The notes below the pieces were generated by a model. That model was given only the letters and a program-made list of their open reading frames with translations, was not told the origin of the DNA and did no database searches. The position numbers and the translations under genes are program-made. A stretch of DNA of 64,000 nucleotides, from positions 351 to 64,350 of the forward strand of contig CAVZTK010000021.1 in assembly GCA_963778155.1 (NCBI GenBank), in the 5' to 3' direction. Below are positions 1-64,000 of the stretch, piece by piece; position 1 is the stretch's first letter; each line of letters begins with the position of its first letter. This DNA is from an uncultured Chloroflexia bacterium (lineage in GTDB: Bacteria > Chloroflexota > Limnocylindria > Limnocylindrales > CSP1-4).

Positions 1-624
1 GGCGTGGATGCGCCTGGCCGTCTCGGCCGAGACGCGCGCCGGGCGCTCCCCGGCGACCGCGCAGAGGATGTCCACGTCGTGCGTGGCGAGGTCGACGGTG
101 ACGCCGACATCGCGGATCCGTGCCGGGAACGGGCCGGCGCGCCGGCTCGAGATCGCAAAGACGTCCGACAGCCAGCCCGACTCGAGCAGCCGCCCGAGCT
201 CGAGGATGGCGGGGTTGAAGCGCTCGATGTGGCCGACCTGGACCGGCGGTGCGCCCGGGGTCGTCGCGGCGGCGACGATCCGGTCGGCCTCGGCCGGGGT
301 CGCCGCCAGCGGCTTCTCGATGAGGACCGCGATGCCGCGCCCGAGCGCGGCCAGGGCGAGCGGCAGGTGCGCGGTGGTCGGGGCCGCGATGACGACCGCG
401 TCGAGGTCCGCCTCGGCCAGCATCGCGAGCGGCTCGGCGAACGCCTGGGCGCCGGACCGGGCGGCAGCCGCCCCGAGGGCCTCCGCGTCGAGGTCGGCGA
501 TGGCGACCAGACGCACGTCGGCCAGGCCGCGGAGGACGCGGAGATGGTTCCGGCCCATCGAGCCGAGGCCGATCAGCCCGGCACGCAGCTCGCGGTCGCC
601 GATCGGGGACCAGGCGGCGGTCAT
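1..624 (-). CDS. Gfo/Idh/MocA-family NAD(P)-dependent oxidoreductase (WbpB-like nucleotide-sugar 3-dehydrogenase); N-terminal 208 codons only, the 3' end lies beyond the window edge
   Basis: Open minus-strand frame from ATG 624 to position 1. It is absent from the ORF track because it runs off the edge. My translation, MTAAWSPIGDRELRAGLIGLGSMGRNHLRVL...VVIAAPTTAHLPLALAALGRGIAVLIEKPLA, shows the Rossmann and EKP motifs. ATGA overlap with the stop of the upstream aminotransferase. Confidence 0.8.
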   Translation of the reverse strand, partial: MTAAWSPIGDRELRAGLIGLGSMGRNHLRVLRGLADVRLVAIADLDAEALGAAAARSGAQAFAEPLAMLAEADLDAVVIAAPTTAHLPLALAALGRGIAVLIEKPLAATPAEADRIVAAATTPGAPPVQVGHIERFNPAILELGRLLESGWLSDVFAISSRRAGPFPARIRDVGVTVDLATHDVDILCAVAGERPARVSAETARRIHA

Positions 625-1725
625 CGGGCGGCGGCCCGTTCCGGGGCACGCTGGACGGCGGCACGCACCGAGGCGATGACGGTCGTCTGCTCCTCGTCGG
701 TGAGGCCCGGGAACATCGGCAGCGACAGGGAGTGCGCGGCGGCGTGGTCGGTCAGCGGCAGGTCGGCCTCGATGCCGCGCTCGAGGACGTACGGCTGGCG
801 GTGGACCGGGATCGGGTAGTAGATGCCGGTCGAGATGCCGGCGGCCGCGAGGCTCGCGACCACGCCATCCCGGTCGTCCTCGACGGCGATCGTGTACTGG
901 TGGAAGACGTGCGTCCGGCCCGGCCGGGGTGACCGGCGTCCGGATCGGCAGGTCGGCGAAGGCCGCGTCGTAGCGCGCCGCGATCGCGCGACGGCGTTCG
1001 GTGTTGCGCTCGAGCTTGTCGAGCTGGCACAGCCCGATCGCGGCCGCGATGTCGGTCAGCCGGAAGTTGTAGCCGAGGATGTCGTGGCGGTACCGCTCGC
1101 GCATCCCCTGGTTGCGGTAGAGCCGGATCCAGTCGGCGAGGCGGTCGTCGTCCGTGGTGATGAGGCCGCCCTCACCGGTCGTCATGTTCTTGGTGCCGTA
1201 CAGGCTGAACGCGCCGTGACCGAAGCTGCCGACCCGGCGGCCGCCGAACTGCGCGCCGTGCGCCTGGCAGGCGTCCTCGACGACGGCCAGCCCGTGACGG
1301 GCGGCGATGGCCCCGATGGCGTCCATGTCCGCCGGCAGGCCGAACAGGTGGACCGGGCAGATCGCCCGGGTCCGCGGCGTGATGGCCGCCTCGATCCGGT
1401 CGGGGTCGATCAGGTACGTGTCGGGCTCGATGTCGACGAAGACCGGGGTGGCGCCCGTGTACAGGATCGAGCTGACCGTCGCGTTGAAGGTGTGGCCGAC
1501 GGTGATGACCTCGTCGCCGGGCTCCAGCTCGAGGCCCGCGTAGATGCACATCAACGCGACCGTGCCGTTGCTCATCGCGATGGCGTGCTTGACCCCGATG
1601 AAGGCGGCGAACCGCTCCTCGAGCTCGACGACGCGCTTGCCGCCGGCCAGCATCCCGCTCTCGAGGACGGCGGTGACGGCGGCGATCTCTTCGGGCCCGA
1701 TATCGGGTCGTGCGACAGGAATCAT
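621..1725 (-). CDS. DegT/DnrJ/EryC1/StrS-family PLP sugar aminotransferase, reading frame broken once near 920
   Basis: N-terminal frame from ATG 1725 (my translation): MIPVARPDIGPEEIAAVTAVLESGMLAGGKRV...GTKNMTTGEGGLITTDD. The C-terminal 80 aa is track ORF 621..863 (ISTGIYYPIPVHRQPY...LSLPMFPGLTDEE). The two parts lie in different frames. The 1105-nt length is not a multiple of 3. Confidence 0.8.
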
Positions 1726-2393
1726 GCGGATACCCCCGGTCGATCCGGCGACGGCGCCCGCTCGCGGAGCGAGCCGTCCTCCGTGATGGATGTGTAGTGA
1801 CGATGGCACACGGCGCAAGCAAGCTCCAGGTCGGCGGCCGATCGCGGTGGGGCGGCGAGCCGACCGTTCGAGTCGACGAGCCGCTCGCCGCAGACGCAGA
1901 CCCAGCCGATCGCGCGAGCGGGATTGCCGACGACGAGCGTGTGGGCCGGGACGGGATGGGTCACGACCGACCCGGCGCCGACCATCGCGTACTCGCCGAC
2001 GTCGCATCCGGCGACGACGACCGCACCCGCGCCGATCGACGCGCCGAGGGCGATGTCGATCGGGGTGACGGTCCAGTCGGTGGCACGGGCAAGGCCGCCA
2101 TCCGCGTTCAGGGCGCGTGGTCGCCGGTCGTTGGTCAGGATCGCGCCGGGGCCGATGAAGACGCCGTCGCCGATGGTCACGCCGTGATAGATGAGCGCGC
2201 CGTTCTGGACCTTGACCCGGTCGCCGAGCGAGACGCCCTCATCGATGAAGGCGTCACGACCGATCACCGCGTCGCGGCCGATCCGGGCGCCGGTCCGGAG
2301 CTGGGCGCGATGCCAGACGCTCGTCCCGGGCCCGACGCTCACGTCGGGTTCGATATCCGCCGTCGCATGGATGCGCGCGGACGGGTCGATCAC
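1722..2393 (-). CDS. Hexapeptide-repeat (left-handed beta-helix) N-acetyltransferase, WbpD-like, with a C-terminal CxC...CxxC tail
   Basis: Track ORF 1722..2393. Hexapeptide repeats IGRDAVIGRDAFIDEGVSLGDRVKVQNGALIYHGVTIGDGVFIGPGAILTND and GAGAVVVAGCDVGEYAMVGAGSVV. Tail WVCVCGERL...CAVCHRHY. ATGA overlap with the downstream gene. Confidence 0.8.
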   Translation of the reverse strand: MIDPSARIHATADIEPDVSVGPGTSVWHRAQLRTGARIGRDAVIGRDAFIDEGVSLGDRVKVQNGALIYHGVTIGDGVFIGPGAILTNDRRPRALNADGGLARATDWTVTPIDIALGASIGAGAVVVAGCDVGEYAMVGAGSVVTHPVPAHTLVVGNPARAIGWVCVCGERLVDSNGRLAAPPRSAADLELACAVCHRHYTSITEDGSLRERAPSPDRPGVSA

Positions 2394-2567
2394 GGTGTGG
2401 CGCCTCCTCGTGGATCCCCGCCGATCCCTTGGGCGGTCGGTCGGGGATAAAATCTAGCCGAACATCCGGTTTCGGACGCGTGGCCCGCCAGTCCCGCTCG
2501 GAGCATGACCTTCGGTGCCGCGAGGCACCGCCTTATCGTCGTCTTACTCGTCGCGAAGCCTGCCGGG

Positions 2568-2573
2568 TAGACT
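2568..2573 (+). promoter_or_regulatory. Putative -10 hexamer TAGACT, 7 nt upstream of ATG 2581 with no SD in between (leaderless-type promoter)
   Basis: TAGACT gccccag ATG read directly. It matches the TANNNT pattern seen at nine other first-in-operon genes in this window. Confidence 0.35.
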
Positions 2574-2580
2574 GCCCCAG

Positions 2581-3390
2581 ATGTCCTCCGATGAACGTGG
2601 CCAGAGTCTGACCATCGTCCTGCCCGCCTACAACGAAGAGGCGCGCCTGGAGCCGGCGCTGGACGAGCTGTTCGGGTACCTGCGCCGGCAGGCGAGCTCG
2701 GCCGTGACGGCGCGCCGGGCGCAGCGCAGCTGCCGGGCGAGATCGAGGTGCTCGTCGTCGATGACGGGAGCGCCGACGGCACCGCGGCCCGTGTCCGGGC
2801 GCGGCCTGAGGCGCTCGCCGACCGGGGCGGCGATGGACTCTCCCTCGAGCTCCTGACGGTCCCGCACGGCGGCAAGGGCTCCGCGGTGAGGGCGGGGATG
2901 CTCGCCGCGGACGCGGACCTCCTGGTCTTCGCCGACGCGGACATGGCGACGCCGCCGGACCAGATTCCGCTGCTGGTCCGGGCGCTCCGGCGACCACGAC
3001 GTGGCGCTGGGCAGCCGGATCCAGCCCGACGGTCGGACATGCGGGCCAGCCAGCCGCTCTTCCGGCGCGCGCTCGGCAGGACGTTCCACTCGCTGGCCTC
3101 GATCTGGGCAGTGGGACCCGTCCAGGACACGCAGTGTGGGTTCAAGGGGTTCACGCGCGAAGCAGCCCACGATCTGTTCAGGCTCCAGCGAGTCTCCAGC
3201 ATCGTCTTCGACGTCGAGCTCATCTACCTTGCCCGCCGGCGCGGCTACTCGGCTGGCTCGTCGTGCCGATCCGCTGGGCCGACAGGCGTGGGTCGCGCAT
3301 GCACCCGGGCCCACGGCTCGCGATGAGGGTGGCGTGGGATCTTTTCCGGATCCCGCTCCTCCACCGCGACGTCACGTCGCGTCCGGCGCG
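2581..3390 (+). pseudogene. GT2 polyprenyl(dolichyl)-phosphate sugar synthase (ALG5/GtrB/Ppm-like), frame-disrupted at least four times
   Basis: Segments lie in three frames. MSSDERGQSLTIVLPAYNEEARLEPALDEL is in ORF 2515..2856. EIEVLVVDDGSADGT, LTVPHGGKGSAVRAG, VFADADMATPPDQI and DTQCGFKGFTREAA...VFDVELIYLARRRGY are in ORF 2748..3326. VVPIRWADRRGSRM is in ORF 3134..3628. The 3' boundary is approximate. Confidence 0.7.
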
Positions 3391-3399
3391 ACCAGACGC

Positions 3400-4491
3400 C
3401 CGCCGCCTGACCGTGGCTCTGGCTCGAGCGGCGTTGCCGATCCTCGCGATCGCCGTCTTCGCCATCGACCTCGGCCTCGTCCTCGCGTCCGCGGATCGAC
3501 GCTCGGCTACGACTTCCTGGCCTAGCCACTCGGCCGCCGCCCTGCTCGACGGCAAGCCGCCTACGACACGTCCGTCCAGGGCGCGGGCGGCTTCGGGATC
3601 TTCTTGTACCCGCCCCCGTTCCCGATGATCCTGCCGTTCGGGCTGCTGGCGGCCCGGCCGGGCTTGGCCTGGATCGGGCTGCTAGCGGCGGCTTCGCGAT
3701 CGGGACCGTGCTGATGCCGGTCTCGGGGCCTGCGCAGTGGCTGATCGTGCTGCTCGCGGGCCTCTCGTGGCCGTTCCTCTACGCCGTCAAGCTGGGCCAG
3801 GTCGGGCCGATCCTGCTGCTCCTGTTCGTGGTCGGCTGGCGCGGGCTCGACCAGCCCGGTGGTGCTCGGGCGTCGACGTCGCGCTGGGGGCGGCGATCAA
3901 GATCCAACCGGCTGGTGCTGCGTGTGGGCGTTCCTGACCGGACGACCGCGGGCCTGCTGTACGGGCGCTGTGCGTCGTGCTCGCCGCGGTGTCGTCACGC
4001 TGCCCTCGTCGGGTGGGCGCCTGGTCCGACTTCGTGTCGCTGATCGGCCGGGTGAGCGACCCGATCACCACGCCCCACAACTTCACGCCGGGCGCCGTGG
4101 TCTACCAGGCGGGCGTCTCGCGCGACACCGCGCAGCTGATCCAGTGGGTGACGATGGGCCTCTGCTGGTCGCGTTCGTCGCGGCGGCCCGCTGGCTGCCC
4201 GCCGCGCCGACCTTCCTCGTGGCGGTCGTCGCCAGCCAGCTCCTGTCGCCGATCCTGTGGGACCACTACGCGATGCTGCTGCTCCTGCCGGTGGCCTATC
4301 TCGTCGTAACGTGGCTGGACGTGGACGGTGCTGATCCCGCTGGCGACTCGTCCGTCCCGCTCGTCGTGTCGGATCGTCCCAGCGGTCGTCTACCCGATCG
4401 TATTCGGCGTGACGCTTTCCGCTGCTGGCCGCCGCTTCAAGGACCGGCGCGCGCGGCGGCGTTTGAGGCAAGCGCTCGACAGGTATCCTGA
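3400..4491 (+). pseudogene. GT87/DUF2029-type GT-C membrane glycosyltransferase, heavily frame-disrupted; boundaries approximate
   Basis: Fragments occur in all three plus frames. They include STLGYDFLA, GIFLYPPPFPMILPFGLL and PAQWLIVLLAGLSWPFLYAVKLGQVGPILLLLFVVGWR (ORF 3708..4043). Also AIKIQPAG and LVAFVAAARWLPAAPTFLVAVVASQLLSPILWDHYAMLLLLPVAYL (ORF 3859..4491). Confidence 0.55.
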
Positions 4492-4499
4492 CCGCGGTC

Positions 4500-5741
4500 T
4501 CGCACCCCGACCTCGGCGCCTACGCGTAGCGTCCGCACGTTCCGGCCGCCGGTCGGCTGGCTCCTGCGTCGCGATCGTCGTTCGGTCGTGTACCGCCTGT
4601 GCGAACTTCGACGCCGGCCGCGAGCGACCTGTTCTATCTCGCCGACTCGTTCCTGCACGGGCACACCTGGATCGACTTCGCGCCGGGCCGTTCGACGTGA
4701 TCCCGTTCGACGGCCACATCTACGTGCCGTTCGCGCCGTTCCCGGCGATCGCCGTCATGCCGCTGGTCGCGCTCATCGGCCCGGTGGTCGCGGACCATGG
4801 GGAGCCGAGATCAACGGCGCTCCTCGCGGCGGCGACCGTCGGCATGTGCTGGTGGCGGTCGGCCGGATCGGCGTCCAGCGGCTCCGCGACCGCCTGGCTG
4901 GCGCTGCTGCTCGGCTTCTCCACCCAGATCTGTGGGTCACGACCCGCGGCGGCGTGTGGCACACCGGCCACCTCGGTCGCGACGATCCTGCTGATGTTCC
5001 TGCTCGCCGAGATGTTCGGGCGCCAGCGCGCGGTGCTGATGGGGCTCCTCGTCGGCGCCGCGTTCCTGACCCGGGCGCCGCTCGCCTTCGCGGCACCCGT
5101 TCATCGGGCTGTGGCTGATCCCGACCGCGACCTACGCTGCGCCCTCCGGACGCCGGCGGCATCGGCGGCCGGATCGGCGATCGATCCCGTGGCGGGCTGG
5201 GTGCTGTTCGCGGTCGGCGTGCTCCCGTCGCTCGCCTTCTTCTTCGGTACAACCTCGATCCGCTTCGGCGATACCGCTGCAGTCCGGCTACGCGCTGGCC
5301 TCGCTGCCCGACTGGCTCCAGAACCTGCGTGATCAGGGCCTGTTCTCCACGTCGCACATCGGGATGAACCTCGACTACCTGTTCTGGAAGACTCCCGCGC
5401 TGACGGCGGCGTTCCCCGTACTTCCGCCCCGACGGCCTCGGGATGTCGGTGTTCGTGACCAGCCCGGCGCTGCTGCTCGCCGTCCGGGCGTCGTGGCGCG
5501 ACCGCCGTTCGTGGTTCCTGCTGATCGCCGCCGTCCTCGTGCTGATCCCGACGCTCCTGTACTACGGCGGCGGCTGGCTGCAGTACGGCTACCGCTACTT
5601 CCTCGACTCCATCCCGTTCATCTGGGCGCTCGTCGCCATGGGCATCGCGGCCCGCGGCTCGCTGAAGTGGTGGGCTGGCTCCTGATCGGGTGGGGGATCC
5701 TGATCGGCCTCGGCGGCGTGTACTGGGCGTATCACCTGTGA
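4500..5741 (+). pseudogene. GT-C membrane glycosyltransferase (PMT_2/ArnT-like), heavily frame-disrupted; N-terminus not resolved
   Basis: Fragments DLFYLADSFLHGHTWIDF, VIPFDGHIYVPFAPFPAIAVMPLVALIGP and ATILLMFLLAEMFGRQRAVLMGLLVGAAFLTRAPLAFAAP lie in ORF 4328..5332. FVTSPALLLAVRASWRDRRSWFLLIAAVLVLIPTLLYYGGGWLQYGYRYFLDSIPFIWALVAMG lies in ORF 5443..5685. The C-terminus is GWGILIGLGGVYWAYHL with the stop at 5741. Confidence 0.5.
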
Positions 5742-8083
5742 CCCCGCGACACCTGCCGAGGGGCCCGCTCCTCCTGCTGTTCGTGCTGTCCGGCGCGGCA
5801 GGCCTGATCTACGAGGTGGTCTGGGCGCGGCAGCTCGTGCTCGTCTTCGGCAACACGAGCCAGGCCGTGTCGACGATCCTCACCGGGTTCTTCGGCGGGC
5901 TCGCGATCGGCGGCTTCGTCGGCGGTCGGATTGCCGACCGGGTCCGGCGGCCGCTGCGGATGTACGGGATCCTCGAGCTCGTCCTGGTCGTCATCGTCGT
6001 CCTGACGCCGTTGAGCTTCCGGCTGATCGACGAGGTCGTATCGCGGCATCTACCCGAGCCTCTCGGACGTCGCCCGTCGCCCTCGCCCTCGTCCGGTTCG
6101 CGCTCGCGATCCTCGCGCTCGCGCCGGCGACGGTGCTGATGGGCGCCACGCTGCCGACGCTCACCCGCTACCTCTCGCGCGGACGGTCAGCTGATCGCCG
6201 GGGCGTTCAGCAGCTCTACGCGGCGAACACGATCGGCGCGATCCTCGGCACCGCGATCGCCGGGTTCGCGCTGATCGAGCTGCTCGGGCTCAGCGGGCGC
6301 ACTGGCGGTCGGCGCGGCGTGCTCGGCGATCGCGGAGTATCCGGCCTGTGGCTCGCACGCAAGGAGGGTGCGCCAACGGTCGCATCCCGCGCACGTGGAG
6401 GCGGTCTCGCCGGCACGCCCGTGGACCGGCCAGACGCGCCTCGCGCTGGCGATGGCCTTCGTCTCGGCTTGACGTCACTTGGTTACCAGACCCTTTGGAT
6501 CCGAATGCTCGCCTCGGGCACGGGCAACACGACGTACGTCTTCACGATCATCCTTGCGATGTTCCTTGGCGGCCTGGCCGTCGGCGCGTTGTTGTTCACG
6601 CTGATCCGCCGGTGGATGCGCGAACCCGGCGCGTTTCCTGGCGGCCAGCCAGGTGCTGGTCGGGGCGCTCGTCCTGTCCGGGATGGTCGCGTTCATCGCG
6701 AACCCGCCCGACTCCGGACCCGAGCAAGGTCCTCGACGCGCTCCGCCCCTGATCGCCTGGTCTGTTCCCGTCGTGCTTCTGACCACTGTCGTGCTCGGCC
6801 TGTCGTTCCCGGCGGCCTCGGCGCTGCTCGAGCAGGATCGGGAGCGTTCCGGCCGGAGCTCCGGTGCCTTCCTCGCCACGAACACGGTCGGTGCCATCGG
6901 CGGCAGCTTCATCGTCCCGTTCGTGCTCATCCCGACGCTCGGCGCGCCGCATGCGACCGCGCTCCTGGCGCTCGTCAACGTGGGTACCGGCGCAGCGATC
7001 GCGCTCGCGACACGGGCGCCATCGAGACACGGGCGCCTGGTCCGGTTCGTGACGTCGCCCCTGACCGTTTCGGCCTTCGCCGTCGTTGTCGGCGTCGCCA
7101 TCGTCGGCGCTTGGGTGACGCCCGATATCCTGATCTCTCCGAATGAAGCCCGCCTGCATCAGCGCGGGGCGGACATCTTCGCGACCGCCGAGGACGAGAT
7201 CGCCGCGGTCGAGGCGGGCCAGGTGTCCTCGACACCCGAGTTGTGGGTCGCAGGCACCTCGATGACGCTGCTCACGGTCGATGCCAGGTTGATGCCGATC
7301 CTGCCACTCATCGCCCGCCCGGCCTCGACCCGGGCGCTACGTGGTGGCATTCGGGATGGGTTCGGCGTTCCGCTCCGCCCTGATCGCCGGTCTGCGCACG
7401 GACGCCGTCGAGCTGGTCCCGTCCGTGCCGAAGATGTTCGGGTTCTATTACCCCGACGCGGCGACAGTCCTCGCGAACCCGAACGGACGGATCATCATCG
7501 CCGACGGTCGCAACCATCTCGAGTTGACGCAGGACCGCTTTGACATCATCGTCACCGACCCGCCACCGCCGATCGAGAGTTCTGGCGCATCGGTCATCTC
7601 CTCTCGGGAGTACTACCAGGCGGGTCACGACCACCTCACCCCCCACGGCATCATGATGGAGTGGGTCCCGTACGGCCAATCGATCGATGACTTCAAGGCC
7701 CACGTCCGCTCGTTCGCAGATGTGTTTCCCGAGGTCACGACGGTCTTCGGGCCAGGCGGCTATGGGATGTACATGCTCGGCTCGGATGCGCCCATCGCCT
7801 TCGATCACGCGTCCATCGCGGCCGTGCTCGCACGCCCGGGGGTCCTGGACGACATCTCGTCGGCGTACGACAGTCCAGAGCACACGGTGGCGGGCTGGAC
7901 GGACGGATCGACGCCCTGACCTGGCTCTCCGGCACGGCCGTCACCGACTTCGCGGGGACCGGGCCGATGGTCACTGACGACCGGCCGGTCTCGGAGTATT
8001 TCCTGATCCGGCGGCTGACCGGGCCGCCGTCGCCGAGAGCGGTCCCGGCGACCCTGCAGGCGGCGGCACGCGCGGGTGGCTGA
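5738..8083 (+). pseudogene. Fused polytopic-membrane / spermidine-synthase-like (class I methyltransferase fold) protein, multiple frame disruptions
   Basis: GTG 5738 forms a GTGA overlap with the previous stop. N-terminal TM bundle: LLLLFVLSGAAGLIYEVVWARQLVLVFGNTSQAVSTILTGFFGGLAIGG, LYAANTIGAILGTAIAGFALIELLGLSG, LGYQTLWIRMLASGTGNTTYVFTIILAMFLGGLAVG. C-terminal domain: DRFDIIVTDPPPPIESSGASVISSREYY (ORF 7341..7919). The last frame ends DDRPVSEYFLIRRL...AARAGG at TGA 8081-8083. Confidence 0.7.
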
Positions 8084-9369
8084 GGACGCTATCCCGGCGC
8101 GGCGTCTCGGCCGCCGCCGGCTGCTGATCCAGGTCGGGGTGGTCGCGGGCGCCGTCGTGTTCGCCGTCTACCTCGCGCTGTGGGCCGGCCTGGTCCTCGT
8201 CGTGAAGGGAGGCACCGACGGCGCCGACTACACGGCCTTCTACACCGGTTGGACGATCGTGGCGGACGGCGATGGCGCGCAGTTGTACGACCCTGCCGTT
8301 CCAGGCGGAGGTCCAGCAGAGGATCCTCGCCGGACGGACGTTCGAGGCAGGCCTCAACCCGTTCAACAACCCGCCCCACCTCGTTCTGCCGTTCGTGCCG
8401 CTGGTCGCGCTGCCGCTCGCGACGTCATACCTCTTGTGGGGTCTGGTCAACCTCGGCCTACTCGCCTGGCTCATCTGGCGGTTGCTGACGCGTGTCGCCG
8501 TCACCTGGTCGCGGGACGAGCGCGCGCTCCTCGTCGCCGCCTCGCTTGCCGCTCCGCCGCTCGCCCTCGCGCTGCTGCAGGGTTCGTTCTCCGTGCTGGT
8601 GACCGTGGCGCTGCTCGAGGTCTTCCTTGCGCTCCGCGCCGGGGGTGAGCGGGCGGCCGCTGCGTGGCTGGTTGTCGCGTCGATCAAACCGCAGGCGGTG
8701 CTGACGACCGGCGTGGCGCTGTTGGCTGCGCGTCGCTGGCGCGTGATCGGGTGGGCGGCCGTCGGCGCGCTCGCGCTCGCGGCCGCGGCCACGGCCGTCA
8801 TGGGCATCGGGATCTGGGCGGCCTATGTGCGCTTCCTCGGCGACTACGTCGGCTCGTTTGACGTCTTCAGCGTCCGACCGTCCGTCATGTGGAACCTGCG
8901 TGGGACGCTCACGCTCCTCAACGGGCCGACGACGGAACCGGCGACGGCCGCGACCATCAACGCGATCGCGCTGGTCGGGCAGCTTGCGGCGCTCGCCGCG
9001 GTCGCCTGGTTGTGGCGCGGGCGCTGGGATCCGGCTTCGCCGTCCTTCGCCCTGCGTTTCGCCCTGACTCTGGTCCTCGGACTCCTCCTAAGCCCGCACC
9101 TCAATCCGCACGACGACCTGCTGCTCGTGCCCGCCGGAGCGATCGCATATGGCGCCGTTCGCGACCGAGCCCAGGGCCGAATGCTCGGGCTCGCGCTGTT
9201 CGCGGCGCCCTTCGTCGTGCTCGTGTCGAACCCGCTCAGCGTCAACGAAGTTGGTGGCGGCCCGATCCGCGTCCCGGTCGTGCTGATGGTCGCGTTCATC
9301 GTGGCCCTCGCGGTACTGCTCGGTCGCGTGTCGCGGGTCGTGCCGATGGCCGATGCGGCTGCGAAGTGA
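8076..9369 (+). CDS. GT87/DUF2029-type GT-C membrane glycosyltransferase, one frame break near 8297
   Basis: The N-terminus, LLIQVGVVAGAVVFAVYLALWAGLVLVVKGGTDGADYTAFYTGWTIVADGDGAQLYD, is in ORF 8076..8648. The remainder is ORF 8272..9369 (FNNPPHLVLPFVPLVALP, LVVASIKPQAVLTTGVALLAARRWR). GTG 8076 overlaps the upstream stop by 8 nt. Confidence 0.7.
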
Positions 9370-10493
9370 CAGTCGACGAAGGCACGGACGCGGTGACGAG
9401 TGTCGCCGTCACGCCCTCGGAGCGCGCCCGTCGGCTCGGGCGCGTCGCGCTCGTGGCCGGGGCCGCCGTCGGGACCGCGATCGGCATCCTGTTCGGGCTC
9501 GCCACGCTGGCCGCCGACCTACCGGACGTCGCGGCATCCTTTCCGGCGGCGCCCTACGCGCTCGACGGCGCCCGACATATCGCCGTGGCAATGGTGGTGG
9601 CGGCCGGCGGAGACGCGTATTCGGTGGCGGGTTACTTCTACCCGCCGCTCGGCGCGCTGGTTGCCATGCCGTTCGCCGCGATCGGCGCTGAGGCCGGCCT
9701 GTGGGCGTGGTTCGTGGTCAAGATCGCGATCGTCGTGTGGTGTGCGCTCGATGCGACACGCGGACAGCGTCCGGTCGTGCGGGCGGCGGTCCTCGCCTTC
9801 CTGATGACCTCGACGTACGTGCTCGATGACCTGTGGCTCGGCAACGTCTCGATCGTGATCTCCGCAGCCCTCTATCTCGCGGTGTCGCGCGATCGCCCGG
9901 TCGCGGGGGTCCCGCTCGGGATCGTGCTGGCGGCGGTCGCGAAACCGTTCCTTCTGCCGGTCCTGCTCTGGATGTTCGTCTTCCGTCGGCGCTCCGGGAT
10001 CGCGACCGCCGCGACCGCTCTCGTCGCCACCGGGATCGCGGTCGTCGTCCTGGGACCGTCGGCCTATCGAGACTATCTCGCGGCTTTGACCGGAGCTATC
10101 GGTCTTGACCTGAGCTTCGGCCTGGGGCTTTCGGGCGTTGCGCCCGGGCTGCTCGTGCCCGCCTCGATCGCGGCCCTGGCTACCTTCGTCGTCCTGCTGT
10201 GGGCCAGCCGAGACGAGTCGTCGCTTCTGATCTGGAGCCTGCTGGTCGGGCTCATCGCCGCTCCGTACATCGGGCACTACTCGGTCATCCCGGTCCTCGC
10301 GGGGATCCCGGCTTTCGCGCGAATGCATCCGACGCGGACGCTGGCGATGGCGGCCGTGATCGCTCCGATCGCCCTCGTGGCGCTCCTCCCGGCGATCGTC
10401 CTCGGTCTCATCGTCGCGTTCCCGACGGACGTGTTCGGCCGCGCCTGGAATGTCGATCCCGAGAGCCTCAAGCGTTCGAGGTCACCGGGCTGA
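9366..10493 (+). CDS. GT87/DUF2029-type GT-C membrane glycosyltransferase (intact, 375 aa)
   Basis: An in-frame GTG at 9366 inside track ORF 8889..10493 forms a GTGA overlap with the upstream stop. Motifs: YSVAGYFYPPLGALVAMPF and VLAAVAKPFLLPVLLWMFVFRRRSG. The protein has many TM segments. Confidence 0.7.
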   Translation: MTVDEGTDAVTSVAVTPSERARRLGRVALVAGAAVGTAIGILFGLATLAADLPDVAASFPAAPYALDGARHIAVAMVVAAGGDAYSVAGYFYPPLGALVAMPFAAIGAEAGLWAWFVVKIAIVVWCALDATRGQRPVVRAAVLAFLMTSTYVLDDLWLGNVSIVISAALYLAVSRDRPVAGVPLGIVLAAVAKPFLLPVLLWMFVFRRRSGIATAATALVATGIAVVVLGPSAYRDYLAALTGAIGLDLSFGLGLSGVAPGLLVPASIAALATFVVLLWASRDESSLLIWSLLVGLIAAPYIGHYSVIPVLAGIPAFARMHPTRTLAMAAVIAPIALVALLPAIVLGLIVAFPTDVFGRAWNVDPESLKRSRSPG

Positions 10494-10523
10494 TCGGGCG
10501 GGGGCCCTCCGCCGTTTCCGGCA

Positions 10524-11525
10524 TCACGAGATGGCAGATCCGGGAGCACCGTGGACCACCAGCTCGCTCGCCACTGCTCCTCTTGGCTCATGGTGGCGCC
10601 GTCTGTTGATCGGCAGCTCGACGAGACGCCAGGACAGCTCCGCCGCCACGAAGGTCAGCGGAACAGCGAGTGGCCCGAGGAGGATGGCCAATGGCCAGTT
10701 CCAGAGGTACAGGCCATAGGCGCGCTTGCCGATCGGTGCGAGGACGCCAAGCCTCCGCGAGCCCGAGCAGACGACCGCCGCGGCGGCGAGGATGACAAGC
10801 GGGATCGCGATGTCGTGCGGTAGGTCCAGGCACGCGAGGATCAGGATGGCGCCGACCCCGATCCCGCTGCTCCATGTCGGGAGCCGGACCCTGGCGATGG
10901 CCAGAACGCAGCCCACAAGGACCGCGTCTCCACGGGTGAACGTGGAGAAATATTCGAACGTCCCGGTGGCCGGGATGCGGATGAGGGTGATGAAAACGAT
11001 GAGCACCGCAGCGACGATGCCGGCTCGCCGGGCGCCCACGAGGATGAGGAAGGCTGGCCACAGAAGGTAGAACTGCTCCTCGATCGACAGGCTCCACGTG
11101 TGCCCGAGCAGGCCCACCGAGGTGCCGGTCACTTGGACCCAGTTCGATACGTAGAAGAGTGATGCCCCGATGCTAAGGCCGATGGTCGGCCACCCGCCGA
11201 TGATGTCGATCGCAAAGACGAAGACCAGGAGGACCAACAGGGCGGGGCCAAGACGGCGCACGCGGCGACCGTAGAAGGCCCGGAGGTCGATGCGTCCGGC
11301 CCGTTCGCGCTCGGCGAGCAGCAGTCCGGTGATGAGCCATCCGGATAGCACGAAGAAGACAGTGACGCCGACGTCGCCTCCGTTGAACGTGAACGGCAAT
11401 CGCGCGTGGCCCAGGATGACGAGACCGACAGCGATAGCTCGGAGCCCGTCGAGATCGGGGCGATATGCCAGGCTCGGCGAGGTATCCGTCGATGCCGTAA
11501 GCGGGAGAGACGGCGAGCCACTCAC
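10524..11525 (-). CDS. Acyltransferase family 3 (membrane O-acyl/O-acetyltransferase)
   Basis: C-terminal 333 codons of track ORF 10524..12041, starting at GTG 11525. Motifs: YRPDLDGLRAIAVGLVILGHA, VGVTVFFVLSGWLITGLL, LGHTWSLSIEEQFYLLWP. The upstream part of the ORF is Arg/Gly-rich and looks non-coding. Confidence 0.8.
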   Translation of the reverse strand: MSGSPSLPLTASTDTSPSLAYRPDLDGLRAIAVGLVILGHARLPFTFNGGDVGVTVFFVLSGWLITGLLLAERERAGRIDLRAFYGRRVRRLGPALLVLLVFVFAIDIIGGWPTIGLSIGASLFYVSNWVQVTGTSVGLLGHTWSLSIEEQFYLLWPAFLILVGARRAGIVAAVLIVFITLIRIPATGTFEYFSTFTRGDAVLVGCVLAIARVRLPTWSSGIGVGAILILACLDLPHDIAIPLVILAAAAVVCSGSRRLGVLAPIGKRAYGLYLWNWPLAILLGPLAVPLTFVAAELSWRLVELPINRRRHHEPRGAVASELVVHGAPGSAIS

Positions 11526-11601
11526 AGTGTCCCGCCGCCAGAACACGCGAGCAACGTATCGATGCGTGGTCCCATCGGGCGGCAGCCTACCATCGAGCAT
11601 G

Positions 11602-11615
11602 CGCGACCGGTCGCG
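11602..11615. promoter_or_regulatory. Perfect 14-bp palindrome CGCGACCGGTCGCG in the divergent intergenic region; candidate operator
   Basis: Read directly. It lies between the acyltransferase start (11525, minus) and the GNAT start (11700/11706, plus). Confidence 0.3.
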
Positions 11616-11693
11616 ACCCGACGGTCCGGTCTGCGCGCCCTGGAGGTCCGGGGATGGACTCGGTTGTCGGCGCAACGAAACCCGGGTCCGATG

Positions 11694-11699
11694 TAGGAT
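11694..11699 (+). promoter_or_regulatory. Putative -10 hexamer TAGGAT, 6 nt upstream of GTG 11706 (leaderless-type)
   Basis: TGTAGGAT ttggcc GTG read directly, with no SD. Confidence 0.35.
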
Positions 11700-12903
11700 T
11701 TGGCCGTGACCCCATTGACGCTCGACGCGGAGCCTGCCTGTCCGGGCCCCCTCGAGACGACGTCCCCCCCGACCTCGGCCGCCCGCCTGCGCGTCACGCG
11801 AGCGGCGGTGGCGGACATCCCGCGCGAGACCTGGGACGCACTGGCCGCCCGCAGCGCGTGGGCGACGCCCTTCTCCGGCTGGGCCTTCCAGCGCGCCTGG
11901 TGGGACGCGTACGGCGCCAACGCCCACGAGGACACCCTGGTCGTCCTGCCCGCCGCTGACGCGCCGGACGCCGCACCGGTCGCGATCGTGCCGCTGATGC
12001 ACCGCCACGAGGTCGAGCCGGCGGACGCCCTCGACCCACACGCGGATGCGCCACGGCGCGGATCTCGAGCTGACGCCCGTGCCGGCGACCTCGACCGCCG
12101 TGCTTCTTCGGCGCCTCGTACCACGCCGACTACGCCACGATCCTGGCTGCCCCGGACGACCTGCCGGCCGTCAGCGACGCGGTCGCCGCCTACCTCGCCG
12201 AACCGGGCGCCGAGCATCCGTGGGACGTCGTCGACCTGCGCCGGCTGCGCTGCGGCGACCCGGCGGCGGACGCGCTGGCCGCGGCCTTCGGGGCGCGCGA
12301 GATGGCCGAGGGCTGGATCCTCAACGTCGACCGCGAGGACGTCTGCCCGGTCGTGACGCTCCCCGCCGGCGCGGACCTCGACGGATACCTGGCGACCCTC
12401 GACAAGAAGCAACGTCACGAGATCCGGCGCAAGATGCGCCGCGCCGAGGCGGTCGGCGAGGTCCGGCTCGACGATGCCGATCCACCCGCTCGACGAGGTC
12501 GAGTCCTTCATCGACCTCCACCAGAAGAAATGGGGCGGTGACGGCCTCTTCCCCGACACGCCCGGCGGTGCCCAGAGCCGCGTCATCGTTCCGGCGACTG
12601 TTCGAGCTGCACGGCGACGACGGGCCTCTCCGCCTGACGTTCCTGTCGGTCGGTGGACGGCGGATCGCCGCCGGGATCCACTTCGAGACACCGGACGCCT
12701 TCCTCTTCTACAACATGGGCGTCGATCCGGACGCACGCGACCTGTCGCCCGGGATCCTGCTCATCGGGTCGGTGGTCCAGCGTGCCCTGGCGGCCGGTGT
12801 CCGGCGGCTCGACTTCCTGCGCGGCAACGAGCCCTACAAGTACGAGTGGGGCGCCGTCGACGAGCCGATCCAGCGGCTGCTGGTCCGGCGGAGGAACGGC
12901 TGA
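11700..12903 (+). pseudogene. CelD/BioF2-like GNAT acetyltransferase (Acetyltransf_6-type), several frame disruptions
   Basis: Segments lie in three frames. They include PFSGWAFQRAWWDAYGANAHEDTLVVL (ORF 11700..12356) and MAEGWILNVDREDVCPVVTLPAGADLDGYLATLDKKQRHEIRRKMRRAEAVGEVRL (ORF 12302..12541). Also FIDLHQKKWGGDGLFPD and LRLTFLSVGGRRIAAGIHFE...RRLDFLRGNEPYKYEWGA (ORF 12046..12903). Confidence 0.7.
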
Positions 12904-12904
12904 C

Positions 12905-14111
12905 GTGAGCGCGCCGATGCCGTGGGACCCGTGCCTCACCCCGCTCGAACGTCCCGACCTGCCCGGCGGACGACGGATCCGGGTCGTCGAGGTCCTCGCG
13001 ACCGGGACGAACGGCGGCGCGCAGGAGCATCTCTTCGCTGCTCGTGACGCGGATGGACCCGGCCCGCTACGACGTGTCGGTCGTCTCCCTGTCGGCGGGC
13101 AGCGCGGTCCGCAAGCTCCAGCGCGCCGGTGTCGCGGTCCTGGTCATCGACGACCCCGATGACGCGATCGCGGTCGGCGCCCTGGCCGCCCACCTCGCCG
13201 AGGTCCGGCCGGACGTCGTCCACGCCCACATGTACCGCGCCGAGACGGTCGCGGCGCGCGCGGTCCTCGCGCTCGGCGAGGCCGGCCAGCGACGGCCGTT
13301 CCTCGTCGGCACGGCCCACTCGAGCCGCGTCCGGTCCGAGGCGGACCGCGCGGCCCTGCTCGCGCTGACGCCGTCGTTCGATCGCCTCATCGCGGTCTCC
13401 AGGGCGAGCGAGCAGAAGCTGATCGAGGAGGGGCGGGCGACGGTGCCGGTCAGCCTCATCTACAACGGCGTCGACCTCCAGCGCTACGACCACCAGGAGC
13501 CGTGCTGCACGCTCCCGGAGGAGTACGGGATGGAGGCCGGATCGCAGATCGTCGGCGTCGTGGCGCGGCTCGAGCCGGAGAAGGGCCACCCGACGCTGCT
13601 CGAGGCCTGGCCCGCCGTGCTCCGCGCGGTGCCGGACGCCTATCTCCTGATCGTCGGCGAGGGGAGCCGGCGCGACACGCTCGAGGCCCAGGCGCGCCAG
13701 CTGCGGATCGCCCATCGGGTCGTGTTCACCGGCCGGCGCGACGACGTCCCCGCGGTGACGGCCGCGCTCGACGTGGCGGTCCTGCCGTCCTACCGCGAGG
13801 CGCAGGGGCTGACCGTCCTCGAGGCGATGGCGCTGTCACGCCCGGTCGTCGCCTCGAACGTGGGCGGGATCCCGGAGATGGTCGAGGACGGCGTCACCGG
13901 CCTGCTGGTCCCGCCACACGACGCCGAAGGCCTGTCGGCCGCCATCGTCCGGCTGCTGACCGATCACCCCTTCGCGGACATGCTCGGCCGGGCGGGCCAC
14001 GACCTGGTCCACGACCGGTTCTGCATCGAGCAGATGGTCGCCGCGGTCGAGTCGATCTACGACGAGGGCGCCCGCATCGTCCGACCATCCGGGGTCGCCG
14101 CCGCCGGCTGA
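12905..14111 (+). CDS. GT4 (GT-B fold) glycosyltransferase, one frame break near 13033
   Basis: Track ORF 13044..14111 contains GVVARLEPEKGHPTLLEAW, LLIVGEGSRRDTLEAQA and LPSYREAQGLTVLEAMALSRPVVASNVGGIPEMVEDGVTGLLV (EX7E motif). The N-terminal RIRVVEVLATGTNGGAQEHL is in the frame of ORF 12653..13162, starting at GTG 12905. Confidence 0.8.
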
Positions 14112-14155
14112 CCACCGGGACTATCGACCCGGTGCCCCGGCGCACCGCGGGGCGC

Positions 14156-14161
14156 TAGCAT
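14156..14161 (+). promoter_or_regulatory. Putative -10 hexamer TAGCAT, 8 nt upstream of ATG 14170
   Basis: TAGCAT ccgccccg ATG read directly, with no SD. Confidence 0.3.
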
Positions 14162-14169
14162 CCGCCCCG

Positions 14170-15594
14170 ATGAGCCTGCCGAGATTCTGGGCGTTCCTGG
14201 CGGTCGCCCTGCCCGTCGTCGCGGCGCTCGTCGCCAGCCTGTCGACGGTCGACCTCACCTACCAGCTCCGGGCCGGCGCCGAGATCCTCGCGAGCTCGAC
14301 CATCCCGCGCGCCGACAGCTGGACGTACACGGTCGCCGGGCAACCGTGGTTCGACCAGCAATGGGGCGCCCAGGTGCTCCTCTCGGCGGTCTACCAGGCC
14401 GGCGGCTGGACCGCGCTGGCGCTCCTTCGCGCCGGCCTCGTCGGGGCCATCGTCGGCTGCCTGTTCGTCGTCGGCCGCACGGCCGGGCTCACGAACCGGG
14501 GTGCCGGCCTGCTGACCATCGGCGCCTTCCTGATCGCCGCGCCCGCGCTGGCGCTTCGACCGCAGCTGTTCGGGATGGTCCTCTTCGCGCTGGTCCTGCT
14601 CCTGCTCGCGGGTCGGCGGGACCATCCGCTCCGGTGCTGGGCGATCCCGCTCATCGTCCTCGTCTGGGCGAACCTGCACGGCAGCTTCTTCCTCGGTCCG
14701 CTCGTCGTCGGGCTGACCTGGATCGCCGACGTCCGCGACGGGGCGCCGCAGCCGCACAGGATGTTGCTGATCGCGGTCGCGTCGGCTGTCGCGGCCTGCG
14801 TCACGCCGTTCGGGCCCGCGGTCTGGGCATACGCCGCGAGCCTGTCGGTCGATCCGTTCGTGACCCAGCGCATCACCGAGTGGCAGCGGACGTCGCTGGC
14901 CGACCCGGCGGGCGTCCTGTTCGCCGTGTCGGCGGCCGCCGTCGTCGGGCTGCTCGTCGCGCGCCGGGCCGCGGTGCCGGCTCCCGATGCTCCTGTGGCT
15001 CGTCGTCTTCGCGGCGATCGGTCTGTATGCCATCCGCGGCGTCGCCTGGTGGGGGCTCGCCCTGGTGCCCGTCGTCGCGGCGCTCGTCGCCGCCGGGGAG
15101 CCATCGGGCCGGCGCGTCGCCGTGGGCACCCGCGCGATGCAGCGGCTCAACCTCGTCCTCGCCGCGCTCCTGGTCGTCGTCGGGGTCGCGTTCGTCCCGA
15201 TCTGGCGGCCGGTCGATCCCGCGACCGGGGCACCGGTCGGTCTGCTGACCGACGCCCCGCCCGGGATCACGGCGGCGGTGCGAGCCTCCTCGCGACCGGG
15301 CGACCACCTGTTCGCCCCGCAGCCATGGGGCTCGTGGTTCGAATTCGCGACGCCCGCAGCTGCCGGTCGCGGTCGATTCGCGGGTCGAGCTCTTCCCGGC
15401 CGCCGTCTGGGCCGACTACGACACCGTGATCAGCGGCCACGGTGACTGGCAGGAGGTCCTGCGCGCGCTGGGACGTGTGGGCCGTCGTCGTCGCCGCGGA
15501 CGACGGCGAGCTCAGGACCCGGCTGGTCGGCGTCGGCTGGCGTCCGATCTACGTCGGCGTCGAGGGTTCGGTCCTGCTCACGCCCTTGCGCTAA
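14170..15594 (+). pseudogene. Polytopic membrane protein of the glycan cluster (possible GT-C-like enzyme, family not recognised), three frame shifts
   Basis: Frames run ORF 14170..15429, then ORF 14987..15445, then the frame of ORF 15426, then the last frame ending at TAA 15592-15594. TM-rich segments include LFALVLLLLAGRRDHPLRCWAIPLIVLVWANLHGSFFLGPLVVGL, ITEWQRTSL and LLWLVVFAAIGLYAIRGVAWWGLALVPVVAAL. The C-terminus reads DYDTVISGHGDWQEVL...WRPIYVGVEGSVLLTPLR. Confidence 0.55.
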
Positions 15595-15655
15595 GCGCCG
15601 GCCTGTCCGCAGGTCGACGACCCGCGGAAGTGGGTGGCGTCAGGCACCGGGCTGG

Positions 15656-15661
15656 TAGAGT
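15656..15661 (+). promoter_or_regulatory. Putative extended -10 TGGTAGAGT, 7 nt upstream of GTG 15669 (leaderless-type)
   Basis: TGGTAGAGT cgtccgc GTG read directly. Confidence 0.35.
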
Positions 15662-15668
15662 CGTCCGC

Positions 15669-16878
15669 GTGAACCAACCACCCACGGATCTCGATGTCGT
15701 CGTCCTCGGCGGCGGCGGTCACGTCGGCCTGCCCCTGAGCCTCGCCTTCGCCCAGGCCGGGCTGCGGGTCGGCATCTACGACTCCAACCAGGCGACGCTC
15801 GACCGGATCGCCGCCGGCGAGATGCCGTTCATGGAGAACGGCGCCGACGAGCTCCTTCGCGAGGTCCTCGCGACCGGCCGCCTGGCGTTCGGCGCCGACG
15901 GCTCGATGATCGCCCGGACCGACCAGCTGGTCGTCGTCATCGGCACCCCGGTCGACGAGTTCCTCGGCCCGTCGATGACGATCTTCGAGAAGGCCGTCGA
16001 CCAGATCGCGCCGCACCTCCGTGACGGGGCGCTCGTCGCCCTGCGCAGCACGGTCTACCCGGGCACGACCGGCTACGTCGCCCTGCACCTCGCCGAGCGC
16101 GGCTGCCGGGTCGACGTGGCGTTCTGTCCGGAGCGGATCGCCGAGGGCCATGCCCTCGAGGAGCTCCATACGCTGCCGCAGATCATCGGCGCCGACGACG
16201 ACCGGGCGGCCGAGCGGGCGACCGCGCTGTTCGGGACGCTGGCCGGGAAGACGATCCGGACGACGACCAAGGAAGCCGAGCTCACCAAGCTCTTCACCAA
16301 CACCTGGCGCTACATGAAGTTCGCCGTCGCGAACCAGTTCTTCACCATCGCCCACTCGGCCGGCGTCGACTACAACGAACGTGCTGCGGGCGATCCGCGA
16401 GGACTACCCGCGGGCCGCGCGACCTGCCGGGCCCGGGCTTCGCGGCCGGCCCGTGCCTGTTCAAGGACACGATGCAGCTGTCGGCGTTCACGGCCGACCA
16501 CTTCCCGCTCGGCCAGGCCGCGATGCAGGTCAACGAGGGCCTGCCGGCCTACATCGTCTCCGCGCTCGAGCGCCGCTACGACGGGCTGCCACGGCAAGAC
16601 CGTCGGGATCCTCGGGATGGCGTTCAAGTCCGAATCGGACGATCCCCGTGCGTCGCTCAGCTACAAGCTGCGCAAGCTGCTGTCGTGGGCCGGGGCGCGC
16701 GTCCTGGCGACCGACCCGTACGTGGAGGATGAGCGCCTGGCGACCCTCGACTGCGTGGTCCAGGAGAGCGACATCCTGATCCTCGGAGCGCCCCACAAGG
16801 CGCTACCGCAGCCTGGACGTCGGCGGCAAGGACGTGGTCGACGTGTGGGGGGCCCTCGGCGAGGGGATCAGGCTGTAG
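15669..16878 (+). pseudogene. UDP-glucose/GDP-mannose dehydrogenase-family nucleotide-sugar dehydrogenase, four frame shifts
   Basis: VNQPPTDLDVVVLGGGGHVGLPLSLAFAQAGLRVGIYD...VAFCPERIAEGHALEEL...KEAELTKLFTNTWRYMKFAVANQF lies in the frame of ORF 15426. Then come LRAIREDYPRAA and GPCLFKDTMQLSAFTADHFPLGQAAMQVNEGLPAYIV (ORF 16472..16732). Then GKTVGILGMAFKSESDDPRASLSYKL. The stop is TAG 16876-16878. Confidence 0.8.
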
Positions 16879-17904
16879 TGCGGATCCTCGTCACCGGCGC
16901 CGCCGGGTTCATCAACGGCTACCTCGTGCCCGAGCTGCTCGAGGCGGGCCACGAGGTCATCGGGCTCGACGACTTCAGCAAGTACGGGCGGCTGGTCAAG
17001 TCGTACGACGGCCACGCCCGCTACCGGTTCGTCGAGGGCGACGCCAAGGACGCCGGCGCTCATCGCCGAGCTCGCCGCCGACTGCGACCAGGTCGTCGCC
17101 GCGGCCGCCATGATCGGCGGGATCAGCTACTTCCACGAGTTCGCCTACGACCTGCTGGCCGAGAACGAGCGGATCCTCGCCTCGACCTTCGACGGCGCGA
17201 TCAGCGGCCCACCGCGACGGGCATCTCGAGCGGATCGTCGTCGTCAGCAGCTCGATGGTCTACGAGTCCGCGACCGTCTTCCCGACACCCGAGGGCGCCC
17301 AGCTGACCTCGCCGCCGCCGATCTCGACCTACGGCTTCCAGAAGCTCGCCTCGGAGTACTTCGCCAAGGGCGCCTGGGAGCAGTACCAGCTGCCGTACAC
17401 GATCGTCCGGCCGTTCAACTGCGTCGGGATCGGCGAGCGCCGGGCGCTGCGCGACTCGGACATCATGAGCGGCAACGTGAAGCTGGCCCTCAGCCACGTC
17501 GTGCCCGGACCTCGTCCACAAGGTGCTCAAGGGCCAGGACCCGCTCCACATCCTCGGGCGACGGCGACCAGGTCCGCCACTACACCTACGGCGGCGACCT
17601 GGCCCACGGCATCCGGCTCGCGATGGAATCGCCGGCCGCGGTCAACGACGACTTCAACCTCTCGACCGCGGCGTCGACCACGGTCCTCGAGCTGGCCGAG
17701 GCGATCTGGCACAAGATCCACACGGACGGCCGGCCGTTCCGCTACGTCAGCGACGCCCCGTTCGAGCACGACGTCCAGCTCCGCGTGCCCGACGTCCGCA
17801 AGGCGCGGGCGGTGCTCGGCTTCGAGGCGACGACGACCCTCGACCAGATGCTCGACGAGGTCATCCCGTGGATCCGGGCGGAATCGGAGGCCGGCCGCCT
17901 GTGA
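16878..17904 (+). pseudogene. NAD-dependent epimerase/dehydratase (extended SDR), four frame shifts
   Basis: GTG 16878 overlaps the previous TAG by 1 nt. Segments: VRILVTGAAGFINGYLVPELLEAGHEVIGLDDFSKYG; MIGGISYFHEFAYDLLAENERIL (ORF 17110); SSSMVYESATVFPTPEGAQLTSPPPISTYGFQKLASEYF (ORF 17255); DGDQVRHYTYGGDLAHG...RVPDVRKARAVLGFEATTTLDQML (ORF 17110 frame). Confidence 0.75.
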
Positions 17905-18560
17905 CGAATTCGCTCCATCGCCTCTATCGCGCACGATTCAACGAGCGGGAGGTCAGCGCCAACGATGGAGTCTGGCGCGAGATCTGCCGATATCTCGCTC
18001 GATTCATCGACCCCGGAGCGCCGGTCCTCGACATCGGCTGCGGCGAGGGACACTTCATCCGGCGGGTCGAGGGGTCTGAGCGATGGGCCACGGATCTACG
18101 CGACATGCGTGACGCCCTGCCGTCCGATATCCGTTTCGTGGAGTCCTCCGGGCTCGACCTCGCAGAGGTGATCCCCGCCGGCCATTTCGGCACCGTCTTC
18201 ATGAGCAACTACCTCGAGCACCTCGAGTCGAGCGCCGCGGTGATCGACCAGCTCCGGATCGCGGCCGAGCTGCTCCGTCCTGGCGGTCGAGTCATCATCC
18301 TGCAGCCCAACATCCGACTCGTGGGCGCCCGCTACTGGGACTTCATCGATCATCGGATGGCCCTGACGGAACGAAGCCTTCTCGAGGCAGCCGAGCTGGC
18401 GGGGCTGGCCACCGACACGCTGATCACCAGGTTCCTGCCGTACTCGACCAAGGGCAGGCTGCCGACCGCTCCGGCCCTGGTCCGGGCCTACCTGGCATTC
18501 CGGCCGGCCTGGTGGTTGATGGGCAAGCAGACGCTCTACGTCGGTGAGCGCCTCGATTGA
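17901..18560 (+). CDS. Class I SAM-dependent methyltransferase (intact)
   Basis: In-frame GTG 17901 in track ORF 17523..18560 forms a GTGA overlap. Motif I is VLDIGCGEGHF. Also FGTVFMSNYLEHLES and LRPGGRVIILQPN. Confidence 0.75.
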   Translation: MTNSLHRLYRARFNEREVSANDGVWREICRYLARFIDPGAPVLDIGCGEGHFIRRVEGSERWATDLRDMRDALPSDIRFVESSGLDLAEVIPAGHFGTVFMSNYLEHLESSAAVIDQLRIAAELLRPGGRVIILQPNIRLVGARYWDFIDHRMALTERSLLEAAELAGLATDTLITRFLPYSTKGRLPTAPALVRAYLAFRPAWWLMGKQTLYVGERLD

Positions 18561-19298
18561 CTGACCCGCCGGAGCTGTCGATCATCCTGCCCGTCTTCAA
18601 CGAGGGCGAGGCGGTCGAGCCCGTTCTGCGTGCGCTGATCGGCGGGCGTCGGCACCGCGCACGAGTTGGTCGTCGTCTTCGACTTCGACGAGGACACGAC
18701 GGTGCCGGTCGTCGCGCGCCTTGCCGACGAGATCCCGGGCCTGCGCGGTCTGCGCAACGACCTTGGCCGAGGCGTGCTCAACGCGATGAAGGCGGGGATC
18801 GCCGGGTCGACCGGCAGGTACGTCCTGATCTCGATGGCGGACGGTTCGGACGAGCCGCGTGTCGTGGATCCGATGGTCGCGCTCGCGCGCGAGGGCGCCG
18901 ACGTCGTCGCGGCGTCGCGCTACATGCGCGGCGGGCATCAGGTCGGCGGGCCGCCGCTGAAGCGGCTGATGAGCCGGACCGCCGGGCTGACGCTGCACTG
19001 GTTCGCCGGCGTCCCGACCCACGATCCGACGAACAACTTCAAGCTGTACTCCCGGCGCTTCCTGGACTCGGTCACCATCGAGAGCACCGCCGGGTTCGAG
19101 CTCGCGCTGGAGCTCACCGTCAAGGCGACGATCGCCCGACGCCGAGTCGCCGAGGTCCCGACGACCTGGCGCGACCGGACCGCCGGCCAGAGCAACTTCA
19201 AGATGCGGAAATGGCTGCCGCACTACCTGCACTGGTACGCGATCGCATTCCGCGGCAGGCTGTCGGCCATCGCTCGACGGCGGCCGGCGCAGCGCTAG
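18557..19298 (+). CDS. GT2 polyprenyl-phosphate mannose/sugar synthase (DPM1/Ppm1-like), one frame break near 18645
   Basis: TTG 18557 forms a TTGA overlap. The N-terminus ELSIILPVFNEGEAVEPVL is in ORF 18557..19345. The rest is ORF 18666..19298 (VVVFDFDEDTTVPVV, VLISMADGSDEP, VPTHDPTNNFKLYSRRFL, GFELALELTVKA, WRDRTAGQSNFKM). Confidence 0.75.
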
Positions 19299-19341
19299 CT
19301 TTGCCGCGCCGGGAAGCGATGCGGGCCGGACCCCGGCCCGA

Positions 19342-20655
19342 CTAGAGCCCGCCGGCCTCGAGTGCCGGCGCCACCGGCCGCGTCAGGCTTGGCACCTCGC
19401 CCTTCGACCCTGCCAGCCACGCGAACGCGACACAGGTGATCACGAGCATCGCCACGGATCCGACGAGGCCCAACGGGCCGTCGATCGGGAGCCGCTCGCC
19501 CATCGTCGGGGACAGCGGGATCGCGGCGAGCAGGTCGAGCGTGAAGACGAACCCGATGACGACTGCCAGCAGGCGATAGCGGCTGTCCGGGACAAGCAGG
19601 ATGAGGAAGATGACCGCCCCGTATGCGTAGCGCTCGTGCATCTCCGTCAGGAAGCAGAACGCGACCAGCGTCGCGACCGCGAGCGTCAGGGCGAGCGTGC
19701 GGGGGCGCGGGTCGCGGAGGATGGCCGCTGCGGCCACGAGCGACAGCACGATCGTCAGGCCATACCCGAGGGCGCGACCGGTGAACGGGCCGAGCACCGC
19801 CGTCTGATCGCTGACGAACTGGCCGCCCGCCAGCCAATCCTGGACGATCCACCACAGGTTCCAGGCACGCAGCGACAGGAGCGGGAACGCTTCCTGTTGA
19901 TAGAAAGCCAGGTTGTGCAGGTAGTTGACGGGTCCGCCGGCCGACATGAAAGGCAGCCACAGGACGATGGTCGTCGCCAGCCCGATCGCGCCGCACTTGA
20001 CGACCTCCATGGGCCCGCCGCGGACCCAGAACCAGGCCGCGAACGGCAGCACGAAGGGCAGCGCCTGGGGCTTGGTCATCAGCGCCGCGGCGATCAGCAC
20101 CGCGGCCCATCGATCGTGCCCCTCGTAGACGAGGACGACCGCCGCCAGCGCCAACAGGAGGTAGATCGACTCGTATTGACCGTAGAAGATGCTGACGTCG
20201 AGGATCGCCGGATGGAGCAGGATCGCTGCGGCGGCGACGATCGCCCAGCGCGGTCGGTCGCGGAGCGCGTATGCCGCGAGAAGGGCGATGCCGACATCGG
20301 CGATCGACGCCGGCGTGCGCATCAGTGCCCGGATCATCGGATCCGACGCGTCGGTCACGGTCCGGAACGCGGGATCGATCGCGGCGAGGAGACCCCAGAT
20401 GTAGGCCATCACGGGACCGAAGGTCAGCGGTTGGTCATACGCCCGAGGGAGTCCGTTGATGGCGATGCCGTGGACCCAGGCCGTGAATTGGTCGATGTCG
20501 CCGCGATAGCCCTCGCTCGGGAGCGTGACGATCCGGATCGCGACCCCGGCCAGGACGACACCGGCGAGGACGAGCAGTTCGCCGCGCGACCAATGTCGGG
20601 ACGGGGCAGCCGGGCCGGCGTCGATGGCCATCTCGTCGGGCGTGGATGGCCGCAT
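19342..20655 (-). CDS. GT-C fold membrane glycosyltransferase (DUF2029/Gpi18-like), intact 437 aa
   Basis: ATG 20655 lies inside track ORF 19342..21699; the upstream part of that ORF is off-frame junk. Sequence features: MRPSTPDEM...GYRGDIDQFTAWVHGIAINGL, FYGQYESIYLLLALAAVVLV, AAALMTKPQALPF, FLTEMHERYAY. TGATG junction with the upstream gene. Confidence 0.65.
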   Translation of the reverse strand: MRPSTPDEMAIDAGPAAPSRHWSRGELLVLAGVVLAGVAIRIVTLPSEGYRGDIDQFTAWVHGIAINGLPRAYDQPLTFGPVMAYIWGLLAAIDPAFRTVTDASDPMIRALMRTPASIADVGIALLAAYALRDRPRWAIVAAAAILLHPAILDVSIFYGQYESIYLLLALAAVVLVYEGHDRWAAVLIAAALMTKPQALPFVLPFAAWFWVRGGPMEVVKCGAIGLATTIVLWLPFMSAGGPVNYLHNLAFYQQEAFPLLSLRAWNLWWIVQDWLAGGQFVSDQTAVLGPFTGRALGYGLTIVLSLVAAAAILRDPRPRTLALTLAVATLVAFCFLTEMHERYAYGAVIFLILLVPDSRYRLLAVVIGFVFTLDLLAAIPLSPTMGERLPIDGPLGLVGSVAMLVITCVAFAWLAGSKGEVPSLTRPVAPALEAGGL

Positions 20656-21599
20656 CAGGGCGACGTCAGCGGTGTGGTCGGGGGCACGCCCGTCGATGCG
20701 GCCGATGGTGCGGCGCCGGCCGGGGCAGATGTCGGTCCGGCCGCCGAACGCGCCCGGCGGCGGAGGTACCAGACCTCGACCGCGGCCACGATGGCACCGA
20801 CCGCGGGCGCTCCCTGGACCGGCATGGCCATGATGGCAGCGGTGATCGGCGTGAGCGCCGGCATGGCCATCAGCGAGTAATACCACTGGGTCGCCGGCCA
20901 CAGCGCCGGGACCGCCCACCACGACGCCCGCTCGCGACCCATGACGAACATGGCGATCACGGCGAATGGCACGAGCACCGGGAAGAACCAGGCGCTCATC
21001 CCGCCCTTGGACTGGTCGGTCAGGAAGCCGGTGGTCGTGGCGAGATGGTCGAGGAACGAACCCCACGGCAGGATGGGCAGCGTCACGAGACCGACAAGCG
21101 CGGTCAGGGCGAGCGTCTTCCAGCGCCACTGGATGATCAGCGGCACCACAGCGTAGGCCTTGACGATCGGGGCGAGGAAGGCGGCCGATCCGAGCAGCAG
21201 GGGCACGAGGAAGATCTGTGGGTTGCCGTTCCAGAGGTTGTCGACGAGTGGCGGCCAGGCGATCCACCACCATGGCAGACCGAGCTTGCGCAGCGCCCAG
21301 AACGAGACGCCGATCCCGAGCGCGGTCAGCAGGACCACGGCGACGGCCTCGGGGAGCAGCGCGAACGGCGCCATGAGCAGCAGTGACGGTGGAAGGGCCG
21401 CGTAGTGCAGCGTCCCCATGTGGACCAGCCACGGATCCTGGCCGTCCAGCCACGCCGCCGAGCCGCGCAGATAGAGCCGCAGATCGGTCGCCGGCTCGCC
21501 GGTCGCGAGGAACAGCACGCGCATGGTCGAGATCGTCACGAACCAGGCGGCCAGTGCGACGTTGGCCACGACGTTCCAGCGGATCGACGAGCCCGACAT
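20655..21599 (-). CDS. Short GT87/DUF2029-like membrane protein (314 aa)
   Basis: ATG 21599 lies inside track ORF 20655..22787. Sequence features: MSGSSIRWNVVANVALAAWFV, DLRLYLRGSAAWLDGQDPW, HYAALPPSLLLMAPFALLP, NGNPQIFLVPLLLGSAAFLAPIVKAY. Confidence 0.55.
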   Translation of the reverse strand: MSGSSIRWNVVANVALAAWFVTISTMRVLFLATGEPATDLRLYLRGSAAWLDGQDPWLVHMGTLHYAALPPSLLLMAPFALLPEAVAVVLLTALGIGVSFWALRKLGLPWWWIAWPPLVDNLWNGNPQIFLVPLLLGSAAFLAPIVKAYAVVPLIIQWRWKTLALTALVGLVTLPILPWGSFLDHLATTTGFLTDQSKGGMSAWFFPVLVPFAVIAMFVMGRERASWWAVPALWPATQWYYSLMAMPALTPITAAIMAMPVQGAPAVGAIVAAVEVWYLRRRARSAAGPTSAPAGAAPSAASTGVPPTTPLTSP

Positions 21600-21604
21600 G
21601 CCGG

Positions 21605-22642
21605 TCAGTGTTGCGCCTGCAGCGGCGCGGCCGCAATGGCGGACTGCGCGGTCGTCGCGGGCCTCGGAATAGGGTCGGCGAACGGCGCGAGGACCCCAAG
21701 GAGCGTCACGAAGCCCGACAGATAGAGGGCCGGGGTCCCGGCCACCGCGAAGACGACCGCGACGACGAACGACCACCGCGGCCACCGGCCGAGCGCGGCG
21801 GCCAGGACCGTCCCGATCACCAACGCCGCGTTCGATGCCCACGGCAGGCCGAGCTGCGAGGCCAGGCTCCAGCTCGAGGGATTGATCGTGCGGGCAAGGC
21901 CGATGTAGTCGGCGAAGGGCTGGATGCCGATGGACAGCAGGCAGACCCCGAGGATCGCGCCGACGGTCAACGCTGCCGCGACAAGTCCGCGCCACTGTCT
22001 CGTCCCGACCATCCAGCCGAAGAGCGTCGCCGGTGCGAGCTTGAGCGAGGCCATCAGCGCGACTGCGACCCCGGCATATGGATGGTCGCGGAAGCGCCAC
22101 GCCACGACGAGCAGGGCGGGGAAGAACGCCGCCACGTTGCCGGCTGCCAGCTGCTCGCCGATCGCGGGCGCGAGTGCCGTCGCGACCAGGCAGCCGGCGA
22201 GACCCGTTCGGTAGACGAGATAGAAGGTCGTGCCGAGGACCGCACACCAGACCGCGATCATCCACAGGGCGAACCCGAACGGGACGGCGGCCAGGGGTTG
22301 CCAGAGCACGGCGACCGGCGGCGGCGACAAGAGCGGGGCGTCGGAGATGCCCGGCAGCGTCAGGACCGGGCGGTCGCCCGGGCCGAGCCTGTAGAGGTTC
22401 GAACCGTGATCGAGACGCTCTCCGGCGGCGAGGTAGGTGATCGCGTCCTGGAACGGCTTGGCCGGCGTGCTGGGCTCGGACATCACCTCGATGTACCGGG
22501 CGGCCACGAACAGCCCGAGCAGGCAGGGGATGAGTGCGATGAGTACCCGTCGGCGTCGATCGACGCGCATGCCAGACGCAGCGTGCTCCTCTGTGCGATG
22601 CGGCATGGTAGTCGATGCAGTCCGCTCCACGGCGCGTACCAT
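21605..22642 (-). CDS. GT87/DUF2029-type GT-C membrane glycosyltransferase; the true start may be ATG 22570 (MRVDRRRRVLIAL)
   Basis: Track ORF 21605..22642. Motifs: FQDAITYLAAGERLDHGSNLYRLGPGDRPV, PLLSPPPVAVLWQPLA, GVAVALMASLKLAPATLFGWMVGTRQWR. Close paralog of 26414..27418. Confidence 0.65.
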   Translation of the reverse strand: MVRAVERTASTTMPHRTEEHAASGMRVDRRRRVLIALIPCLLGLFVAARYIEVMSEPSTPAKPFQDAITYLAAGERLDHGSNLYRLGPGDRPVLTLPGISDAPLLSPPPVAVLWQPLAAVPFGFALWMIAVWCAVLGTTFYLVYRTGLAGCLVATALAPAIGEQLAAGNVAAFFPALLVVAWRFRDHPYAGVAVALMASLKLAPATLFGWMVGTRQWRGLVAAALTVGAILGVCLLSIGIQPFADYIGLARTINPSSWSLASQLGLPWASNAALVIGTVLAAALGRWPRWSFVVAVVFAVAGTPALYLSGFVTLLGVLAPFADPIPRPATTAQSAIAAAPLQAQH

Positions 22643-22672
22643 GCCAGCATCCGGCCGCCCAAGGGACCGGAC

Positions 22673-23503
22673 GTGAGTACTTTCGGAGAGTTACCTTCTG
22701 ACACCCGTGCTCCGTACCGTTGGATCGATGAGCCGGTCGGCCGCCCTCACTGCTTGGACAGAAACGCTTTGACAGAGACGCGATCAACCACGGAGCCGCT
22801 CGTGGCGGTCATCATCCCGGCACTCAACGAGGTCGGGAAGATCGGTCGCGTCCTCGACAAGCTGCCGCGCGACGGCCGCTTCGAGGCGATCGTGGTCGAC
22901 GACGGCTCGACCGACGGGACCGGCGACGAGGCCCGGGCGCACGGCGCGGCCGTCGTCGTCCGGCACGAGGAACGTGGCGGCGTCGGGGCGGCGATCCGCG
23001 ATGGCTGGGCCGTGGGCCTGGCACGCAAGCGGCCGTACCTGGCGCTGCTGTCCGGTGACGACCAGCACGATCCCTCGCAGCTGGTCACGGCATTCGATCG
23101 ACTGCTGAGCGCCGACGCCGACTACGTGCAGGGGTCCCGCTGGATCAAGGGCGGTCGCGTGGTCGGGCGGACCGGTGGCCGCGGTCCGAGCACGCGGGTC
23201 TACTCGATCGTGTTCAGCGTCCTCGCGGGCCGCCACGTCACCGATGCCACCAACGGCTTCCGGGTCTTCAAGTCGTCGATGCTGACCGATCCGCGGATCC
23301 GGCTCGACCAGAGCTGGCTGACGAGCTACGACCTCGAGCCGTACCTGCTGTTCAAGGCGATCCGCTGTGGCTACAAGGTGATCGAGCACCCGGTCACCGT
23401 CGTCTACCACTCCACGGAGGGCTACACCAAGATGCGCGGGATCCGCGATTGGTGGCGGCTGTTCCGCCCGGCCATCTTCCTGCGGACGGGAGTGAAGCGA
23501 TGA
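22673..23503 (+). CDS. GT2 glycosyltransferase (DPM1-like polyprenyl-phosphate sugar synthase class); start uncertain (GTG 22673, TTG 22754 or TTG 22769)
   Basis: C-terminal part of track ORF 21383..23503. Motifs: VAVIIPALNEVGKIGRVLDKL, EAIVVDDGSTDGTGDEA, LALLSGDDQHDP, VTDATNGFRVFKSSML, YDLEPYLLFKAIRCGYKVIEHPVTVVYH. Confidence 0.75.
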   Translation: MSTFGELPSDTRAPYRWIDEPVGRPHCLDRNALTETRSTTEPLVAVIIPALNEVGKIGRVLDKLPRDGRFEAIVVDDGSTDGTGDEARAHGAAVVVRHEERGGVGAAIRDGWAVGLARKRPYLALLSGDDQHDPSQLVTAFDRLLSADADYVQGSRWIKGGRVVGRTGGRGPSTRVYSIVFSVLAGRHVTDATNGFRVFKSSMLTDPRIRLDQSWLTSYDLEPYLLFKAIRCGYKVIEHPVTVVYHSTEGYTKMRGIRDWWRLFRPAIFLRTGVKR

Positions 23504-24486
23504 TCCAGCCGGAGCGCTCGTTCGGCGGACGCCGGATCCTGGTCACCGGCGGCGCCGGCTTCGTCGGCGGGGCTGTCACCCGCCGGCTGGTCGAGGCGGG
23601 CGCCAAGGTCACCGTCCTCGATGACCTGTTCACCGGTCGAGCCGAGACGATCCCGACGGGCGCCGAGTTCGTGCAGGGATCGGTGACCGACGCCGACCTC
23701 GTGGACCGTCTGGTCGCCGAGAACGGGCTCATCTTCCACCTCGCCGCGCGCAACATCGCGGCCTCGACCAAGAACCCGCGTGACGACTTCGCGACCAACA
23801 TCGGCGGCACGCTGAACATCCTGCTGGCCGCCCGCAAGACGCGAGTCGACCGGATCGTCTACAGCTCGTCGGCGTCGATCTACGGCAACCCGCGCTCGAT
23901 CCCGATCAACGAGGACGACCAGATCGTGCCGCTGTCGCCCTACGCGGTCAGCAAGCTCGGTGGCGAGCACTACTGCTTCGCCTTCTACGAGAGCTTCGGG
24001 CTGCCGACCGCGTGCGTCCGCTACTCGAACGTGTACGGCCCCGGGCAGCGCCCGGACAACCCGTACTGCGGGGTCGTCTCGAAGTTCCTCGTCGACATCC
24101 ACGCCGGTCGCCCGGCCTCGATCCACGGCGACGGCGAGCAGACCCGCGACTACACCTACATCGATGACGCCGTCGAGGCGACGCTGCTGGCGGCGATCCA
24201 CCCCCGCGCCGAAGGTGAGACGTTCAACGTCGGGACCGGGATCGAGACATCCGTGAACGACCTCGCTCGCGAGATCGGCGTCGCGCTGGACCGGGACGTC
24301 GACATCGTCCACATCGACCGGCGCGATATCGACAACATCCGGCGACGCGTGGTCAACATCGAGAAGGCCCGCCGGATGCTGCGCTGGACCCCGCAGGTCA
24401 CGATGGAGACGGGTCTGGCCGCCACGGCGGCGTGGTTCCTCGCGTCGCCGTTCGTGGACGAGGTCCGCGAAGGCGCGTCGGTCTGA
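23500..24486 (+). CDS. NAD-dependent epimerase/dehydratase (extended SDR; UDP-sugar 4-epimerase / decarboxylase-like), intact
   Basis: ATG 23500 in track ORF 23449..24486 forms an ATGA overlap. Motifs: RILVTGGAGFVGGAVTRRLVEAGAKVTVLDDLFTG, IVYSSSASIYG, SPYAVSKLGGEHYC (YxxxK). Confidence 0.85.
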   Translation: MIQPERSFGGRRILVTGGAGFVGGAVTRRLVEAGAKVTVLDDLFTGRAETIPTGAEFVQGSVTDADLVDRLVAENGLIFHLAARNIAASTKNPRDDFATNIGGTLNILLAARKTRVDRIVYSSSASIYGNPRSIPINEDDQIVPLSPYAVSKLGGEHYCFAFYESFGLPTACVRYSNVYGPGQRPDNPYCGVVSKFLVDIHAGRPASIHGDGEQTRDYTYIDDAVEATLLAAIHPRAEGETFNVGTGIETSVNDLAREIGVALDRDVDIVHIDRRDIDNIRRRVVNIEKARRMLRWTPQVTMETGLAATAAWFLASPFVDEVREGASV

Positions 24487-24495
24487 TCCGGCCGG

Positions 24496-25435
24496 TCAGG
24501 CGAGGGTCGCCGCCGGCGGCCGCGACTCCGGCAGAGGGATCGCGAGCGTCGGCGACCCACCCTGCCGGCGGGCGTCGGCGCGGTCCCGCCACCACACGAT
24601 GAACGGGATCGGCGCGTAGATGAGGCTGCCCCAGTAGAGCGCGGGGATGGCGACGATGGCGGCGGCGGCACGGCTCCACGGACGCCGGACGGCGAGCAGG
24701 CCGCAGGCGACGATCAGCCGGACCGGGAACGGCACCGGGATCATCGGCCCGATGTCACGACCGTAGGCGTCGACCAACAGCCGGACCCACTCGACCCACA
24801 GGCCGGCCCATGGCAGCGTGATCAGCACGAGGGCGGCGAACGCCACCGCGAACTGACGCCAGTGGCGGGGGTCGAGCGCGAGGACCGGAGACAGCTTGGC
24901 CAGCGTGGCGATCGCGAGCGGCCAGACCGGTCCCTCGCGCACCGCCGAGGACGATGGCCGCGCCGATCAGCAGATTGATGTTTCCACCGCCGACCTCGAG
25001 CGCCACGATCGGCCAGGCGCCGAGCACCAGGGCGCTCCACCAGGCGCCGGTGATGATCCGAGCAGCGGCCAGGTCCGCGACGACCATCACCCCGTGGAGC
25101 ATCGGCAGCGGCAGCCACGTGACTGCGGCCAGGAGCAGGGCGACCGGCGGCGCGTAGTAGAAGTTGTCCCACAGTGGGTCGCGACCGTAGACGACACCGC
25201 CGTCGCGCAGGGCATCCCCGGCCCTGTCGTAGATCAGCCGCAGGTCCGAGCCGACGTCCCAGCCGCTCAGGGTCCGGTAGTAGAAGATCGTCAGGAAGAT
25301 GACGACACCGATCACCGCGGCGGCGAACTGCCAGTGGCCCGGCATCCGTCGCGTGACGTCGGCCCTGGACGGGAGGCGGCGCCGCCAGCCGGCAGATGCG
25401 TCGCCCAGATCCGCGATCCCCGCTACCTGGGTCAT
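24496..25435 (-). CDS. GT87/DUF2029-like membrane glycosyltransferase, one frame break near 24945
   Basis: The N-terminal part starts at ATG 25435 in track ORF 24755..26383. It reads MTQVAGIADL...FAAAVIGVVIFLTIFYY, DLRLIYDRAGDALRDGGVVYG, FYYAPPVALLLAAVTWLP, GGGNINLLIGAAIVLG. The C-terminal part is ORF 24496..24942 (PLAIATLAKLSPVLAL). Confidence 0.6.
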
Positions 25436-26383
25436 GGCTGGGCGAACCCGTCCTCGCGGTCTCCGGCTGTGTCGGAGACGGCCAAGATGGAGGTCAGGCA
25501 GCGACCAGCTGCGCGCCGGGCGGTCGATGACGCCGATGAGCGGCAGGGCGGCCATCCAGATCGAGAGGGCCGAGGACTGGTAGAGGGCGAGGGCCGCCCA
25601 GCCGGCCGCGATCGGGACCGTCCAGAGTCGCCCGGTCCGGCCGCCCCAGATGAGCAGCGCGACCGACATCACGATCCGGACCGGCAGCGGCACCGGCACC
25701 AGCGGGACCGGCGACGGCGCCCCGGCGTTGCCCTGGGCGAAGGCGATGAAGTCGGCCCACGCCCCCGGTGCCAGGATCACCGAGACGGCGAGCAGGGCCG
25801 CGGTCGTCCCGATCGAGATGGCCAGGTTGCGCCACTCTGCTCGTGCGGCGAACCAGAGGATGCCGATCCCGGGGCCGATCTTCGACAGGAAGACGACGGC
25901 CCACGCCGCCGGCCAGCGCAGGCCGAGGACGATCGCGGCGGCGACGATGGTCTGCGGATTGCCGATGCCGGCCAGCGCGACCGGGTTCGCCAGGGGGTTG
26001 TCGAACCCGGTGGCGTTGATCGCGACGATGCCGATGGCCAGGATCGGCAGGCTCCACCAGCGCGTGGCAACCCAGAAGGCGACCCAGACGAGGGTCATCC
26101 AGACGACGATGAACGGCGCCCAATCGAGCGTGCCGAGGATCTGCCCGAGCGGCGGCGGGTAGATGTAGAACGAGTCGAGGTTCGCGCCCCACGTCGTGCC
26201 GTAGTAGTGGACTGCATGGCCGGCGCGCCAGTAGAGGTCGGCGTCGATGGGGCGTGCCGCAGTCGTCGCGAACCCGAGACCGAGCGCGAGGCCGATGACG
26301 AGGAAGACGACGAACCCAGCACGATCCAGCGCTCGTCGCAACGTGAGCGATCGGGTGGCTCGCTGGATCCCAGCCATCGGCAA
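25432..26383 (-). CDS. GT87/DUF2029-like membrane glycosyltransferase; 3' end inferred (probable frame break near 25500, or a true fusion with the next gene)
   Basis: N-terminal 300 aa of track ORF 24755..26383: DADLYWRAGHAVHYYG, FYIYPPPLGQILGTLDW, GNPQTIVAAAIVLGLRWPAAWAVVFLSKIGPGIG. There is no in-frame stop before the next gene. An alternative frame ends at TGA 25432-25434, which would form an ATGA junction with ATG 25435. Confidence 0.55.
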
Positions 26384-26413
26384 ACCTTAGCCCAGCCGTG
26401 ACACGGCTCGAGG

Positions 26414-27418
26414 TCAGCCCACAGTACCAGTGGCCATGATCCCTTCGGCCGGGGCCGCGGAGGAGATCGGGTGTTCGTCGGCGACGGGCCAGGCGAGCGG
26501 GGCCATCGCGGCCAGAAGCAGGGTGAACCAGTTCACGTTCACCACCGGGGAGCCGGCCAGCATCGTCACCACAGCAACGAACCAGGCGAGACCCGGGCGG
26601 TTCCGGAGCACAGCGATGAGGACCACCCCGATGATCAGGCTCGCGATCGGAAGCAGCGTGGCGATGTCGTCCGGGACGCCGATGAACCGGGCCATGCCGG
26701 CCAGGCTGAGGGCACTCGTCCGGCCGCTCGATGTCCCGGCGATGATCCTGAGGTACTCGACATGCGCGTCCAGACCGGCCCCGATCACGCTCACGGCCAG
26801 GACCGCGAGACCGGTGATGACGAACGCCCGCACCGCCGTCCAGCGCCGCTGCGTGACCAGCCACCAGGCGAGGATGGCCGGGGTCACCTTGAGCGCGGTC
26901 GACAGCGCGAGCAAGGCGCCTGCGGCGGTGTCCCGGCGCCGGCTCAGGAGGTACCAGGCGGCCGTGATGGCCGCGACGATCAGCGCGTTGAGGTTGCCCA
27001 CCCCGATCTCGTACACGATCGGGATGCACAGGACCAGCATCGCCAGTCCGATGATCACGGGCCGTCGCCGCAGCAGGGCCACGCCCGTCGCGACCAGGGC
27101 GACGATGCAGCAGATCCACCAGACATAGGCTCCGGCGTCGCCGAGCAGGGCGAGCGGCCGGAAGACGACCGCGATCGGCGGCGGTGAGAGCAACGGGACC
27201 GTCCAGTACGGCGGGTTGAGGTCGACCGGTCGATCGCCAGGCGACAGGGCGTAGAGCGGATGACCGGCATTCAGGCGCTCGCCGGCCGCCAGGTAGGTGA
27301 ACGCGTCGCCCGGCACCAGCCCGCGATCGAAGTAGCGGATGAGGATCGCGGCGATCACGCCCACCGCGATGGCCGGGATCGCGATCCGCCAGATCGAGCG
27401 GGCGTCCATGGCGCGCAT
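26414..27418 (-). CDS. GT87/DUF2029-type GT-C membrane glycosyltransferase (intact, 334 aa)
   Basis: ATG 27418 lies inside track ORF 26414..28261. Motifs: MRAMDARSIWRIAIPAIAVGVIAAILI, GDAFTYLAAGERLNAGHPLYALSPGDRPV, PLLSPPPIAVVFRPLA, GNLNALIVAAITAAWYL, LLALSTALKVTPAILAWWLVTQRRW. Confidence 0.65.
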   Translation of the reverse strand: MRAMDARSIWRIAIPAIAVGVIAAILIRYFDRGLVPGDAFTYLAAGERLNAGHPLYALSPGDRPVDLNPPYWTVPLLSPPPIAVVFRPLALLGDAGAYVWWICCIVALVATGVALLRRRPVIIGLAMLVLCIPIVYEIGVGNLNALIVAAITAAWYLLSRRRDTAAGALLALSTALKVTPAILAWWLVTQRRWTAVRAFVITGLAVLAVSVIGAGLDAHVEYLRIIAGTSSGRTSALSLAGMARFIGVPDDIATLLPIASLIIGVVLIAVLRNRPGLAWFVAVVTMLAGSPVVNVNWFTLLLAAMAPLAWPVADEHPISSAAPAEGIMATGTVG

Positions 27419-27426
27419 CGTACCGG

Positions 27427-28341
27427 TCACGTCACGCGGGGAAGGCGATCGGTCATGTCGTCTCGCTCGGTGCCGGGACGTCGGCAAGGCGGGGCGCCCC
27501 CTCCTCCCGGCCGTGGCGTGGCCGTGGCCGCCGGCCGCCTTCCCAGCCAGGCCACGACCGGCGCGAGGGCGAGCGGGACGTCGAGCAGGGAGTAGGACAG
27601 CGGCACGTTCGAGTTCCGGAGAACGGTCACGTAGTCGAGCCAGAGCGCGCCGAAGGGGATGCACAGCAGGACGAACACGAGGAGCGTCCGATTCCAGCCG
27701 CGTGACCCGATCCCGATCAGGGCGAATGGGAAGAGCGACGGCTTGATCAGCACCAACGGCCCGGGCCAGCGCCACATGACAGCGGCTGCGATCGCGGCCA
27801 CGACCCACATGCCCGGGTTGCCGTACAGGATCAGCGCCGGCGTCCGCGGCCACATCGCGATGAATGCGAGCAGCGGCCAGGTCCACGGCGCCGGTCGGAG
27901 GGCGATCAACACCCAGACGATGATCACCAGCGGGATCGCCCACCACAGGACTGCCGGCAGGACGGTGAACGGGACGAGCAGCCAGAGGATGACCGGCGGG
28001 TACAGCGGGTCGCCATCCATCACGGTCGTCGGACCGGCGAGCTGGCGGGGCAGGTAGAACTGCCCGGTGTGCAGCCAGCGTTCGGTGTGGTCGAGGTACT
28101 GGCGGAAGTCCACGCCGATCCCGTCGTGAGCGATCACGATCGTGGTCAGGATGATCGTCCACGCCACCGCGATCAGCAGGACCGCGCCGGTCGTGCTGAG
28201 GACGATCAGCCGGCCCGGCGCGGAGTCGAGGATCGTCGGCCTCGCCCAGGGTCTCGGCCACAGGCGCCGGAGGGCGAGGGGAACGCCTCGGAGCCCGGTC
28301 TCAGACGCGGCCGGACGCCCAGTACCGCTCTGCGGCTCCAT
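27427..28341 (-). CDS. Short GT87/DUF2029-like membrane protein (304 aa)
   Basis: Track ORF 27427..28341. Motifs: GIGVDFRQYLDHTERWLHTGQFY, GDPLYPPVILWLLVPFTVLP, GNPGMWVVAAIAAAVMWRWPGPLVLIKPSLFPF. Confidence 0.55.
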   Translation of the reverse strand: MEPQSGTGRPAASETGLRGVPLALRRLWPRPWARPTILDSAPGRLIVLSTTGAVLLIAVAWTIILTTIVIAHDGIGVDFRQYLDHTERWLHTGQFYLPRQLAGPTTVMDGDPLYPPVILWLLVPFTVLPAVLWWAIPLVIIVWVLIALRPAPWTWPLLAFIAMWPRTPALILYGNPGMWVVAAIAAAVMWRWPGPLVLIKPSLFPFALIGIGSRGWNRTLLVFVLLCIPFGALWLDYVTVLRNSNVPLSYSLLDVPLALAPVVAWLGRRPAATATPRPGGGGAPPCRRPGTERDDMTDRLPRVT

Positions 28342-29379
28342 CGACCTCGCCGATCCCGGCGGTCATCACGCCGTGCTTCCGGACCGCGTCGGCCATCGCC
28401 CTGGTGCCGTCGAACAGACGCTCGATCTGGCTCTCGTACAGCCCGATGCCCATGATCTTGCGCTCGAGCTGGTCGGTGATGTCGGCGTACTCCGGCGAGA
28501 TGCTGACATCGGCCGGGAGCGCGCCGAGCGGGTCGGCGTCGCCCAGGTCGCCGAGGCCACGGAAGTCGTTCCACCAGGCGTACGGGAAGTCCTCGTAGAA
28601 CGCGATGATCCCGGCGTAGTCGGGCCCCGGCATCACCCAGCGGCGGCCTTCCTGGAGGAGGCGGACGCCGACCTCGCGGCACAGCTGGTGGTCGACGTGA
28701 CCGCCGACACCGAGCGGGAAATAGACCTTCTGGGGCTCGAGCCGCGCGATCTCCTGGCGGAGCATGTCGTACGGCGCGTCGTCGTCGGCGCGCGGCATCC
28801 CGAGCAGCTCGTCGTCGCCCTCGTAGCCCCGGAAGACGGCGTCGGGCAGGTCGAGGAAGACGATCGACGCCTCGGCGAAGTAGGCGTAGCGCTCGTCTTC
28901 GATCCGGCGTCGGGCCATCAGGTCCCCGGCCGCCGCCGCAGCGATGATCTCGTCGGTATAGACCGCGCCCTGGGTCGGCAGGTCGTCGACGACCGGCTGG
29001 TCGGCCAGCGACGCGTTCCGGATGCTCGCTCGGCGATACCACGACGAGCGCTGCCAGAAGCGCTTGGCGGCCTGATCGGCGTCGGATTGGGTCGCCTCGA
29101 GCTGGTCATCCGTCGCCGCCCACGCCGGCACGAGCGCGGCGGTCGGCCAGTCGGCGGCGATGTCCGATCGGTTGAACGCCTCGGTGGCCGGATACATGGC
29201 CTTCGAGCCGAAGCCGAGCGCCTCGCGCTGGTACGGGCGTCAGGCGATCGCGCCGATCCGTCCCCGGAGAAGACGGTCACGATGGTCACGGTCTGGCCGA
29301 GCTCACGCAGGCTCGCGATCAGCCCGCCGCAGGACAGTGCGACATCGTCCGGATGCGGGGCGACGAAGACGTGGGTCAT
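28301..29379 (-). CDS. PIG-L/LmbE-family N-acetyl-sugar deacetylase, one frame break near 29245
   Basis: The N-terminus MTHVFVAPHPDDVALSCGGLIASLRELGQTVTIVTVFSGDG is in the frame of ORF 28918..29499, from ATG 29379. The remainder is ORF 28301..29197 (VYFPLGVGGHVDHQLCREV, ISPEYADITDQLERKIMGIGLYESQ). Confidence 0.75.
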
Positions 29380-29419
29380 GGCGCGGCGAGTATACCGACC
29401 CGTGTACCGGGGTCGCCGG

Positions 29420-30103
29420 TCACTGGTCGTCGAAGCCCCCGGCACCGATGAGCGGGACGAAGATGCAGGCGCTGTCGGGCTCCTCGAGCCACTCGTCACC
29501 GTGCCGGGTGACGACCATCAGACGCTGGTGGTCGCGCGACCCGACCGGGATGACGAGCCGGCCCCCGTCGCGCAGCTGATCGCGGAGCGCCTGGGGGATG
29601 GCCGGCGCGGCGGCCGTGACGAGGATCCCGTCCCACGGAGCGCCATCCGGGTCGCCCAGGCTGCCGTCCGCCTCGCGGATCGTCACCGCGTCCCCGCTTC
29701 CCGCGGCATCCAATGCTGCACGTGCGTCCGGGATCAGCGACACCTGGCGCTCGAGCGAGGTGACCCGCGCGCCGAGCCAGGCCAGGATCGCCGCCTGATA
29801 GCCGGAGCCCGTCCCGATCTCGAGGATCCGATCGCCCGGGCGGACGGCCAGGTCCTCGGTCATCTTGGCGACCATGTACGGCTGGCTGATCGTCTGGCCC
29901 GCTCCGATGGGGAGGGCCGCGTCTGTGTAGGCGTCGTGCTGGATCGCGGCCGGGACGAACAGCTCGCGCGGGACCGCGCCCATCGCGGCGAGCACTCGTT
30001 CGTCGGCGATACCGCGGTCGCGCAGCTGTCGGGCGACCATCGCGGCGCGTGCCTGGGTTGGATCGTCGCCCGACCCGGTCATCGCCGCAAGGATGCGCCG
30101 CAC
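29420..30103 (-). CDS. pcm: Protein-L-isoaspartate O-methyltransferase
   Basis: Track ORF 29420..30103. Motifs: VPRELFVP, AYTDAALPIGAGQTISQPYMVAKMTE, RILEIGTGSGYQAAILA, DGILVTAAAPAIPQALRDQLRDGGRLVIPVG. Confidence 0.9.
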   Translation of the reverse strand: MRRILAAMTGSGDDPTQARAAMVARQLRDRGIADERVLAAMGAVPRELFVPAAIQHDAYTDAALPIGAGQTISQPYMVAKMTEDLAVRPGDRILEIGTGSGYQAAILAWLGARVTSLERQVSLIPDARAALDAAGSGDAVTIREADGSLGDPDGAPWDGILVTAAAPAIPQALRDQLRDGGRLVIPVGSRDHQRLMVVTRHGDEWLEEPDSACIFVPLIGAGGFDDQ

Positions 30104-30127
30104 CGATCGGGTCTCGTCAGCCTCGTC

Positions 30128-30835
30128 TCAGGACGGAGACGGGGATGGCGCGGTCGATGGGCTCGGGGTGGGTGCCACCGATGGTGCCTGGGAGGCGGAT
30201 GGCGCCGCGGATGCGGATGGCGCCGCGGATGCGGATGGCGCCGCGGACTCGGACGGCGCCGCGGATCCGGATGGTGTCGCCGAACCGGACGCAGCCGGTG
30301 ACTCGCTCGGCGCGACCGTCTCCGACGGGGTGGGCGCCGGCGTCGGGATCGGCGTCAGGAACCCGCCGTGGCCGCCGAACAGTCCATACAGGAGGATGCC
30401 GACGAAGATCACGACCGCGGCGATGACGAAGTACCGGGATGGCGTGTCACCGACCTTGACCGCGCGCTCGGATGGGGTCGGCGCGTGTGCCGGCGGGGGA
30501 GCCTGTCTCCCTCGGCGACGCCCGGTGGCCGATGCCGCTCCCGCGGCGCCGGCCGCTCCGGCGGCGCCCGCCGCGCCAGCCGCTCCGGCGCCCGCGGCGG
30601 CTGCGGGTACAGGGGCCGGTTCGACCTCAGCCTCGTCGGTGTCGTCGGCCTCGGCTTCGTCCCCGTCGTCGTCGGCTTCGCCTTCGGGCTCGTCGTCCAC
30701 CGCCTCGTCGCCGACGGGCTCCGGCTCGACCGCGGGCGCGGACTCGGGCTCCCGCTCCGGCGCGACCTCGGGCTCCGTGGGCTCGACTGGCTCGACGGGC
30801 GCCTCTTCGGGCGTGCCCTCGGGACGGTCTGTCAT
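30128..30835 (-). CDS. Low-complexity single-pass membrane protein: acidic Pro/Glu-rich N-terminus, one TM, Ser/Ala/Pro hexapeptide-repeat C-terminus
   Basis: Track ORF 30128..30835. N-terminus: PEEAPVEPVEPTEPEVAPEREPESAP, DDEPEGEADDDGDEAEADDTDEAE, (GAA)n. TM segment: YFVIAAVVIFVGILLYGLFGG. Tail: AAPSESAAPSASAAPSASAAPSAS. High GC3 in this frame. Confidence 0.6.
   Translation of the reverse strand: MTDRPEGTPEEAPVEPVEPTEPEVAPEREPESAPAVEPEPVGDEAVDDEPEGEADDDGDEAEADDTDEAEVEPAPVPAAAAGAGAAGAAGAAGAAGAAGAASATGRRRGRQAPPPAHAPTPSERAVKVGDTPSRYFVIAAVVIFVGILLYGLFGGHGGFLTPIPTPAPTPSETVAPSESPAASGSATPSGSAAPSESAAPSASAAPSASAAPSASQAPSVAPTPSPSTAPSPSPS
30195..30284. repeat. Five tandem 18-bp units (GCGGATGGCGCCGCGGAT and variants) inside the CDS
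   Basis: Units at 30195, 30213, 30231, 30249 and 30267, read directly. They encode the AAPSAS hexapeptide repeats on the minus strand. Confidence 0.85.
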
Positions 30836-30942
30836 TCGGTCGTGTCACTCCTGGCGGCCGCTGGGCTCATCGGGCGCGGCGCGGGCGCCAGTGTACCGAA
30901 GGCGCCGAGCCACCGTCCGCCTCCCATCCCGGCGAGTCCCGC

Positions 30943-33013
30943 TCAGGCATCGCGAACCGCCGGCACGGCCAGCCCGGCCAGACCGGCGCCCATCGTGACC
31001 AGCCCGAACGCCGCGATCACCGGCGCGGGTCCGAGCAGCTCACCGAGCACCGACCCCAGGAGCATCGCGATCGTCATCGACCCGAAGACCAGCGCGAACC
31101 GGATCCCGACGACACGACCCATCAGGGATGGCGGCGTGCGTTCCTGGAAGAGCGTCTGGCTCGGGATGATGAAGACCATGTTGGCGACACCCTGGCCGAA
31201 CGACAGACCGATCGCCACACCGAGGTTGCCGGTCATCGCGAACAGGAACACCAGCAGTCCCCAGACCGCGTACCCGGCGATGACCATCCGGCCCTTCGCG
31301 AAGCGCGACCCGACGAGTCCGATCACGAACCCGCCGATCAGGTTGCCGACGCCGAGCCCGGTCTCGAGGAAGCCGTACGCGGCCTGCCAGCCGAACTCGG
31401 ACGTCGTGAACGTCGCCTGGACGAAGCTCGGGGTCAGCGCGATCGCGATCCCGAGGCTGAACTGGCCGACGGCCCCTTGCAGCGTGTTCGCCAGCAACAC
31501 CGTCTCTTGCCGCAGGAACTGCCAGCCGGCCGCGAGCTCCGCGACGAAGCCCTCGCGCGCGGGCGCTGCCTTCGCTCGGACGGTGCCTTGGCATGGACGA
31601 CGATCGTGGCGATCAGCGCCGCCGACGCGAGGTACGTCGCGGCATCGACCCAGAACGCGATCGGGACGGCGGAGCCGAGCAGGAACACGAACAGGCCGGC
31701 CAGGGGATAGCCGATCACGTCGGCGATCGTCTCGGCCACCCAGAGCGCCGAGTTCGCGCTCAGCAGGTCCTCGTCGGGGACGATCTGCGGCAGGATGGCG
31801 ACGCGGGCCGGCCGGAAGAAGACCGAGATGCTGGTGACCAGGAAGATCAGCGGGTAGACCAGCACGATGTTGGTCACCGCCGCGATCGGCAGGATGAGCA
31901 CGATCCCGCCGCGCAGGATGTCGCTGACGACCATGACCTCCTTGTGGTCCCAGCGGTCGACGAACGTGCCCGCGATCGGGCTGAGCAGCAGGTTCGGGAG
32001 CGTGGCCGCGAAGAACACGAGCCCCGTGGCCAGCGCCGAGCCGGTCGAGATGGCGACGACGGCCACCAGCGCGAGCTGGTTGAGCCGGTCGCCGAACAGC
32101 GAGATGAGCTGGCCGGACCACAGCGCCGAGAACGAGCCGTTGAGCGCGAGCCGGACGTACGGGTGCTGGCGGACGCGCTCGACGGCCTCGACCGACGGGC
32201 GCGGGATCTCGATGACGTGCGTGCCCGGCGAGACGGTCGCCCCGGCGGTCCCCGCGCCGCCTTCGAAGCTCGCCAGCGAGGGCGACGCGAGGCCGGCACC
32301 GGCGCTGCCCATCACGAGCGGCCGTTCGAGCGCGACGGCGCCGGTCAGGGCCGGCGAGAGGCCGGTCTCGGCGCCGGGGTCGCCGGCGCGCAGCGGACGG
32401 CTCGAGCCGGTGAGATCGGCCAGGCGCTGGCGGATGGCCTCGAGCTGGGCCTCATCGAGCTCCTGCGGGACGCGCACGACCGCCGCGAACAGGAAGAAGC
32501 CGAGCCCGAACGTGAGGAACATGTCGCCGATCGATGCGACGTTCTGGATGATCGGCAACGGGATCGGGATGACGTCCGCGAACGGCCCCAGATGGAGCAG
32601 GAAGTTGGCGTCGAGCGGCGCCGGCAGGACGTAGTGGAGCGATGACGTCACGTCGGCCGGGGTCAGCCCGGCGATCTCGAGGCTCGTCACCCAGACCGGC
32701 ATGTAGCCGCCGTTGACGATGATCACGACCGCGTTGGCCAGCACCCCGATGAACGCGAGGCTGATGCCCGGGTAGTTGCGGTTCGGCCAGAGCGCGATCA
32801 GGAGGAGCACGAAGCCGCCGGCCAGGAGCGGCAGGCGGAGCGCCTCGACCATCGGGCACGCCCGCATTGAGCGCGAGCTCCGTCCCGAAGCGGACGAAGA
32901 CCGCGAGGATCAGCAGCGTCAGGCGCCGCAGCCGGATCGACCCGAGGTTGAGGAGGTCGCCGCCGGCGACGCAGGCCGAGGACCAGTCCGAGCGCGATCC
33001 CGCCGATCAGCAT
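30943..33013 (-). pseudogene. DUF5317-like membrane domain fused to an MFS transporter, three frame shifts (near 32960, 32860, 31580)
   Basis: The N-terminus MLIGGIALGLVLGL is in ORF 32798..33013. My shifted reading continues VAGGDLLNLGSIRLRRLTLLILAVFVRFG. Then MVEALRLPLLAGGFVLLLIALWPNRNYPGISLAFIGVLANAVVIIVNGGYMPVW. Within a single ORF (31434..32867) this runs on into the MFS N-terminus ALWSGQLISLFGDRLNQLALVAV...FVDRWDHKEVMVVSDILRG. The MFS C-terminal half is in ORF 30943..32121. Confidence 0.65.
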
Positions 33014-33147
33014 CGGCGCGGTTGGGCGAGGTTCACGACCGCATCATGCGGGGCGAGCGCAGCGATGTCGCCTCGGTCGAGCGACGTATCGATGAGCACT
33101 GGGACGGCTTCGCTGTCGAGGCGACAGCGGGGCGGCGAGTGCGGAGG

Positions 33148-34509
33148 TCAGACCCGCTCGGCCGGCGCACCGGCAGTGGCTTCCGCCCGGGCCGCCGTCA
33201 TCCGGTCGGCGGCCTGGCCGATCAGCGGGATCTGGCGCGGGCTCGTCGGTCGGCCGGGGTCCGGGATCCCGTGGACATGAGGCGTTCGGACGAAGGCGTC
33301 CACGACGACCGGATCGAACTGGACGCCGGCGAACTTGCGGAGCTCGGCGAGCGCCTGCTCGCTGGTCAGTGGCGTCATGCGATACGGCCGCGCCGCGGTC
33401 ATCGCCTCGAAGGCGTCGGCGACGTGCAGGATCCGGGCGAGCTTCGGGATCTCGTCGCCGATCAGGCGGTCCGGGTAGCCCGAGCCGTTGTACCACTCGT
33501 GATGGTGCCGGATGATCGGCAGCTCCGGCGCCAGCTTCTCGACCGGGGCGATGATCTGGGCGCCCAGGACCGGGTGCGAGTTCATGATGATCCGCTCCTC
33601 GCGGTTGAGCCGGTCCGGCTTGAGCAGCACCGCGTCCGGGACGCCGATCTTGCCGACGTCGTGGAGGAGACCGCCCCACTCGAGCGCCTCGAGCTCCGCG
33701 TCGTTGACCCGCATCACCCGCCCGATGTCCACGGCGATCGCCTTCACGTTCTGGCTATGCCGCGCGGTATACGGGTCGCGCTTGTCAACGGCCTCCGCCA
33801 ACGCCCCGATCGTCTGCGTGAACATGTCCCGCATCTCGACGAAGGCGCCTGGTCGCCTGACGCGTGGTCGTACAGAGGGAAGGGCGAACAGCAGCGCCGC
33901 CCACCATGCGATGGAGTACACGACGGCCATCAGCCACCCCAGAGGAGCAAGAGCCAGGTTGTTGAAAGCGGTCTCGCTTCGAGTCCCCCGAACAGACCGA
34001 CCGAAGCGTCTGGCCCGTTCGCAGTGCAAGAAGCGCGGATGCAATCGCGACGTTCAGCGCAAATAGCACCGTGGCGCCAGCCATCGTCGCGAGAAGACTG
34101 AGCGGCGGTTGATTCTCCGGCATGGCCAAGAGCTTTGAGGAGCGCGAGCTGGACGACGCCTCCGACGATTGCAGGCAGCGAGGCGCCGCGCGTGGTTTGC
34201 GAGGGTTCCGTACCACGGGATTCGACCGCGGAGCTCTCGCGAGTCTCCGTCGTCCCGATCGCTGCCACCCAGCCAGCGACAGCCGGACCTCCGAGAGACA
34301 TCGCGGCGACGATTGGAGCCATGGCCACTGCCTGATGTGATCCCACGTGGGAGGCGGACAGGCAGAGCAGAAGCCATCAGCGTTAGCACGGTCCAGAAGG
34401 CGATCCCGCCCAGGATCTGCAGCCCGGACGGGCCTGCGCCGACTGACGTTCCGGGCAACGACGGTAGAGCGCGATAGCGATCTGGGGTCGGGAAACACAA
34501 AAGTCGCAA
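33148..34509 (-). pseudogene. HD-GYP domain c-di-GMP phosphodiesterase with a multi-TM N-terminal domain; the catalytic part is intact and the N-terminal part is frame-disrupted
   Basis: ORF 33148..34044 contains DPYTARHSQNVKAIAVDIG, LLHDVGKIGVPDAVLLKP, IRHHHEWYNGSGYPDRL and ILHVADAFEAMTAARPYR. Upstream TM fragments lie in other frames: ILGGIAFWTVLTLMASALPVRLP, MAPIVAAMSLGGPAVAGWVAAIG, LLATMAGATVLFALNVAIASALLAL. Confidence 0.75.
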
Positions 34510-34593
34510 CCACGAGCGCCAAGGCGCTAAGGGTTACGACTCCTGCGATGGCATATCTTGAGGGACCGCGGCATCGAGTGCCTCGTACGCTGG

Positions 34594-34640
34594 GCGATTA
34601 CCCGAACTCTAATCGACCTGCCTAGGTGTCGGGTAATCGC
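34594..34640. repeat. Perfect 12-bp inverted repeat GCGATTACCCGA / TCGGGTAATCGC separated by 23 nt
   Basis: Read directly in the lower-GC intergenic stretch 34530-35020. Confidence 0.8.
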
Positions 34641-34825
34641 ACCAAACGTACTAGAAGCCTCGGAGTGACGCCCCGCCGGCCAGAGCGATCATGGCCACAC
34701 TTCGCGAGTGCGACCAAGACCCGCGAGAGCTTGGCCTTCATGATGAAGGTCCCCTACCAGGGCTTCTTGACGGCATTTCGGTGCCCACGCTCGATCCTCC
34801 TTGCGGCCTTCGCATCTCCCTCGGG

Positions 34826-34857
34826 AAACACGAAAACCGACCAGACTCATGGTCGGT
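34826..34857 (-). terminator. Rho-independent terminator-like hairpin downstream of the BTAD gene
   Basis: The minus strand reads ACCGACC ATGAGTCT GGTCGGT TTTCGTGTTT: a 7-bp stem followed by a T-rich tract. Confidence 0.5.
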
Positions 34858-35019
34858 CGGTTGCACTACTCACTCGGCTCCACCCTAAGTGCCCATTTCA
34901 GGTGGAGCTTCTGCGCGTCCGAGCGTTCTTGACGTTGCTTCCTAGTACTGGGGTACTACGAAGTTCCCGGACTATATGGATGCCGCACCGAACCGGTCAA
35001 TACGGCACCTTCCCTATCC

Positions 35020-35760
35020 CTACAGGGATTCGAGCGGCGGAGCCTCCAAGCCGAGCTGTTCCCGCATCGCGTTCGCGTAGTGCGCGTACTGCTCAGCCGC
35101 AGCGGCGTGTGCACCGCTCGCTCGGTAGAGTCTGAGCAGGGACAGCTCGACCTGTTCGGCCGTTGGATCCACGTCGAGGACCCGCCGCGCCAGATGGATG
35201 CCCCTCTCGAAGTGCCCGGTCTCTAGGTCGTCGCTGACCGCCCGCTCGACGATCTCCAGGTACGAGGCGTGCAGCCAGTCTCGATACGGGGCCGCCCACT
35301 CCTCGTACTCGAAATCGAGCGCAAATCGCCCTCGGTAGGCCGCGACGAGGTCCGACACCTGATCCGGCGACGGAATTGGCTGGAAACGACTTCATGAGCG
35401 TTCGACATTGATTGCTACGGCTAGCAACCAGCTCCGTGTCGAGCCAGATCAGGTCCGAATTCGTGATGGACGTATCCGGGCGACAGGTCGTCGACGTACT
35501 CCTCCTCGATCACTCGTCGAAGGAAGTAGACCGTCTGGTTTAGGGAGTTGAGGGCGTCGGCCGGGTCCAGCTCGGGCCACAGTCCCTCAAGGACCTGATC
35601 GCTCGTGCTGGACATGTCGGGTCGCGTCAGCAGAAAACAGAGGAGTGCGAGGACCTTGCGCCGAAAGCTTGAGCCGGAAATCATCCCGTTCGCCGATTAG
35701 GATTGACACTCGGCCTTGGTCTTCCACCATCACACGGTCCGCCAATTGCCTGGACAGCTG
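35020..35760 (-). pseudogene. Winged-helix (OmpR/SARP-type) plus BTAD transcriptional-activator module, frame-disrupted; probably the C-terminal part of the upstream STAND regulator
   Basis: The wHTH is in ORF 35421..35684: KVLALLCFLLTRPDMSSTSDQVLEGLWPELDPADALNSLNQTVYFLRRVIE. The BTAD is in ORF 35020..35358: YRGRFALDFEYEEWAAPYRDWLHASYLE...VDPTAEQVELSLLRLYRASGAHAAAAEQYAHYANAMREQLGLEAPP. Confidence 0.65.
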
Positions 35761-36217
35761 GCGTCCTAGAGCCCGACGCACCACGAAGCTTCCGTTGGCG
35801 CTTGGCAAAGGCGCGTAGCCGAACGATGTCGGATCGGTCGCCAATGCTTTCGAGCAGGCGCGCGGCCGAGAGACCGGATCCGGACTCGGCATCGTCGACA
35901 ACTCGACGAAGGGCGAACCGCCATCGCCCGGGATGTGAACTTGAGCGACAGACTTCAGTGCGCTGGACCGTTTGCTCGTCGAGGTCGTCGAGCCTTCGAG
36001 AGACGAGGTCTGCGACATAGCGTGACGTTCCATGGAGAGCTCACCGCGATCCGACGGATCGTGGCCCCGAACTCGTCACGGGTACCGTTCGCATCCGCGA
36101 GGAGTTCGGCGACACGTGGACCCATCGCGTCGCGCCCTGCTCTTGCGTGCCGGACGCGCGTCGATTGCGGCCGAACGAGCATCGACCGACTTGGAGACAA
36201 CATCAATGTAGGCGCCG

Positions 36218-38469
36218 TTACGCGTTCGAATGTCTTCTGACCCAGTAGGACGACGGCTGCGGCGACCTTTCAAGTTCGGCGAGGCACGCCCTGGCCTCGG
36301 CGACACGCCCACGACGACCGTGCAACCAGGCCATCTGAACCAAGGCGAGAGACTCGCGCGAGCACGTCCGATTCGCGATGTCGTCTGGAGCGCGTCGAGG
36401 AACTGCCCCGCGCATTTCGGGATCGACGAAGCTATCGGCAATGTCTGCACGTTCGTAACGTGGACTTCCATCGGCTCGACCCGAACCGCCGCTTCGATTG
36501 CGATTCTGTCCTTCATCGACCCGACCAAGCATGGTCAGCGAGTATCCCTTCGCCATCATCGCGGCGGCGAGTTCAACCCGCGACGAGGTTTCCTCTAGGG
36601 CAAAGATTGCCTCGTTCGCCCAAGCCAGAGCGACGACTCGGCTGATCGGCGGCGATTGCAGACCAGAGCGCGGTTCAACATCGTGACGCCGTAGAAGTGA
36701 GGATGGATGCCGCGCTGGCGATTGGCCATGCGTCTCGAGATGCTGGTCCAAGCTGTCCGAAAGTGTCCTTCGTATTGGGCCTCGACCATCAGGTCCGTGC
36801 CATCCGCGATCAGGCTCAATTGCTCGTTCGATGTTGTTTCGCGCAATCGTCGGGCGTGCTCCAGCGATTCGCGGTCCAAATCCGACTTGGAAATAGGCGC
36901 TGATCAGATTGAGCAGTGCGTAGTCGCTCTCTTGGGAACCCGGTTCCACGGACTGTCGAGGATCGCATTGCGACCGCGGATCACTGGATCGTATCGGCGG
37001 TGCTGCATCTCGATCCGTGAAGTCACGAGGCCAAGACCCGGTAGACGCGCCTCCTCGGGGATCCGGTCGATCTCCTCGATGGCGGTCTGGTGCTGGCCAC
37101 CGCCCATGATCTCGGGGATCGCCGCGGCGATGGTCGACGCTACGGCCTCTGGGTCGCCGGCATGGCGGTAGTGGTAGGCCGCGACGCGCCAGTCGGAGGC
37201 AGCGGCCGCCTCAGCCACGACGCGGTGGAGTCCCGCGACCGCCTGCGTCGAGATCGTGGAGCGCAACCGTGCCTCGAGGAACTCGCGGACGAGCGGGTGA
37301 TAGCGCTGCGCGACACGCGCCGTTCGCGACGGCCGGGTCAGCAAGGTCAGCCGCTCGGCTGCGGCACTCAGACGGCCCACCTCGAGTGGGTCCAGTCCGG
37401 TGACGACCCCGGCCAGCTCGGCCGACACGACCTGGAGGATCGAGGTCCGCATCAGGAACTGCTGGAGATCCTCCGGAAGATCGCCGACGACCTCTTCGGC
37501 CAGGTAGTCGTACAGCTCCTGGTCGGCACCGGTCAGACCACGGACGAAGCGCCGGATGTCCGCCGGCGAGCGATCGCGCAAGGCCGCCTGCACGAGCTGG
37601 AGGGATGCGGCCCAGCCTTCGGTCCGCGCGGCGACATCGGCCAGCACGTCTGGTTCGAGCTCCCGCCCGTACGTCTCGGAGAACAGACGGGCGGTCTCGG
37701 TCGCGTCGAACCGGAGGTCATCCGTGTTGAGCTCAGCGACCTCGCCAGAGGCACGCATCCGAGCCAACGGGATGCTCGGCACTCGACGGCTGGCAAAGAT
37801 GATCGACAGTCGGTCGGGCGCTCGCGCGACGAGCTCACGGGCGATCAGGCGGACATCGGGCGACTCGTCGACGAGGTGGAAGTCATCGAGGATGAGCACC
37901 GCACCGCGCTCGGCGATCGACGGCAGCTCCCGCAGGAAGACCTCGGTCGCGGCTTCCCGTGTGGGGCCGCCCATCGACAGGTCGCCGAGCATCGCCGCGG
38001 ATGTCGGCGCGAATCCCGGATCGTGCTCTCGGCCGGCCGCGATGAGGTGGCTGATGAACGAGATCCAGTCACGGTCGTCGTCGTCGAGCCGATACCAGAT
38101 CGTCCGCAGCCTCGTCCGACGCGAGAAGTCGGCGAGGAGCGTGGTCTTGCCGTAGCCGGCATCGGCGAGGACGAGAACGACACGCTGATGGACCTTGGCG
38201 GCCAGCCAATCGAGCAGGCGGTCGCGCGCGAGGGTCTGGTCCCGAAGCGCCGGGCGCTGGACCTTCGCGAGCTGGATCGGGTAACCGTTCATCACGTCGC
38301 CGTGGGCTCCATGCGACATCGAACCGGCTCCGGCATGCCCCGCGCCGGCGACGATCGGTCTCCACGCTCCGGGCTCCTGGGCAGGCCGCGGAATGGGAGG
38401 AGGCGCGAACGATACGGACTGGCCGCTCAGCGTGTCAACGAGCGAATCGCGTCCGGGCATGCGCCCCAT
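36218..38469 (-). pseudogene. STAND/AAA-type NTPase with a TPR-like region (MalT/AfsR-like regulator); the NTPase part is an intact ORF and the TPR part is frame-disrupted
   Basis: ORF 36904..38469 has Walker A (VVLVLADAGYGKTTLLADF), Walker B (AVLILDDFHLVDE) and TEGWAASLQLVQAAL. TPR-like fragments lie in ORFs 36218..36949 and 36595..36879: ESDYALLNLISAYFQV, ALAWANEAIFALEE, SLALVQMAWLHGRRGRVAEARACLAELE. Confidence 0.7.
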
Positions 38470-38505
38470 CTTGGCGCCGACCGCTCACCCGCCGGTTAGC
38501 TGCGA

Positions 38506-38709
38506 CTAGCCCTCGTATTCGAAGCCGATCTTGACCTCGACGCGGTACTCGACGATCTCGCCGTCGGCGACGATGGCGGTCGACTTCACGACCTCGACCG
38601 TCTGGATGTTGCGGACGGTCTTCGACGCGGTGGCGACCGCCTGGCGGGCGGCGTCGCTCCATGACCGCGGACTCGTGCCGACCATCTCGCGGATGATGAT
38701 GACGCCCAC
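38506..38709 (-). CDS. Dodecin-family flavin-binding protein (67 aa)
   Basis: GTG 38709 is preceded by AGGAGGAGG at 5 nt. This start lies within track ORF 38506..38745. Sequence: VGVIIIREMVGTSPRSWSDAARQAVATASKTVRNIQTVEVVKSTAIVADGEIVEYRVEVKIGFEYEG. Confidence 0.8.
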   Translation of the reverse strand: MGVIIIREMVGTSPRSWSDAARQAVATASKTVRNIQTVEVVKSTAIVADGEIVEYRVEVKIGFEYEG

Positions 38710-38827
38710 GGCTGCCTCCTCCTGCTGCTGACGGGCCGCCATCATGACACGAGGCCGACCCGTTTCCGGGCCGGCCTCGTGGCTGCTCAGGGGATTCGGC
38801 GTTGGGCGCGCCGCGCGGACCGATCGG

Positions 38828-39184
38828 CTAGACGGAGGCCGCCGCGGTCAGCGTGCCGGCTCGAACCTTGTCGAAGCACGTGCTGCAATAGACGGGTCGA
38901 TCGTTCCGTGGCGCGAATGGCACGACGGCCTGACCCCCGCAGGCCCCGCACACCGCGGCGTGGAACTCTCGTGGGCCCTCGGCGGAGCGTGCGCGCTTGG
39001 CGACCGCCCGGCAGGAGGGACACCGTTGGGGGTCGTTGGTCAACCCCTTGCTCGAGAAAAAGGCCTGCTCGCCGGCCGAGAAGTTGAACTCCTCGGTGCA
39101 ATCGCGACAGGTCAAGGTACGGTCCTGGTACACCCTCTCCAGACCCTCCTGCGCTCGCCCGCGTTGACGGATCGCCCGCGACAC
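38828..39184 (-). CDS. Zinc-ribbon domain protein (two CxxC...CxxC modules); alternative start GTG 39133
   Basis: Track ORF 38828..39184. Modules: CRDCTEEFNFSAGEQAFFSSKGLTNDPQRCPSCR and CGACGGQAVVPFAPRNDRPVYCSTCF. Confidence 0.65.
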   Translation of the reverse strand: MSRAIRQRGRAQEGLERVYQDRTLTCRDCTEEFNFSAGEQAFFSSKGLTNDPQRCPSCRAVAKRARSAEGPREFHAAVCGACGGQAVVPFAPRNDRPVYCSTCFDKVRAGTLTAAASV

Positions 39185-39349
39185 CGAGTGGGGACGGGTC
39201 GGCGACGGACGCGCGTTTCAAGGGGTGCGCGCCCGGTCGAACCCGGGCTCGGAGCCCGGAACTCATAGCCGTGAAGATACGCGCGCCGTCAAGCCCTGCG
39301 ACAGCCCTGATCTGCTACGCGGACGGCCGCCCGCGACTCCGCCGTCCTT

Positions 39350-40699
39350 TTAGGCAGTTTCTGCGTACCGATCACCCGCGTAGGAGACGAACCTGGTCTG
39401 CGTCTTCTTGAACCACAGCTGGATCTCGCCGGTCGGTCCATTGCGGTGCTTGGCGAGCTTGAGGTTGACCACCTCGCCGTCCTGCGCCTGGTCGTCCTGA
39501 CCACGTTCCTTCTCGCGCCACAGGAACATGACGAGGTCGGCGTCCTGCTCGATGGCGCCCGACTCGCGCAGGTCCGACAGGCGCGGCTCCTTCGATTCGC
39601 GCATCTCCGGCTGGCGTGACAGCTGCGACAGCGCGATGACCGGCACCGACAGCTCGCGCGCAAGCGCCTTGAGGCCGCGCGAGATCTCGGACACCTCCTG
39701 GACGCGGTTGGCGTCACGGTTGGTGGTCGTCGCCTGCATCAGCTGGAGGTAGTCGACGATGACCAGGTCGAGCCCGGCCTCCGCCTGGAGCCGTCGAGCC
39801 TTCGTGCGCAGCTCCATGGCCGAGATGTTCGGGGTGTCGTCGATGTACATCGGGGCTTCCGAGAGCGCGTTCATCGCCGGGGCGATCCGGGCGAAGTCGA
39901 GCTCCTCGAGGAAACCCGAGCGGAGGCGCTGGGAGTCGATGTTGGCGACGCTCGAGAGCAGGCGCAGGACGAGCTGTTCCTTGCTCATCTCGAGGCTGAA
40001 CACGCCGACGCTCTTGCGCTCCTTGACCGCGGCGTGCTCGGCGATGTTGAGCGCGAAGCTCGTCTTGCCGACCGACGGCCGGGCCGCGACGACGACCAGG
40101 TCGCTCTTCTGAAGCCCGGTGGTCAGGGTGTCGAGGTCGGTGAAGCCGGTCCGCACGCCGCTGATCTCGCCGCGATGCGCGTGCAGATAGTCGAGGCGGT
40201 CGTAGGCGTCGTGGAGCAGCGACTTGAGCGGGCTGAACCCGGCATCGACGCGCTTCTGGCTGACCGCGAACAGCTCCGCCTCGGCCCGGTCGATCGCCTC
40301 GGTGACCTCGGCCGGGTCCTCGTAGCCGATGCCGGCGATCCGGCCGGCTGCGGCGATCAGGTTCCGCAGCACCGCCTTGCGCTCGACGATCCGGGCGTAC
40401 TGCGCGACATGGACCGCGGTCGGCGTCTCGTTCGACAGGCTCGACAGGTAGGCCCGGCCACCGATCGCCTCGAGCTCCTCCCGTCGTTCCAGCGACTCGG
40501 CGACGGTGACGATGTCGATCGGCTCGCGCCGCTCGAAGAGGTCGAGGACCGCGGCATAGATCCGGCCATTCGCCTGCCGGTAGAAGTCGGCCGGGCGCAG
40601 GAACTCGGCGACCTCGATGACGGCGTCCCGGTCGATGAGGATCGCCCCGAGCACCGATTGCTCGGCCTCAAGACTCTGCGGCGGTAGACGATCGATCAC
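39350..40699 (-). CDS. dnaB: Replicative DNA helicase DnaB
   Basis: Track ORF 39350..40699 (449 aa). Motifs: PPQSLEAEQSVLGAILID, Walker A ARPSVGKTSFALNIA, IVDYLQLM, SQLSRQPE, SDLRESGAIEQDADLVMFL. GGAG lies 10 nt upstream of the GTG. Confidence 0.95.
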   Translation of the reverse strand: MIDRLPPQSLEAEQSVLGAILIDRDAVIEVAEFLRPADFYRQANGRIYAAVLDLFERREPIDIVTVAESLERREELEAIGGRAYLSSLSNETPTAVHVAQYARIVERKAVLRNLIAAAGRIAGIGYEDPAEVTEAIDRAEAELFAVSQKRVDAGFSPLKSLLHDAYDRLDYLHAHRGEISGVRTGFTDLDTLTTGLQKSDLVVVAARPSVGKTSFALNIAEHAAVKERKSVGVFSLEMSKEQLVLRLLSSVANIDSQRLRSGFLEELDFARIAPAMNALSEAPMYIDDTPNISAMELRTKARRLQAEAGLDLVIVDYLQLMQATTTNRDANRVQEVSEISRGLKALARELSVPVIALSQLSRQPEMRESKEPRLSDLRESGAIEQDADLVMFLWREKERGQDDQAQDGEVVNLKLAKHRNGPTGEIQLWFKKTQTRFVSYAGDRYAETA

Positions 40700-40823
40700 G
40701 AGCGACTGACTCCGTCAAACGATCTGGGAGCCTGATAGTGCGGTCCCAACAGCCGCTGCCTGTCAACGAAGCAGGCCCGCCGGCCCGAGTCCGTCCACGA
40801 ACTTCGAGCCGACGTTCACGCGA

Positions 40824-40849
40824 TGTGGACATCCCAGTGGATATCCACG
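40824..40849. promoter_or_regulatory. DnaA-box-like cluster: TGTGGACAT plus the 12-bp palindrome GTGGATATCCAC, upstream of dnaB
   Basis: Read directly. On the dnaB strand these read ATGTCCACA and (A)TATCCAC on both strands, close to the TTGTCCACA / TTATCCACA consensus. Confidence 0.3.
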
Positions 40850-40852
40850 TTG

Positions 40853-40977
40853 TGTCGGGTCCCGAGAATCGGTTGCTCGGACGGTTCAGACGAAGGCGGG
40901 CGGCGAGCACGAGAGCGAGCGCACCCACGGTGCGTGAGCGAACGGCGGAACCGTCCAACGCACGGCTGGGCCGTCCC
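40853..40977 (-). repeat. Copy A of a dispersed intergenic element (core CGTGCGTTGGACGGYTCCGCC ... CCGATTCTCGGGACC), 5' of dnaB
   Basis: About 90 nt are near-identical to 46686-46775 in opposite orientation (GAGCACGAGAGCGAGCGCACCC..GGTGCGTGAGCGAACGGCGGARCCGTCCAACGCACG). It shares both ends with copy C. Confidence 0.75.
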
Positions 40978-40991
40978 AGCAACCGCCCTTA

Positions 40992-41642
40992 TCAGTCAAG
41001 GCGTCGGATGACACCGATCAATTTGCCTTGGATTCGCACGTCGTCATAGAACTGAGCCGGGTAGGCGTCGTTGGCCGGCTGGAGCCGGATCTGGTCCTTC
41101 TCCTTGAAGAACCGCTTGAGGGTGACCGCGTTCTCCTCGACCTGGGCGACCACGATGTCGCCGTTGCGGGCGGTCGTCTGCGGGCGGATGAGGACGAAGT
41201 CCCCGTCGGCGATGTGGGCCTCGATCATCGAGTCGCCGCGCACGCGCAGGACATAGGCATCGCCCCCGGGCGCGAGGACATCGGGGATCGCCATCGTCTC
41301 CGTCGCATCCTGGTAGGCCTCGATCGGTCCGCCGGCCGCGATCTCGCCGATGATCGGCAGGACCCGGGCATCGCCGGTGGTCGCCTGGGGAACGAGCTCG
41401 CTGGTCAGGCCGAGCCGGATCGCCGCGGTCGGGGTGAGCCGGATCGCGCGTGACTGGGCCGCGCCGCGCTCGAGATAGCCCTCCCGTTCCAGGATCTGGA
41501 GGTGGTGATGGACGGCCGAGGTGGACGCCAGCCCGACTGCGCGGGCGATCTCGCGGACCGACGGCGGATAGCCGCGGGCGCGCAGCGTCGCCGCGATGTA
41601 GTCCAGGATCTTGACCTTCCGTTCGGCGTCGTGCTTGGTCAC
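40992..41642 (-). CDS. lexA: LexA repressor (start reassigned to GTG 41642; the track ORF extends to 41933)
   Basis: AAGGAGG lies 5 nt upstream of the GTG. Sequence: VTKHDAERKVKILDYIAATLRARGYPPSVREIARAVGLASTSAVHHHLQILEREGYLER...LPIIGEIAAGGP...VLRVRGDSMIEAHIADGDFVLIRPQ...NGDIVVAQV...TLKRF. The promoter and SOS box lie just upstream. Confidence 0.9.
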   Translation of the reverse strand: MTKHDAERKVKILDYIAATLRARGYPPSVREIARAVGLASTSAVHHHLQILEREGYLERGAAQSRAIRLTPTAAIRLGLTSELVPQATTGDARVLPIIGEIAAGGPIEAYQDATETMAIPDVLAPGGDAYVLRVRGDSMIEAHIADGDFVLIRPQTTARNGDIVVAQVEENAVTLKRFFKEKDQIRLQPANDAYPAQFYDDVRIQGKLIGVIRRLD

Positions 41643-41661
41643 TCGCGCCTCCTTGAGGGTC

Positions 41662-41689
41662 ATCATAGCGAACAGACGTTCGATGTCAA
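41662..41689 (-). promoter_or_regulatory. lexA promoter TTGACA-16 nt-TATGAT, with the SOS (Cheo) box CGAACGTCTGTTCG filling the spacer
   Basis: The minus strand reads TTGACA tCGAACGTCTGTTCGc TATGAT. SOS box at 41669-41682, -35 at 41684-41689, -10 at 41662-41667. Confidence 0.75.
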
Positions 41690-41733
41690 GGTCAGGGACG
41701 TCGACCGCGACCGGCGCGCGTGCGTGAGGCTGG

Positions 41734-41739
41734 TAGACT
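41734..41739 (+). promoter_or_regulatory. Putative extended -10 TGGTAGACT for the DUF1232-rplI operon
   Basis: TGGTAGACT at 41731-41739. AGGAGG at 41758-41763 lies 9 nt before ATG 41773. Confidence 0.4.
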
Positions 41740-41772
41740 TCCACCTCCCCAGGCATCAGGAGGCGGCCACGC

Positions 41773-42285
41773 ATGGCGCGTGACACGAAGCGAAGCAAAC
41801 GGTCGAGAGGCGGCGTCGGGATCGGGCGCGCGCTGTCGCTGCTCGCCTTCCTGCCGATCGCCAGCCGCGTGCCGATGTACACCCGGCTCATCACCTCGCT
41901 GGTGATGGACGACCGGATGCCGACCAACCGCAAGGCGATGCTGGCCGGCGCCGCCGGCTACCTCGTCCTCGGGCGTGACCTGATCCCCGACGACTGGCCG
42001 ATCATCGGCGGCCTCGACGACCTCGTCGTCGTCGTGCTGGCCGCCGAGATGTTCCTCGATGGGGTGCCCGACGACCTGCTCGAGGAGAAGCTCGCCGAGC
42101 TCGGCATCGATCGCGCCGAATTCGATCGCGACGTCGCCCAGGTCCGGCGCTTGACGCCGGGTCCGGTCCGGCGGACCATCCGCCGCGGCGCCGACCTGGT
42201 CGGTGGCGTCGGCGACGCCATGAGACAGCTCGGTCTCGGGCCCCGGACGCGGGCCTGGATCAACAGGGAGGATCGCAACGCGTGA
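41773..42285 (+). CDS. DUF1232 (YkvA-like) membrane protein
   Basis: Track ORF 41773..42285. Hallmark sequence AAGYLVLGRDLIPDDWPIIGGLDDLVVVVLA. Strong SD. Confidence 0.8.
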   Translation: MARDTKRSKRSRGGVGIGRALSLLAFLPIASRVPMYTRLITSLVMDDRMPTNRKAMLAGAAGYLVLGRDLIPDDWPIIGGLDDLVVVVLAAEMFLDGVPDDLLEEKLAELGIDRAEFDRDVAQVRRLTPGPVRRTIRRGADLVGGVGDAMRQLGLGPRTRAWINREDRNA

Positions 42286-42728
42286 AGGTCATCCTGACGA
42301 AGGACGTGCCGAAGGTCGGCAAGAGCGGAGAGATGAAGCAGGTCGCCGACGGTTTCGCGACCAACTTCCTCATCCCCCAGAAGCTGGCCGTGCCCGCGGC
42401 CGGCGGCGCCTATCGAGCGTGGCAGCACGACATCGCCAGCCGCGAGGACAAGCGCAAGCGCGAGCGTGAGGACGCCGAGATCGCGGCCACCCGGATCGGC
42501 AGCACGACGCTGACGATGGGCGTCAAGGTCGGCGAGGGCGGCAAGCTGTACGGCTCGATCACTTCCAAGGACATCGCCGACGCGCTCGCCCGCCGCGGCA
42601 TCGAGGTGGACCGCCACAAGATCGATCTCGAGGAGCCGCTCAAGACGCTCGGCACCTACAAGGTGGCGATCAAGGTCTTCAGCGGGATGACCCCCGAGGT
42701 GACCATCATCGTGGAGCCCAAGGGCTAG
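42282..42728 (+). CDS. rplI: 50S ribosomal protein L9
   Basis: Track ORF 42282..42728: MKVILTKDVPKVGKSGEMKQVADGFATNFLIPQKLAV...GKLYGSITSKDIADAL. GGGAGGA lies 9 nt upstream of the GTG. GTGA overlap with the previous stop. Confidence 0.95.
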   Translation: MKVILTKDVPKVGKSGEMKQVADGFATNFLIPQKLAVPAAGGAYRAWQHDIASREDKRKREREDAEIAATRIGSTTLTMGVKVGEGGKLYGSITSKDIADALARRGIEVDRHKIDLEEPLKTLGTYKVAIKVFSGMTPEVTIIVEPKG

Positions 42729-42731
42729 ACG

Positions 42732-44795
42732 CTACGGCCCGACGAGCTTCCAGATCGTGACCCGGTCGTTCTGGTAGACCGTCTCGAACAGCGGACTCGA
42801 CGAGAAGTCGGTCCCATCGGCGCCGTTGCACGGATCGCCGCTCGAGAGCACATAGGTCGCGTTGTAGATCGCCATCTTGTCGGCTGCCACCTCCGGCCCG
42901 TCGCAGTAGATGGCCGTCGTGTCGGCGGCGCGCGGATCCGGGTCATAGCCGAGGTTGGCGGCGTACGGCCCGAACGTCGTGATCCGCAATCGCCCGGCGA
43001 GGTCGACCGGTGAGTTGATGTTCGGGTCGGTGATGAACACCGACCGCTCGGGCGTGTTCGCGGCGATCCACTGGGCGGCCTGTTCCTCGGGGATCCCGAG
43101 CGCGACGTCGGTCGACTCCATGTGCCACAGCCCGATCAGCAGCGGCGACAGTGCCGACACCAGGAGGATCGCCACGATCAGCGGTCTCGGCCAGCGGCGG
43201 ATCAGCCACGCGGCCAGGATGGCGACCGCGATCCACATGATCTGGAAGTACTTGTTCATGTCGAACTCGACCGCGCTGACGACGACGACGTTGGGGACGA
43301 TGAACAGCGCGACGACCCAGGCCACCAGGAACCAGCGGTTCGGCATCCTGTGGGCCGTGAAGCCGGCGATGACCGCCAGCACGAACGGGATCCCGAGGTT
43401 GGTCAGGTAGAAGAAGCCGACCGCGACCGGACCGTCGCCGAAGCGGGCCTCGCTCCAGCCGAGCACGAACCGGAACGCCCCGATGTCGCCCTGCTGGACG
43501 ATCGCGCCGACGATGAACGGCGCCGCGAGCACGATCGGGGCGAGGAACAGGATCGCGTCACGGACCACCGTCCGAGCGCGCCACGCGCCGGTGGTCGCGA
43601 CGTACAGGAACACGATCAGGTAGGTCGCCGGGAAGGCGAAGAACTGGAACGGCGCGAGCAGGGCGGCCAGGATGCCGGCCAGCAGGACGCCCAGCGGCCG
43701 CCGGCCGAGGCTGGCCGTGATCAGCAGCACGACGGTGACGAGCCCCGGTAAGCCGAAGGTCGTCGCGCGGTGCGGCAGGAACCCGGTCCCGAAGATCGAG
43801 GCGATCTTGAACCACGGCCAGCCGTCGATCCAGGTGTTGTCGTAGGACGTGTGGCTGACCAGGTCGACGATGTTGCCGCCGCCGGCGATGAGGTCGCCGA
43901 TCAATCGGATCCAGCCCATCCCGCCACCGAAGCAGACGAGGACCGTCGCGATCGCGGCGACGCGTCGGCTGTTCGTCAGCTGGATCGACAGCCCCCAGGT
44001 CACCAGGGCGAGGACCCCCGCGAAGACCGCGCTCGACAGGAAGTAGACGGGGATGAGATCGATGCCGGAGACCGTGGCGGTGATGGCCCCGTCGAAGTCG
44101 GCGAACCAGTGGTACGTCAGCGGCTCGCCCGCGAAATAGGGGACCTGCGGCGGGAAGTTCCCAGCGGCGATGCTCGCGCCGATCGAGACGTGGACGAGGA
44201 AGTCGCTCCAGTTCCAGCCGCCGCTGACCCAGCCGTTCGGTGTCTCGTGCCAGCCGTTGCTGAAGAGCACGACGCCGACGATCACCCCGACCGCGATAGC
44301 CAGGTACCAGGCGAGCCCGTCGTCCCAGATGGCCACGACGAGCTCGTCGCGGGACGGCCGGCGGAGAGGCGCCAGCCAGCGATGGCGGAGCTGGGCGATG
44401 ACGAGCGTCGCGACCGCGAGCAGGACCGCGCTGACGATGATCGCTTCGCGTCCGAACCCGCCGACCCGGGCGACGACGTTGACCAGGTGGGCCGAGACGT
44501 ACGTGCTCGTCACGATCGCCGCCCCGACCGCGCCCGGCCTCCCGAGGGTCGGGATCACCCGCCGGATCACGACCCAGCCCGGGACGAAGAACAGGATCGG
44601 CCAGACGAGGACGACGGCGCTCAGGGGCAGCGCCCAGACGACGACCGCCCCGATGCCGATGGCGGCGAGGATCGCGAGGTTGCGGACGAGCGACGGCGGT
44701 CCGCTCCTCCCCTCCGCGTCGAGGGCGGCCGGGGACTGCTCCGCGGCGTCGGGCGTGACGGGCTCGGCACCGCCGAAGCGGGCAGGGGGTTCCAC
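42732..44795 (-). CDS. Large polytopic membrane protein with a C-terminal extracytoplasmic domain (GT-C-like; family not firmly recognised), 687 aa
   Basis: GTG 44795 lies within track ORF 42732..46028; the upstream part of that ORF is antisense to dinB. There are many TM segments. Motif: WSDFLVHVSIGASIAAGNFPPQVPYFAGEPLTYHWFADF. The C-terminal soluble part ends PLFETVYQNDRVTIWKLVGP. Confidence 0.6.
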   Translation of the reverse strand: MEPPARFGGAEPVTPDAAEQSPAALDAEGRSGPPSLVRNLAILAAIGIGAVVVWALPLSAVVLVWPILFFVPGWVVIRRVIPTLGRPGAVGAAIVTSTYVSAHLVNVVARVGGFGREAIIVSAVLLAVATLVIAQLRHRWLAPLRRPSRDELVVAIWDDGLAWYLAIAVGVIVGVVLFSNGWHETPNGWVSGGWNWSDFLVHVSIGASIAAGNFPPQVPYFAGEPLTYHWFADFDGAITATVSGIDLIPVYFLSSAVFAGVLALVTWGLSIQLTNSRRVAAIATVLVCFGGGMGWIRLIGDLIAGGGNIVDLVSHTSYDNTWIDGWPWFKIASIFGTGFLPHRATTFGLPGLVTVVLLITASLGRRPLGVLLAGILAALLAPFQFFAFPATYLIVFLYVATTGAWRARTVVRDAILFLAPIVLAAPFIVGAIVQQGDIGAFRFVLGWSEARFGDGPVAVGFFYLTNLGIPFVLAVIAGFTAHRMPNRWFLVAWVVALFIVPNVVVVSAVEFDMNKYFQIMWIAVAILAAWLIRRWPRPLIVAILLVSALSPLLIGLWHMESTDVALGIPEEQAAQWIAANTPERSVFITDPNINSPVDLAGRLRITTFGPYAANLGYDPDPRAADTTAIYCDGPEVAADKMAIYNATYVLSSGDPCNGADGTDFSSSPLFETVYQNDRVTIWKLVGP

Positions 44796-44804
44796 AGCGG
44801 GACG

Positions 44805-46133
44805 ATGATAGCGACGATGGCCGCGCGAACGATCCTCCACGTCGACCTCGATGCCTTCTTCGCCGCCGTCGAGCAGCGCGACCGGCCGGAGCTGCGCGGC
44901 CGGCCGGTCGTCGTCGGCGGTGGTGGGGGCGAGGATTCCCGCGGCGTCGTCTCGGCCGCGAGCTACGAGGCCCGCGTGTTCGGGATCCACTCGGCGATGT
45001 CGCTGCGCGAGGCGTACCGGCGCTGTCCGGACGCCGTGTTCCTGCCGGTGGACGGCCGGCGTTACCAGGCCGCCAGTCGCGACGTGATGGCGATCCTCCG
45101 CCGCTATACCCCGCAGGTCGAGCCGATCTCCATCGATGAGGCGTTCCTCGACGTGACGGGCTCGTTCGCGCTGTTCGGCGACGGCCCGGCGATCGCGCGG
45201 CGGATCAAGGACGACGTCCGGGCGGAGGTCGGGCTCACCGCGTCGGTCGGTGTCGCCGGCACCAAGCTCGTCGCCAAGGTCGCGTCCGACCTGCGCAAGC
45301 CCGACGGGCTGGTCGTCGTGCCGGTCGGTGACGAGGCGGCCTTCCTCGCACCGCTGCCGATCGGCCGGCTGTGGGGCGTCGGCGACAAGACGGCCGTCGC
45401 CCTGCGCGAGTACAGCGTCCGGACGATCGGCGATCTCGCCGCCCTCCCGCCGGACCTGCTCGTCCGCCGCTTCGGCAAGCACGGGGCGTCGCTGGTGGAT
45501 CGTGCCCGCGGGATCGATCCCGACCCCGTGCATGACGGCGATCCGGCGAAGTCGGTCGGACACGAGCACACGTTCGAGGTGGACACCAGCGATCCCGAGG
45601 TGATCGAGCGGACGCTCCTGGCGATGTCCGACGGCGTGGCGGGGCGGCTGCGCTCGGCCGGCGTCCGGGCCGGGACGGTCGCGGTCAAGATCCGGGACAG
45701 CGGGTTCCGGACGATCACCCGCCAGCGGACGCTGGCCGAGCCGACCGACCTGACCGGGCCGATCTACGCGACCGCGCTCGAGCTGGCACGCCCTGAGATC
45801 CGTGGCATGCGAGTCCGTTTGCTGGGGGTGACGGCGTCGAACCTTGGCGAGCGCGAGCAGCTCTCGCTGTTCGAGTCGGGGGAGCCTCGCCATCGCCGCG
45901 CGATCGAGGCCGCCGATGCGCTCCGGCGGCGGTACGGCGAACGGGCGGTGACCCGCGCCCGCCTGCTCGGGGCGGGGCTGCCGGCACCATTCGAGCGCGA
46001 CCCGCGGAACCCGCTCGACCGGCGGCACGCGGCCTCCCGCCGGAGACCGACGCGGCAGCTACCGCGGATGGCCGGCGATCGTGACAGCCAAGCTGACACG
46101 ACGCTCGACGACATTCCGCCCGACGAGGGTTGA
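44805..46133 (+). CDS. dinB: DNA polymerase IV (Y-family); alternative start ATG 44817
   Basis: In-frame ATG within track ORF 43770..46133. Motifs: ILHVDLDAFFAAVEQRDRPELRGRPVVVGG, SYEARVFGIHSAMS, EPISIDEAFLDVTG, ASVGVAGTKLVAKVASDLRKPDG, LPIGRLWGVGDKT. Confidence 0.9.
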   Translation: MIATMAARTILHVDLDAFFAAVEQRDRPELRGRPVVVGGGGGEDSRGVVSAASYEARVFGIHSAMSLREAYRRCPDAVFLPVDGRRYQAASRDVMAILRRYTPQVEPISIDEAFLDVTGSFALFGDGPAIARRIKDDVRAEVGLTASVGVAGTKLVAKVASDLRKPDGLVVVPVGDEAAFLAPLPIGRLWGVGDKTAVALREYSVRTIGDLAALPPDLLVRRFGKHGASLVDRARGIDPDPVHDGDPAKSVGHEHTFEVDTSDPEVIERTLLAMSDGVAGRLRSAGVRAGTVAVKIRDSGFRTITRQRTLAEPTDLTGPIYATALELARPEIRGMRVRLLGVTASNLGEREQLSLFESGEPRHRRAIEAADALRRRYGERAVTRARLLGAGLPAPFERDPRNPLDRRHAASRRRPTRQLPRMAGDRDSQADTTLDDIPPDEG

Positions 46134-46184
46134 CATCGAACACCTGTTCGGTCTACCTTCAGGTCATAACCGAACAGACGTTCT
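46130..46184 (+). promoter_or_regulatory. SOS-regulated promoter: TTGACA, SOS box 1 CGAACACCTGTTCG in the spacer, TACCTT, then SOS box 2 CGAACAGACGTTCT
   Basis: The -35 (46130-46135) overlaps the dinB stop. Box 1 at 46137-46150, candidate -10 at 46154-46159, box 2 at 46171-46184. Box 2 is nearly identical to the lexA box. Confidence 0.7.
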
Positions 46185-46245
46185 GTCGGACGAGTGCCCC
46201 GGACGACAACGACCCAGCGAGCGAGCCCCCGGAAAGGATCGTCAG

Positions 46246-46683
46246 ATGGCATTCATCCGAGTCGAACCGGTCGAGGTCCAGGTGCGGACCGACTGGTTCA
46301 GCGGTCGCCCGACCGAGATCACCTGGGGCGACGAGCGTCTCAGCATCACCCGACTCGCCGCGGTCCGCGAGGAGGCGGCGGCATACCCGGTCATCAGCGG
46401 CCCGCGGACGTTGTTCGAGGTGGACACGCCCCGCGCGCGCCTGTCGCTGACATTCACGCATCGCTCGCGGCGCTGGACGGTCACCGGCCTGGACGACGAG
46501 GTCCGCCGCCGAGGGCTGCCTAGGCAGCCGACTGAAAATCGGCGCTCCGGAACCTGGGGGTCGCGGAGCGCCGGCCCCGGGTGGCAGGCCCTCCCCTTGG
46601 CCGCCCGAGTCGTGGGTCTCGGGGCGGGCGCGCCGGTACCGCGCCCGCCCCGGCTCCGACCGATCGACGTCGTGGACGGCTGA
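46246..46683 (+). CDS. Small SOS-box-controlled protein of unknown function; about 95 aa look coding and the C-terminal Arg/Pro/Gly tail is doubtful
   Basis: Track ORF 46246..46683. GGAAAGGA lies 7 nt upstream of the ATG. Sequence: MAFIRVEPVEVQVRTDWFSGRPTEITWGDERLSITRLAAVREEAAAYPVISGPRTLFEVDTPRARLSLTFTHRSRRWTVTGLDDE, with high GC3. Codon bias drops after about 46520. Confidence 0.55.
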   Translation: MAFIRVEPVEVQVRTDWFSGRPTEITWGDERLSITRLAAVREEAAAYPVISGPRTLFEVDTPRARLSLTFTHRSRRWTVTGLDDEVRRRGLPRQPTENRRSGTWGSRSAGPGWQALPLAARVVGLGAGAPVPRPPRLRPIDVVDG

Positions 46684-46795
46684 TGCGTGCGTTGGACGGC
46701 TCCGCCGTTCGCTCACGCACCTCGGGTGCGCTCGCTCTCGTGCTCACCGTCCGCCTTCGCCTCAGCCGCCCACGCCGCCGATCGTGGTTGGCACG
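46669..46795 (+). repeat. Copy B of the dispersed intergenic element, 5' of the cyclodeaminase-folD-fhs operon
   Basis: GTCGTGGACGGCTGATGCGTGCGTTGGACGGCTCCGCC matches copy C (reverse strand) almost base for base. The next ~70 nt match copy A. Confidence 0.75.
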
Positions 46796-46833
46796 TGCCT
46801 GATGACCTCGTCACCAGAACTGAGTCGCAACCG

Positions 46834-46839
46834 TACAAT
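46834..46839 (+). promoter_or_regulatory. Putative -10 hexamer TACAAT, 6 nt upstream of GTG 46846 (leaderless-type)
   Basis: TACAAT cggtgc GTG read directly. Confidence 0.4.
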
Positions 46840-46845
46840 CGGTGC

Positions 46846-47520
46846 GTGGAACCGTCGCCCGCGACCCGTTTTCGCGACCTGACCCTCGGTGGGTTCGTCG
46901 ACGAGCTCGGCTCCGCGGCACCCGTGCCCGGTGGCGGCAGCGCGTCGGCGGTCGCGGCCAGCCTCGGCGCCTCGCTGGTCGCCATGGTCGCGACGCTGTC
47001 GATGGGTCGGCCACGCTACGCCGAGCATGCCGACCTGCACGCGTGGGCGAACGCGTCCGGCCTGGCCCTGTCCGACCAATTCCTCGAGCTCGCGGACGAG
47101 GACGCCGCGGCGTACGCGGAGTTCGCGGCGGCGATGAAGCTGCCGCGCGAGACCGACGAGGAGCGTGCGACACGCACGGCGGCCCTCCAGGCCGCCGCTC
47201 GTCACGCCTCCGAGGTCCCGATGGCCTGCGTCGAGGCGTGTCTGGAGCTCGTGTCGGTCGCCGAGGCCCTCGCCGGCCGCAGCAACGTCAACGCCGCCAG
47301 CGATCTCAACGTCGCTGCCCTGCTCGGGGAGGCCGCCGCCCGTGGGGCCGGCGCCAACGTGATGATCAACCTGCCGTCGATCGGCGACCCCGACATCGAA
47401 GGCGAGCTGATGACCCGCGTCATGGAGCTGATGGCCGAGGTCGAGAACCTGGCCGCGTCGACACATGAGGCGGTCGGTGGCGAGCCTCGCGACCCGGTCC
47501 CGACCGCCGCGCGCGCCTGA
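46846..47520 (+). CDS. Cyclodeaminase/cyclohydrolase family protein (FTCD C-terminal-domain type; formimino-THF cyclodeaminase)
   Basis: GTG 46846 lies in track ORF 46687..47520. Sequence: [47 protein letters not shown]...[11 protein letters not shown]. Confidence 0.85.
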
Positions 47521-47523
47521 TCG

Positions 47524-48425
47524 ATGCCCGACGCCGGCGCCCGTCTCCTCGAGGGCGCGCCCATCGCGAACGAGATCCGGACCGCCGTCGCCGAGGACGT
47601 CGTGACCTTCACGGCCGCACACGGTCGTCCACCCGGGCTGGCGGTGGTGATCGTCGGCCGTGACGCGCCGTCGACGGTCTATCTCGAGCAGATCCTCCGC
47701 GGCTGCGCGAAGGTCGGGATCCGGGCCGAGTTCGTCGAGCTCGAGGGCGAGGCGACCGAGGCGGCCGTCGTGGCGACGCTCCACCAGCTGAACGCCGACC
47801 CGGACGTCGACGGTGTCATCGTCCAGATGCCGCTGCCACCGACCATCCGCCTGCGCGAGGTCATCGACGCCATCGATCCCGCCAAGGACATCGACGGCAT
47901 CCACCCGCTCAACGCCGGCCTCCTCCGCCTCGGCTACGACGGCTTCCTGCCGGCCACCGCCCACGCCGCGGTCGAGATCCTGCGCCGGTCCGGGCATCGA
48001 GATCGCGGGGCAGCGATGCGGTCGTCGTCGGGCGCTCGACGGTCGTCGGCATGCCGGCCGCGTTCCTCCTCGTCCGGGAGGACGCGACGGTCACGGTCTG
48101 CCATTCACGGACGCGCGACCTGGCCGGCCATGTCGGTCGAGCGGACATCGTGGTGGTCGCCGCCGGCCAGCCCGGCCTGATCACCGGTGCGATGCTCAAG
48201 CGCGGCGCGGTCGTCGTCGACGTCGGCATCAACGTCGTCGACGGGCGGATCGTCGGCGACGTCGACTTCGCCTCGGCGGTCGGTGTCGCCTCGGCGATCA
48301 CGCCGGTCCCGGGCGGCGTCGGGCCGCTCACCAACGCCCTGCTGCTGACCCACCTCATCCGCGCCGCCGAACGTCAGGCCGCGGCTCGACCACTGCCCTC
48401 CGCCGCACTCCGAGGAGACCGATGA
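47524..48425 (+). CDS. folD: Bifunctional methylene-THF dehydrogenase / methenyl-THF cyclohydrolase FolD, two frame shifts near 47990 and 48020
   Basis: ORF 47524..48180 carries the N-terminal part: [61 protein letters not shown] 48051..48425 carries the C-terminal part: [67 protein letters not shown]. Confidence 0.85.
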
Positions 48426-50128
48426 GCTTCCCATCCGACCTCGAGATCGCCCGTGCCGTCACCCCACGCCCGATCGTGGACGTGGCCCGCGACCTCGGCC
48501 TCCACGACGACGAGCTCGAGCTGTACGGCTCGACCAAGGCCAAGGTGACGCTCGCGGCGATCGACCGGCTCGAGCGCGAGCGACCGCGCGGCAAGTACGT
48601 CCTCGTCACGGCGATCACGCCGACGCCGCTCGGCGAGGGCAAGTCGACCACCACGGTCGGGCTGGCCCAGGGCCTGAACCGCATCGGCAAGCGGGCGGCG
48701 GTCGCCATCCGCCAGCCATCGCTCGGCCCGGTCTTCGGGATCAAGGGCGGCGCGGCCGGCGGCGGCTACAGCCAGGTCATCCCGATGGAGGACTTCAACC
48801 TCCACCTGACCGGCGACGTCCACGCCATCGGCGCCGCCCACAACCTGGCCGCCGCCTTCCTCGACAACCACCTCCATCACAAGAACGCGCTGGGGATCGA
48901 CCCGCTCGGGATCCTCTGGCCGCGGGTCGTCGACATCAGCGACCGGGCCCTCCGTCACGTGGTCATCGGCCTCGGCGGCCGCGAGGACGGCATCCCGCGC
49001 GAGACCGAGTTCGTCATCACCGTCGCGTCGGAGGTGATGGCCGTGCTCGCCCTCGCGTCGGACCTGTACGACCTGCGGGCGCGGCTCGGCCGGATCGTCC
49101 TGGCCACCACGACCGACGGCAAGGCCGGTCACCGCGGAGGACCTCAAGGTCGCCGGGGCGATGACCGTCCTGCTGCGCGACGCGATCAAGCCGAACCTGC
49201 TCCAGACGCTCGAGGGCGGGCCGGCCTTCGTCCACTGCGGTCCGTTCGCCAACATCGCCCACGGCAACAACTCGATCCTCGCCGACCGCCTGGCGCTGGC
49301 GACCAACGAGATCGTCTGCACCGAGGCCGGCTTCGGGGCCGACATGGGCGCCGAGAAGTTCTTCGACATCAAGTGCCGGGCGTCGGGACTCAGCCCGGAC
49401 GCGGCCGTCATGGTCGCCACGGTCCGGGCGCTCAAGATGCACGGCGGCGTCGGCAAGATCGTGGCCGGCAAGCCGCTCGATCCGGCCCTGCTCGAGGAGA
49501 ACGTCGACGCGGTCCGGCGCGGCGCCCGAACCTGGCCAAGCAGATCGAGAACGTGACGATGTACGGGGTCCCGGCGGTCGTCGCGATCAACGCGTTCCCG
49601 ACCGACACGCCGGCCGAGGTCGAGGCGATCCGCGAGGTCGCGCTGGCGGCCGGTGCCCGGGACGCGGTCGTCGCCACCCACTTCGTCGACGGCGGCAAGG
49701 GCGCCGAGGCGCTCGCCGAGGCCGTCTGGGCGGCGACCGAGGCGGGCGACGCCGACTTCGAGCTGCTGTACCCGGACGAGATGCCGCTGGTCGAGAAGAT
49801 CGAGACGATCGCCACGCGGGTCTACGGCGCCGACGGCGTCGACTTCCTGCCGGCGGCGCGCAAGGCGCTCAAGCAGTTCGAGGAGCTCGGCTTCGGGCAC
49901 CTGCCGATCTGCATGGCCAAGACGCAGTACTCGCTCAGCCACGACGCCAACCTCAAGGGCCGCCCGACCGGCTTCCGCGTGCCGATCCGCGACGTCCGGC
50001 TCTCGGCCGGCGCCGGATTCGTCACGCCGCTGTGCGGCGAGATGCGGACGATGCCCGGGCTGCCGTCCCGCCCCGGCGGCGAGAAGATCGACATCGACGC
50101 CGAGGGGAACATCGTCGGCCTGTTCTGA
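48422..50128 (+). CDS. fhs: Formate-tetrahydrofolate ligase, with a compensating pair of frame shifts (+1 near 49127, -1 near 49525)
   Basis: ATG 48422 forms an ATGA overlap. Motifs: [35 protein letters not shown]. The middle segment is readable only in ORF 49161..49556 ([38 protein letters not shown]...[19 protein letters not shown]). The C-terminus has [13 protein letters not shown]. Confidence 0.9.
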
Positions 50129-50159
50129 GGCCCCTGAGCGCGCCCGCGAGGCGCGGCGA

Positions 50160-50390
50160 TCAGGTCGGCGAGGCCGTCGCCGCGGCGAAGCAGATCGCGA
50201 TGGCCGCACCGATCACGACACCGAGCACTCCTGCGCCCCAGGCGTAGACATCGATCGGGCCGAGGGCCGCGCCCTCGTCCTCGTGGGCATGGTCGTCGTG
50301 CCCGTGGTCGTCGCCGTGGTCATCGGTCGCGTGATGGGCGACGGCCCCGGCGTGACCCGGGACGTCGCTGCCGTGCTGGTCTGCGGTCAT
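50160..50390 (-). CDS. Small His/Asp-rich protein with a C-terminal TM anchor (76 aa); hypothetical
   Basis: ATG 50390 lies within track ORF 50160..53423. Sequence: MTADQHGSDVPGHAGAVAHHATDDHGDDHGHDDHAHEDEG...VYAWGAGVLGVVIGAAIAICFAAATA. The RBS spacing is poor (GGAGG 14 nt upstream). Confidence 0.4.
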   Translation of the reverse strand: MTADQHGSDVPGHAGAVAHHATDDHGDDHGHDDHAHEDEGAALGPIDVYAWGAGVLGVVIGAAIAICFAAATASPT

Positions 50391-50438
50391 CGCGTCGTGT
50401 CCAACCTCCGGCACACATTCTGGCACGGCCCCCGCCCC

Positions 50439-50444
50439 TAGAAT
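50439..50444 (+). promoter_or_regulatory. Putative -10 hexamer TAGAAT, 6 nt upstream of GTG 50451 (leaderless-type)
   Basis: TAGAAT ccaccg GTG read directly. Confidence 0.4.
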
Positions 50445-50450
50445 CCACCG

Positions 50451-51749
50451 GTGACCGCCCCGGCCCCCGCAGTCGATCCCGGCCTCGTGGCCAGCCTGCG
50501 CGGCCTCGATCGTGACGGACGTCTGTTGTTCGCGATGCGGACGTTGCGGATGTTCGGGTACGGGTTCCTCGCGGTCGTCCTGGTGCTCTACCTCGCCGCG
50601 GCCGGCCTCGACCCGCTGGCCATCGGCATCGTGCTGACCCTGACGCTCATCGGCGACACGATCATCTCGCTGTGGCTCACGACCAATGCCGACCGGCTCG
50701 GCCGCCGGCGCGTGCTGATCGCGGGCGCGGCGCTGATGCTTCTGGCGGGCGTGGTCTTCGCGTTCACGACCTGGCTGCCGCTGCTGATCCTGGCCGGGGC
50801 GATCGGGGTCGTCTCGCCGACCGGCAACGAGGTCGGGCCGTTCCTCGCCATCGAGCAGGCGGCGCTCACCCAGACCATCGCCGACCAGCGACGGACCGCG
50901 ACGTTCGCCTGGTACAACCTCGTCGGCTATGTCGCCACCGCGACTGGCGCGCTCGGCGCCGGGCTGCTCAGCCAGGCGCTGCTCGACGGTGGTGTCGCCC
51001 CGCTCGACGCGTACCGCGCGGTGGTCATCGGTTACGCGGTGATCGGCATCGCCATGGCGATCGGCTTCTGGCAGCTCGACGCCGCCATCGAGGCGCCACC
51101 CGCGACCGTGTCGACCGATGGCATCCGCCGGCGGTTCGGCCTCGGTCGCTCGAGGGGCGTCGTGCTCAAGCTGTCGGTCCTGTTCTCGATCGACGCGTTC
51201 GGTGGCGGGTTCATCCCGCAGAGCCTGATGGCCTACTGGTTCCACGTGCAGTACGGCGTCGAGCCGGCGGTCCTCGGCGCGATCTTCTTCTTCGCCAACC
51301 TGCTGGCCGCGGTGTCGTCGCTGTCCGCGGCGCGGATCGCGGCGCGGATCGGTCTGATCAACACGATGGTCTTCACCCACATCCCGTCGAACGTGCTGCT
51401 GATCCTCGTGCCGCTGATGCCGAACCTGCAGCTGGCGATCGCGGTGCTGCTGCTCCGCTTCAGCCTCAGCCAGATGGATGTCCCGACCCGCCAGTCGTAC
51501 GTGATGGCCGTGGTCGACCCGGACGAGCGCTCGGCGGCGGCCGGGGTGACCGGCATCGCCCGGACGACCGGCGCGGCCATCTCGCCGTCGTTCGCGTCGG
51601 TGCTGGTCGCCAGCGCCGGCTACGCCGCGCTCCCGTTCTACCTGGCGGGCGGCTTCAAGATCCTGTACGACCTGCTGATGTACCGCGAGTTCCGCAACGT
51701 GCGTCCGCCCGAGGAGCGGCGCGATCAGCCGGCGGCATCCCGGGGCTGA
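50451..51749 (+). CDS. MFS transporter (intact, 432 aa)
   Basis: Track ORF 50451..51749. About 12 TM segments. Motifs: LTTNADRLGRRRVLIAGAALM and SYVMAVVDPDERSAAAGVTGIARTTGAAISP. Confidence 0.8.
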   Translation: MTAPAPAVDPGLVASLRGLDRDGRLLFAMRTLRMFGYGFLAVVLVLYLAAAGLDPLAIGIVLTLTLIGDTIISLWLTTNADRLGRRRVLIAGAALMLLAGVVFAFTTWLPLLILAGAIGVVSPTGNEVGPFLAIEQAALTQTIADQRRTATFAWYNLVGYVATATGALGAGLLSQALLDGGVAPLDAYRAVVIGYAVIGIAMAIGFWQLDAAIEAPPATVSTDGIRRRFGLGRSRGVVLKLSVLFSIDAFGGGFIPQSLMAYWFHVQYGVEPAVLGAIFFFANLLAAVSSLSAARIAARIGLINTMVFTHIPSNVLLILVPLMPNLQLAIAVLLLRFSLSQMDVPTRQSYVMAVVDPDERSAAAGVTGIARTTGAAISPSFASVLVASAGYAALPFYLAGGFKILYDLLMYREFRNVRPPEERRDQPAASRG

Positions 51750-52456
51750 CGGCGCGGCCGGCCGGGCGACCCGAGCCGCCACCAGACGAACAGCGCGATG
51801 GCGAGCACGACCACGATCCCGACGATCAGGTCGAACGGCTGGAGCGCCTGGCGGATCTGCTTCCAGTTCGAGCCGAGGACCGTCCCCGCGTAGACCAGCA
51901 GCATCGACCACAGGAAGGCGCCCGCCGTCGAGAAGGCGATGAACCGCCCGAGCGGCATACGCGCCACCCCGGCCGGGAAGCTGATGAAGGTCCGGACGAT
52001 CGGGAGCAGCCGGCCGATGAACACGGTCGCGCCGCCGTGCCGGACGAAGAAGGCATCGGCCACGTCGATCTCGTGCGGGCGGATCAGCAGGTAGCGGCCA
52101 TAGCGCTCGAGCAACGGCCGTCCGCCGTAGGCGCCGAGGCCGTAGGCGATCAACGAGCCGAACGTGTTGCCGATGGTCGCCGCGATCACCACGAGCCAGA
52201 AGTTCCAGGGCTGGCCGGTCAGCGGCTCGATCTGGCTCGGGTCCGAGACGAGGAACCCGGCGTACGGCAGGATCAGCTCGGAGGGGAGCGGGATCATCGC
52301 CGATTCGATCGTCATCGCGATCATCACGCCGAGGTAGCCGACCGCCCCATACAGGCTGTTGAGCAACGGGATGACGACGTTGTCGATGAACGCGAGCACG
52401 TGGACCTCGTGGCTGTCGGGTGGGCGCCGGGCAGCATAGCCGACTATCCTCGGCAC
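51725..52456 (-). CDS. DedA-family membrane protein; likely start GTG 52399
   Basis: Track ORF 51725..52456. Motifs: YLGVMIAMTIESAMIPLPSELILPYAGFLV, RHGGATVFIGRLLPIVRTFISFPAGVARM. Confidence 0.85.
   Translation of the reverse strand: MPRIVGYAARRPPDSHEVHVLAFIDNVVIPLLNSLYGAVGYLGVMIAMTIESAMIPLPSELILPYAGFLVSDPSQIEPLTGQPWNFWLVVIAATIGNTFGSLIAYGLGAYGGRPLLERYGRYLLIRPHEIDVADAFFVRHGGATVFIGRLLPIVRTFISFPAGVARMPLGRFIAFSTAGAFLWSMLLVYAGTVLGSNWKQIRQALQPFDLIVGIVVVLAIALFVWWRLGSPGRPRRQPRDAAG
52445..52450 (+). promoter_or_regulatory. Putative -10 hexamer TATCCT, 7 nt upstream of GTG 52458
   Basis: TATCCT cggcacg GTG read directly. Confidence 0.3.
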
Positions 52457-52457
52457 G

Positions 52458-54116
52458 GTGAGCGAACCGGAGGTCCCCCACTTCTACCCGGACCGCCGAG
52501 CCGCCTCGTCCGACGGCCCGGCGGCCGCCACGACGGTCGTCCTCACCGGCGCCGACCTGACGATCGCCGAGGTCGAGGCGGTCGCCCGCGCGGGAGCCAC
52601 GGTCGCGCTCGACGTGCACGCACGCGAGCGGATGCAGGAGGCGCGCGACGTCGTCGAGGCCCTCGTCGCCGAGGGCGCGGTGGTCTACGGCGTCACGACC
52701 GGGTTCGGTGCACTCGCCTCGACCCGGATCGAGCCCGCCGACGCCGGCCGGCTCCAGGAGAACCTGCTGATGAGCCACGCGGCCGGCGTCGGGCCGGCCT
52801 TTCCGCGCGAGGTCGTGCGGGCGATGCTGCTCCTCCGGGCGAACACGCTGGCGCTCGGTCACAGCGGCTGCCGGGCGCTGCTGGTGGACCGCTTGCTCGA
52901 GTTCCTTGCCGCCGGGATCCACCCGGTCGTGCCGGAGCAGGGGAGCGTCGGGGCGTCGGGCGATCTCGCGCCTCTGGCGCATCTCGCGCTGCCGCTCATC
53001 GGCCGCGGCCGGGTCGAGTTCCAGGGGAGCGTGACGCCGGCACTCGTGGCGCTGCGCGAGGCCGGTCTGGAGCCACTCACCCTCGAGGCGAAGGAGGGGC
53101 TCGCCCTCCTCAACGGCACCCAGATGATGAGCGCGATCGGGGCGCTCCTGCTCGCCGACGCGGACCGGCTGGCGGGCACGGCGAGCGTGGTCGCCGCGAT
53201 GACCGTCGAGGCGCTGCTCGGGACGGACGTCGCGTTCGCGGCGGCCTACCAGCTCGCGCGGCCGCACCCCGGGCAGGTCGCGGTCGCCGCCGAGCTGCGC
53301 CACCTGCTGCGCGACAGCGCGCTGCAGACCGGCCACCACGGGCACGCGCACAAGGTCCAGGACCCGTATTCGCTGCGCTGCATCCCGCAGGTCCACGGCG
53401 CGGTCCGCGACACGCTCGACCACCTGCGACGGGTCCTCGACATCGAGCTCAACTCAGCCACCGACAACCCGCTCGTCTTCCCGGGCGGCGGCGTCGCCGA
53501 CGTGGATACGCTCGCCACCGGCGGTGGTCGGGTGATCAGCGGTGGCAACTTCCACGGCGAGCCGATCGCGCTGGCGCTCGACTTCGCGAAGATCGCCCTG
53601 GCCGAGCTCGGTTCGATCAGCGAGCGACGGACGGCGCTGCTGGTCGACCCACGCCTCAACGGCGGGCTGCCACCGTTCCTCGCCGCGGACTCCGGCCTCG
53701 ACTCGGGGATGATGATCTACCAGTACACGGCGGCCGCCCTCGTCTCCGAGAACAAGGTCCTGGCGCATCCCGCGTCGGTCGACTCGATCCCGACGAGTGC
53801 CAACCAGGAGGACCACGTGTCGATGGGCTCGATCTCGGCCCGCCACGCCCGCGCGGTCCTCGGCCATGTCGAGACGATCCTGGCGATCGAGCTGCTCGTG
53901 GCGGCGCAGGCGCTCGACCTGCGCGTCGGCGGACCCGACGGCGCGGCACCGGGTTCGGGCGTGGCCGAGGCGCTCGCACGGGTGCGCGAGCGAGTCCGCC
54001 ATCTCGACGGCGATCGCGAACCCGGGCCCGACCTGGCGATGGCGACCGCGATGGTCCACGACGGAGCCTTGGCCGACCTGGCCGGGCCGGCGGATCTGGC
54101 AGGGGGGACAGCGTGA
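52458..54116 (+). CDS. hutH: Histidine ammonia-lyase
   Basis: Track ORF 52458..54116. Motifs: YGVTTGFGALAS, MIO-forming GSVGASGDLAPLAHLAL, QEDHVSMG. Confidence 0.9.
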   Translation: MSEPEVPHFYPDRRAASSDGPAAATTVVLTGADLTIAEVEAVARAGATVALDVHARERMQEARDVVEALVAEGAVVYGVTTGFGALASTRIEPADAGRLQENLLMSHAAGVGPAFPREVVRAMLLLRANTLALGHSGCRALLVDRLLEFLAAGIHPVVPEQGSVGASGDLAPLAHLALPLIGRGRVEFQGSVTPALVALREAGLEPLTLEAKEGLALLNGTQMMSAIGALLLADADRLAGTASVVAAMTVEALLGTDVAFAAAYQLARPHPGQVAVAAELRHLLRDSALQTGHHGHAHKVQDPYSLRCIPQVHGAVRDTLDHLRRVLDIELNSATDNPLVFPGGGVADVDTLATGGGRVISGGNFHGEPIALALDFAKIALAELGSISERRTALLVDPRLNGGLPPFLAADSGLDSGMMIYQYTAAALVSENKVLAHPASVDSIPTSANQEDHVSMGSISARHARAVLGHVETILAIELLVAAQALDLRVGGPDGAAPGSGVAEALARVRERVRHLDGDREPGPDLAMATAMVHDGALADLAGPADLAGGTA

Positions 54117-55294
54117 CGGAGGAGGCCCTGACGGCCGACGTCATCGTCATCGGCGCGGGCGTCCAGGGCACGAGTCTCGCGTTCCACCTCGCCAGCCGCG
54201 GGGCTCGGGTCATGGTCGTCGAGCGTGAGACGACTGCCGCCGGTGCGACCGGCCGGTCGTCGGGCTTCGTCCGGATGCACTACGACCTCGAGAGCGACGC
54301 GCGGCTGGCATGGCTGTCGTTCCCGTACTTCCTCGACTGGCAGGGTCGCGTCGGCGCCGGCGACTGCGCGTTCGTCCGGACCGGCTTCCTCCAGGTGTTC
54401 TCGCCGGCGCTCGTCGACGCGGTCGTCGCCAACGTCGCCAGCCACCAGCGGATCGGCATCGATACCCGGACGGTCACCCCGCTCGAGGTCGCCGAGCTGG
54501 TCCCGGGCGTCGTCCTCGACGGCATCGCGATCGGGGCGTTCGAGCCGCAGTCGGGCTACGCCGACCCATCGGGGACGGCAGCCGGCTTCCTCGAGGCGGC
54601 CCGGCGCCTGGGCGCGACCTATCTGCACGGATGCCGCGTGACCGGTGTCGTCGTCGAGGGCGAGCGGGTGGTCGGCGTCGACTCGGATCGCGGCCGACTC
54701 GCTGCGCCGGTCGTCGTCGACGCCGCCGGCGCCTGGGCCGCGGCTCTGGCCCGGACCGTCGGTGTGGAGGTGCCGGTCCAGCCGTGGCGCCACGACACGG
54801 CGTTCTTCGGGCTGCCGTCCGGGCATCGTCCGGACTTCCCGATCGTCATCGACGAGATCAACGAGGTCTACTTCCGACCCGAGGGCCACGACATGATGCT
54901 CGTCGGGCTGGAGGGCTCGAACGAGGTCGGCGGCTCGCCCGACCGGCCGCTCACCGCCGCGACCCCGGCCGGGGTCGAGGACATGGTCCGTCGGCTGGTC
55001 GCCCGCGTCCCGTGGATGACCGACGGGACATTCAGGACGGCCCACGGCGGCCAGGACGGCATCACCCCCGACCAGCACCCGCTCATCGGCCCGGCCGGGC
55101 CGGACGGCTTCTATCTCCTCTGTGGGTTCTCCGGGACCGGCTTCAAGACGGCCCCCGCCATCGGCGCCTGCCTGGCCGAGCTCATCCTCGACGGCCGGAC
55201 GACGACGGCCGACATCTCGGGCTATGCGCCGGACCGGTTCGCGACCGGCCGTCCGCTCGTCGCGGAGCATCCGTACGGGGTCCTCTGGCGCTGA
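54113..55294 (+). CDS. FAD-dependent oxidoreductase (DAO / sarcosine-oxidase-beta-like)
   Basis: GTG 54113 forms a GTGA overlap with the hutH stop and is in frame within track ORF 50672..55294. Motifs: DVIVIGAGVQGTSLAFHLASRGARVMVVE, GFSGTGFKTAPAIG. Confidence 0.85.
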   Translation: MTEEALTADVIVIGAGVQGTSLAFHLASRGARVMVVERETTAAGATGRSSGFVRMHYDLESDARLAWLSFPYFLDWQGRVGAGDCAFVRTGFLQVFSPALVDAVVANVASHQRIGIDTRTVTPLEVAELVPGVVLDGIAIGAFEPQSGYADPSGTAAGFLEAARRLGATYLHGCRVTGVVVEGERVVGVDSDRGRLAAPVVVDAAGAWAAALARTVGVEVPVQPWRHDTAFFGLPSGHRPDFPIVIDEINEVYFRPEGHDMMLVGLEGSNEVGGSPDRPLTAATPAGVEDMVRRLVARVPWMTDGTFRTAHGGQDGITPDQHPLIGPAGPDGFYLLCGFSGTGFKTAPAIGACLAELILDGRTTTADISGYAPDRFATGRPLVAEHPYGVLWR

Positions 55295-55325
55295 GCGCCA
55301 GGGGCGCCGCGGTCGTCGGCCGCCG

Positions 55326-55331
55326 TAGACT
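55326..55331 (+). promoter_or_regulatory. Putative -10 hexamer TAGACT, 8 nt upstream of ATG 55340
   Basis: TAGACT tcgcgccg ATG read directly. Confidence 0.35.
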
Positions 55332-55339
55332 TCGCGCCG

Positions 55340-56119
55340 ATGGGTGACATCCGGATCGTCGACATCACCGACGTCGCCAGCTTCGGCCTGATCCCGCCGT
55401 GCGCGGATCCGGGTTTCGACCATCGCTCGTGCGACTACTGGGAGGATGACGCGCGTGGGTCGAAGGCGGCCCGGCTGTCGTGGCTGGAGCCGTCGAGCGC
55501 GCCGCGGTCGGCATCCGACGCGAAGCCACGCCCCGCGAACCCGTTCCTCGCCGATCTCGAGGCCAAGGCGCCGGCCGCCAACCCGTTCGCGACCGCGCGC
55601 CCGGCCAACCCGTTCCTGACACCGGGCGAGGACGACGACGGCCCGATCGACAATCCGTTCGCCCCGCCCCCCGTCCAGCGACAGACGGTCGGGGCCGAGG
55701 CACCACGCAAGCTTCAGCTGCTCGGTCGCGGGCTCGGGGTCGCCGGGAGCTACGCCAAGGTCCTGCTCGACGACGACGTCGCGAAGGCGTACGCACAGTT
55801 CGGGCCGTTGACCGCGTACCCGCGCGCCCAGCGGACGCGCGACCTCTATCCGGCGCTCCCGGACGCGCCCCTCCCCGCGGTCATCACCTGCATCGCCACC
55901 ACGGCCGAGGCACGCGGCGCCGGCCTCGCGCACACCCTGATCACGGCGATCTGCGAGGACCTGGCGGGTCGCGGCTTCACCGCGGTCGAGACCTACCCGG
56001 AGATCGGGTCGCGGCCGGACACGACGAGCGCCGCGACGCCCGGCTTCTGGGAATCGGTCGGGTTCGCCCGAGCCATCGACGACGAGCGCTTCCCGGTCAT
56101 GCGCCGTGAGCTCGCCTGA
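55340..56119 (+). CDS. GNAT-family acetyltransferase with a Cys-containing N-terminus and an inserted four-fold NPF-repeat linker
   Basis: Track ORF 55340..56119. Sequence features: [18 protein letters not shown]; ANPF x4 at 55529-55663; GNAT core [39 protein letters not shown]. Confidence 0.7.
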
Positions 56120-56178
56120 CCGGCGGCGGGTCGGGCGTCGGGCGGCCGACCCGCCTCGTCACCGCCGGGTCGCGGCGC

Positions 56179-56184
56179 TACCCT
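56179..56184 (+). promoter_or_regulatory. Putative -10 hexamer TACCCT, 9 nt upstream of ATG 56194
   Basis: TACCCT gacgccacg ATG read directly. Confidence 0.3.
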
Positions 56185-56193
56185 GACGCCACG

Positions 56194-57879
56194 ATGCCCG
56201 AGACCATGAGCGCCGTCGGTGCCCGCCCCGTCCGCGCGCCCCGGGGGAGCGAGCTCACCTGCCGCGGCTGGGCCCAGGAAGCCGCCCTCCGGATGCTCAT
56301 GAACAACCTCGACCCGGAGGTGGCCGAGGACCCCGATCACCTCGTGGTCTACGGCGGCACCGGGCGCGCGGCGCGCTCGTGGGAGGCCTTCGACGCCATC
56401 GTCCGCGAGCTCCGCCGACTCGAGGACGACGAGACGCTGCTCGTCCAGTCGGGGAAACCGGTCGGGGTCGTCCGGACGCATCCCTGGGCACCGCGGGTGC
56501 TCATCGCCAACTCGAACCTCGTCGGCAAATGGGCGACCTGGGAGGTCTTCCGCGAGCTCGAGCGCGACGGGCTGATGATGTACGGCCAGATGACCGCGGG
56601 TTCGTGGATCTACATCGGGACGCAGGGCATCCTGCAGGGCACGTACGAGACGTTCGCGGAGGCCGCCCGTCAGCATTTCGGCGGGACGTTGCGCGGGACC
56701 GTCACCCTGACCGCCGGTCTGGGCGGGATGGGCGGCGCCCAGCCGATGGCGATCTCCATGAACGAGGGCGTGTGCATCGTCATCGAGGTCGACGAAGCGC
56801 GCGCCCGCCGGCGGCTCGACATCGGCTACGTGGACCGGCTCACCGCCGACCCGGCCGAGGCGCTCGCCTGAGCCCGCGCGGCGGCACGCGACGGCACGCC
56901 GTTGAGCATCGCGCTCGTCGGGAACGCCGCCGAGATCGAACCCGCCTGGGCGGCGGCCGGCGAGCGGTTCGACCTCGTCACCGACCAGACCTCGGCGCAC
57001 GACGCGCTGGGTGGCTATGTCCCCGACGAGATGACCGTCGCCGATGCCCTGATCCTGCGCGGCACGCAACCCGATGAGTACCAGCGTCGTTCGCGTCGTG
57101 CGATGGCCGCCCATGTCCGCGCGATGCTCGACTTCCAGCGCGCGGGCGCGGTCGTGTTCGACTACGGCAACAACCTGCGCGCGCAGGCCCAGGAGGCAGG
57201 CGTCGCGGACGCGTTCGACTACCCGGGGTTCGTGCCGGCGTTCATCCGGCCACAGTTCTGCGAGGGCCGCGGCCCGTTCCGCTGGGCCGCGCTGTCCGGG
57301 GACCCGGCCGACATCGCCCGCACCGACCGAGCCGTCCTCGAGCTCTTCCCCGACGACATCGGTCTCCGCCGGTGGATCGAGATGGCCCAGGCGCGCGTGC
57401 CGTTCCAGGGGTTGCCGGCCCGGATCTGCTGGCTCGGCTACGGGCAGCGGGCGAAGGCCGGTCTCGCCTTCAACGAGCTTGTCGCGAGCGGCGAGGTCAG
57501 CGCGCCCATCGTCATCGGGCGTGACCATCTCGACGCGGGCTCGGTCGCCTCGCCCAACCGCGAGACCGAGGCGATGCGCGACGGCTCGGACGCGGTCGCC
57601 GACTGGCCGCTCCTCAACGCCCTGGTCAACACGGCCGCCGGTGCCTCGTGGGTGTCGATCCATCACGGCGGCGGGACGGGGATCGGCTACTCGCAGCACG
57701 CCGGGATGGTGGTCGTCGCCGACGGGACGCCGCTGGCCGCCCAGAAGCTCGAGCGGGTCCTCACCACCGACCCGGCGATGGGTGTGCTGCGCCACGTCGA
57801 TGCCGGCTACGAGCGGGCGATCGAGGTCGCCCACGAACGCGGCATCCGCGTGCCGATGCTGGACGACCCGACCGCCTGA
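56194..57879 (+). CDS. hutU: Urocanate hydratase, interrupted by one in-frame TGA at 56869-56871
   Basis: Track ORFs 56194..56871 and 56902..57879 are in the same frame. The sequence reads straight through the stop: ...[11 protein letters not shown](TGA)[22 protein letters not shown]... Motifs: [58 protein letters not shown]. Confidence 0.9.
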
Positions 57880-57929
57880 CCGGACCTGGTGGCGTGCGCT
57901 CCGAGCCCTCGGCCGGCAGCCGCGCGGTC

Positions 57930-57935
57930 TAGCAT
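57930..57935 (+). promoter_or_regulatory. Putative -10 hexamer TAGCAT, 6 nt upstream of GTG 57942 (leaderless-type)
   Basis: TAGCAT cgtggc GTG read directly. Confidence 0.4.
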
Positions 57936-57941
57936 CGTGGC

Positions 57942-58910
57942 GTGCTGATCGAGTCCGTCCCGAACGTGTCCGAGGGCCGCCGCCTCGACGTCGTCGACAG
58001 GCTGGCGGCCGCGATCGAGGACGGCGAGGGCGTCTTCCTCCTCGATCGGACGAGCGATGCCAGCCACAACCGCTCGGTGTTCACGATGGCCGGCGAGCAC
58101 ACCGCGGTCGCCGACGCGCTCGAGCGGCTGGTCGTCGCCGCGATCCACGAGATCGACATGGACAGCCATACCGGCGAGCACCCGCGCATCGGCGCCGTCG
58201 ACGTCATCCCGTTCGTGCCGCTGGCCGCCACGACGCTCGACGACTGCGTCGAGCTGGCGCGGGCGTTCGGCAAGCGGATCGCGACCCGCTACGAGCTGCC
58301 GGTGTTCCTGTACGCGGCGGCGGCGACCCGGCTCGAGCGGGTCAAGCTGGCCGACGTCCGGCGCGGCCAGTACGAGGGCCTCAAGCACGAGATCGTCGAC
58401 CACGGGCGCGAGCCCGACTTCGGGCCGGCGCGTCTGCACCCGTCGGCCGGCGCGGTGGCCGTCGGCGCGCGGCCGTTCCTCATCGCCTACAACATCAACC
58501 TCGATTCCCGCGACGTCGAGCTCGCCAAGCGCATCGCCCGGCGGATCCGCGAATCGGGCGGTGGCCTGCCCACGGTCCAGGCGAACGGCTTCTGGATCGA
58601 GGAGCTCGGCCGCGCTCAGGTGTCGATGAACGTCCTCGATTTCGCGACGACGCCCCTGTGGGTGGTCTGGGAGACGGTCCGTGACGTGGCCGCCGAGGAC
58701 GGCGTCTCGCTCGCCGAGTCGGAGCTCATCGGGCTGGCACCGCTGGCCGCGTTCCTGGCCGTGGCCGACCGCGCCGGCAGCCCGTCCGAGGACCCGATCG
58801 AACGACGCCTGAAGGCCGCCGCCGGCTTCCTCCGGCTGCGCGACTTCTCGCCGATGCAGGCGCTCGAGCTCCGTCTCGAGGCAGCCCGGGCCAGCGAACC
58901 GGCACGATGA
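57942..58910 (+). CDS. ftcD: Glutamate formimidoyltransferase (FTCD N-terminal-domain type)
   Basis: Track ORF 57942..58910. Motifs: MLIESVPNVSEGRR, SHNRSVFTMAG, HPRIGAVDVIPFVPL, RPFLIAYNINL. Confidence 0.9.
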   Translation: MLIESVPNVSEGRRLDVVDRLAAAIEDGEGVFLLDRTSDASHNRSVFTMAGEHTAVADALERLVVAAIHEIDMDSHTGEHPRIGAVDVIPFVPLAATTLDDCVELARAFGKRIATRYELPVFLYAAAATRLERVKLADVRRGQYEGLKHEIVDHGREPDFGPARLHPSAGAVAVGARPFLIAYNINLDSRDVELAKRIARRIRESGGGLPTVQANGFWIEELGRAQVSMNVLDFATTPLWVVWETVRDVAAEDGVSLAESELIGLAPLAAFLAVADRAGSPSEDPIERRLKAAAGFLRLRDFSPMQALELRLEAARASEPAR

Positions 58911-60301
58911 GCGGCAGCCCGTTCCGGCTCATCCACGGCGGGCGGAGCGAGGAACCCACGCCGGGCCTGCTCATCGTCGGGGCGTCCGAGATCGTCACGA
59001 TGGCCGGCGGGATCCGGGCGGGCGCCGCCCAGGGCGAGGTCGGTCGCTTGTCCGCGGCCGAGGCCGGCGGTCCCGGCTCGGCGGATGCGCCGGTGGTGGC
59101 CTGCTGGGAAGGCCGCATCGTCGCGGTCGGACCGCGCGCGGCGCTCGAGACCGCCCTCGAGGCTGAGGCCTACCCGCTCGGCCGGTTCGCGCGCATCGAC
59201 GCCGGAGGCGGGACCGTCAGCCCGGGCCTCATCGACCCGCACACCCACCTCCTGTTCGCCGGATCGCGTGAGGGTGAATGGGAGATGCGCCGGCGAGGCG
59301 CCGGATATCTCGAGATCCTCGAGGCGGGCGGCGGGATCCTGTCCACGGTCGCGGCGACGCGTGCCGCCTCGCTCGAGGATCTGATGGCGCACGGCCGGCG
59401 CTGGCTCGACGAGATGCTCGGCCACGGGGTCACCACGATCGAGGCCAAGTCCGGCTACGGCCTCGACCTCGAGACCGAGATCCGCCTGCTCGAGGCTGCC
59501 CATCGCCTGGGCCAGGAAGGTCCGATCGACATCGTGCCGACGTACCTCGGGGCGCACGCTGTCCCGCTCGAGTTCCGCTCGCGTCCGGGCGGCACCGAGG
59601 CCTACGTCAGATCGGTCATCGAGGACCAGCTGCCGGGCGTGGCCGCGCATGGTCGGGCGCGCTTCTGCGACGTCTTCTGCGAGGGCGGCGTGTTCAGCGC
59701 CGACCAGTCGCGCCGGATCCTCGAGGCGGCGGCCGGGTTCGGCATGGCTCCCCGGTTGCACGCCGACGAGCTGGCACCATCGGGCGGCGCCGAGCTGGCG
59801 GCCGAGATCGGCGCGTTCTCGGCCGACCACCTCGCGACGCCGTCGGACGCCGGCATCGATGCGCTAGCAGCGGCCGCGATGGCGGCGGCGGACGCGGATA
59901 GCGGCCGGCGCCCGGTCGTCGCGACCGTGCTGCCGGCCACGACCTGGTTCCTGATGAAGGACCACGCCGCACCGGCACGCCGGTTCATCGAGCGTGGCAT
60001 CCCGGTCGCTCTCGGCACCGACTTCAACCCGGGCACGTCGCCGACCGCCAGCCTGCCGCTGGCGATGACCGTCGCCTGCCTCGAGCTTGGCCTGTCGCCC
60101 GACGAGGCGCTCGCGGCCGTGACGATCAACGCGGCCTGGGCCCTCGGGCTCGAGGAAGAGGTCGGTTCGATCGAACCCGGCAAGAGCGCCGACCTCGTCG
60201 TCTGGCGTGTCCCGACCTCGACCCAGATCCCGTACTGGCCCGCAGCCGACCTGGCGCGAACCGTCGTCAAGCGCGGGCGGGTGGTGCTGGACCGCGCCTG
60301 A
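58907..60301 (+). CDS. hutI: Imidazolonepropionase
   Basis: Track ORF 58907..60301, with an ATGA overlap. Motifs: PGLIDPHTHLLFAGSR, TTIEAKSGYGLDLETE, FCDVFCE, RLHADEL, GTDFNPGTSP. Confidence 0.9.
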   Translation: MSGSPFRLIHGGRSEEPTPGLLIVGASEIVTMAGGIRAGAAQGEVGRLSAAEAGGPGSADAPVVACWEGRIVAVGPRAALETALEAEAYPLGRFARIDAGGGTVSPGLIDPHTHLLFAGSREGEWEMRRRGAGYLEILEAGGGILSTVAATRAASLEDLMAHGRRWLDEMLGHGVTTIEAKSGYGLDLETEIRLLEAAHRLGQEGPIDIVPTYLGAHAVPLEFRSRPGGTEAYVRSVIEDQLPGVAAHGRARFCDVFCEGGVFSADQSRRILEAAAGFGMAPRLHADELAPSGGAELAAEIGAFSADHLATPSDAGIDALAAAAMAAADADSGRRPVVATVLPATTWFLMKDHAAPARRFIERGIPVALGTDFNPGTSPTASLPLAMTVACLELGLSPDEALAAVTINAAWALGLEEEVGSIEPGKSADLVVWRVPTSTQIPYWPAADLARTVVKRGRVVLDRA

Positions 60302-60316
60302 TCGCGGGACGGAGCG

Positions 60317-60991
60317 TCAGACGGGCTTGCCGCGTGCCTCGAGCAGGACGGTCGTCGTCTCGACCGGCAGGCTCGTCGCGGTCACCGTCAGCTTCGGCTG
60401 GGTGACGGCTTCGGCGCCCATCTCGTGGAAGAAGCGCTTGAGCGCGTCGGCGCAGTCGGCCTCGTCGTCGCAGATCGGCAGCGGCACGACGATACGCGGG
60501 TCGAGCTGGGCGACGATGGCCGCCGCTTTCGCCGGCGTCAGCGACCCGCCGATCGGCACGCACGCGATGTCGACCGAGCCGATGTCGGCGAGCTTCTCCT
60601 CGGACAGCAGGTGACCGATGTCGCCGAGGTGGATGGTGTGGACGCCGTCGACCTCGAGCACGAACGCGACCTGCTTCCCGGTCTCGGCGCCGCGCGCGTC
60701 ATCGCGGTATGTCCGCACGCCCGTCACGAGGACCTCGCGGATCTCGTACTCGCCCGGCCCGTCGAGGATGAACGCGTCGTCGAGGCTCGACGGCAGGAGC
60801 GTCCGCCCGTCCCGCGACGGCTTGCCCTTGCCCCGCGGCAGCGGCCGATCGTCCGGGTGGCTGAACGTCACGATGTCGCCGGTGATCCCCCGACCCGTCG
60901 GCCCGACCACCGACTGGAACGGGTCGCTGACGACGACCGCATCCTTCCCCCGAAGCCGCACGCACGTGCGCCCATACCAAGTGACTTCCAT
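60317..60991 (-). CDS. MBL-fold metallo-hydrolase (UPF0173-like)
   Basis: Track ORF 60317..60991. Sequence: MEVTWYGRTCVRLRGKDAVVVSDPF, TFSHPD, IHLGDIGH, ACVPIGG. Confidence 0.8.
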   Translation of the reverse strand: MEVTWYGRTCVRLRGKDAVVVSDPFQSVVGPTGRGITGDIVTFSHPDDRPLPRGKGKPSRDGRTLLPSSLDDAFILDGPGEYEIREVLVTGVRTYRDDARGAETGKQVAFVLEVDGVHTIHLGDIGHLLSEEKLADIGSVDIACVPIGGSLTPAKAAAIVAQLDPRIVVPLPICDDEADCADALKRFFHEMGAEAVTQPKLTVTATSLPVETTTVLLEARGKPV

Positions 60992-61025
60992 CCCGCGATT
61001 CTGACACAGCAGCCTGCACGGAGGA

Positions 61026-61430
61026 TCACGCCGTCGGATCTGTCTCCACGGGACGCTGCGCGATCAGTCGCATGACCTTGGACCCGCAGGATGGACAGAG
61101 CCCGGCGATCGCCGGGCGGCCGTTGGCCAGCACCACCGCATGTGCCCCGCCGATCTCGACCTGTCGTCGATCCTTGATGCAATAGGCCATCGACGGGTCT
61201 GTCGTGTCAGCAGGCGTGAGGAGGCGGGCCAGCTTCGCGGCGATCGATTGCCGTCGGGTCGTCGCCGAGTGAAGCTGCGCTCGCCTCTTCTCGATGAGCT
61301 GATCCGCCGACGCCAGCTTCAATTCGATGGCGGCACGCCGCCTTGCTGCGCGCCGGTCGATCCGTTTGGACCGATGACCGCCTTCGGCTGCGGCCTTGCC
61401 ACCCTCTCGCGATCTCGAGCTCATCTGCAT
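61026..61430 (-). CDS. Basic coiled-coil protein with a C-terminal DUF5679-like (degenerate zinc-ribbon) domain
   Basis: ATG 61430 lies within track ORF 61026..61610 and is preceded by GGGAGGAG. Sequence: RRAARRRAAIELKLASADQLIEKRRAQL; MAYCIKDRRQVEIGGAHAVVLANGRPAIAGLCPSCGSKVMRLI. Confidence 0.6.
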   Translation of the reverse strand: MQMSSRSREGGKAAAEGGHRSKRIDRRAARRRAAIELKLASADQLIEKRRAQLHSATTRRQSIAAKLARLLTPADTTDPSMAYCIKDRRQVEIGGAHAVVLANGRPAIAGLCPSCGSKVMRLIAQRPVETDPTA

Positions 61431-61550
61431 GCTCCTCCCAGTCGCGGTCGACCGCAGAACCGTAGCCGACCGGGTCAAGCCCCGCGATGCCCCGATAGTC
61501 ACAGCCCGCCAACGCGCACCCGAACGCCCCGAATCCGAGGTTAGGGTGAG

Positions 61551-61624
61551 CTCGTGGTCCCGAGAATCGGCGCCGATGGCGGTCGCGGCGGAGCCGTCCA
61601 ACGCACGCATCGGCCGTCAACGAC
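61551..61624 (-). repeat. Copy C (short form) of the dispersed intergenic element, 5' of the DUF5679-like gene
   Basis: It has the same ends as copy A (GGTCCCGAGAATCGG at 61556-61570; GGAGCCGTCCAACGCACG at 61590-61607). A further 17 nt are shared with copy B. The internal ~55 nt are missing. Confidence 0.7.
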
Positions 61625-61645
61625 GCCGCCTTCGTCGCAGACACG

Positions 61646-61691
61646 AGACAAAGAAAGACCGGAGGCGCCTGCCCAATCGGCGCCTCCGGTC
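61646..61691 (-). terminator. Strong intrinsic-terminator-like hairpin (13-bp GC stem plus T tract) on the minus strand, upstream of repeat copy C
   Basis: The minus strand reads GACCGGAGGCGCC GATTGGGCA GGCGCCTCCGGTC TTTCTTTGT. Confidence 0.5.
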
Positions 61692-61840
61692 GAGGGAGGG
61701 AGGGATGGAACCGTTTCGGGTTCGTCCAACCCAGACACTACGACGCGCTGATTCAGGGTCTAGGCGGCATCCGATTAAGAAAGCGATATCGGCGGAGCCC
61801 GAAACGGCGGATCGCAATTCCCGTGCGACAATCCCCGCCC

Positions 61841-63175
61841 ATGTCACACCCGATCGCCGCCTCCCATCGCCGCCTCCCCGCGATCCTGACCGTCGCCGTC
61901 GTCGTCGCCCTCGTCAGCAGCGCGTGCGCTTCGACCACGCCCTCGGCGAGCTCGACTCCGACGTCCGGGCCGACCGAGAGCCCGGCCGCTCCCAGCGTCG
62001 CGCCGAGCACCTCGGCCGCCGGCTCGCCCTCGGCCGGCTCCGCTGCCGCCGCCGACGCCATCTACGACACGGTCGAACAGCAGGTCGAGGCCATCCGCGG
62101 CCTGCAGGCCAAGCGCCCGGTCGCCCGGCAGCTCATCAGCGAAGACGAGCTCCGCACCATCCTCACGACCGAGTTCGACCAGGAGACGCCGCCCGCTTTT
62201 CTCGCCGCGAACGAGCGGCTGTACAAGGCGCTCGGGCTCATCCCGGCCGACGCGAACCTGCGGACGCTCAGCCTCGACCTGCTGAGCAGCGGGGTCGCAG
62301 CCTTCTATCGCGACGACGAGGGCAAGCTCTATGTCGTCTCGAAGACTGGCGAGCCCGGCCCGGTCGAGCGGTTCTACTTCTCGCACGAGTTCGACCACGC
62401 GCTCCAGGACCAGAACTCGACGATCTTCAAGGATTTCCACGGCGTCCTCGACCAGAGCGACGAGCTGCTCGCCCGGCAGGCGATCTACGAGGGCGACGCG
62501 ACCCTGCTGATGACCCAGTGGGCGGCGGCCAACCTCGGCCCGGCCGAGATCGGCGCGCTGTTGGCCGCGGGCAACGATCCGACGGCCCAGGCGGTCATGG
62601 CCAAGACGCCGCCGATCCTGAGCCAGACGCTCCAGTTCCCGTACACCACCGGCTTCGCCTATGTCACCAATGTGCAGAGCACGGGCGGCTGGCCGGCCGT
62701 GAACGCCTACTTCACCAGGATGCCCAAGTCGACCGAGCAGATCCTCCATCCCGAGAAGTACGCCTCCGGGGAACTGCCGGTCGCGGTGACCATGCCCGCC
62801 GACCTGGCGACCCGTCTCGGTAGCGGCTGGAGCGTGCCCCTGCAGGACACCTTCGGGGAGCTGCAGCTCGGCATCTGGCTGCGTGGCGCGGGCGTGGACG
62901 GCGCCGCCGCGACCAAGGCCGCGGCCGGCTGGGGCGGTGACCGGCTGGCGGTGATGGACGGTCCGAACGGCGCGTGGAGCGTCGCGCTGCAGACCGTCTG
63001 GGACACCGATGCCGACGCCACCGAGTTCGAATCGGCGGCCAAGACCGCACTCGCGAAGGCCGGCGGCGCGGCCCAGGTGCTGCCGGGCACCGGCGGCAAG
63101 ACCCGCTGGGTGGTCGTCGGGAGCGATGCGGCCACGCTCGGTCACGTGGCGAACGTCCTGGGCCTTGCCAACTGA
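61841..63175 (+). CDS. Lipoprotein with an HExxH zinc-metalloprotease motif
   Basis: ATG 61841 lies in track ORF 61823..63175. Signal and lipobox: LPAILTVAVVVALVSSAC. Ser/Pro/Ala linker. Catalytic-type motif FYFSHEFDHALQD, followed downstream by YEGDATLLM. Confidence 0.7.
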   Translation: MSHPIAASHRRLPAILTVAVVVALVSSACASTTPSASSTPTSGPTESPAAPSVAPSTSAAGSPSAGSAAAADAIYDTVEQQVEAIRGLQAKRPVARQLISEDELRTILTTEFDQETPPAFLAANERLYKALGLIPADANLRTLSLDLLSSGVAAFYRDDEGKLYVVSKTGEPGPVERFYFSHEFDHALQDQNSTIFKDFHGVLDQSDELLARQAIYEGDATLLMTQWAAANLGPAEIGALLAAGNDPTAQAVMAKTPPILSQTLQFPYTTGFAYVTNVQSTGGWPAVNAYFTRMPKSTEQILHPEKYASGELPVAVTMPADLATRLGSGWSVPLQDTFGELQLGIWLRGAGVDGAAATKAAAGWGGDRLAVMDGPNGAWSVALQTVWDTDADATEFESAAKTALAKAGGAAQVLPGTGGKTRWVVVGSDAATLGHVANVLGLAN

Positions 63176-63235
63176 GGCGCCGCAACTAGAGTATCGATCA
63201 CCTCGAGCTCACGGCCCCAACATCGGAGTTCGTCG

Positions 63236-63828
63236 ATGCCAGCACTGACGCCGTCACGAATCGTCGCCGCCATCGCCGTCCTGCTCCTGGCGGCCGGGAC
63301 CGTCGTCGCGGCCAGCCCGTCGCCGTCGCCGTCCGCGTCGGCGGGCGCGAGTGGCAGCGGTGGACTGGAGTCAGCCAAGGCATCCGAGTCGCCCGAGGAG
63401 TCCGAAGCCCCGGAGGCGTCCGAAGCCCCGGAGGCTCCGAAGCTCCGGAGGCGTCCGAAGCCCCGGAAGCGTCCGAGGCGCCTGAGGCATCGGATGACGC
63501 GAAGGGTTCAGAGTCGCCCGACGCCGACGAAGCCCCCGGGACGCCCCCATCGGCGGCCGAGGCTGCGGACATCGTCGGAAGGCTCAAGGCTGCCGGGATC
63601 ACAACGACCACGGCGGCATTCCAGGCTCTCGCGGCGAAGGTCGGCGTCGGCGGAGCCGTTCGGACGCTGGCGTTCGCGCAGGCGAGCGGCAAGACCCCGG
63701 ATCAGATCGTCACGATGTTCCAGGGAGGCAAAGGCTGGGGCCAGATCGACCACGAGCTCGGGCTGAAGATCAATCCCGGGATCGGCTGGATCATGTCCGG
63801 CGGCCACGGCAGGGGTTCCGCCAAGTAG
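63236..63828 (+). CDS. Secreted protein with SEAPEA hexapeptide repeats and a small C-terminal helical domain; frame broken inside the repeat at about 63435
   Basis: The signal peptide MPALTPSRIVAAIAVLLLAAGTVVAA is in track ORF 63236..63766. After the 17-nt repeat unit, my shifted reading gives EAPEASEAPEASEAPEASDDAKGSESPD...IVGRLKAAGITTTTAAFQALAAKVGVGGAVRTLAFAQASGKTPDQIVTMFQGGKGWGQIDHELGLKINPGIGWIMSGGHGRGSAK, ending at TAG 63826-63828. Confidence 0.55.
63401..63489. repeat. Five tandem units of TCCGAAGCCCCGGAGGCG (18 bp); the second unit is only 17 nt
   Basis: Units at 63401, 63419 (17 nt), 63436, 63454 and 63472, read directly. Confidence 0.85.
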
Positions 63829-64000
63829 GACCGGTATGGCCTCGAGCGAAGTCATGTTGATCCGGTCCGACGGGACGGTCGCCTAATTCGGCGAGCAAGC
63901 CGATCACGGAACGGTCAGACCAACCTCCGCAAGCCGACTGATCACGTCGAGGCAGGTCCGCTCGATAGCGTCATCTCCGCCCGCGTATTTCCCGCCGACG

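Follow-up and report, generated by a model that had tools for sequence, protein, structure and literature searches.

A modular 29-kb gene cluster of a Limnocylindria bacterium, most likely serving cell-surface glycan decoration with lipid-linked sugars

Introduction

In the Agl pathway of Haloferax, AglD and AglS add further sugars to a protein-bound glycan. In the GT87 mannosyltransferase PimE, D58 is the catalytic base and Y62 its partner, while K195 binds the phosphate (PMC12041525). The concept of three-component glycosylation systems has been defined (PMC11127046), and the locus described here resembles the Gtr/Arn-type members of this group, in that every GT2 is accompanied by a set of sugar-modifying enzymes and one or more GT-C transferases of its own. 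It is a 29-kb glycan gene cluster found in the window (the whole 64-kb stretch of DNA that was analysed), and it continues beyond the left edge of the window. The source is an uncultured soil bacterium of the phylum Chloroflexota, class Limnocylindria (Candidatus Limnocylindria), not an actinobacterium; hence, the analogy with the mycobacterial PimE is one of mechanism, not of orthology. Our literature searches found no characterised equivalent of this locus.

Results and Discussion

Twelve GT-C candidates and three GT2 enzymes

A preliminary description, made from the window alone, had proposed about twelve GT-C membrane glycosyltransferases (nine GT87-like and three others) and three GT2 genes, and these counts were borne out. 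The twelve polytopic candidates, each with 7-12 hydrophobic segments, comprise five PimE-like GT87 proteins, four short GT87-like proteins, one ALG6/ALG8-like protein and two members of families that have no model; all twelve were placed among the GT-C proteins by sequence, profile or fold. The gene positions given earlier were also right: the + strand positions 2581, 8076, 9366, 14170, 18557 and 22673 are ATG, GTG or TTG start codons and all seven minus-strand positions are stop codons, only 3400 and 4500 being approximate.

Using Pfam on frame-following translations of the window genes, we found GT87 (PF09594) above cutoff in four genes, at 8076-9369 (+ strand; 8.6e-23, full model), 9366-10493 (+; 6e-15), 21605-22642 (-; 7.5e-8) and 26414-27418 (-; 1.9e-23), the last two being paralogues (hhalign, 5e-41). 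The translations of 3400, 4500, 14170, 20655, 24496 and 27427 had no Pfam match, and 25432 had only a sub-threshold one to GT87 (2e-3). Profile-profile comparison of orthologue alignments brought 3400, 20655, 24496, 25432 and 27427 into the GT87 group with 95-99.5% probability, and connected all nine paralogues. The strongly frameshifted gene at 3400-4500 (+) matched the family of 26414 (99.5%, 5e-23) and, below cutoff, the NCBIfam PimE model (6e-11). The four other proteins are short (about 300 aa). The one at 20655-21602 (-; about 315 aa), which keeps the D-x-x-x-Y motif and the Lys, matched 25432 (98.2%), 27427 (98.0%) and 26414 (95.8%); the one at 24496-25436 (-; one frame change near 24945) matched 25432 (99.4%), 27427 (96.9%) and 26414 (95.8%); the one at 25432-26386 (-) matched 3400 (98.9%) and 26414 (97.9%); and the one at 27427-28341 (-) matched 20655 (98.0%), 3400 (96.6%) and 9366 (95.2%). 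Direct Pfam GT87 matches occur in 6 of the 23 members of this short subfamily, which has no direct match to PimE. A long-form GT87 profile, with the 26414 protein as first sequence and the orthologues of 3400 included, matched the solved PimE (9DM5) over its full length (E=1.1e-21), with PIG-M second. The equivalents of the PimE residues D58, Y62 and K195 are conserved across the nine paralogues.

The three remaining candidates were assigned by other means. First, C19342 (19342-20655, -) matches Pfam Alg6_Alg8 (3e-9, 37 bits for a cutoff of 25) and marginally GT87; of its 15 orthologues, 14 match Alg6_Alg8 and 9 match GT87. It had been called DUF2029/Gpi18-like, of which the GT-C assignment stands, whereas the Gpi18-like label is not borne out at family level. 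Second, C14108 (14170-15591, +), with 3-4 frame changes and no match in Pfam or NCBIfam, had been left as an unassigned polytopic protein. Its AlphaFold2 model (pLDDT 87, pTM 0.88) retrieved, with Foldseek, ten PDB matches at E<=1e-3, all ten of them GT-C and including STT3 subunits (6e-7 to 1e-5), ArnT (8e-5), PglB (7e-4), AftD and DPY19. From this predicted structure, we are confident that C14108 has the GT-C fold, of an STT3/ArnT-like kind. Its family counts 23,553 clusters, and in one natural protein (P0326) a C14108-type module is fused to a GT87 domain. Third, C4500 (4500-5720, +; frameshifted) is a conserved polytopic protein, whose 1971 homologues are nearly all named 'hypothetical protein' and whose 24 orthologues tested with Pfam gave no match to any glycosyltransferase family. 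The best 17 PDB matches of its model (pTM 0.78) are all GT-C, with Pmt4 first (E>=4e-3, TM 0.35-0.47); thus, C4500 is a probable GT-C protein, with weaker support than C14108. It had been described as PMT_2/ArnT-like: the fold is weakly favoured by Foldseek, and the family label finds no Pfam match. C4500 and C14108 represent two large families of putative membrane glycosyltransferases that have no Pfam or NCBIfam model and no name in the databases.

The three GT2 genes, GT2a (2581-3400, +), GT2b (18557-19345, +) and GT2c (22673-23503, +), all pass Pfam PF00535 (2e-19, 2e-18 and 6e-18, respectively). GT2a is spread over three frames, its intact 264-aa orthologue (locus L014) mapping to frames 1/3/2. 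Judged by sequence, the three proteins most resemble polyprenyl- or dolichyl-phosphate sugar synthases: ArnC for GT2a (4e-10); PgfS, DolP-hexose transferase, AglJ, ArnC and PpgS for GT2b; AglJ (5e-22), PpgS (2e-19) and DolP-hexose transferase (1e-17) for GT2c. All these scores are far under the NCBIfam equivalog cutoffs, and none of the three putative synthases has a convincing transmembrane segment.

Accessory genes

At the left edge, a trio not itemised in the preliminary description (1-2453) comprises a GFO/IDH/MocA-type NAD oxidoreductase (1-610, -; Pfam 2e-23 plus the C-terminal domain), the 3' end of which passes the edge; a DegT/DnrJ/EryC1 sugar aminotransferase (640-1727, -; 1.6e-126, full model; one frame change near 910) with sub-cutoff NCBIfam matches to PseC (1e-89) and ArnB (1.5e-86); and a left-handed beta-helix acetyltransferase (1722-2393, -; Hexapep 5e-24). 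These enzymes may form a WbpB/WbpE/WbpD-like trio making acetamido sugars. Overlooked earlier was a 2.3-kb frameshifted gene (5737-8070, +) for a fused MFS/spermidine-synthase membrane protein (Pfam Spermine_synth; NCBIfam NF037959, 120.9 bits for a cutoff of 40 in the orthologue from locus L042), the sole transporter-like protein of the locus.

The other accessory genes were as announced. They encode an acyltransferase-3 family membrane O-acyltransferase (10524-11500, -; 1.7e-27); an Acetyltransf_6 (CelD/FemAB-like) GNAT (11673-12903, +; PF13480 1e-30), in five frame pieces to which intact orthologues of 423-455 aa map; a retaining GT4 glycosyltransferase (12905-14111, +; Glycos_transf_1 7e-42); a nucleotide-sugar 6-dehydrogenase (15618-16878, +; TIGR03026, 259 bits for a cutoff of 189.8; N-terminal, central and C-terminal UDPG_MGDP_dh domains); two SDR epimerase/dehydratases, one (16878-17904, +; Epimerase 1e-37) in four frame pieces with 82-90% identity to an intact 340-aa orthologue (L014), the other an epimerase/4,6-dehydratase (23497-24486, +; Epimerase 1.5e-59); a class I SAM methyltransferase (17900-18560, +; Methyltransf_23 1e-13); and a PIG-L/LmbE-family de-N-acetylase (28301-29397, -; 1.4e-16), of 369 aa in relatives, with one frame change near 29243, the two frames of which show 76-90% identity to an intact orthologue (L042).

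A conserved backbone enclosing swappable cassettes

The comparison of 80 related loci revealed a conserved backbone, in the order GT2, GT87, GT-C (C4500), fused MFS/spermidine synthase, GNAT, GT4, GT-C (C14108) and, at the right-hand end, PIG-L, which encloses swappable cassettes made of a GT2, sugar-nucleotide enzymes and GT-C. C4500 adjoins the fused MFS/spermidine synthase in 54 of 54 loci, the GNAT adjoins the GT4 in 55 of 55, and C14108 accompanies the GT4 in 49 of 55. Both main cassettes are present in the window. In cassette X (the 6-dehydrogenase, the first SDR, the methyltransferase, GT2b and C19342), GT2b occurs with the dehydrogenase and epimerase/methyltransferase in 21 of 21 loci and with C19342 in 20 of 21. 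In cassette Y (GT2c, the second SDR and the GT87 protein at 26414), GT2c occurs with Epi2 in 8 of 8 loci and with the GT87 protein in 7 of 8. The GT4-to-PIG-L interval shows 21 gene orders among 32 loci, and the median number of GT-C-like genes in relatives is 6 per 21 kb. The 29-kb stretch is a genuine modular gene cluster. The long extracytoplasmic, lipid-carrier-dependent assembly line postulated earlier is supported as regards lipid-linked GT-C assembly, but a single linear line fits these comparisons less well than modular decoration.

Proposed pathway and alternative readings

The most likely role of the cluster is to decorate, on the outside of the membrane, a glycan of the cell surface with sugars delivered in lipid-linked form, and we put at roughly 70% the probability that it is the main surface-glycan locus of this bacterium, built on lipid-linked monosaccharide donors. 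We infer donors, flipping, reaction order, acceptor and product as follows. First, in the cytoplasm, the trio, the 6-dehydrogenase, the two SDR enzymes and the methyltransferase would make modified nucleotide sugars. Second, at the inner membrane face, the GT4, the PIG-L protein and the GNAT would build and edit a primer. Third, the three GT2 enzymes would charge polyprenyl phosphate with single sugars. Fourth, the carriers would be flipped; no flippase of known type (GtrA/SMR/MATE) occurs in the window, which leaves the fused MFS/spermidine-synthase protein as the only candidate in the locus. Fifth, at the outer face, the twelve GT-C-fold transferases would pass the lipid-carried sugars to the growing glycan, which the acyltransferase-3 would O-acylate. 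From one species to another the cassettes are exchanged while the backbone stays, so that the glycan produced probably varies and is exposed at the surface.

As stated earlier for the locus, no Wzx, Wzy, WaaL, ABC exporter or teichoic-acid gene was found in it, and none was found in the rest of the 64-kb window. The window has no recognisable priming phosphoglycosyltransferase, ligase (LCP/WaaL) or other exporter either, so that the first and last steps of the pathway are either absent or not recognised.

Alternatively, the locus might glycosylate an S-layer or other surface protein, with C14108 as oligosaccharyltransferase or C4500 as PMT-like O-glycosyltransferase, and the GT2/GT-C cassettes extending the protein-bound glycan as AglD/AglS do. 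Cassette X, with its dehydrogenase, methyltransferase, GT2 and GT-C, indeed parallels AglM/AglP/AglD/AglS of Haloferax, the dehydrogenase matching AglM (6e-36) below cutoff, as GT2c does AglJ, its best NCBIfam match; furthermore, STT3 subunits are the best structural matches of C14108, which also matches PglB, and Pmt4 tops those of C4500. However, the lipid-modifying ArnT fits C14108 almost equally, the C14108 consensus lacks the WWDxG motif, and its C-terminal extracytoplasmic alpha/beta domain has only about 135 residues. Moreover, the window offers no priming enzyme for a polyprenyl-PP-oligosaccharide, and nine of the twelve GT-C proteins resemble PimE, the family of which is known to use lipid-anchored acceptors. 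We therefore regard a protein acceptor as unlikely, and favour a membrane-anchored or wall-linked glycan.

It is still less plausible that two unrelated systems are neighbours here, the GT4, PIG-L and GNAT making a bacillithiol- or mycothiol-like thiol and the GT2/GT-C proteins alone a glycan. Among proteins of solved structure, BshA (9e-29) and MshA (8e-21) are the nearest to the GT4; BshB and MshB share a superfamily with PIG-L, and MshD is a GNAT. However, PimB' (3e-19) and PimA (8e-18), which start lipoglycans, are likewise close relatives of the GT4; the match of PIG-L to BshB1 is faint (34 bits for a cutoff of 182.5) and covers the N-terminal motif only; and the locus has no BshC/MshC-type cysteine ligase. 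The constant flanking of the GT4 by the GNAT, its frequent flanking by C14108 and the position of PIG-L at the end of the locus, after the GT-C cassettes, also tie these genes to the glycan cluster.

Frame disruptions

About half of the genes lack an uninterrupted ORF in the window, which has at least 27 supported frame disruptions within 2.6-29.3 kb. As the orthologues from short-read assemblies are single intact ORFs, these frameshifts are assembly errors, not gene decay. Although the disruptions are not located at homopolymers, a decaying relic made of pseudogenes is highly improbable, since the fragments retain 60-90% identity on either side of every junction, up to five shifts occur inside one 1.2-kb gene that bears no other damage, the high third-position GC and the coding signal continue across all fragments, and the housekeeping genes fhs, folD and hutU elsewhere in the window are broken up likewise.

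Gene content of the locus

From left to right, the locus encodes a GFO/IDH/MocA oxidoreductase (running off the window edge), a DegT aminotransferase and a hexapeptide acetyltransferase; a GT2 glycosyltransferase (GT2a, 2581) and the polytopic proteins C3400 and C4500 (named by their window starts); a fused MFS/spermidine synthase (MFS/SpeE, ~5737-8070), GT87 proteins starting at 8076 and 9366, an acyltransferase-3, an Acetyltransf_6 GNAT and a GT4; the polytopic protein C14108 (14170-15591), an NDP-sugar 6-dehydrogenase, an SDR epimerase, a methyltransferase, GT2b (18557), C19342, C20655 and a GT87 protein at 21605; then GT2c (22673), a second SDR epimerase/dehydratase (Epi2, 23497-24486), C24496, C25432, a GT87 protein at 26414, C27427, a PIG-L protein and a PCMT, the last a conserved neighbour, probably unrelated. 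In NCBIfam, the NDP-sugar 6-dehydrogenase (TIGR03026) and the fused MFS/SpeE (NF037959), a gene missing from the preliminary description, scored above their cutoffs. The plus-strand coordinates of that description are true start codons, except 3400 and 4500, and its minus-strand coordinates turned out to be stop codons.

The first three genes (1-2453, minus strand) resemble the WbpB/WbpE/WbpD route to 2,3-diacetamido sugars, and from their presence the glycan locus reaches past the left window edge. In one related locus (L031), the DegT/GFO pair (74% identity) is found across PCMT, on its other flank. As had been anticipated from the sequence, no Wzx, Wzy, WaaL, ABC exporter or teichoic-acid (Tag/Tar) protein was found among the Pfam matches (1-30 kb and the main ORFs of 30-64 kb). 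Priming phosphoglycosyltransferases were likewise absent from these matches, and the 64-kb window has no LCP ligase; the locus does not show the signatures of an O-antigen, capsule or teichoic-acid cluster.

Frame disruptions

With a GC content of about 70%, raw ORF lists of the window are unreliable. Frames were detected by plotting GC3 for each frame and by a Viterbi path on codon usage; both showed the plus-strand coding signal to switch frame repeatedly at 2.6-8.3 kb and 11.7-18.6 kb, and the family searches were run on frame-following translations. Because the Viterbi caller over-split genes (it placed a false break in the dehydrogenase at 15.6-16.8 kb, which is mostly in one frame according to its orthologues, and also flipped strand within an 1108-aa ORF), the frame calls were re-based on orthologue tblastn. 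When aligned to the window, single intact ORFs from short-read assemblies (related loci L003, L014 and L042) fall into two to five frames, and their identity is 60-90% on either side of each junction. Orthologue mapping found the GNAT in five pieces, the SDR epimerase in four, GT2a in three and PIG-L in two. At least 27 frame junctions between 2600 and 29300 are backed by at least three orthologue queries each (orthologue-supported examples being 12033, 12101, 12486, 12589, 13040, 17052, 17200, 17549 and 29243).

Housekeeping genes of the region 47500-57900, namely those of formate-THF ligase (fhs), folD and urocanase (hutU), are fragmented likewise. Since these genes are broken too and the related short-read assemblies have intact ORFs, we reject pseudogene decay of the cluster and conclude that the disruptions are sequence errors across the whole window. 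Their pattern resembles what errors of consensus or basecalling leave in an assembly from long reads or mixed strains; homopolymer error was ruled out, the longest runs at the junctions (2-4) equalling the background. The string TCGAC is present in several junction windows. The hutU gene is split by an in-frame TGA (56869-56871), its halves sharing one frame (ORFs 56110-56868 and 56872-57876), and this TGA may reflect either an erroneous substitution or recoding.

GT-C glycosyltransferases

All GT-C candidates possess 7-12 hydrophobic segments. Together with Pfam, hhalign and the predicted folds, this supports the earlier count of about twelve GT-C proteins, eleven being well supported and C4500 moderately so. 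When compared with Pfam, four polytopic proteins (8076, 9366, 21605 and 26414) passed the gathering threshold of GT87 (PF09594), one (C19342) matched Alg6_Alg8 and, marginally, GT87, one was sub-threshold and six had no match. The window copies falling below the PF09594 threshold are C3400, C20655, C24496, C25432 (18.3 bits versus 25) and C27427, the last four of which form a short GT87-like subfamily (~300 aa), where 6 of 23 orthologues or paralogues passed Pfam GT87 (best 6.5e-16).

Using hhalign on orthologue alignments built from 80 related loci, we found that the nine genes first described as GT87-like do make up one connected set (95-99.5%). The links are C3400 with the 26414 protein (99.5%), C25432 with C3400 (98.9%), C24496 with C25432 (99.4%), C20655 with C25432 (98.2%) and C27427 with C3400 (96.6%). 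A long-form profile (A8), combining the proteins at 26414, 21605 and 9366 with orthologues of C3400 and of the 8076-9369 gene (GT87_8019), matched the solved structure of PimE (9DM5) over its full length (E=1.1e-21; profile 5-331 to chain residues 24-362), and its second-best solved relative was the GPI mannosyltransferase PIG-M. The short-subfamily profile (A6) gave no significant match, to PimE or otherwise, among PDB chains, and is linked to GT87 by hhalign alone (95-99%).

The catalytic base of PimE is D58, which Y62 keeps in position, and the donor phosphate is bound by K195 (PMC12041525). The Asp, at the tip of the first extracytoplasmic loop, is aligned in eight of the nine window paralogues; the corresponding region of the ninth (C3400) is garbled by a window frameshift, and the Asp is invariant across A8, including the intact C3400 orthologues. 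At the Y62 position (+4 from the Asp) the paralogues carry Tyr, Phe or His. The donor-phosphate Lys is aligned in seven of the nine paralogues; the remaining two also have it, misaligned. By these alignments, the catalytic Asp/Tyr/Lys positions of PimE are conserved in the GT87-like paralogues.

The three other polytopic proteins, C4500, C14108 and C19342, showed no hhalign link to the GT87 group, and their sequence profiles, as well as that of the GNAT, gave nothing significant against PDB chains. C19342 matched Alg6_Alg8 (GT57, PF03155) with 37 bits (cutoff 25), as did 14 of 15 orthologues, and its profile aligned to solved ALG6 with E=1.7 only. Its initial assignment as Gpi18-like is not supported at family level, Mannosyl_trans2 (PIG-V/Gpi18, GT76) being unmatched in both the window protein and 15 orthologues.

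C14108 belongs to no Pfam or NCBIfam family. It was Pfam-silent in 24 orthologues and ten divergent representatives, none of which matched the STT3 signature. An AF2 model built from homologues (pLDDT 87.2, pTM 0.88) displays a C-terminal alpha/beta domain. All ten Foldseek PDB matches at E<=1e-3 were GT-C proteins, among which STT3 (6e-7), ArnT (8e-5), AftD (4e-4), DPY19 (5e-4) and PglB (7e-4), with TMq values of 0.48-0.58; C14108 is thus predicted to adopt a GT-C fold. An exhaustive profile search placed 23,553 clusters in its family (14,046 at E<=1e-10). One of the divergent representatives (P0326, 909 aa) carries a C14108-type module (profile 1-381) fused at its C-terminal side to a Pfam GT87 domain (2.6e-15), which may be either a Rosetta-stone hint that the two families cooperate or a gene-calling merge.

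C4500, too, has no Pfam or NCBIfam family, the sole match being a sub-cutoff one (21 bits) to the LA_3751/LA_3752 putative glycosyltransferase family. The PMT_2/ArnT-like identity proposed at first was not borne out at family level, as PMT_2 (PF13231; GT39/GT83) was unmatched in 24 orthologues. Its AF2 model (pTM 0.78, pLDDT 70.7) retrieved GT-C proteins in all of the top 17 Foldseek positions (Pmt4, AftB, AglB, ALG12, PimE and ArnT among them), yet the best E-value was only 4e-3 and TM values were 0.35-0.47. The C4500 and C14108 families have more than 1,600 close homologues each, almost all called 'hypothetical protein' wherever a source names them. These two families without a name (GT-C for C14108, probable GT-C for C4500) and the short GT87-like subfamily are new elements.

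GT2 proteins and modular organization

Three polyprenyl-phosphate sugar synthases had been proposed. GT2a, GT2b and GT2c all pass PF00535, which upholds the GT2 family, whereas their likeness to the synthases (best NCBIfam matches: ArnC, PgfS, AglJ, PpgS and DolP-hexose transferase) is far below the equivalog cutoffs (25-79 bits versus 325-529). None has a convincing transmembrane segment, a trait in which they differ from GtrB and resemble human DPM1 or, in mycobacteria, the catalytic domain of Ppm1.

Relatives of the GT4 occur solely in Candidatus Limnocylindria/Limnocylindrales and 'uncultured Chloroflexia' MAGs (73-93% amino-acid identity). Limnocylindria (= Ellin6529) are uncultured and have genomes of ~2.4 Mb with 69% GC (PMC10608941). 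Synteny reveals a conserved backbone, GT2a-C3400-C4500-MFS/SpeE-GNAT-GT4-C14108 … PIG-L-PCMT, in which GT4 is adjacent to the GNAT in 55/55 loci and to C14108 in 49/55, MFS/SpeE to C4500 in 54/54, and GT2a, C3400 and C4500 to one another in most loci. Two variable cassettes are inserted into it. The first (X) is composed of the dehydrogenase, the epimerase, the methyltransferase, GT2b, a short GT87-like gene in some arrangements, and C19342; GT2b is accompanied by the dehydrogenase and the epimerase in all 21 loci, and by C19342 in 20 of the 21. The second (Y) comprises the 26414 GT87 gene, GT2c and Epi2, GT2c occurring with Epi2 in 8/8 loci and with the 26414 gene in 7/8. Each GT2 synthase candidate is therefore genetically linked to a GT-C gene (GT2b-C19342, GT2c-GT87_26414 and GT2a-C3400-C4500). 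Extra GT87-like genes, also variable, are scattered in the backbone.

The GT4-to-PIG-L interval, as seen in relatives within 10-kb flanks, shows 21 gene orders in 32 loci and spans 1.2-9.5 kb; in the window it measures 14.2 kb and holds both cassettes. Per 21 kb, the median number of GT-C-like genes in relatives is six. In L004, L006, L042, L044-L046, L057 and other loci, an extra short GT87-like gene resembling C27427 (~42-48% identity) stands between C4500 and MFS/SpeE. This place is empty in the window, and is another variable slot of the backbone.

Proposed function and comparison with known pathways

In the best-supported reading, the locus assembles or decorates a glycan outside the cytoplasm with monosaccharides donated by polyprenyl-phosphate carriers; we favour a membrane- or wall-anchored glycan as acceptor. 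Three Gtr/Arn-like modules would operate around the conserved backbone (for the concept, see PMC11127046). The likeness of the GT4 to BshA, MshA, PimB' and PimA, combined with PIG-L and GNAT, suggests a GlcNAc-type primer that would be de-N-acetylated and then re-acylated. We propose, by analogy with LtaA, that the fused MFS/SpeE flips the primer or the donors, as it is the only transporter-like protein of the backbone. LtaA is an MFS glycolipid flippase.

The logic of the locus matches that of the LM/LAM, Gtr/Arn, GPI and ER-lumen pathways; no enzyme does so at equivalog level, and the defining flippase is missing. First, the mycobacterial PIM/LM/LAM pathway (PimA/PimB' GT4, Ppm1 GT2, PimE and MptC GT87, and further GT-Cs) shares with the locus a cytoplasmic GT4 start (the locus GT4 being related to PimA and PimB'), a polyprenyl-phosphate-sugar GT2 (putative here), several PimE-type GT87 proteins outside the membrane and an acyltransferase. 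The locus differs in belonging to Chloroflexota, in having three GT2s instead of one and in being clustered and modular rather than dispersed, and it adds ALG6/8-like and STT3/ArnT-like GT-Cs, a PIG-L deacetylase, a GNAT and the fused MFS/SpeE. It shows no sign of a phosphatidylinositol anchor, and NCBIfam gave no equivalog-level match to the mycobacterial enzymes. Second, the three-component systems (GtrA/GtrB/Gtr*, ArnC/ArnEF/ArnT and the Citrobacter GT136 system; PMC11127046) also couple a synthase (a candidate one in the locus) to its cognate GT-C, diversify the donor through auxiliary sugar-modifying enzymes and vary by serotype-like cassettes. Unlike them, the locus has three cassettes and up to twelve GT-Cs together, and no separate Wzx/Wzy or ABC-dependent backbone pathway to be decorated is visible in the window. 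It also has no GtrA/SMR/MATE flippase, these Pfam families being absent from the frame-following translations of 1-30 kb, where no free space is left for an extra small gene, and from the rest of the window.

Third, eukaryotic GPI-anchor and ER-lumen N-glycan assembly (PIG-A, PIG-L, DPM1, PIG-M/V/B, ALG3/9/12, ALG6/8/10) matches the locus in enzyme logic, from a GT4 through a PIG-L-family de-N-acetylase and flipping to serial GT-C reactions using Dol-P-sugars made by DPM1-type GT2s. The likeness does not go beyond superfamily level, the PIG-L match is confined to the family domain, and no GPI inositol-lipid or ethanolamine-phosphate enzyme was seen at the locus.

Alternatively, the locus could be a protein glycosylation system. 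The archaeal Agl N-glycosylation pathway (AglB, AglJ, AglD, AglS, AglM, AglP) offers counterparts to the STT3-like GT-C, the AglJ/AglD-like GT2s, the AglM-like dehydrogenase and the methyltransferase and, by analogy, a GT-C adding the last sugar from a Dol-P donor. All these matches are sub-cutoff, with no sign of a protein acceptor, and we regard protein glycosylation as unlikely because the C14108 family consensus is devoid of the WWDxG motif (the nearest string being PQPWGSWFEF). A bolder form of the membrane-anchored glycan, which we hold to be somewhat less probable still, is a GPI/LAM-like lipoglycan of Limnocylindria made by a route parallel to both eukaryotic GPI and mycobacterial LAM: the GT4 product would be processed by the PIG-L-type de-N-acetylase, flipped by the MFS protein and extended serially by DPM1-fed GT-Cs, including the two unnamed families; serotype-like cassette swaps would vary the product, and the fused MFS/SpeE would be a new flippase for glycolipids or polyprenyl-phosphate-sugars. 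The primer logic of GPI and PIM synthesis is also that of mycothiol and bacillithiol, and the backbone GT4 is closest to BshA and MshA (~1e-21 to 1e-29), PimB' and PimA; a thiol-like GT4/PIG-L/GNAT system merely adjoining the glycan GT2/GT-C genes is nevertheless very improbable, given that PIG-L reaches 34 bits against BshB1 (cutoff 182.5), that the locus has no BshC/MshC-type cysteine ligase and no BshA/B/C or MshA/B/C/D equivalog, and that PimA/PimB' are nearly as near to the GT4.

Significance

Limnocylindria are an abundant uncultured class of soil and freshwater, and to our knowledge there is no experimental knowledge of their cell envelope. The locus supplies a concrete, testable parts list for their surface glycan. 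It indicates that PimE-type GT87 proteins (on predicted chemistry), usually discussed for Actinobacteria, are heavily used in another monoderm phylum. The STT3/ArnT-like GT-C family (~23,500 clusters with no Pfam or NCBIfam model), the second unnamed polytopic family and the short GT87-like subfamily are targets for biochemistry and curation, and the invariant pairing of MFS/SpeE with GT-Cs provides an initial functional clue to this orphan fused family. That the cassettes vary hints at a surface antigen under selection in soil populations, with phages or predators as conceivable agents. Our literature search on Limnocylindria glycosyltransferases, Chloroflexi lipoglycans and the fused MFS/spermidine synthase returned nothing specific on the locus, on Limnocylindria envelope glycans or on the role of MFS/SpeE; new aspects are the phylum, how dense and modular the locus is, the two unnamed families (one GT-C, one probable GT-C) and the short GT87-like subfamily.

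Surroundings of the locus

The 30-64 kb region is made of housekeeping genes (DnaB, LexA, histidine utilisation and folate enzymes). Encoded there too, at 42735-46058 (minus strand), is a polytopic protein of 1108 aa with a Pfam match to DUF2298 (3.3e-7) and a sub-cutoff match to TIGR03662 (Chlor_Arch_YYY). Despite the C4500 motif 'YYGGGW', hhalign finds no relation between this protein and the GT-C families of the locus; it may be a further envelope-related membrane enzyme outside the present finding. The stretch 33941-38500 has a lower GC content (0.625-0.655 versus ~0.70 elsewhere) and long non-coding calls of the codon model (33941-35041 and 35656-36887), which adjoin an AAA_16/AAA_22 ATPase ORF (36907-38484, minus strand), and it may be a foreign or mobile segment. 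Finally, an ORF at 31437-32909 (minus strand), adjoining an HD-domain protein (33151-34053), joins DUF5317 (8e-19) to an MFS_1 half-transporter (7e-16) and may be two genes merged through a frame error.
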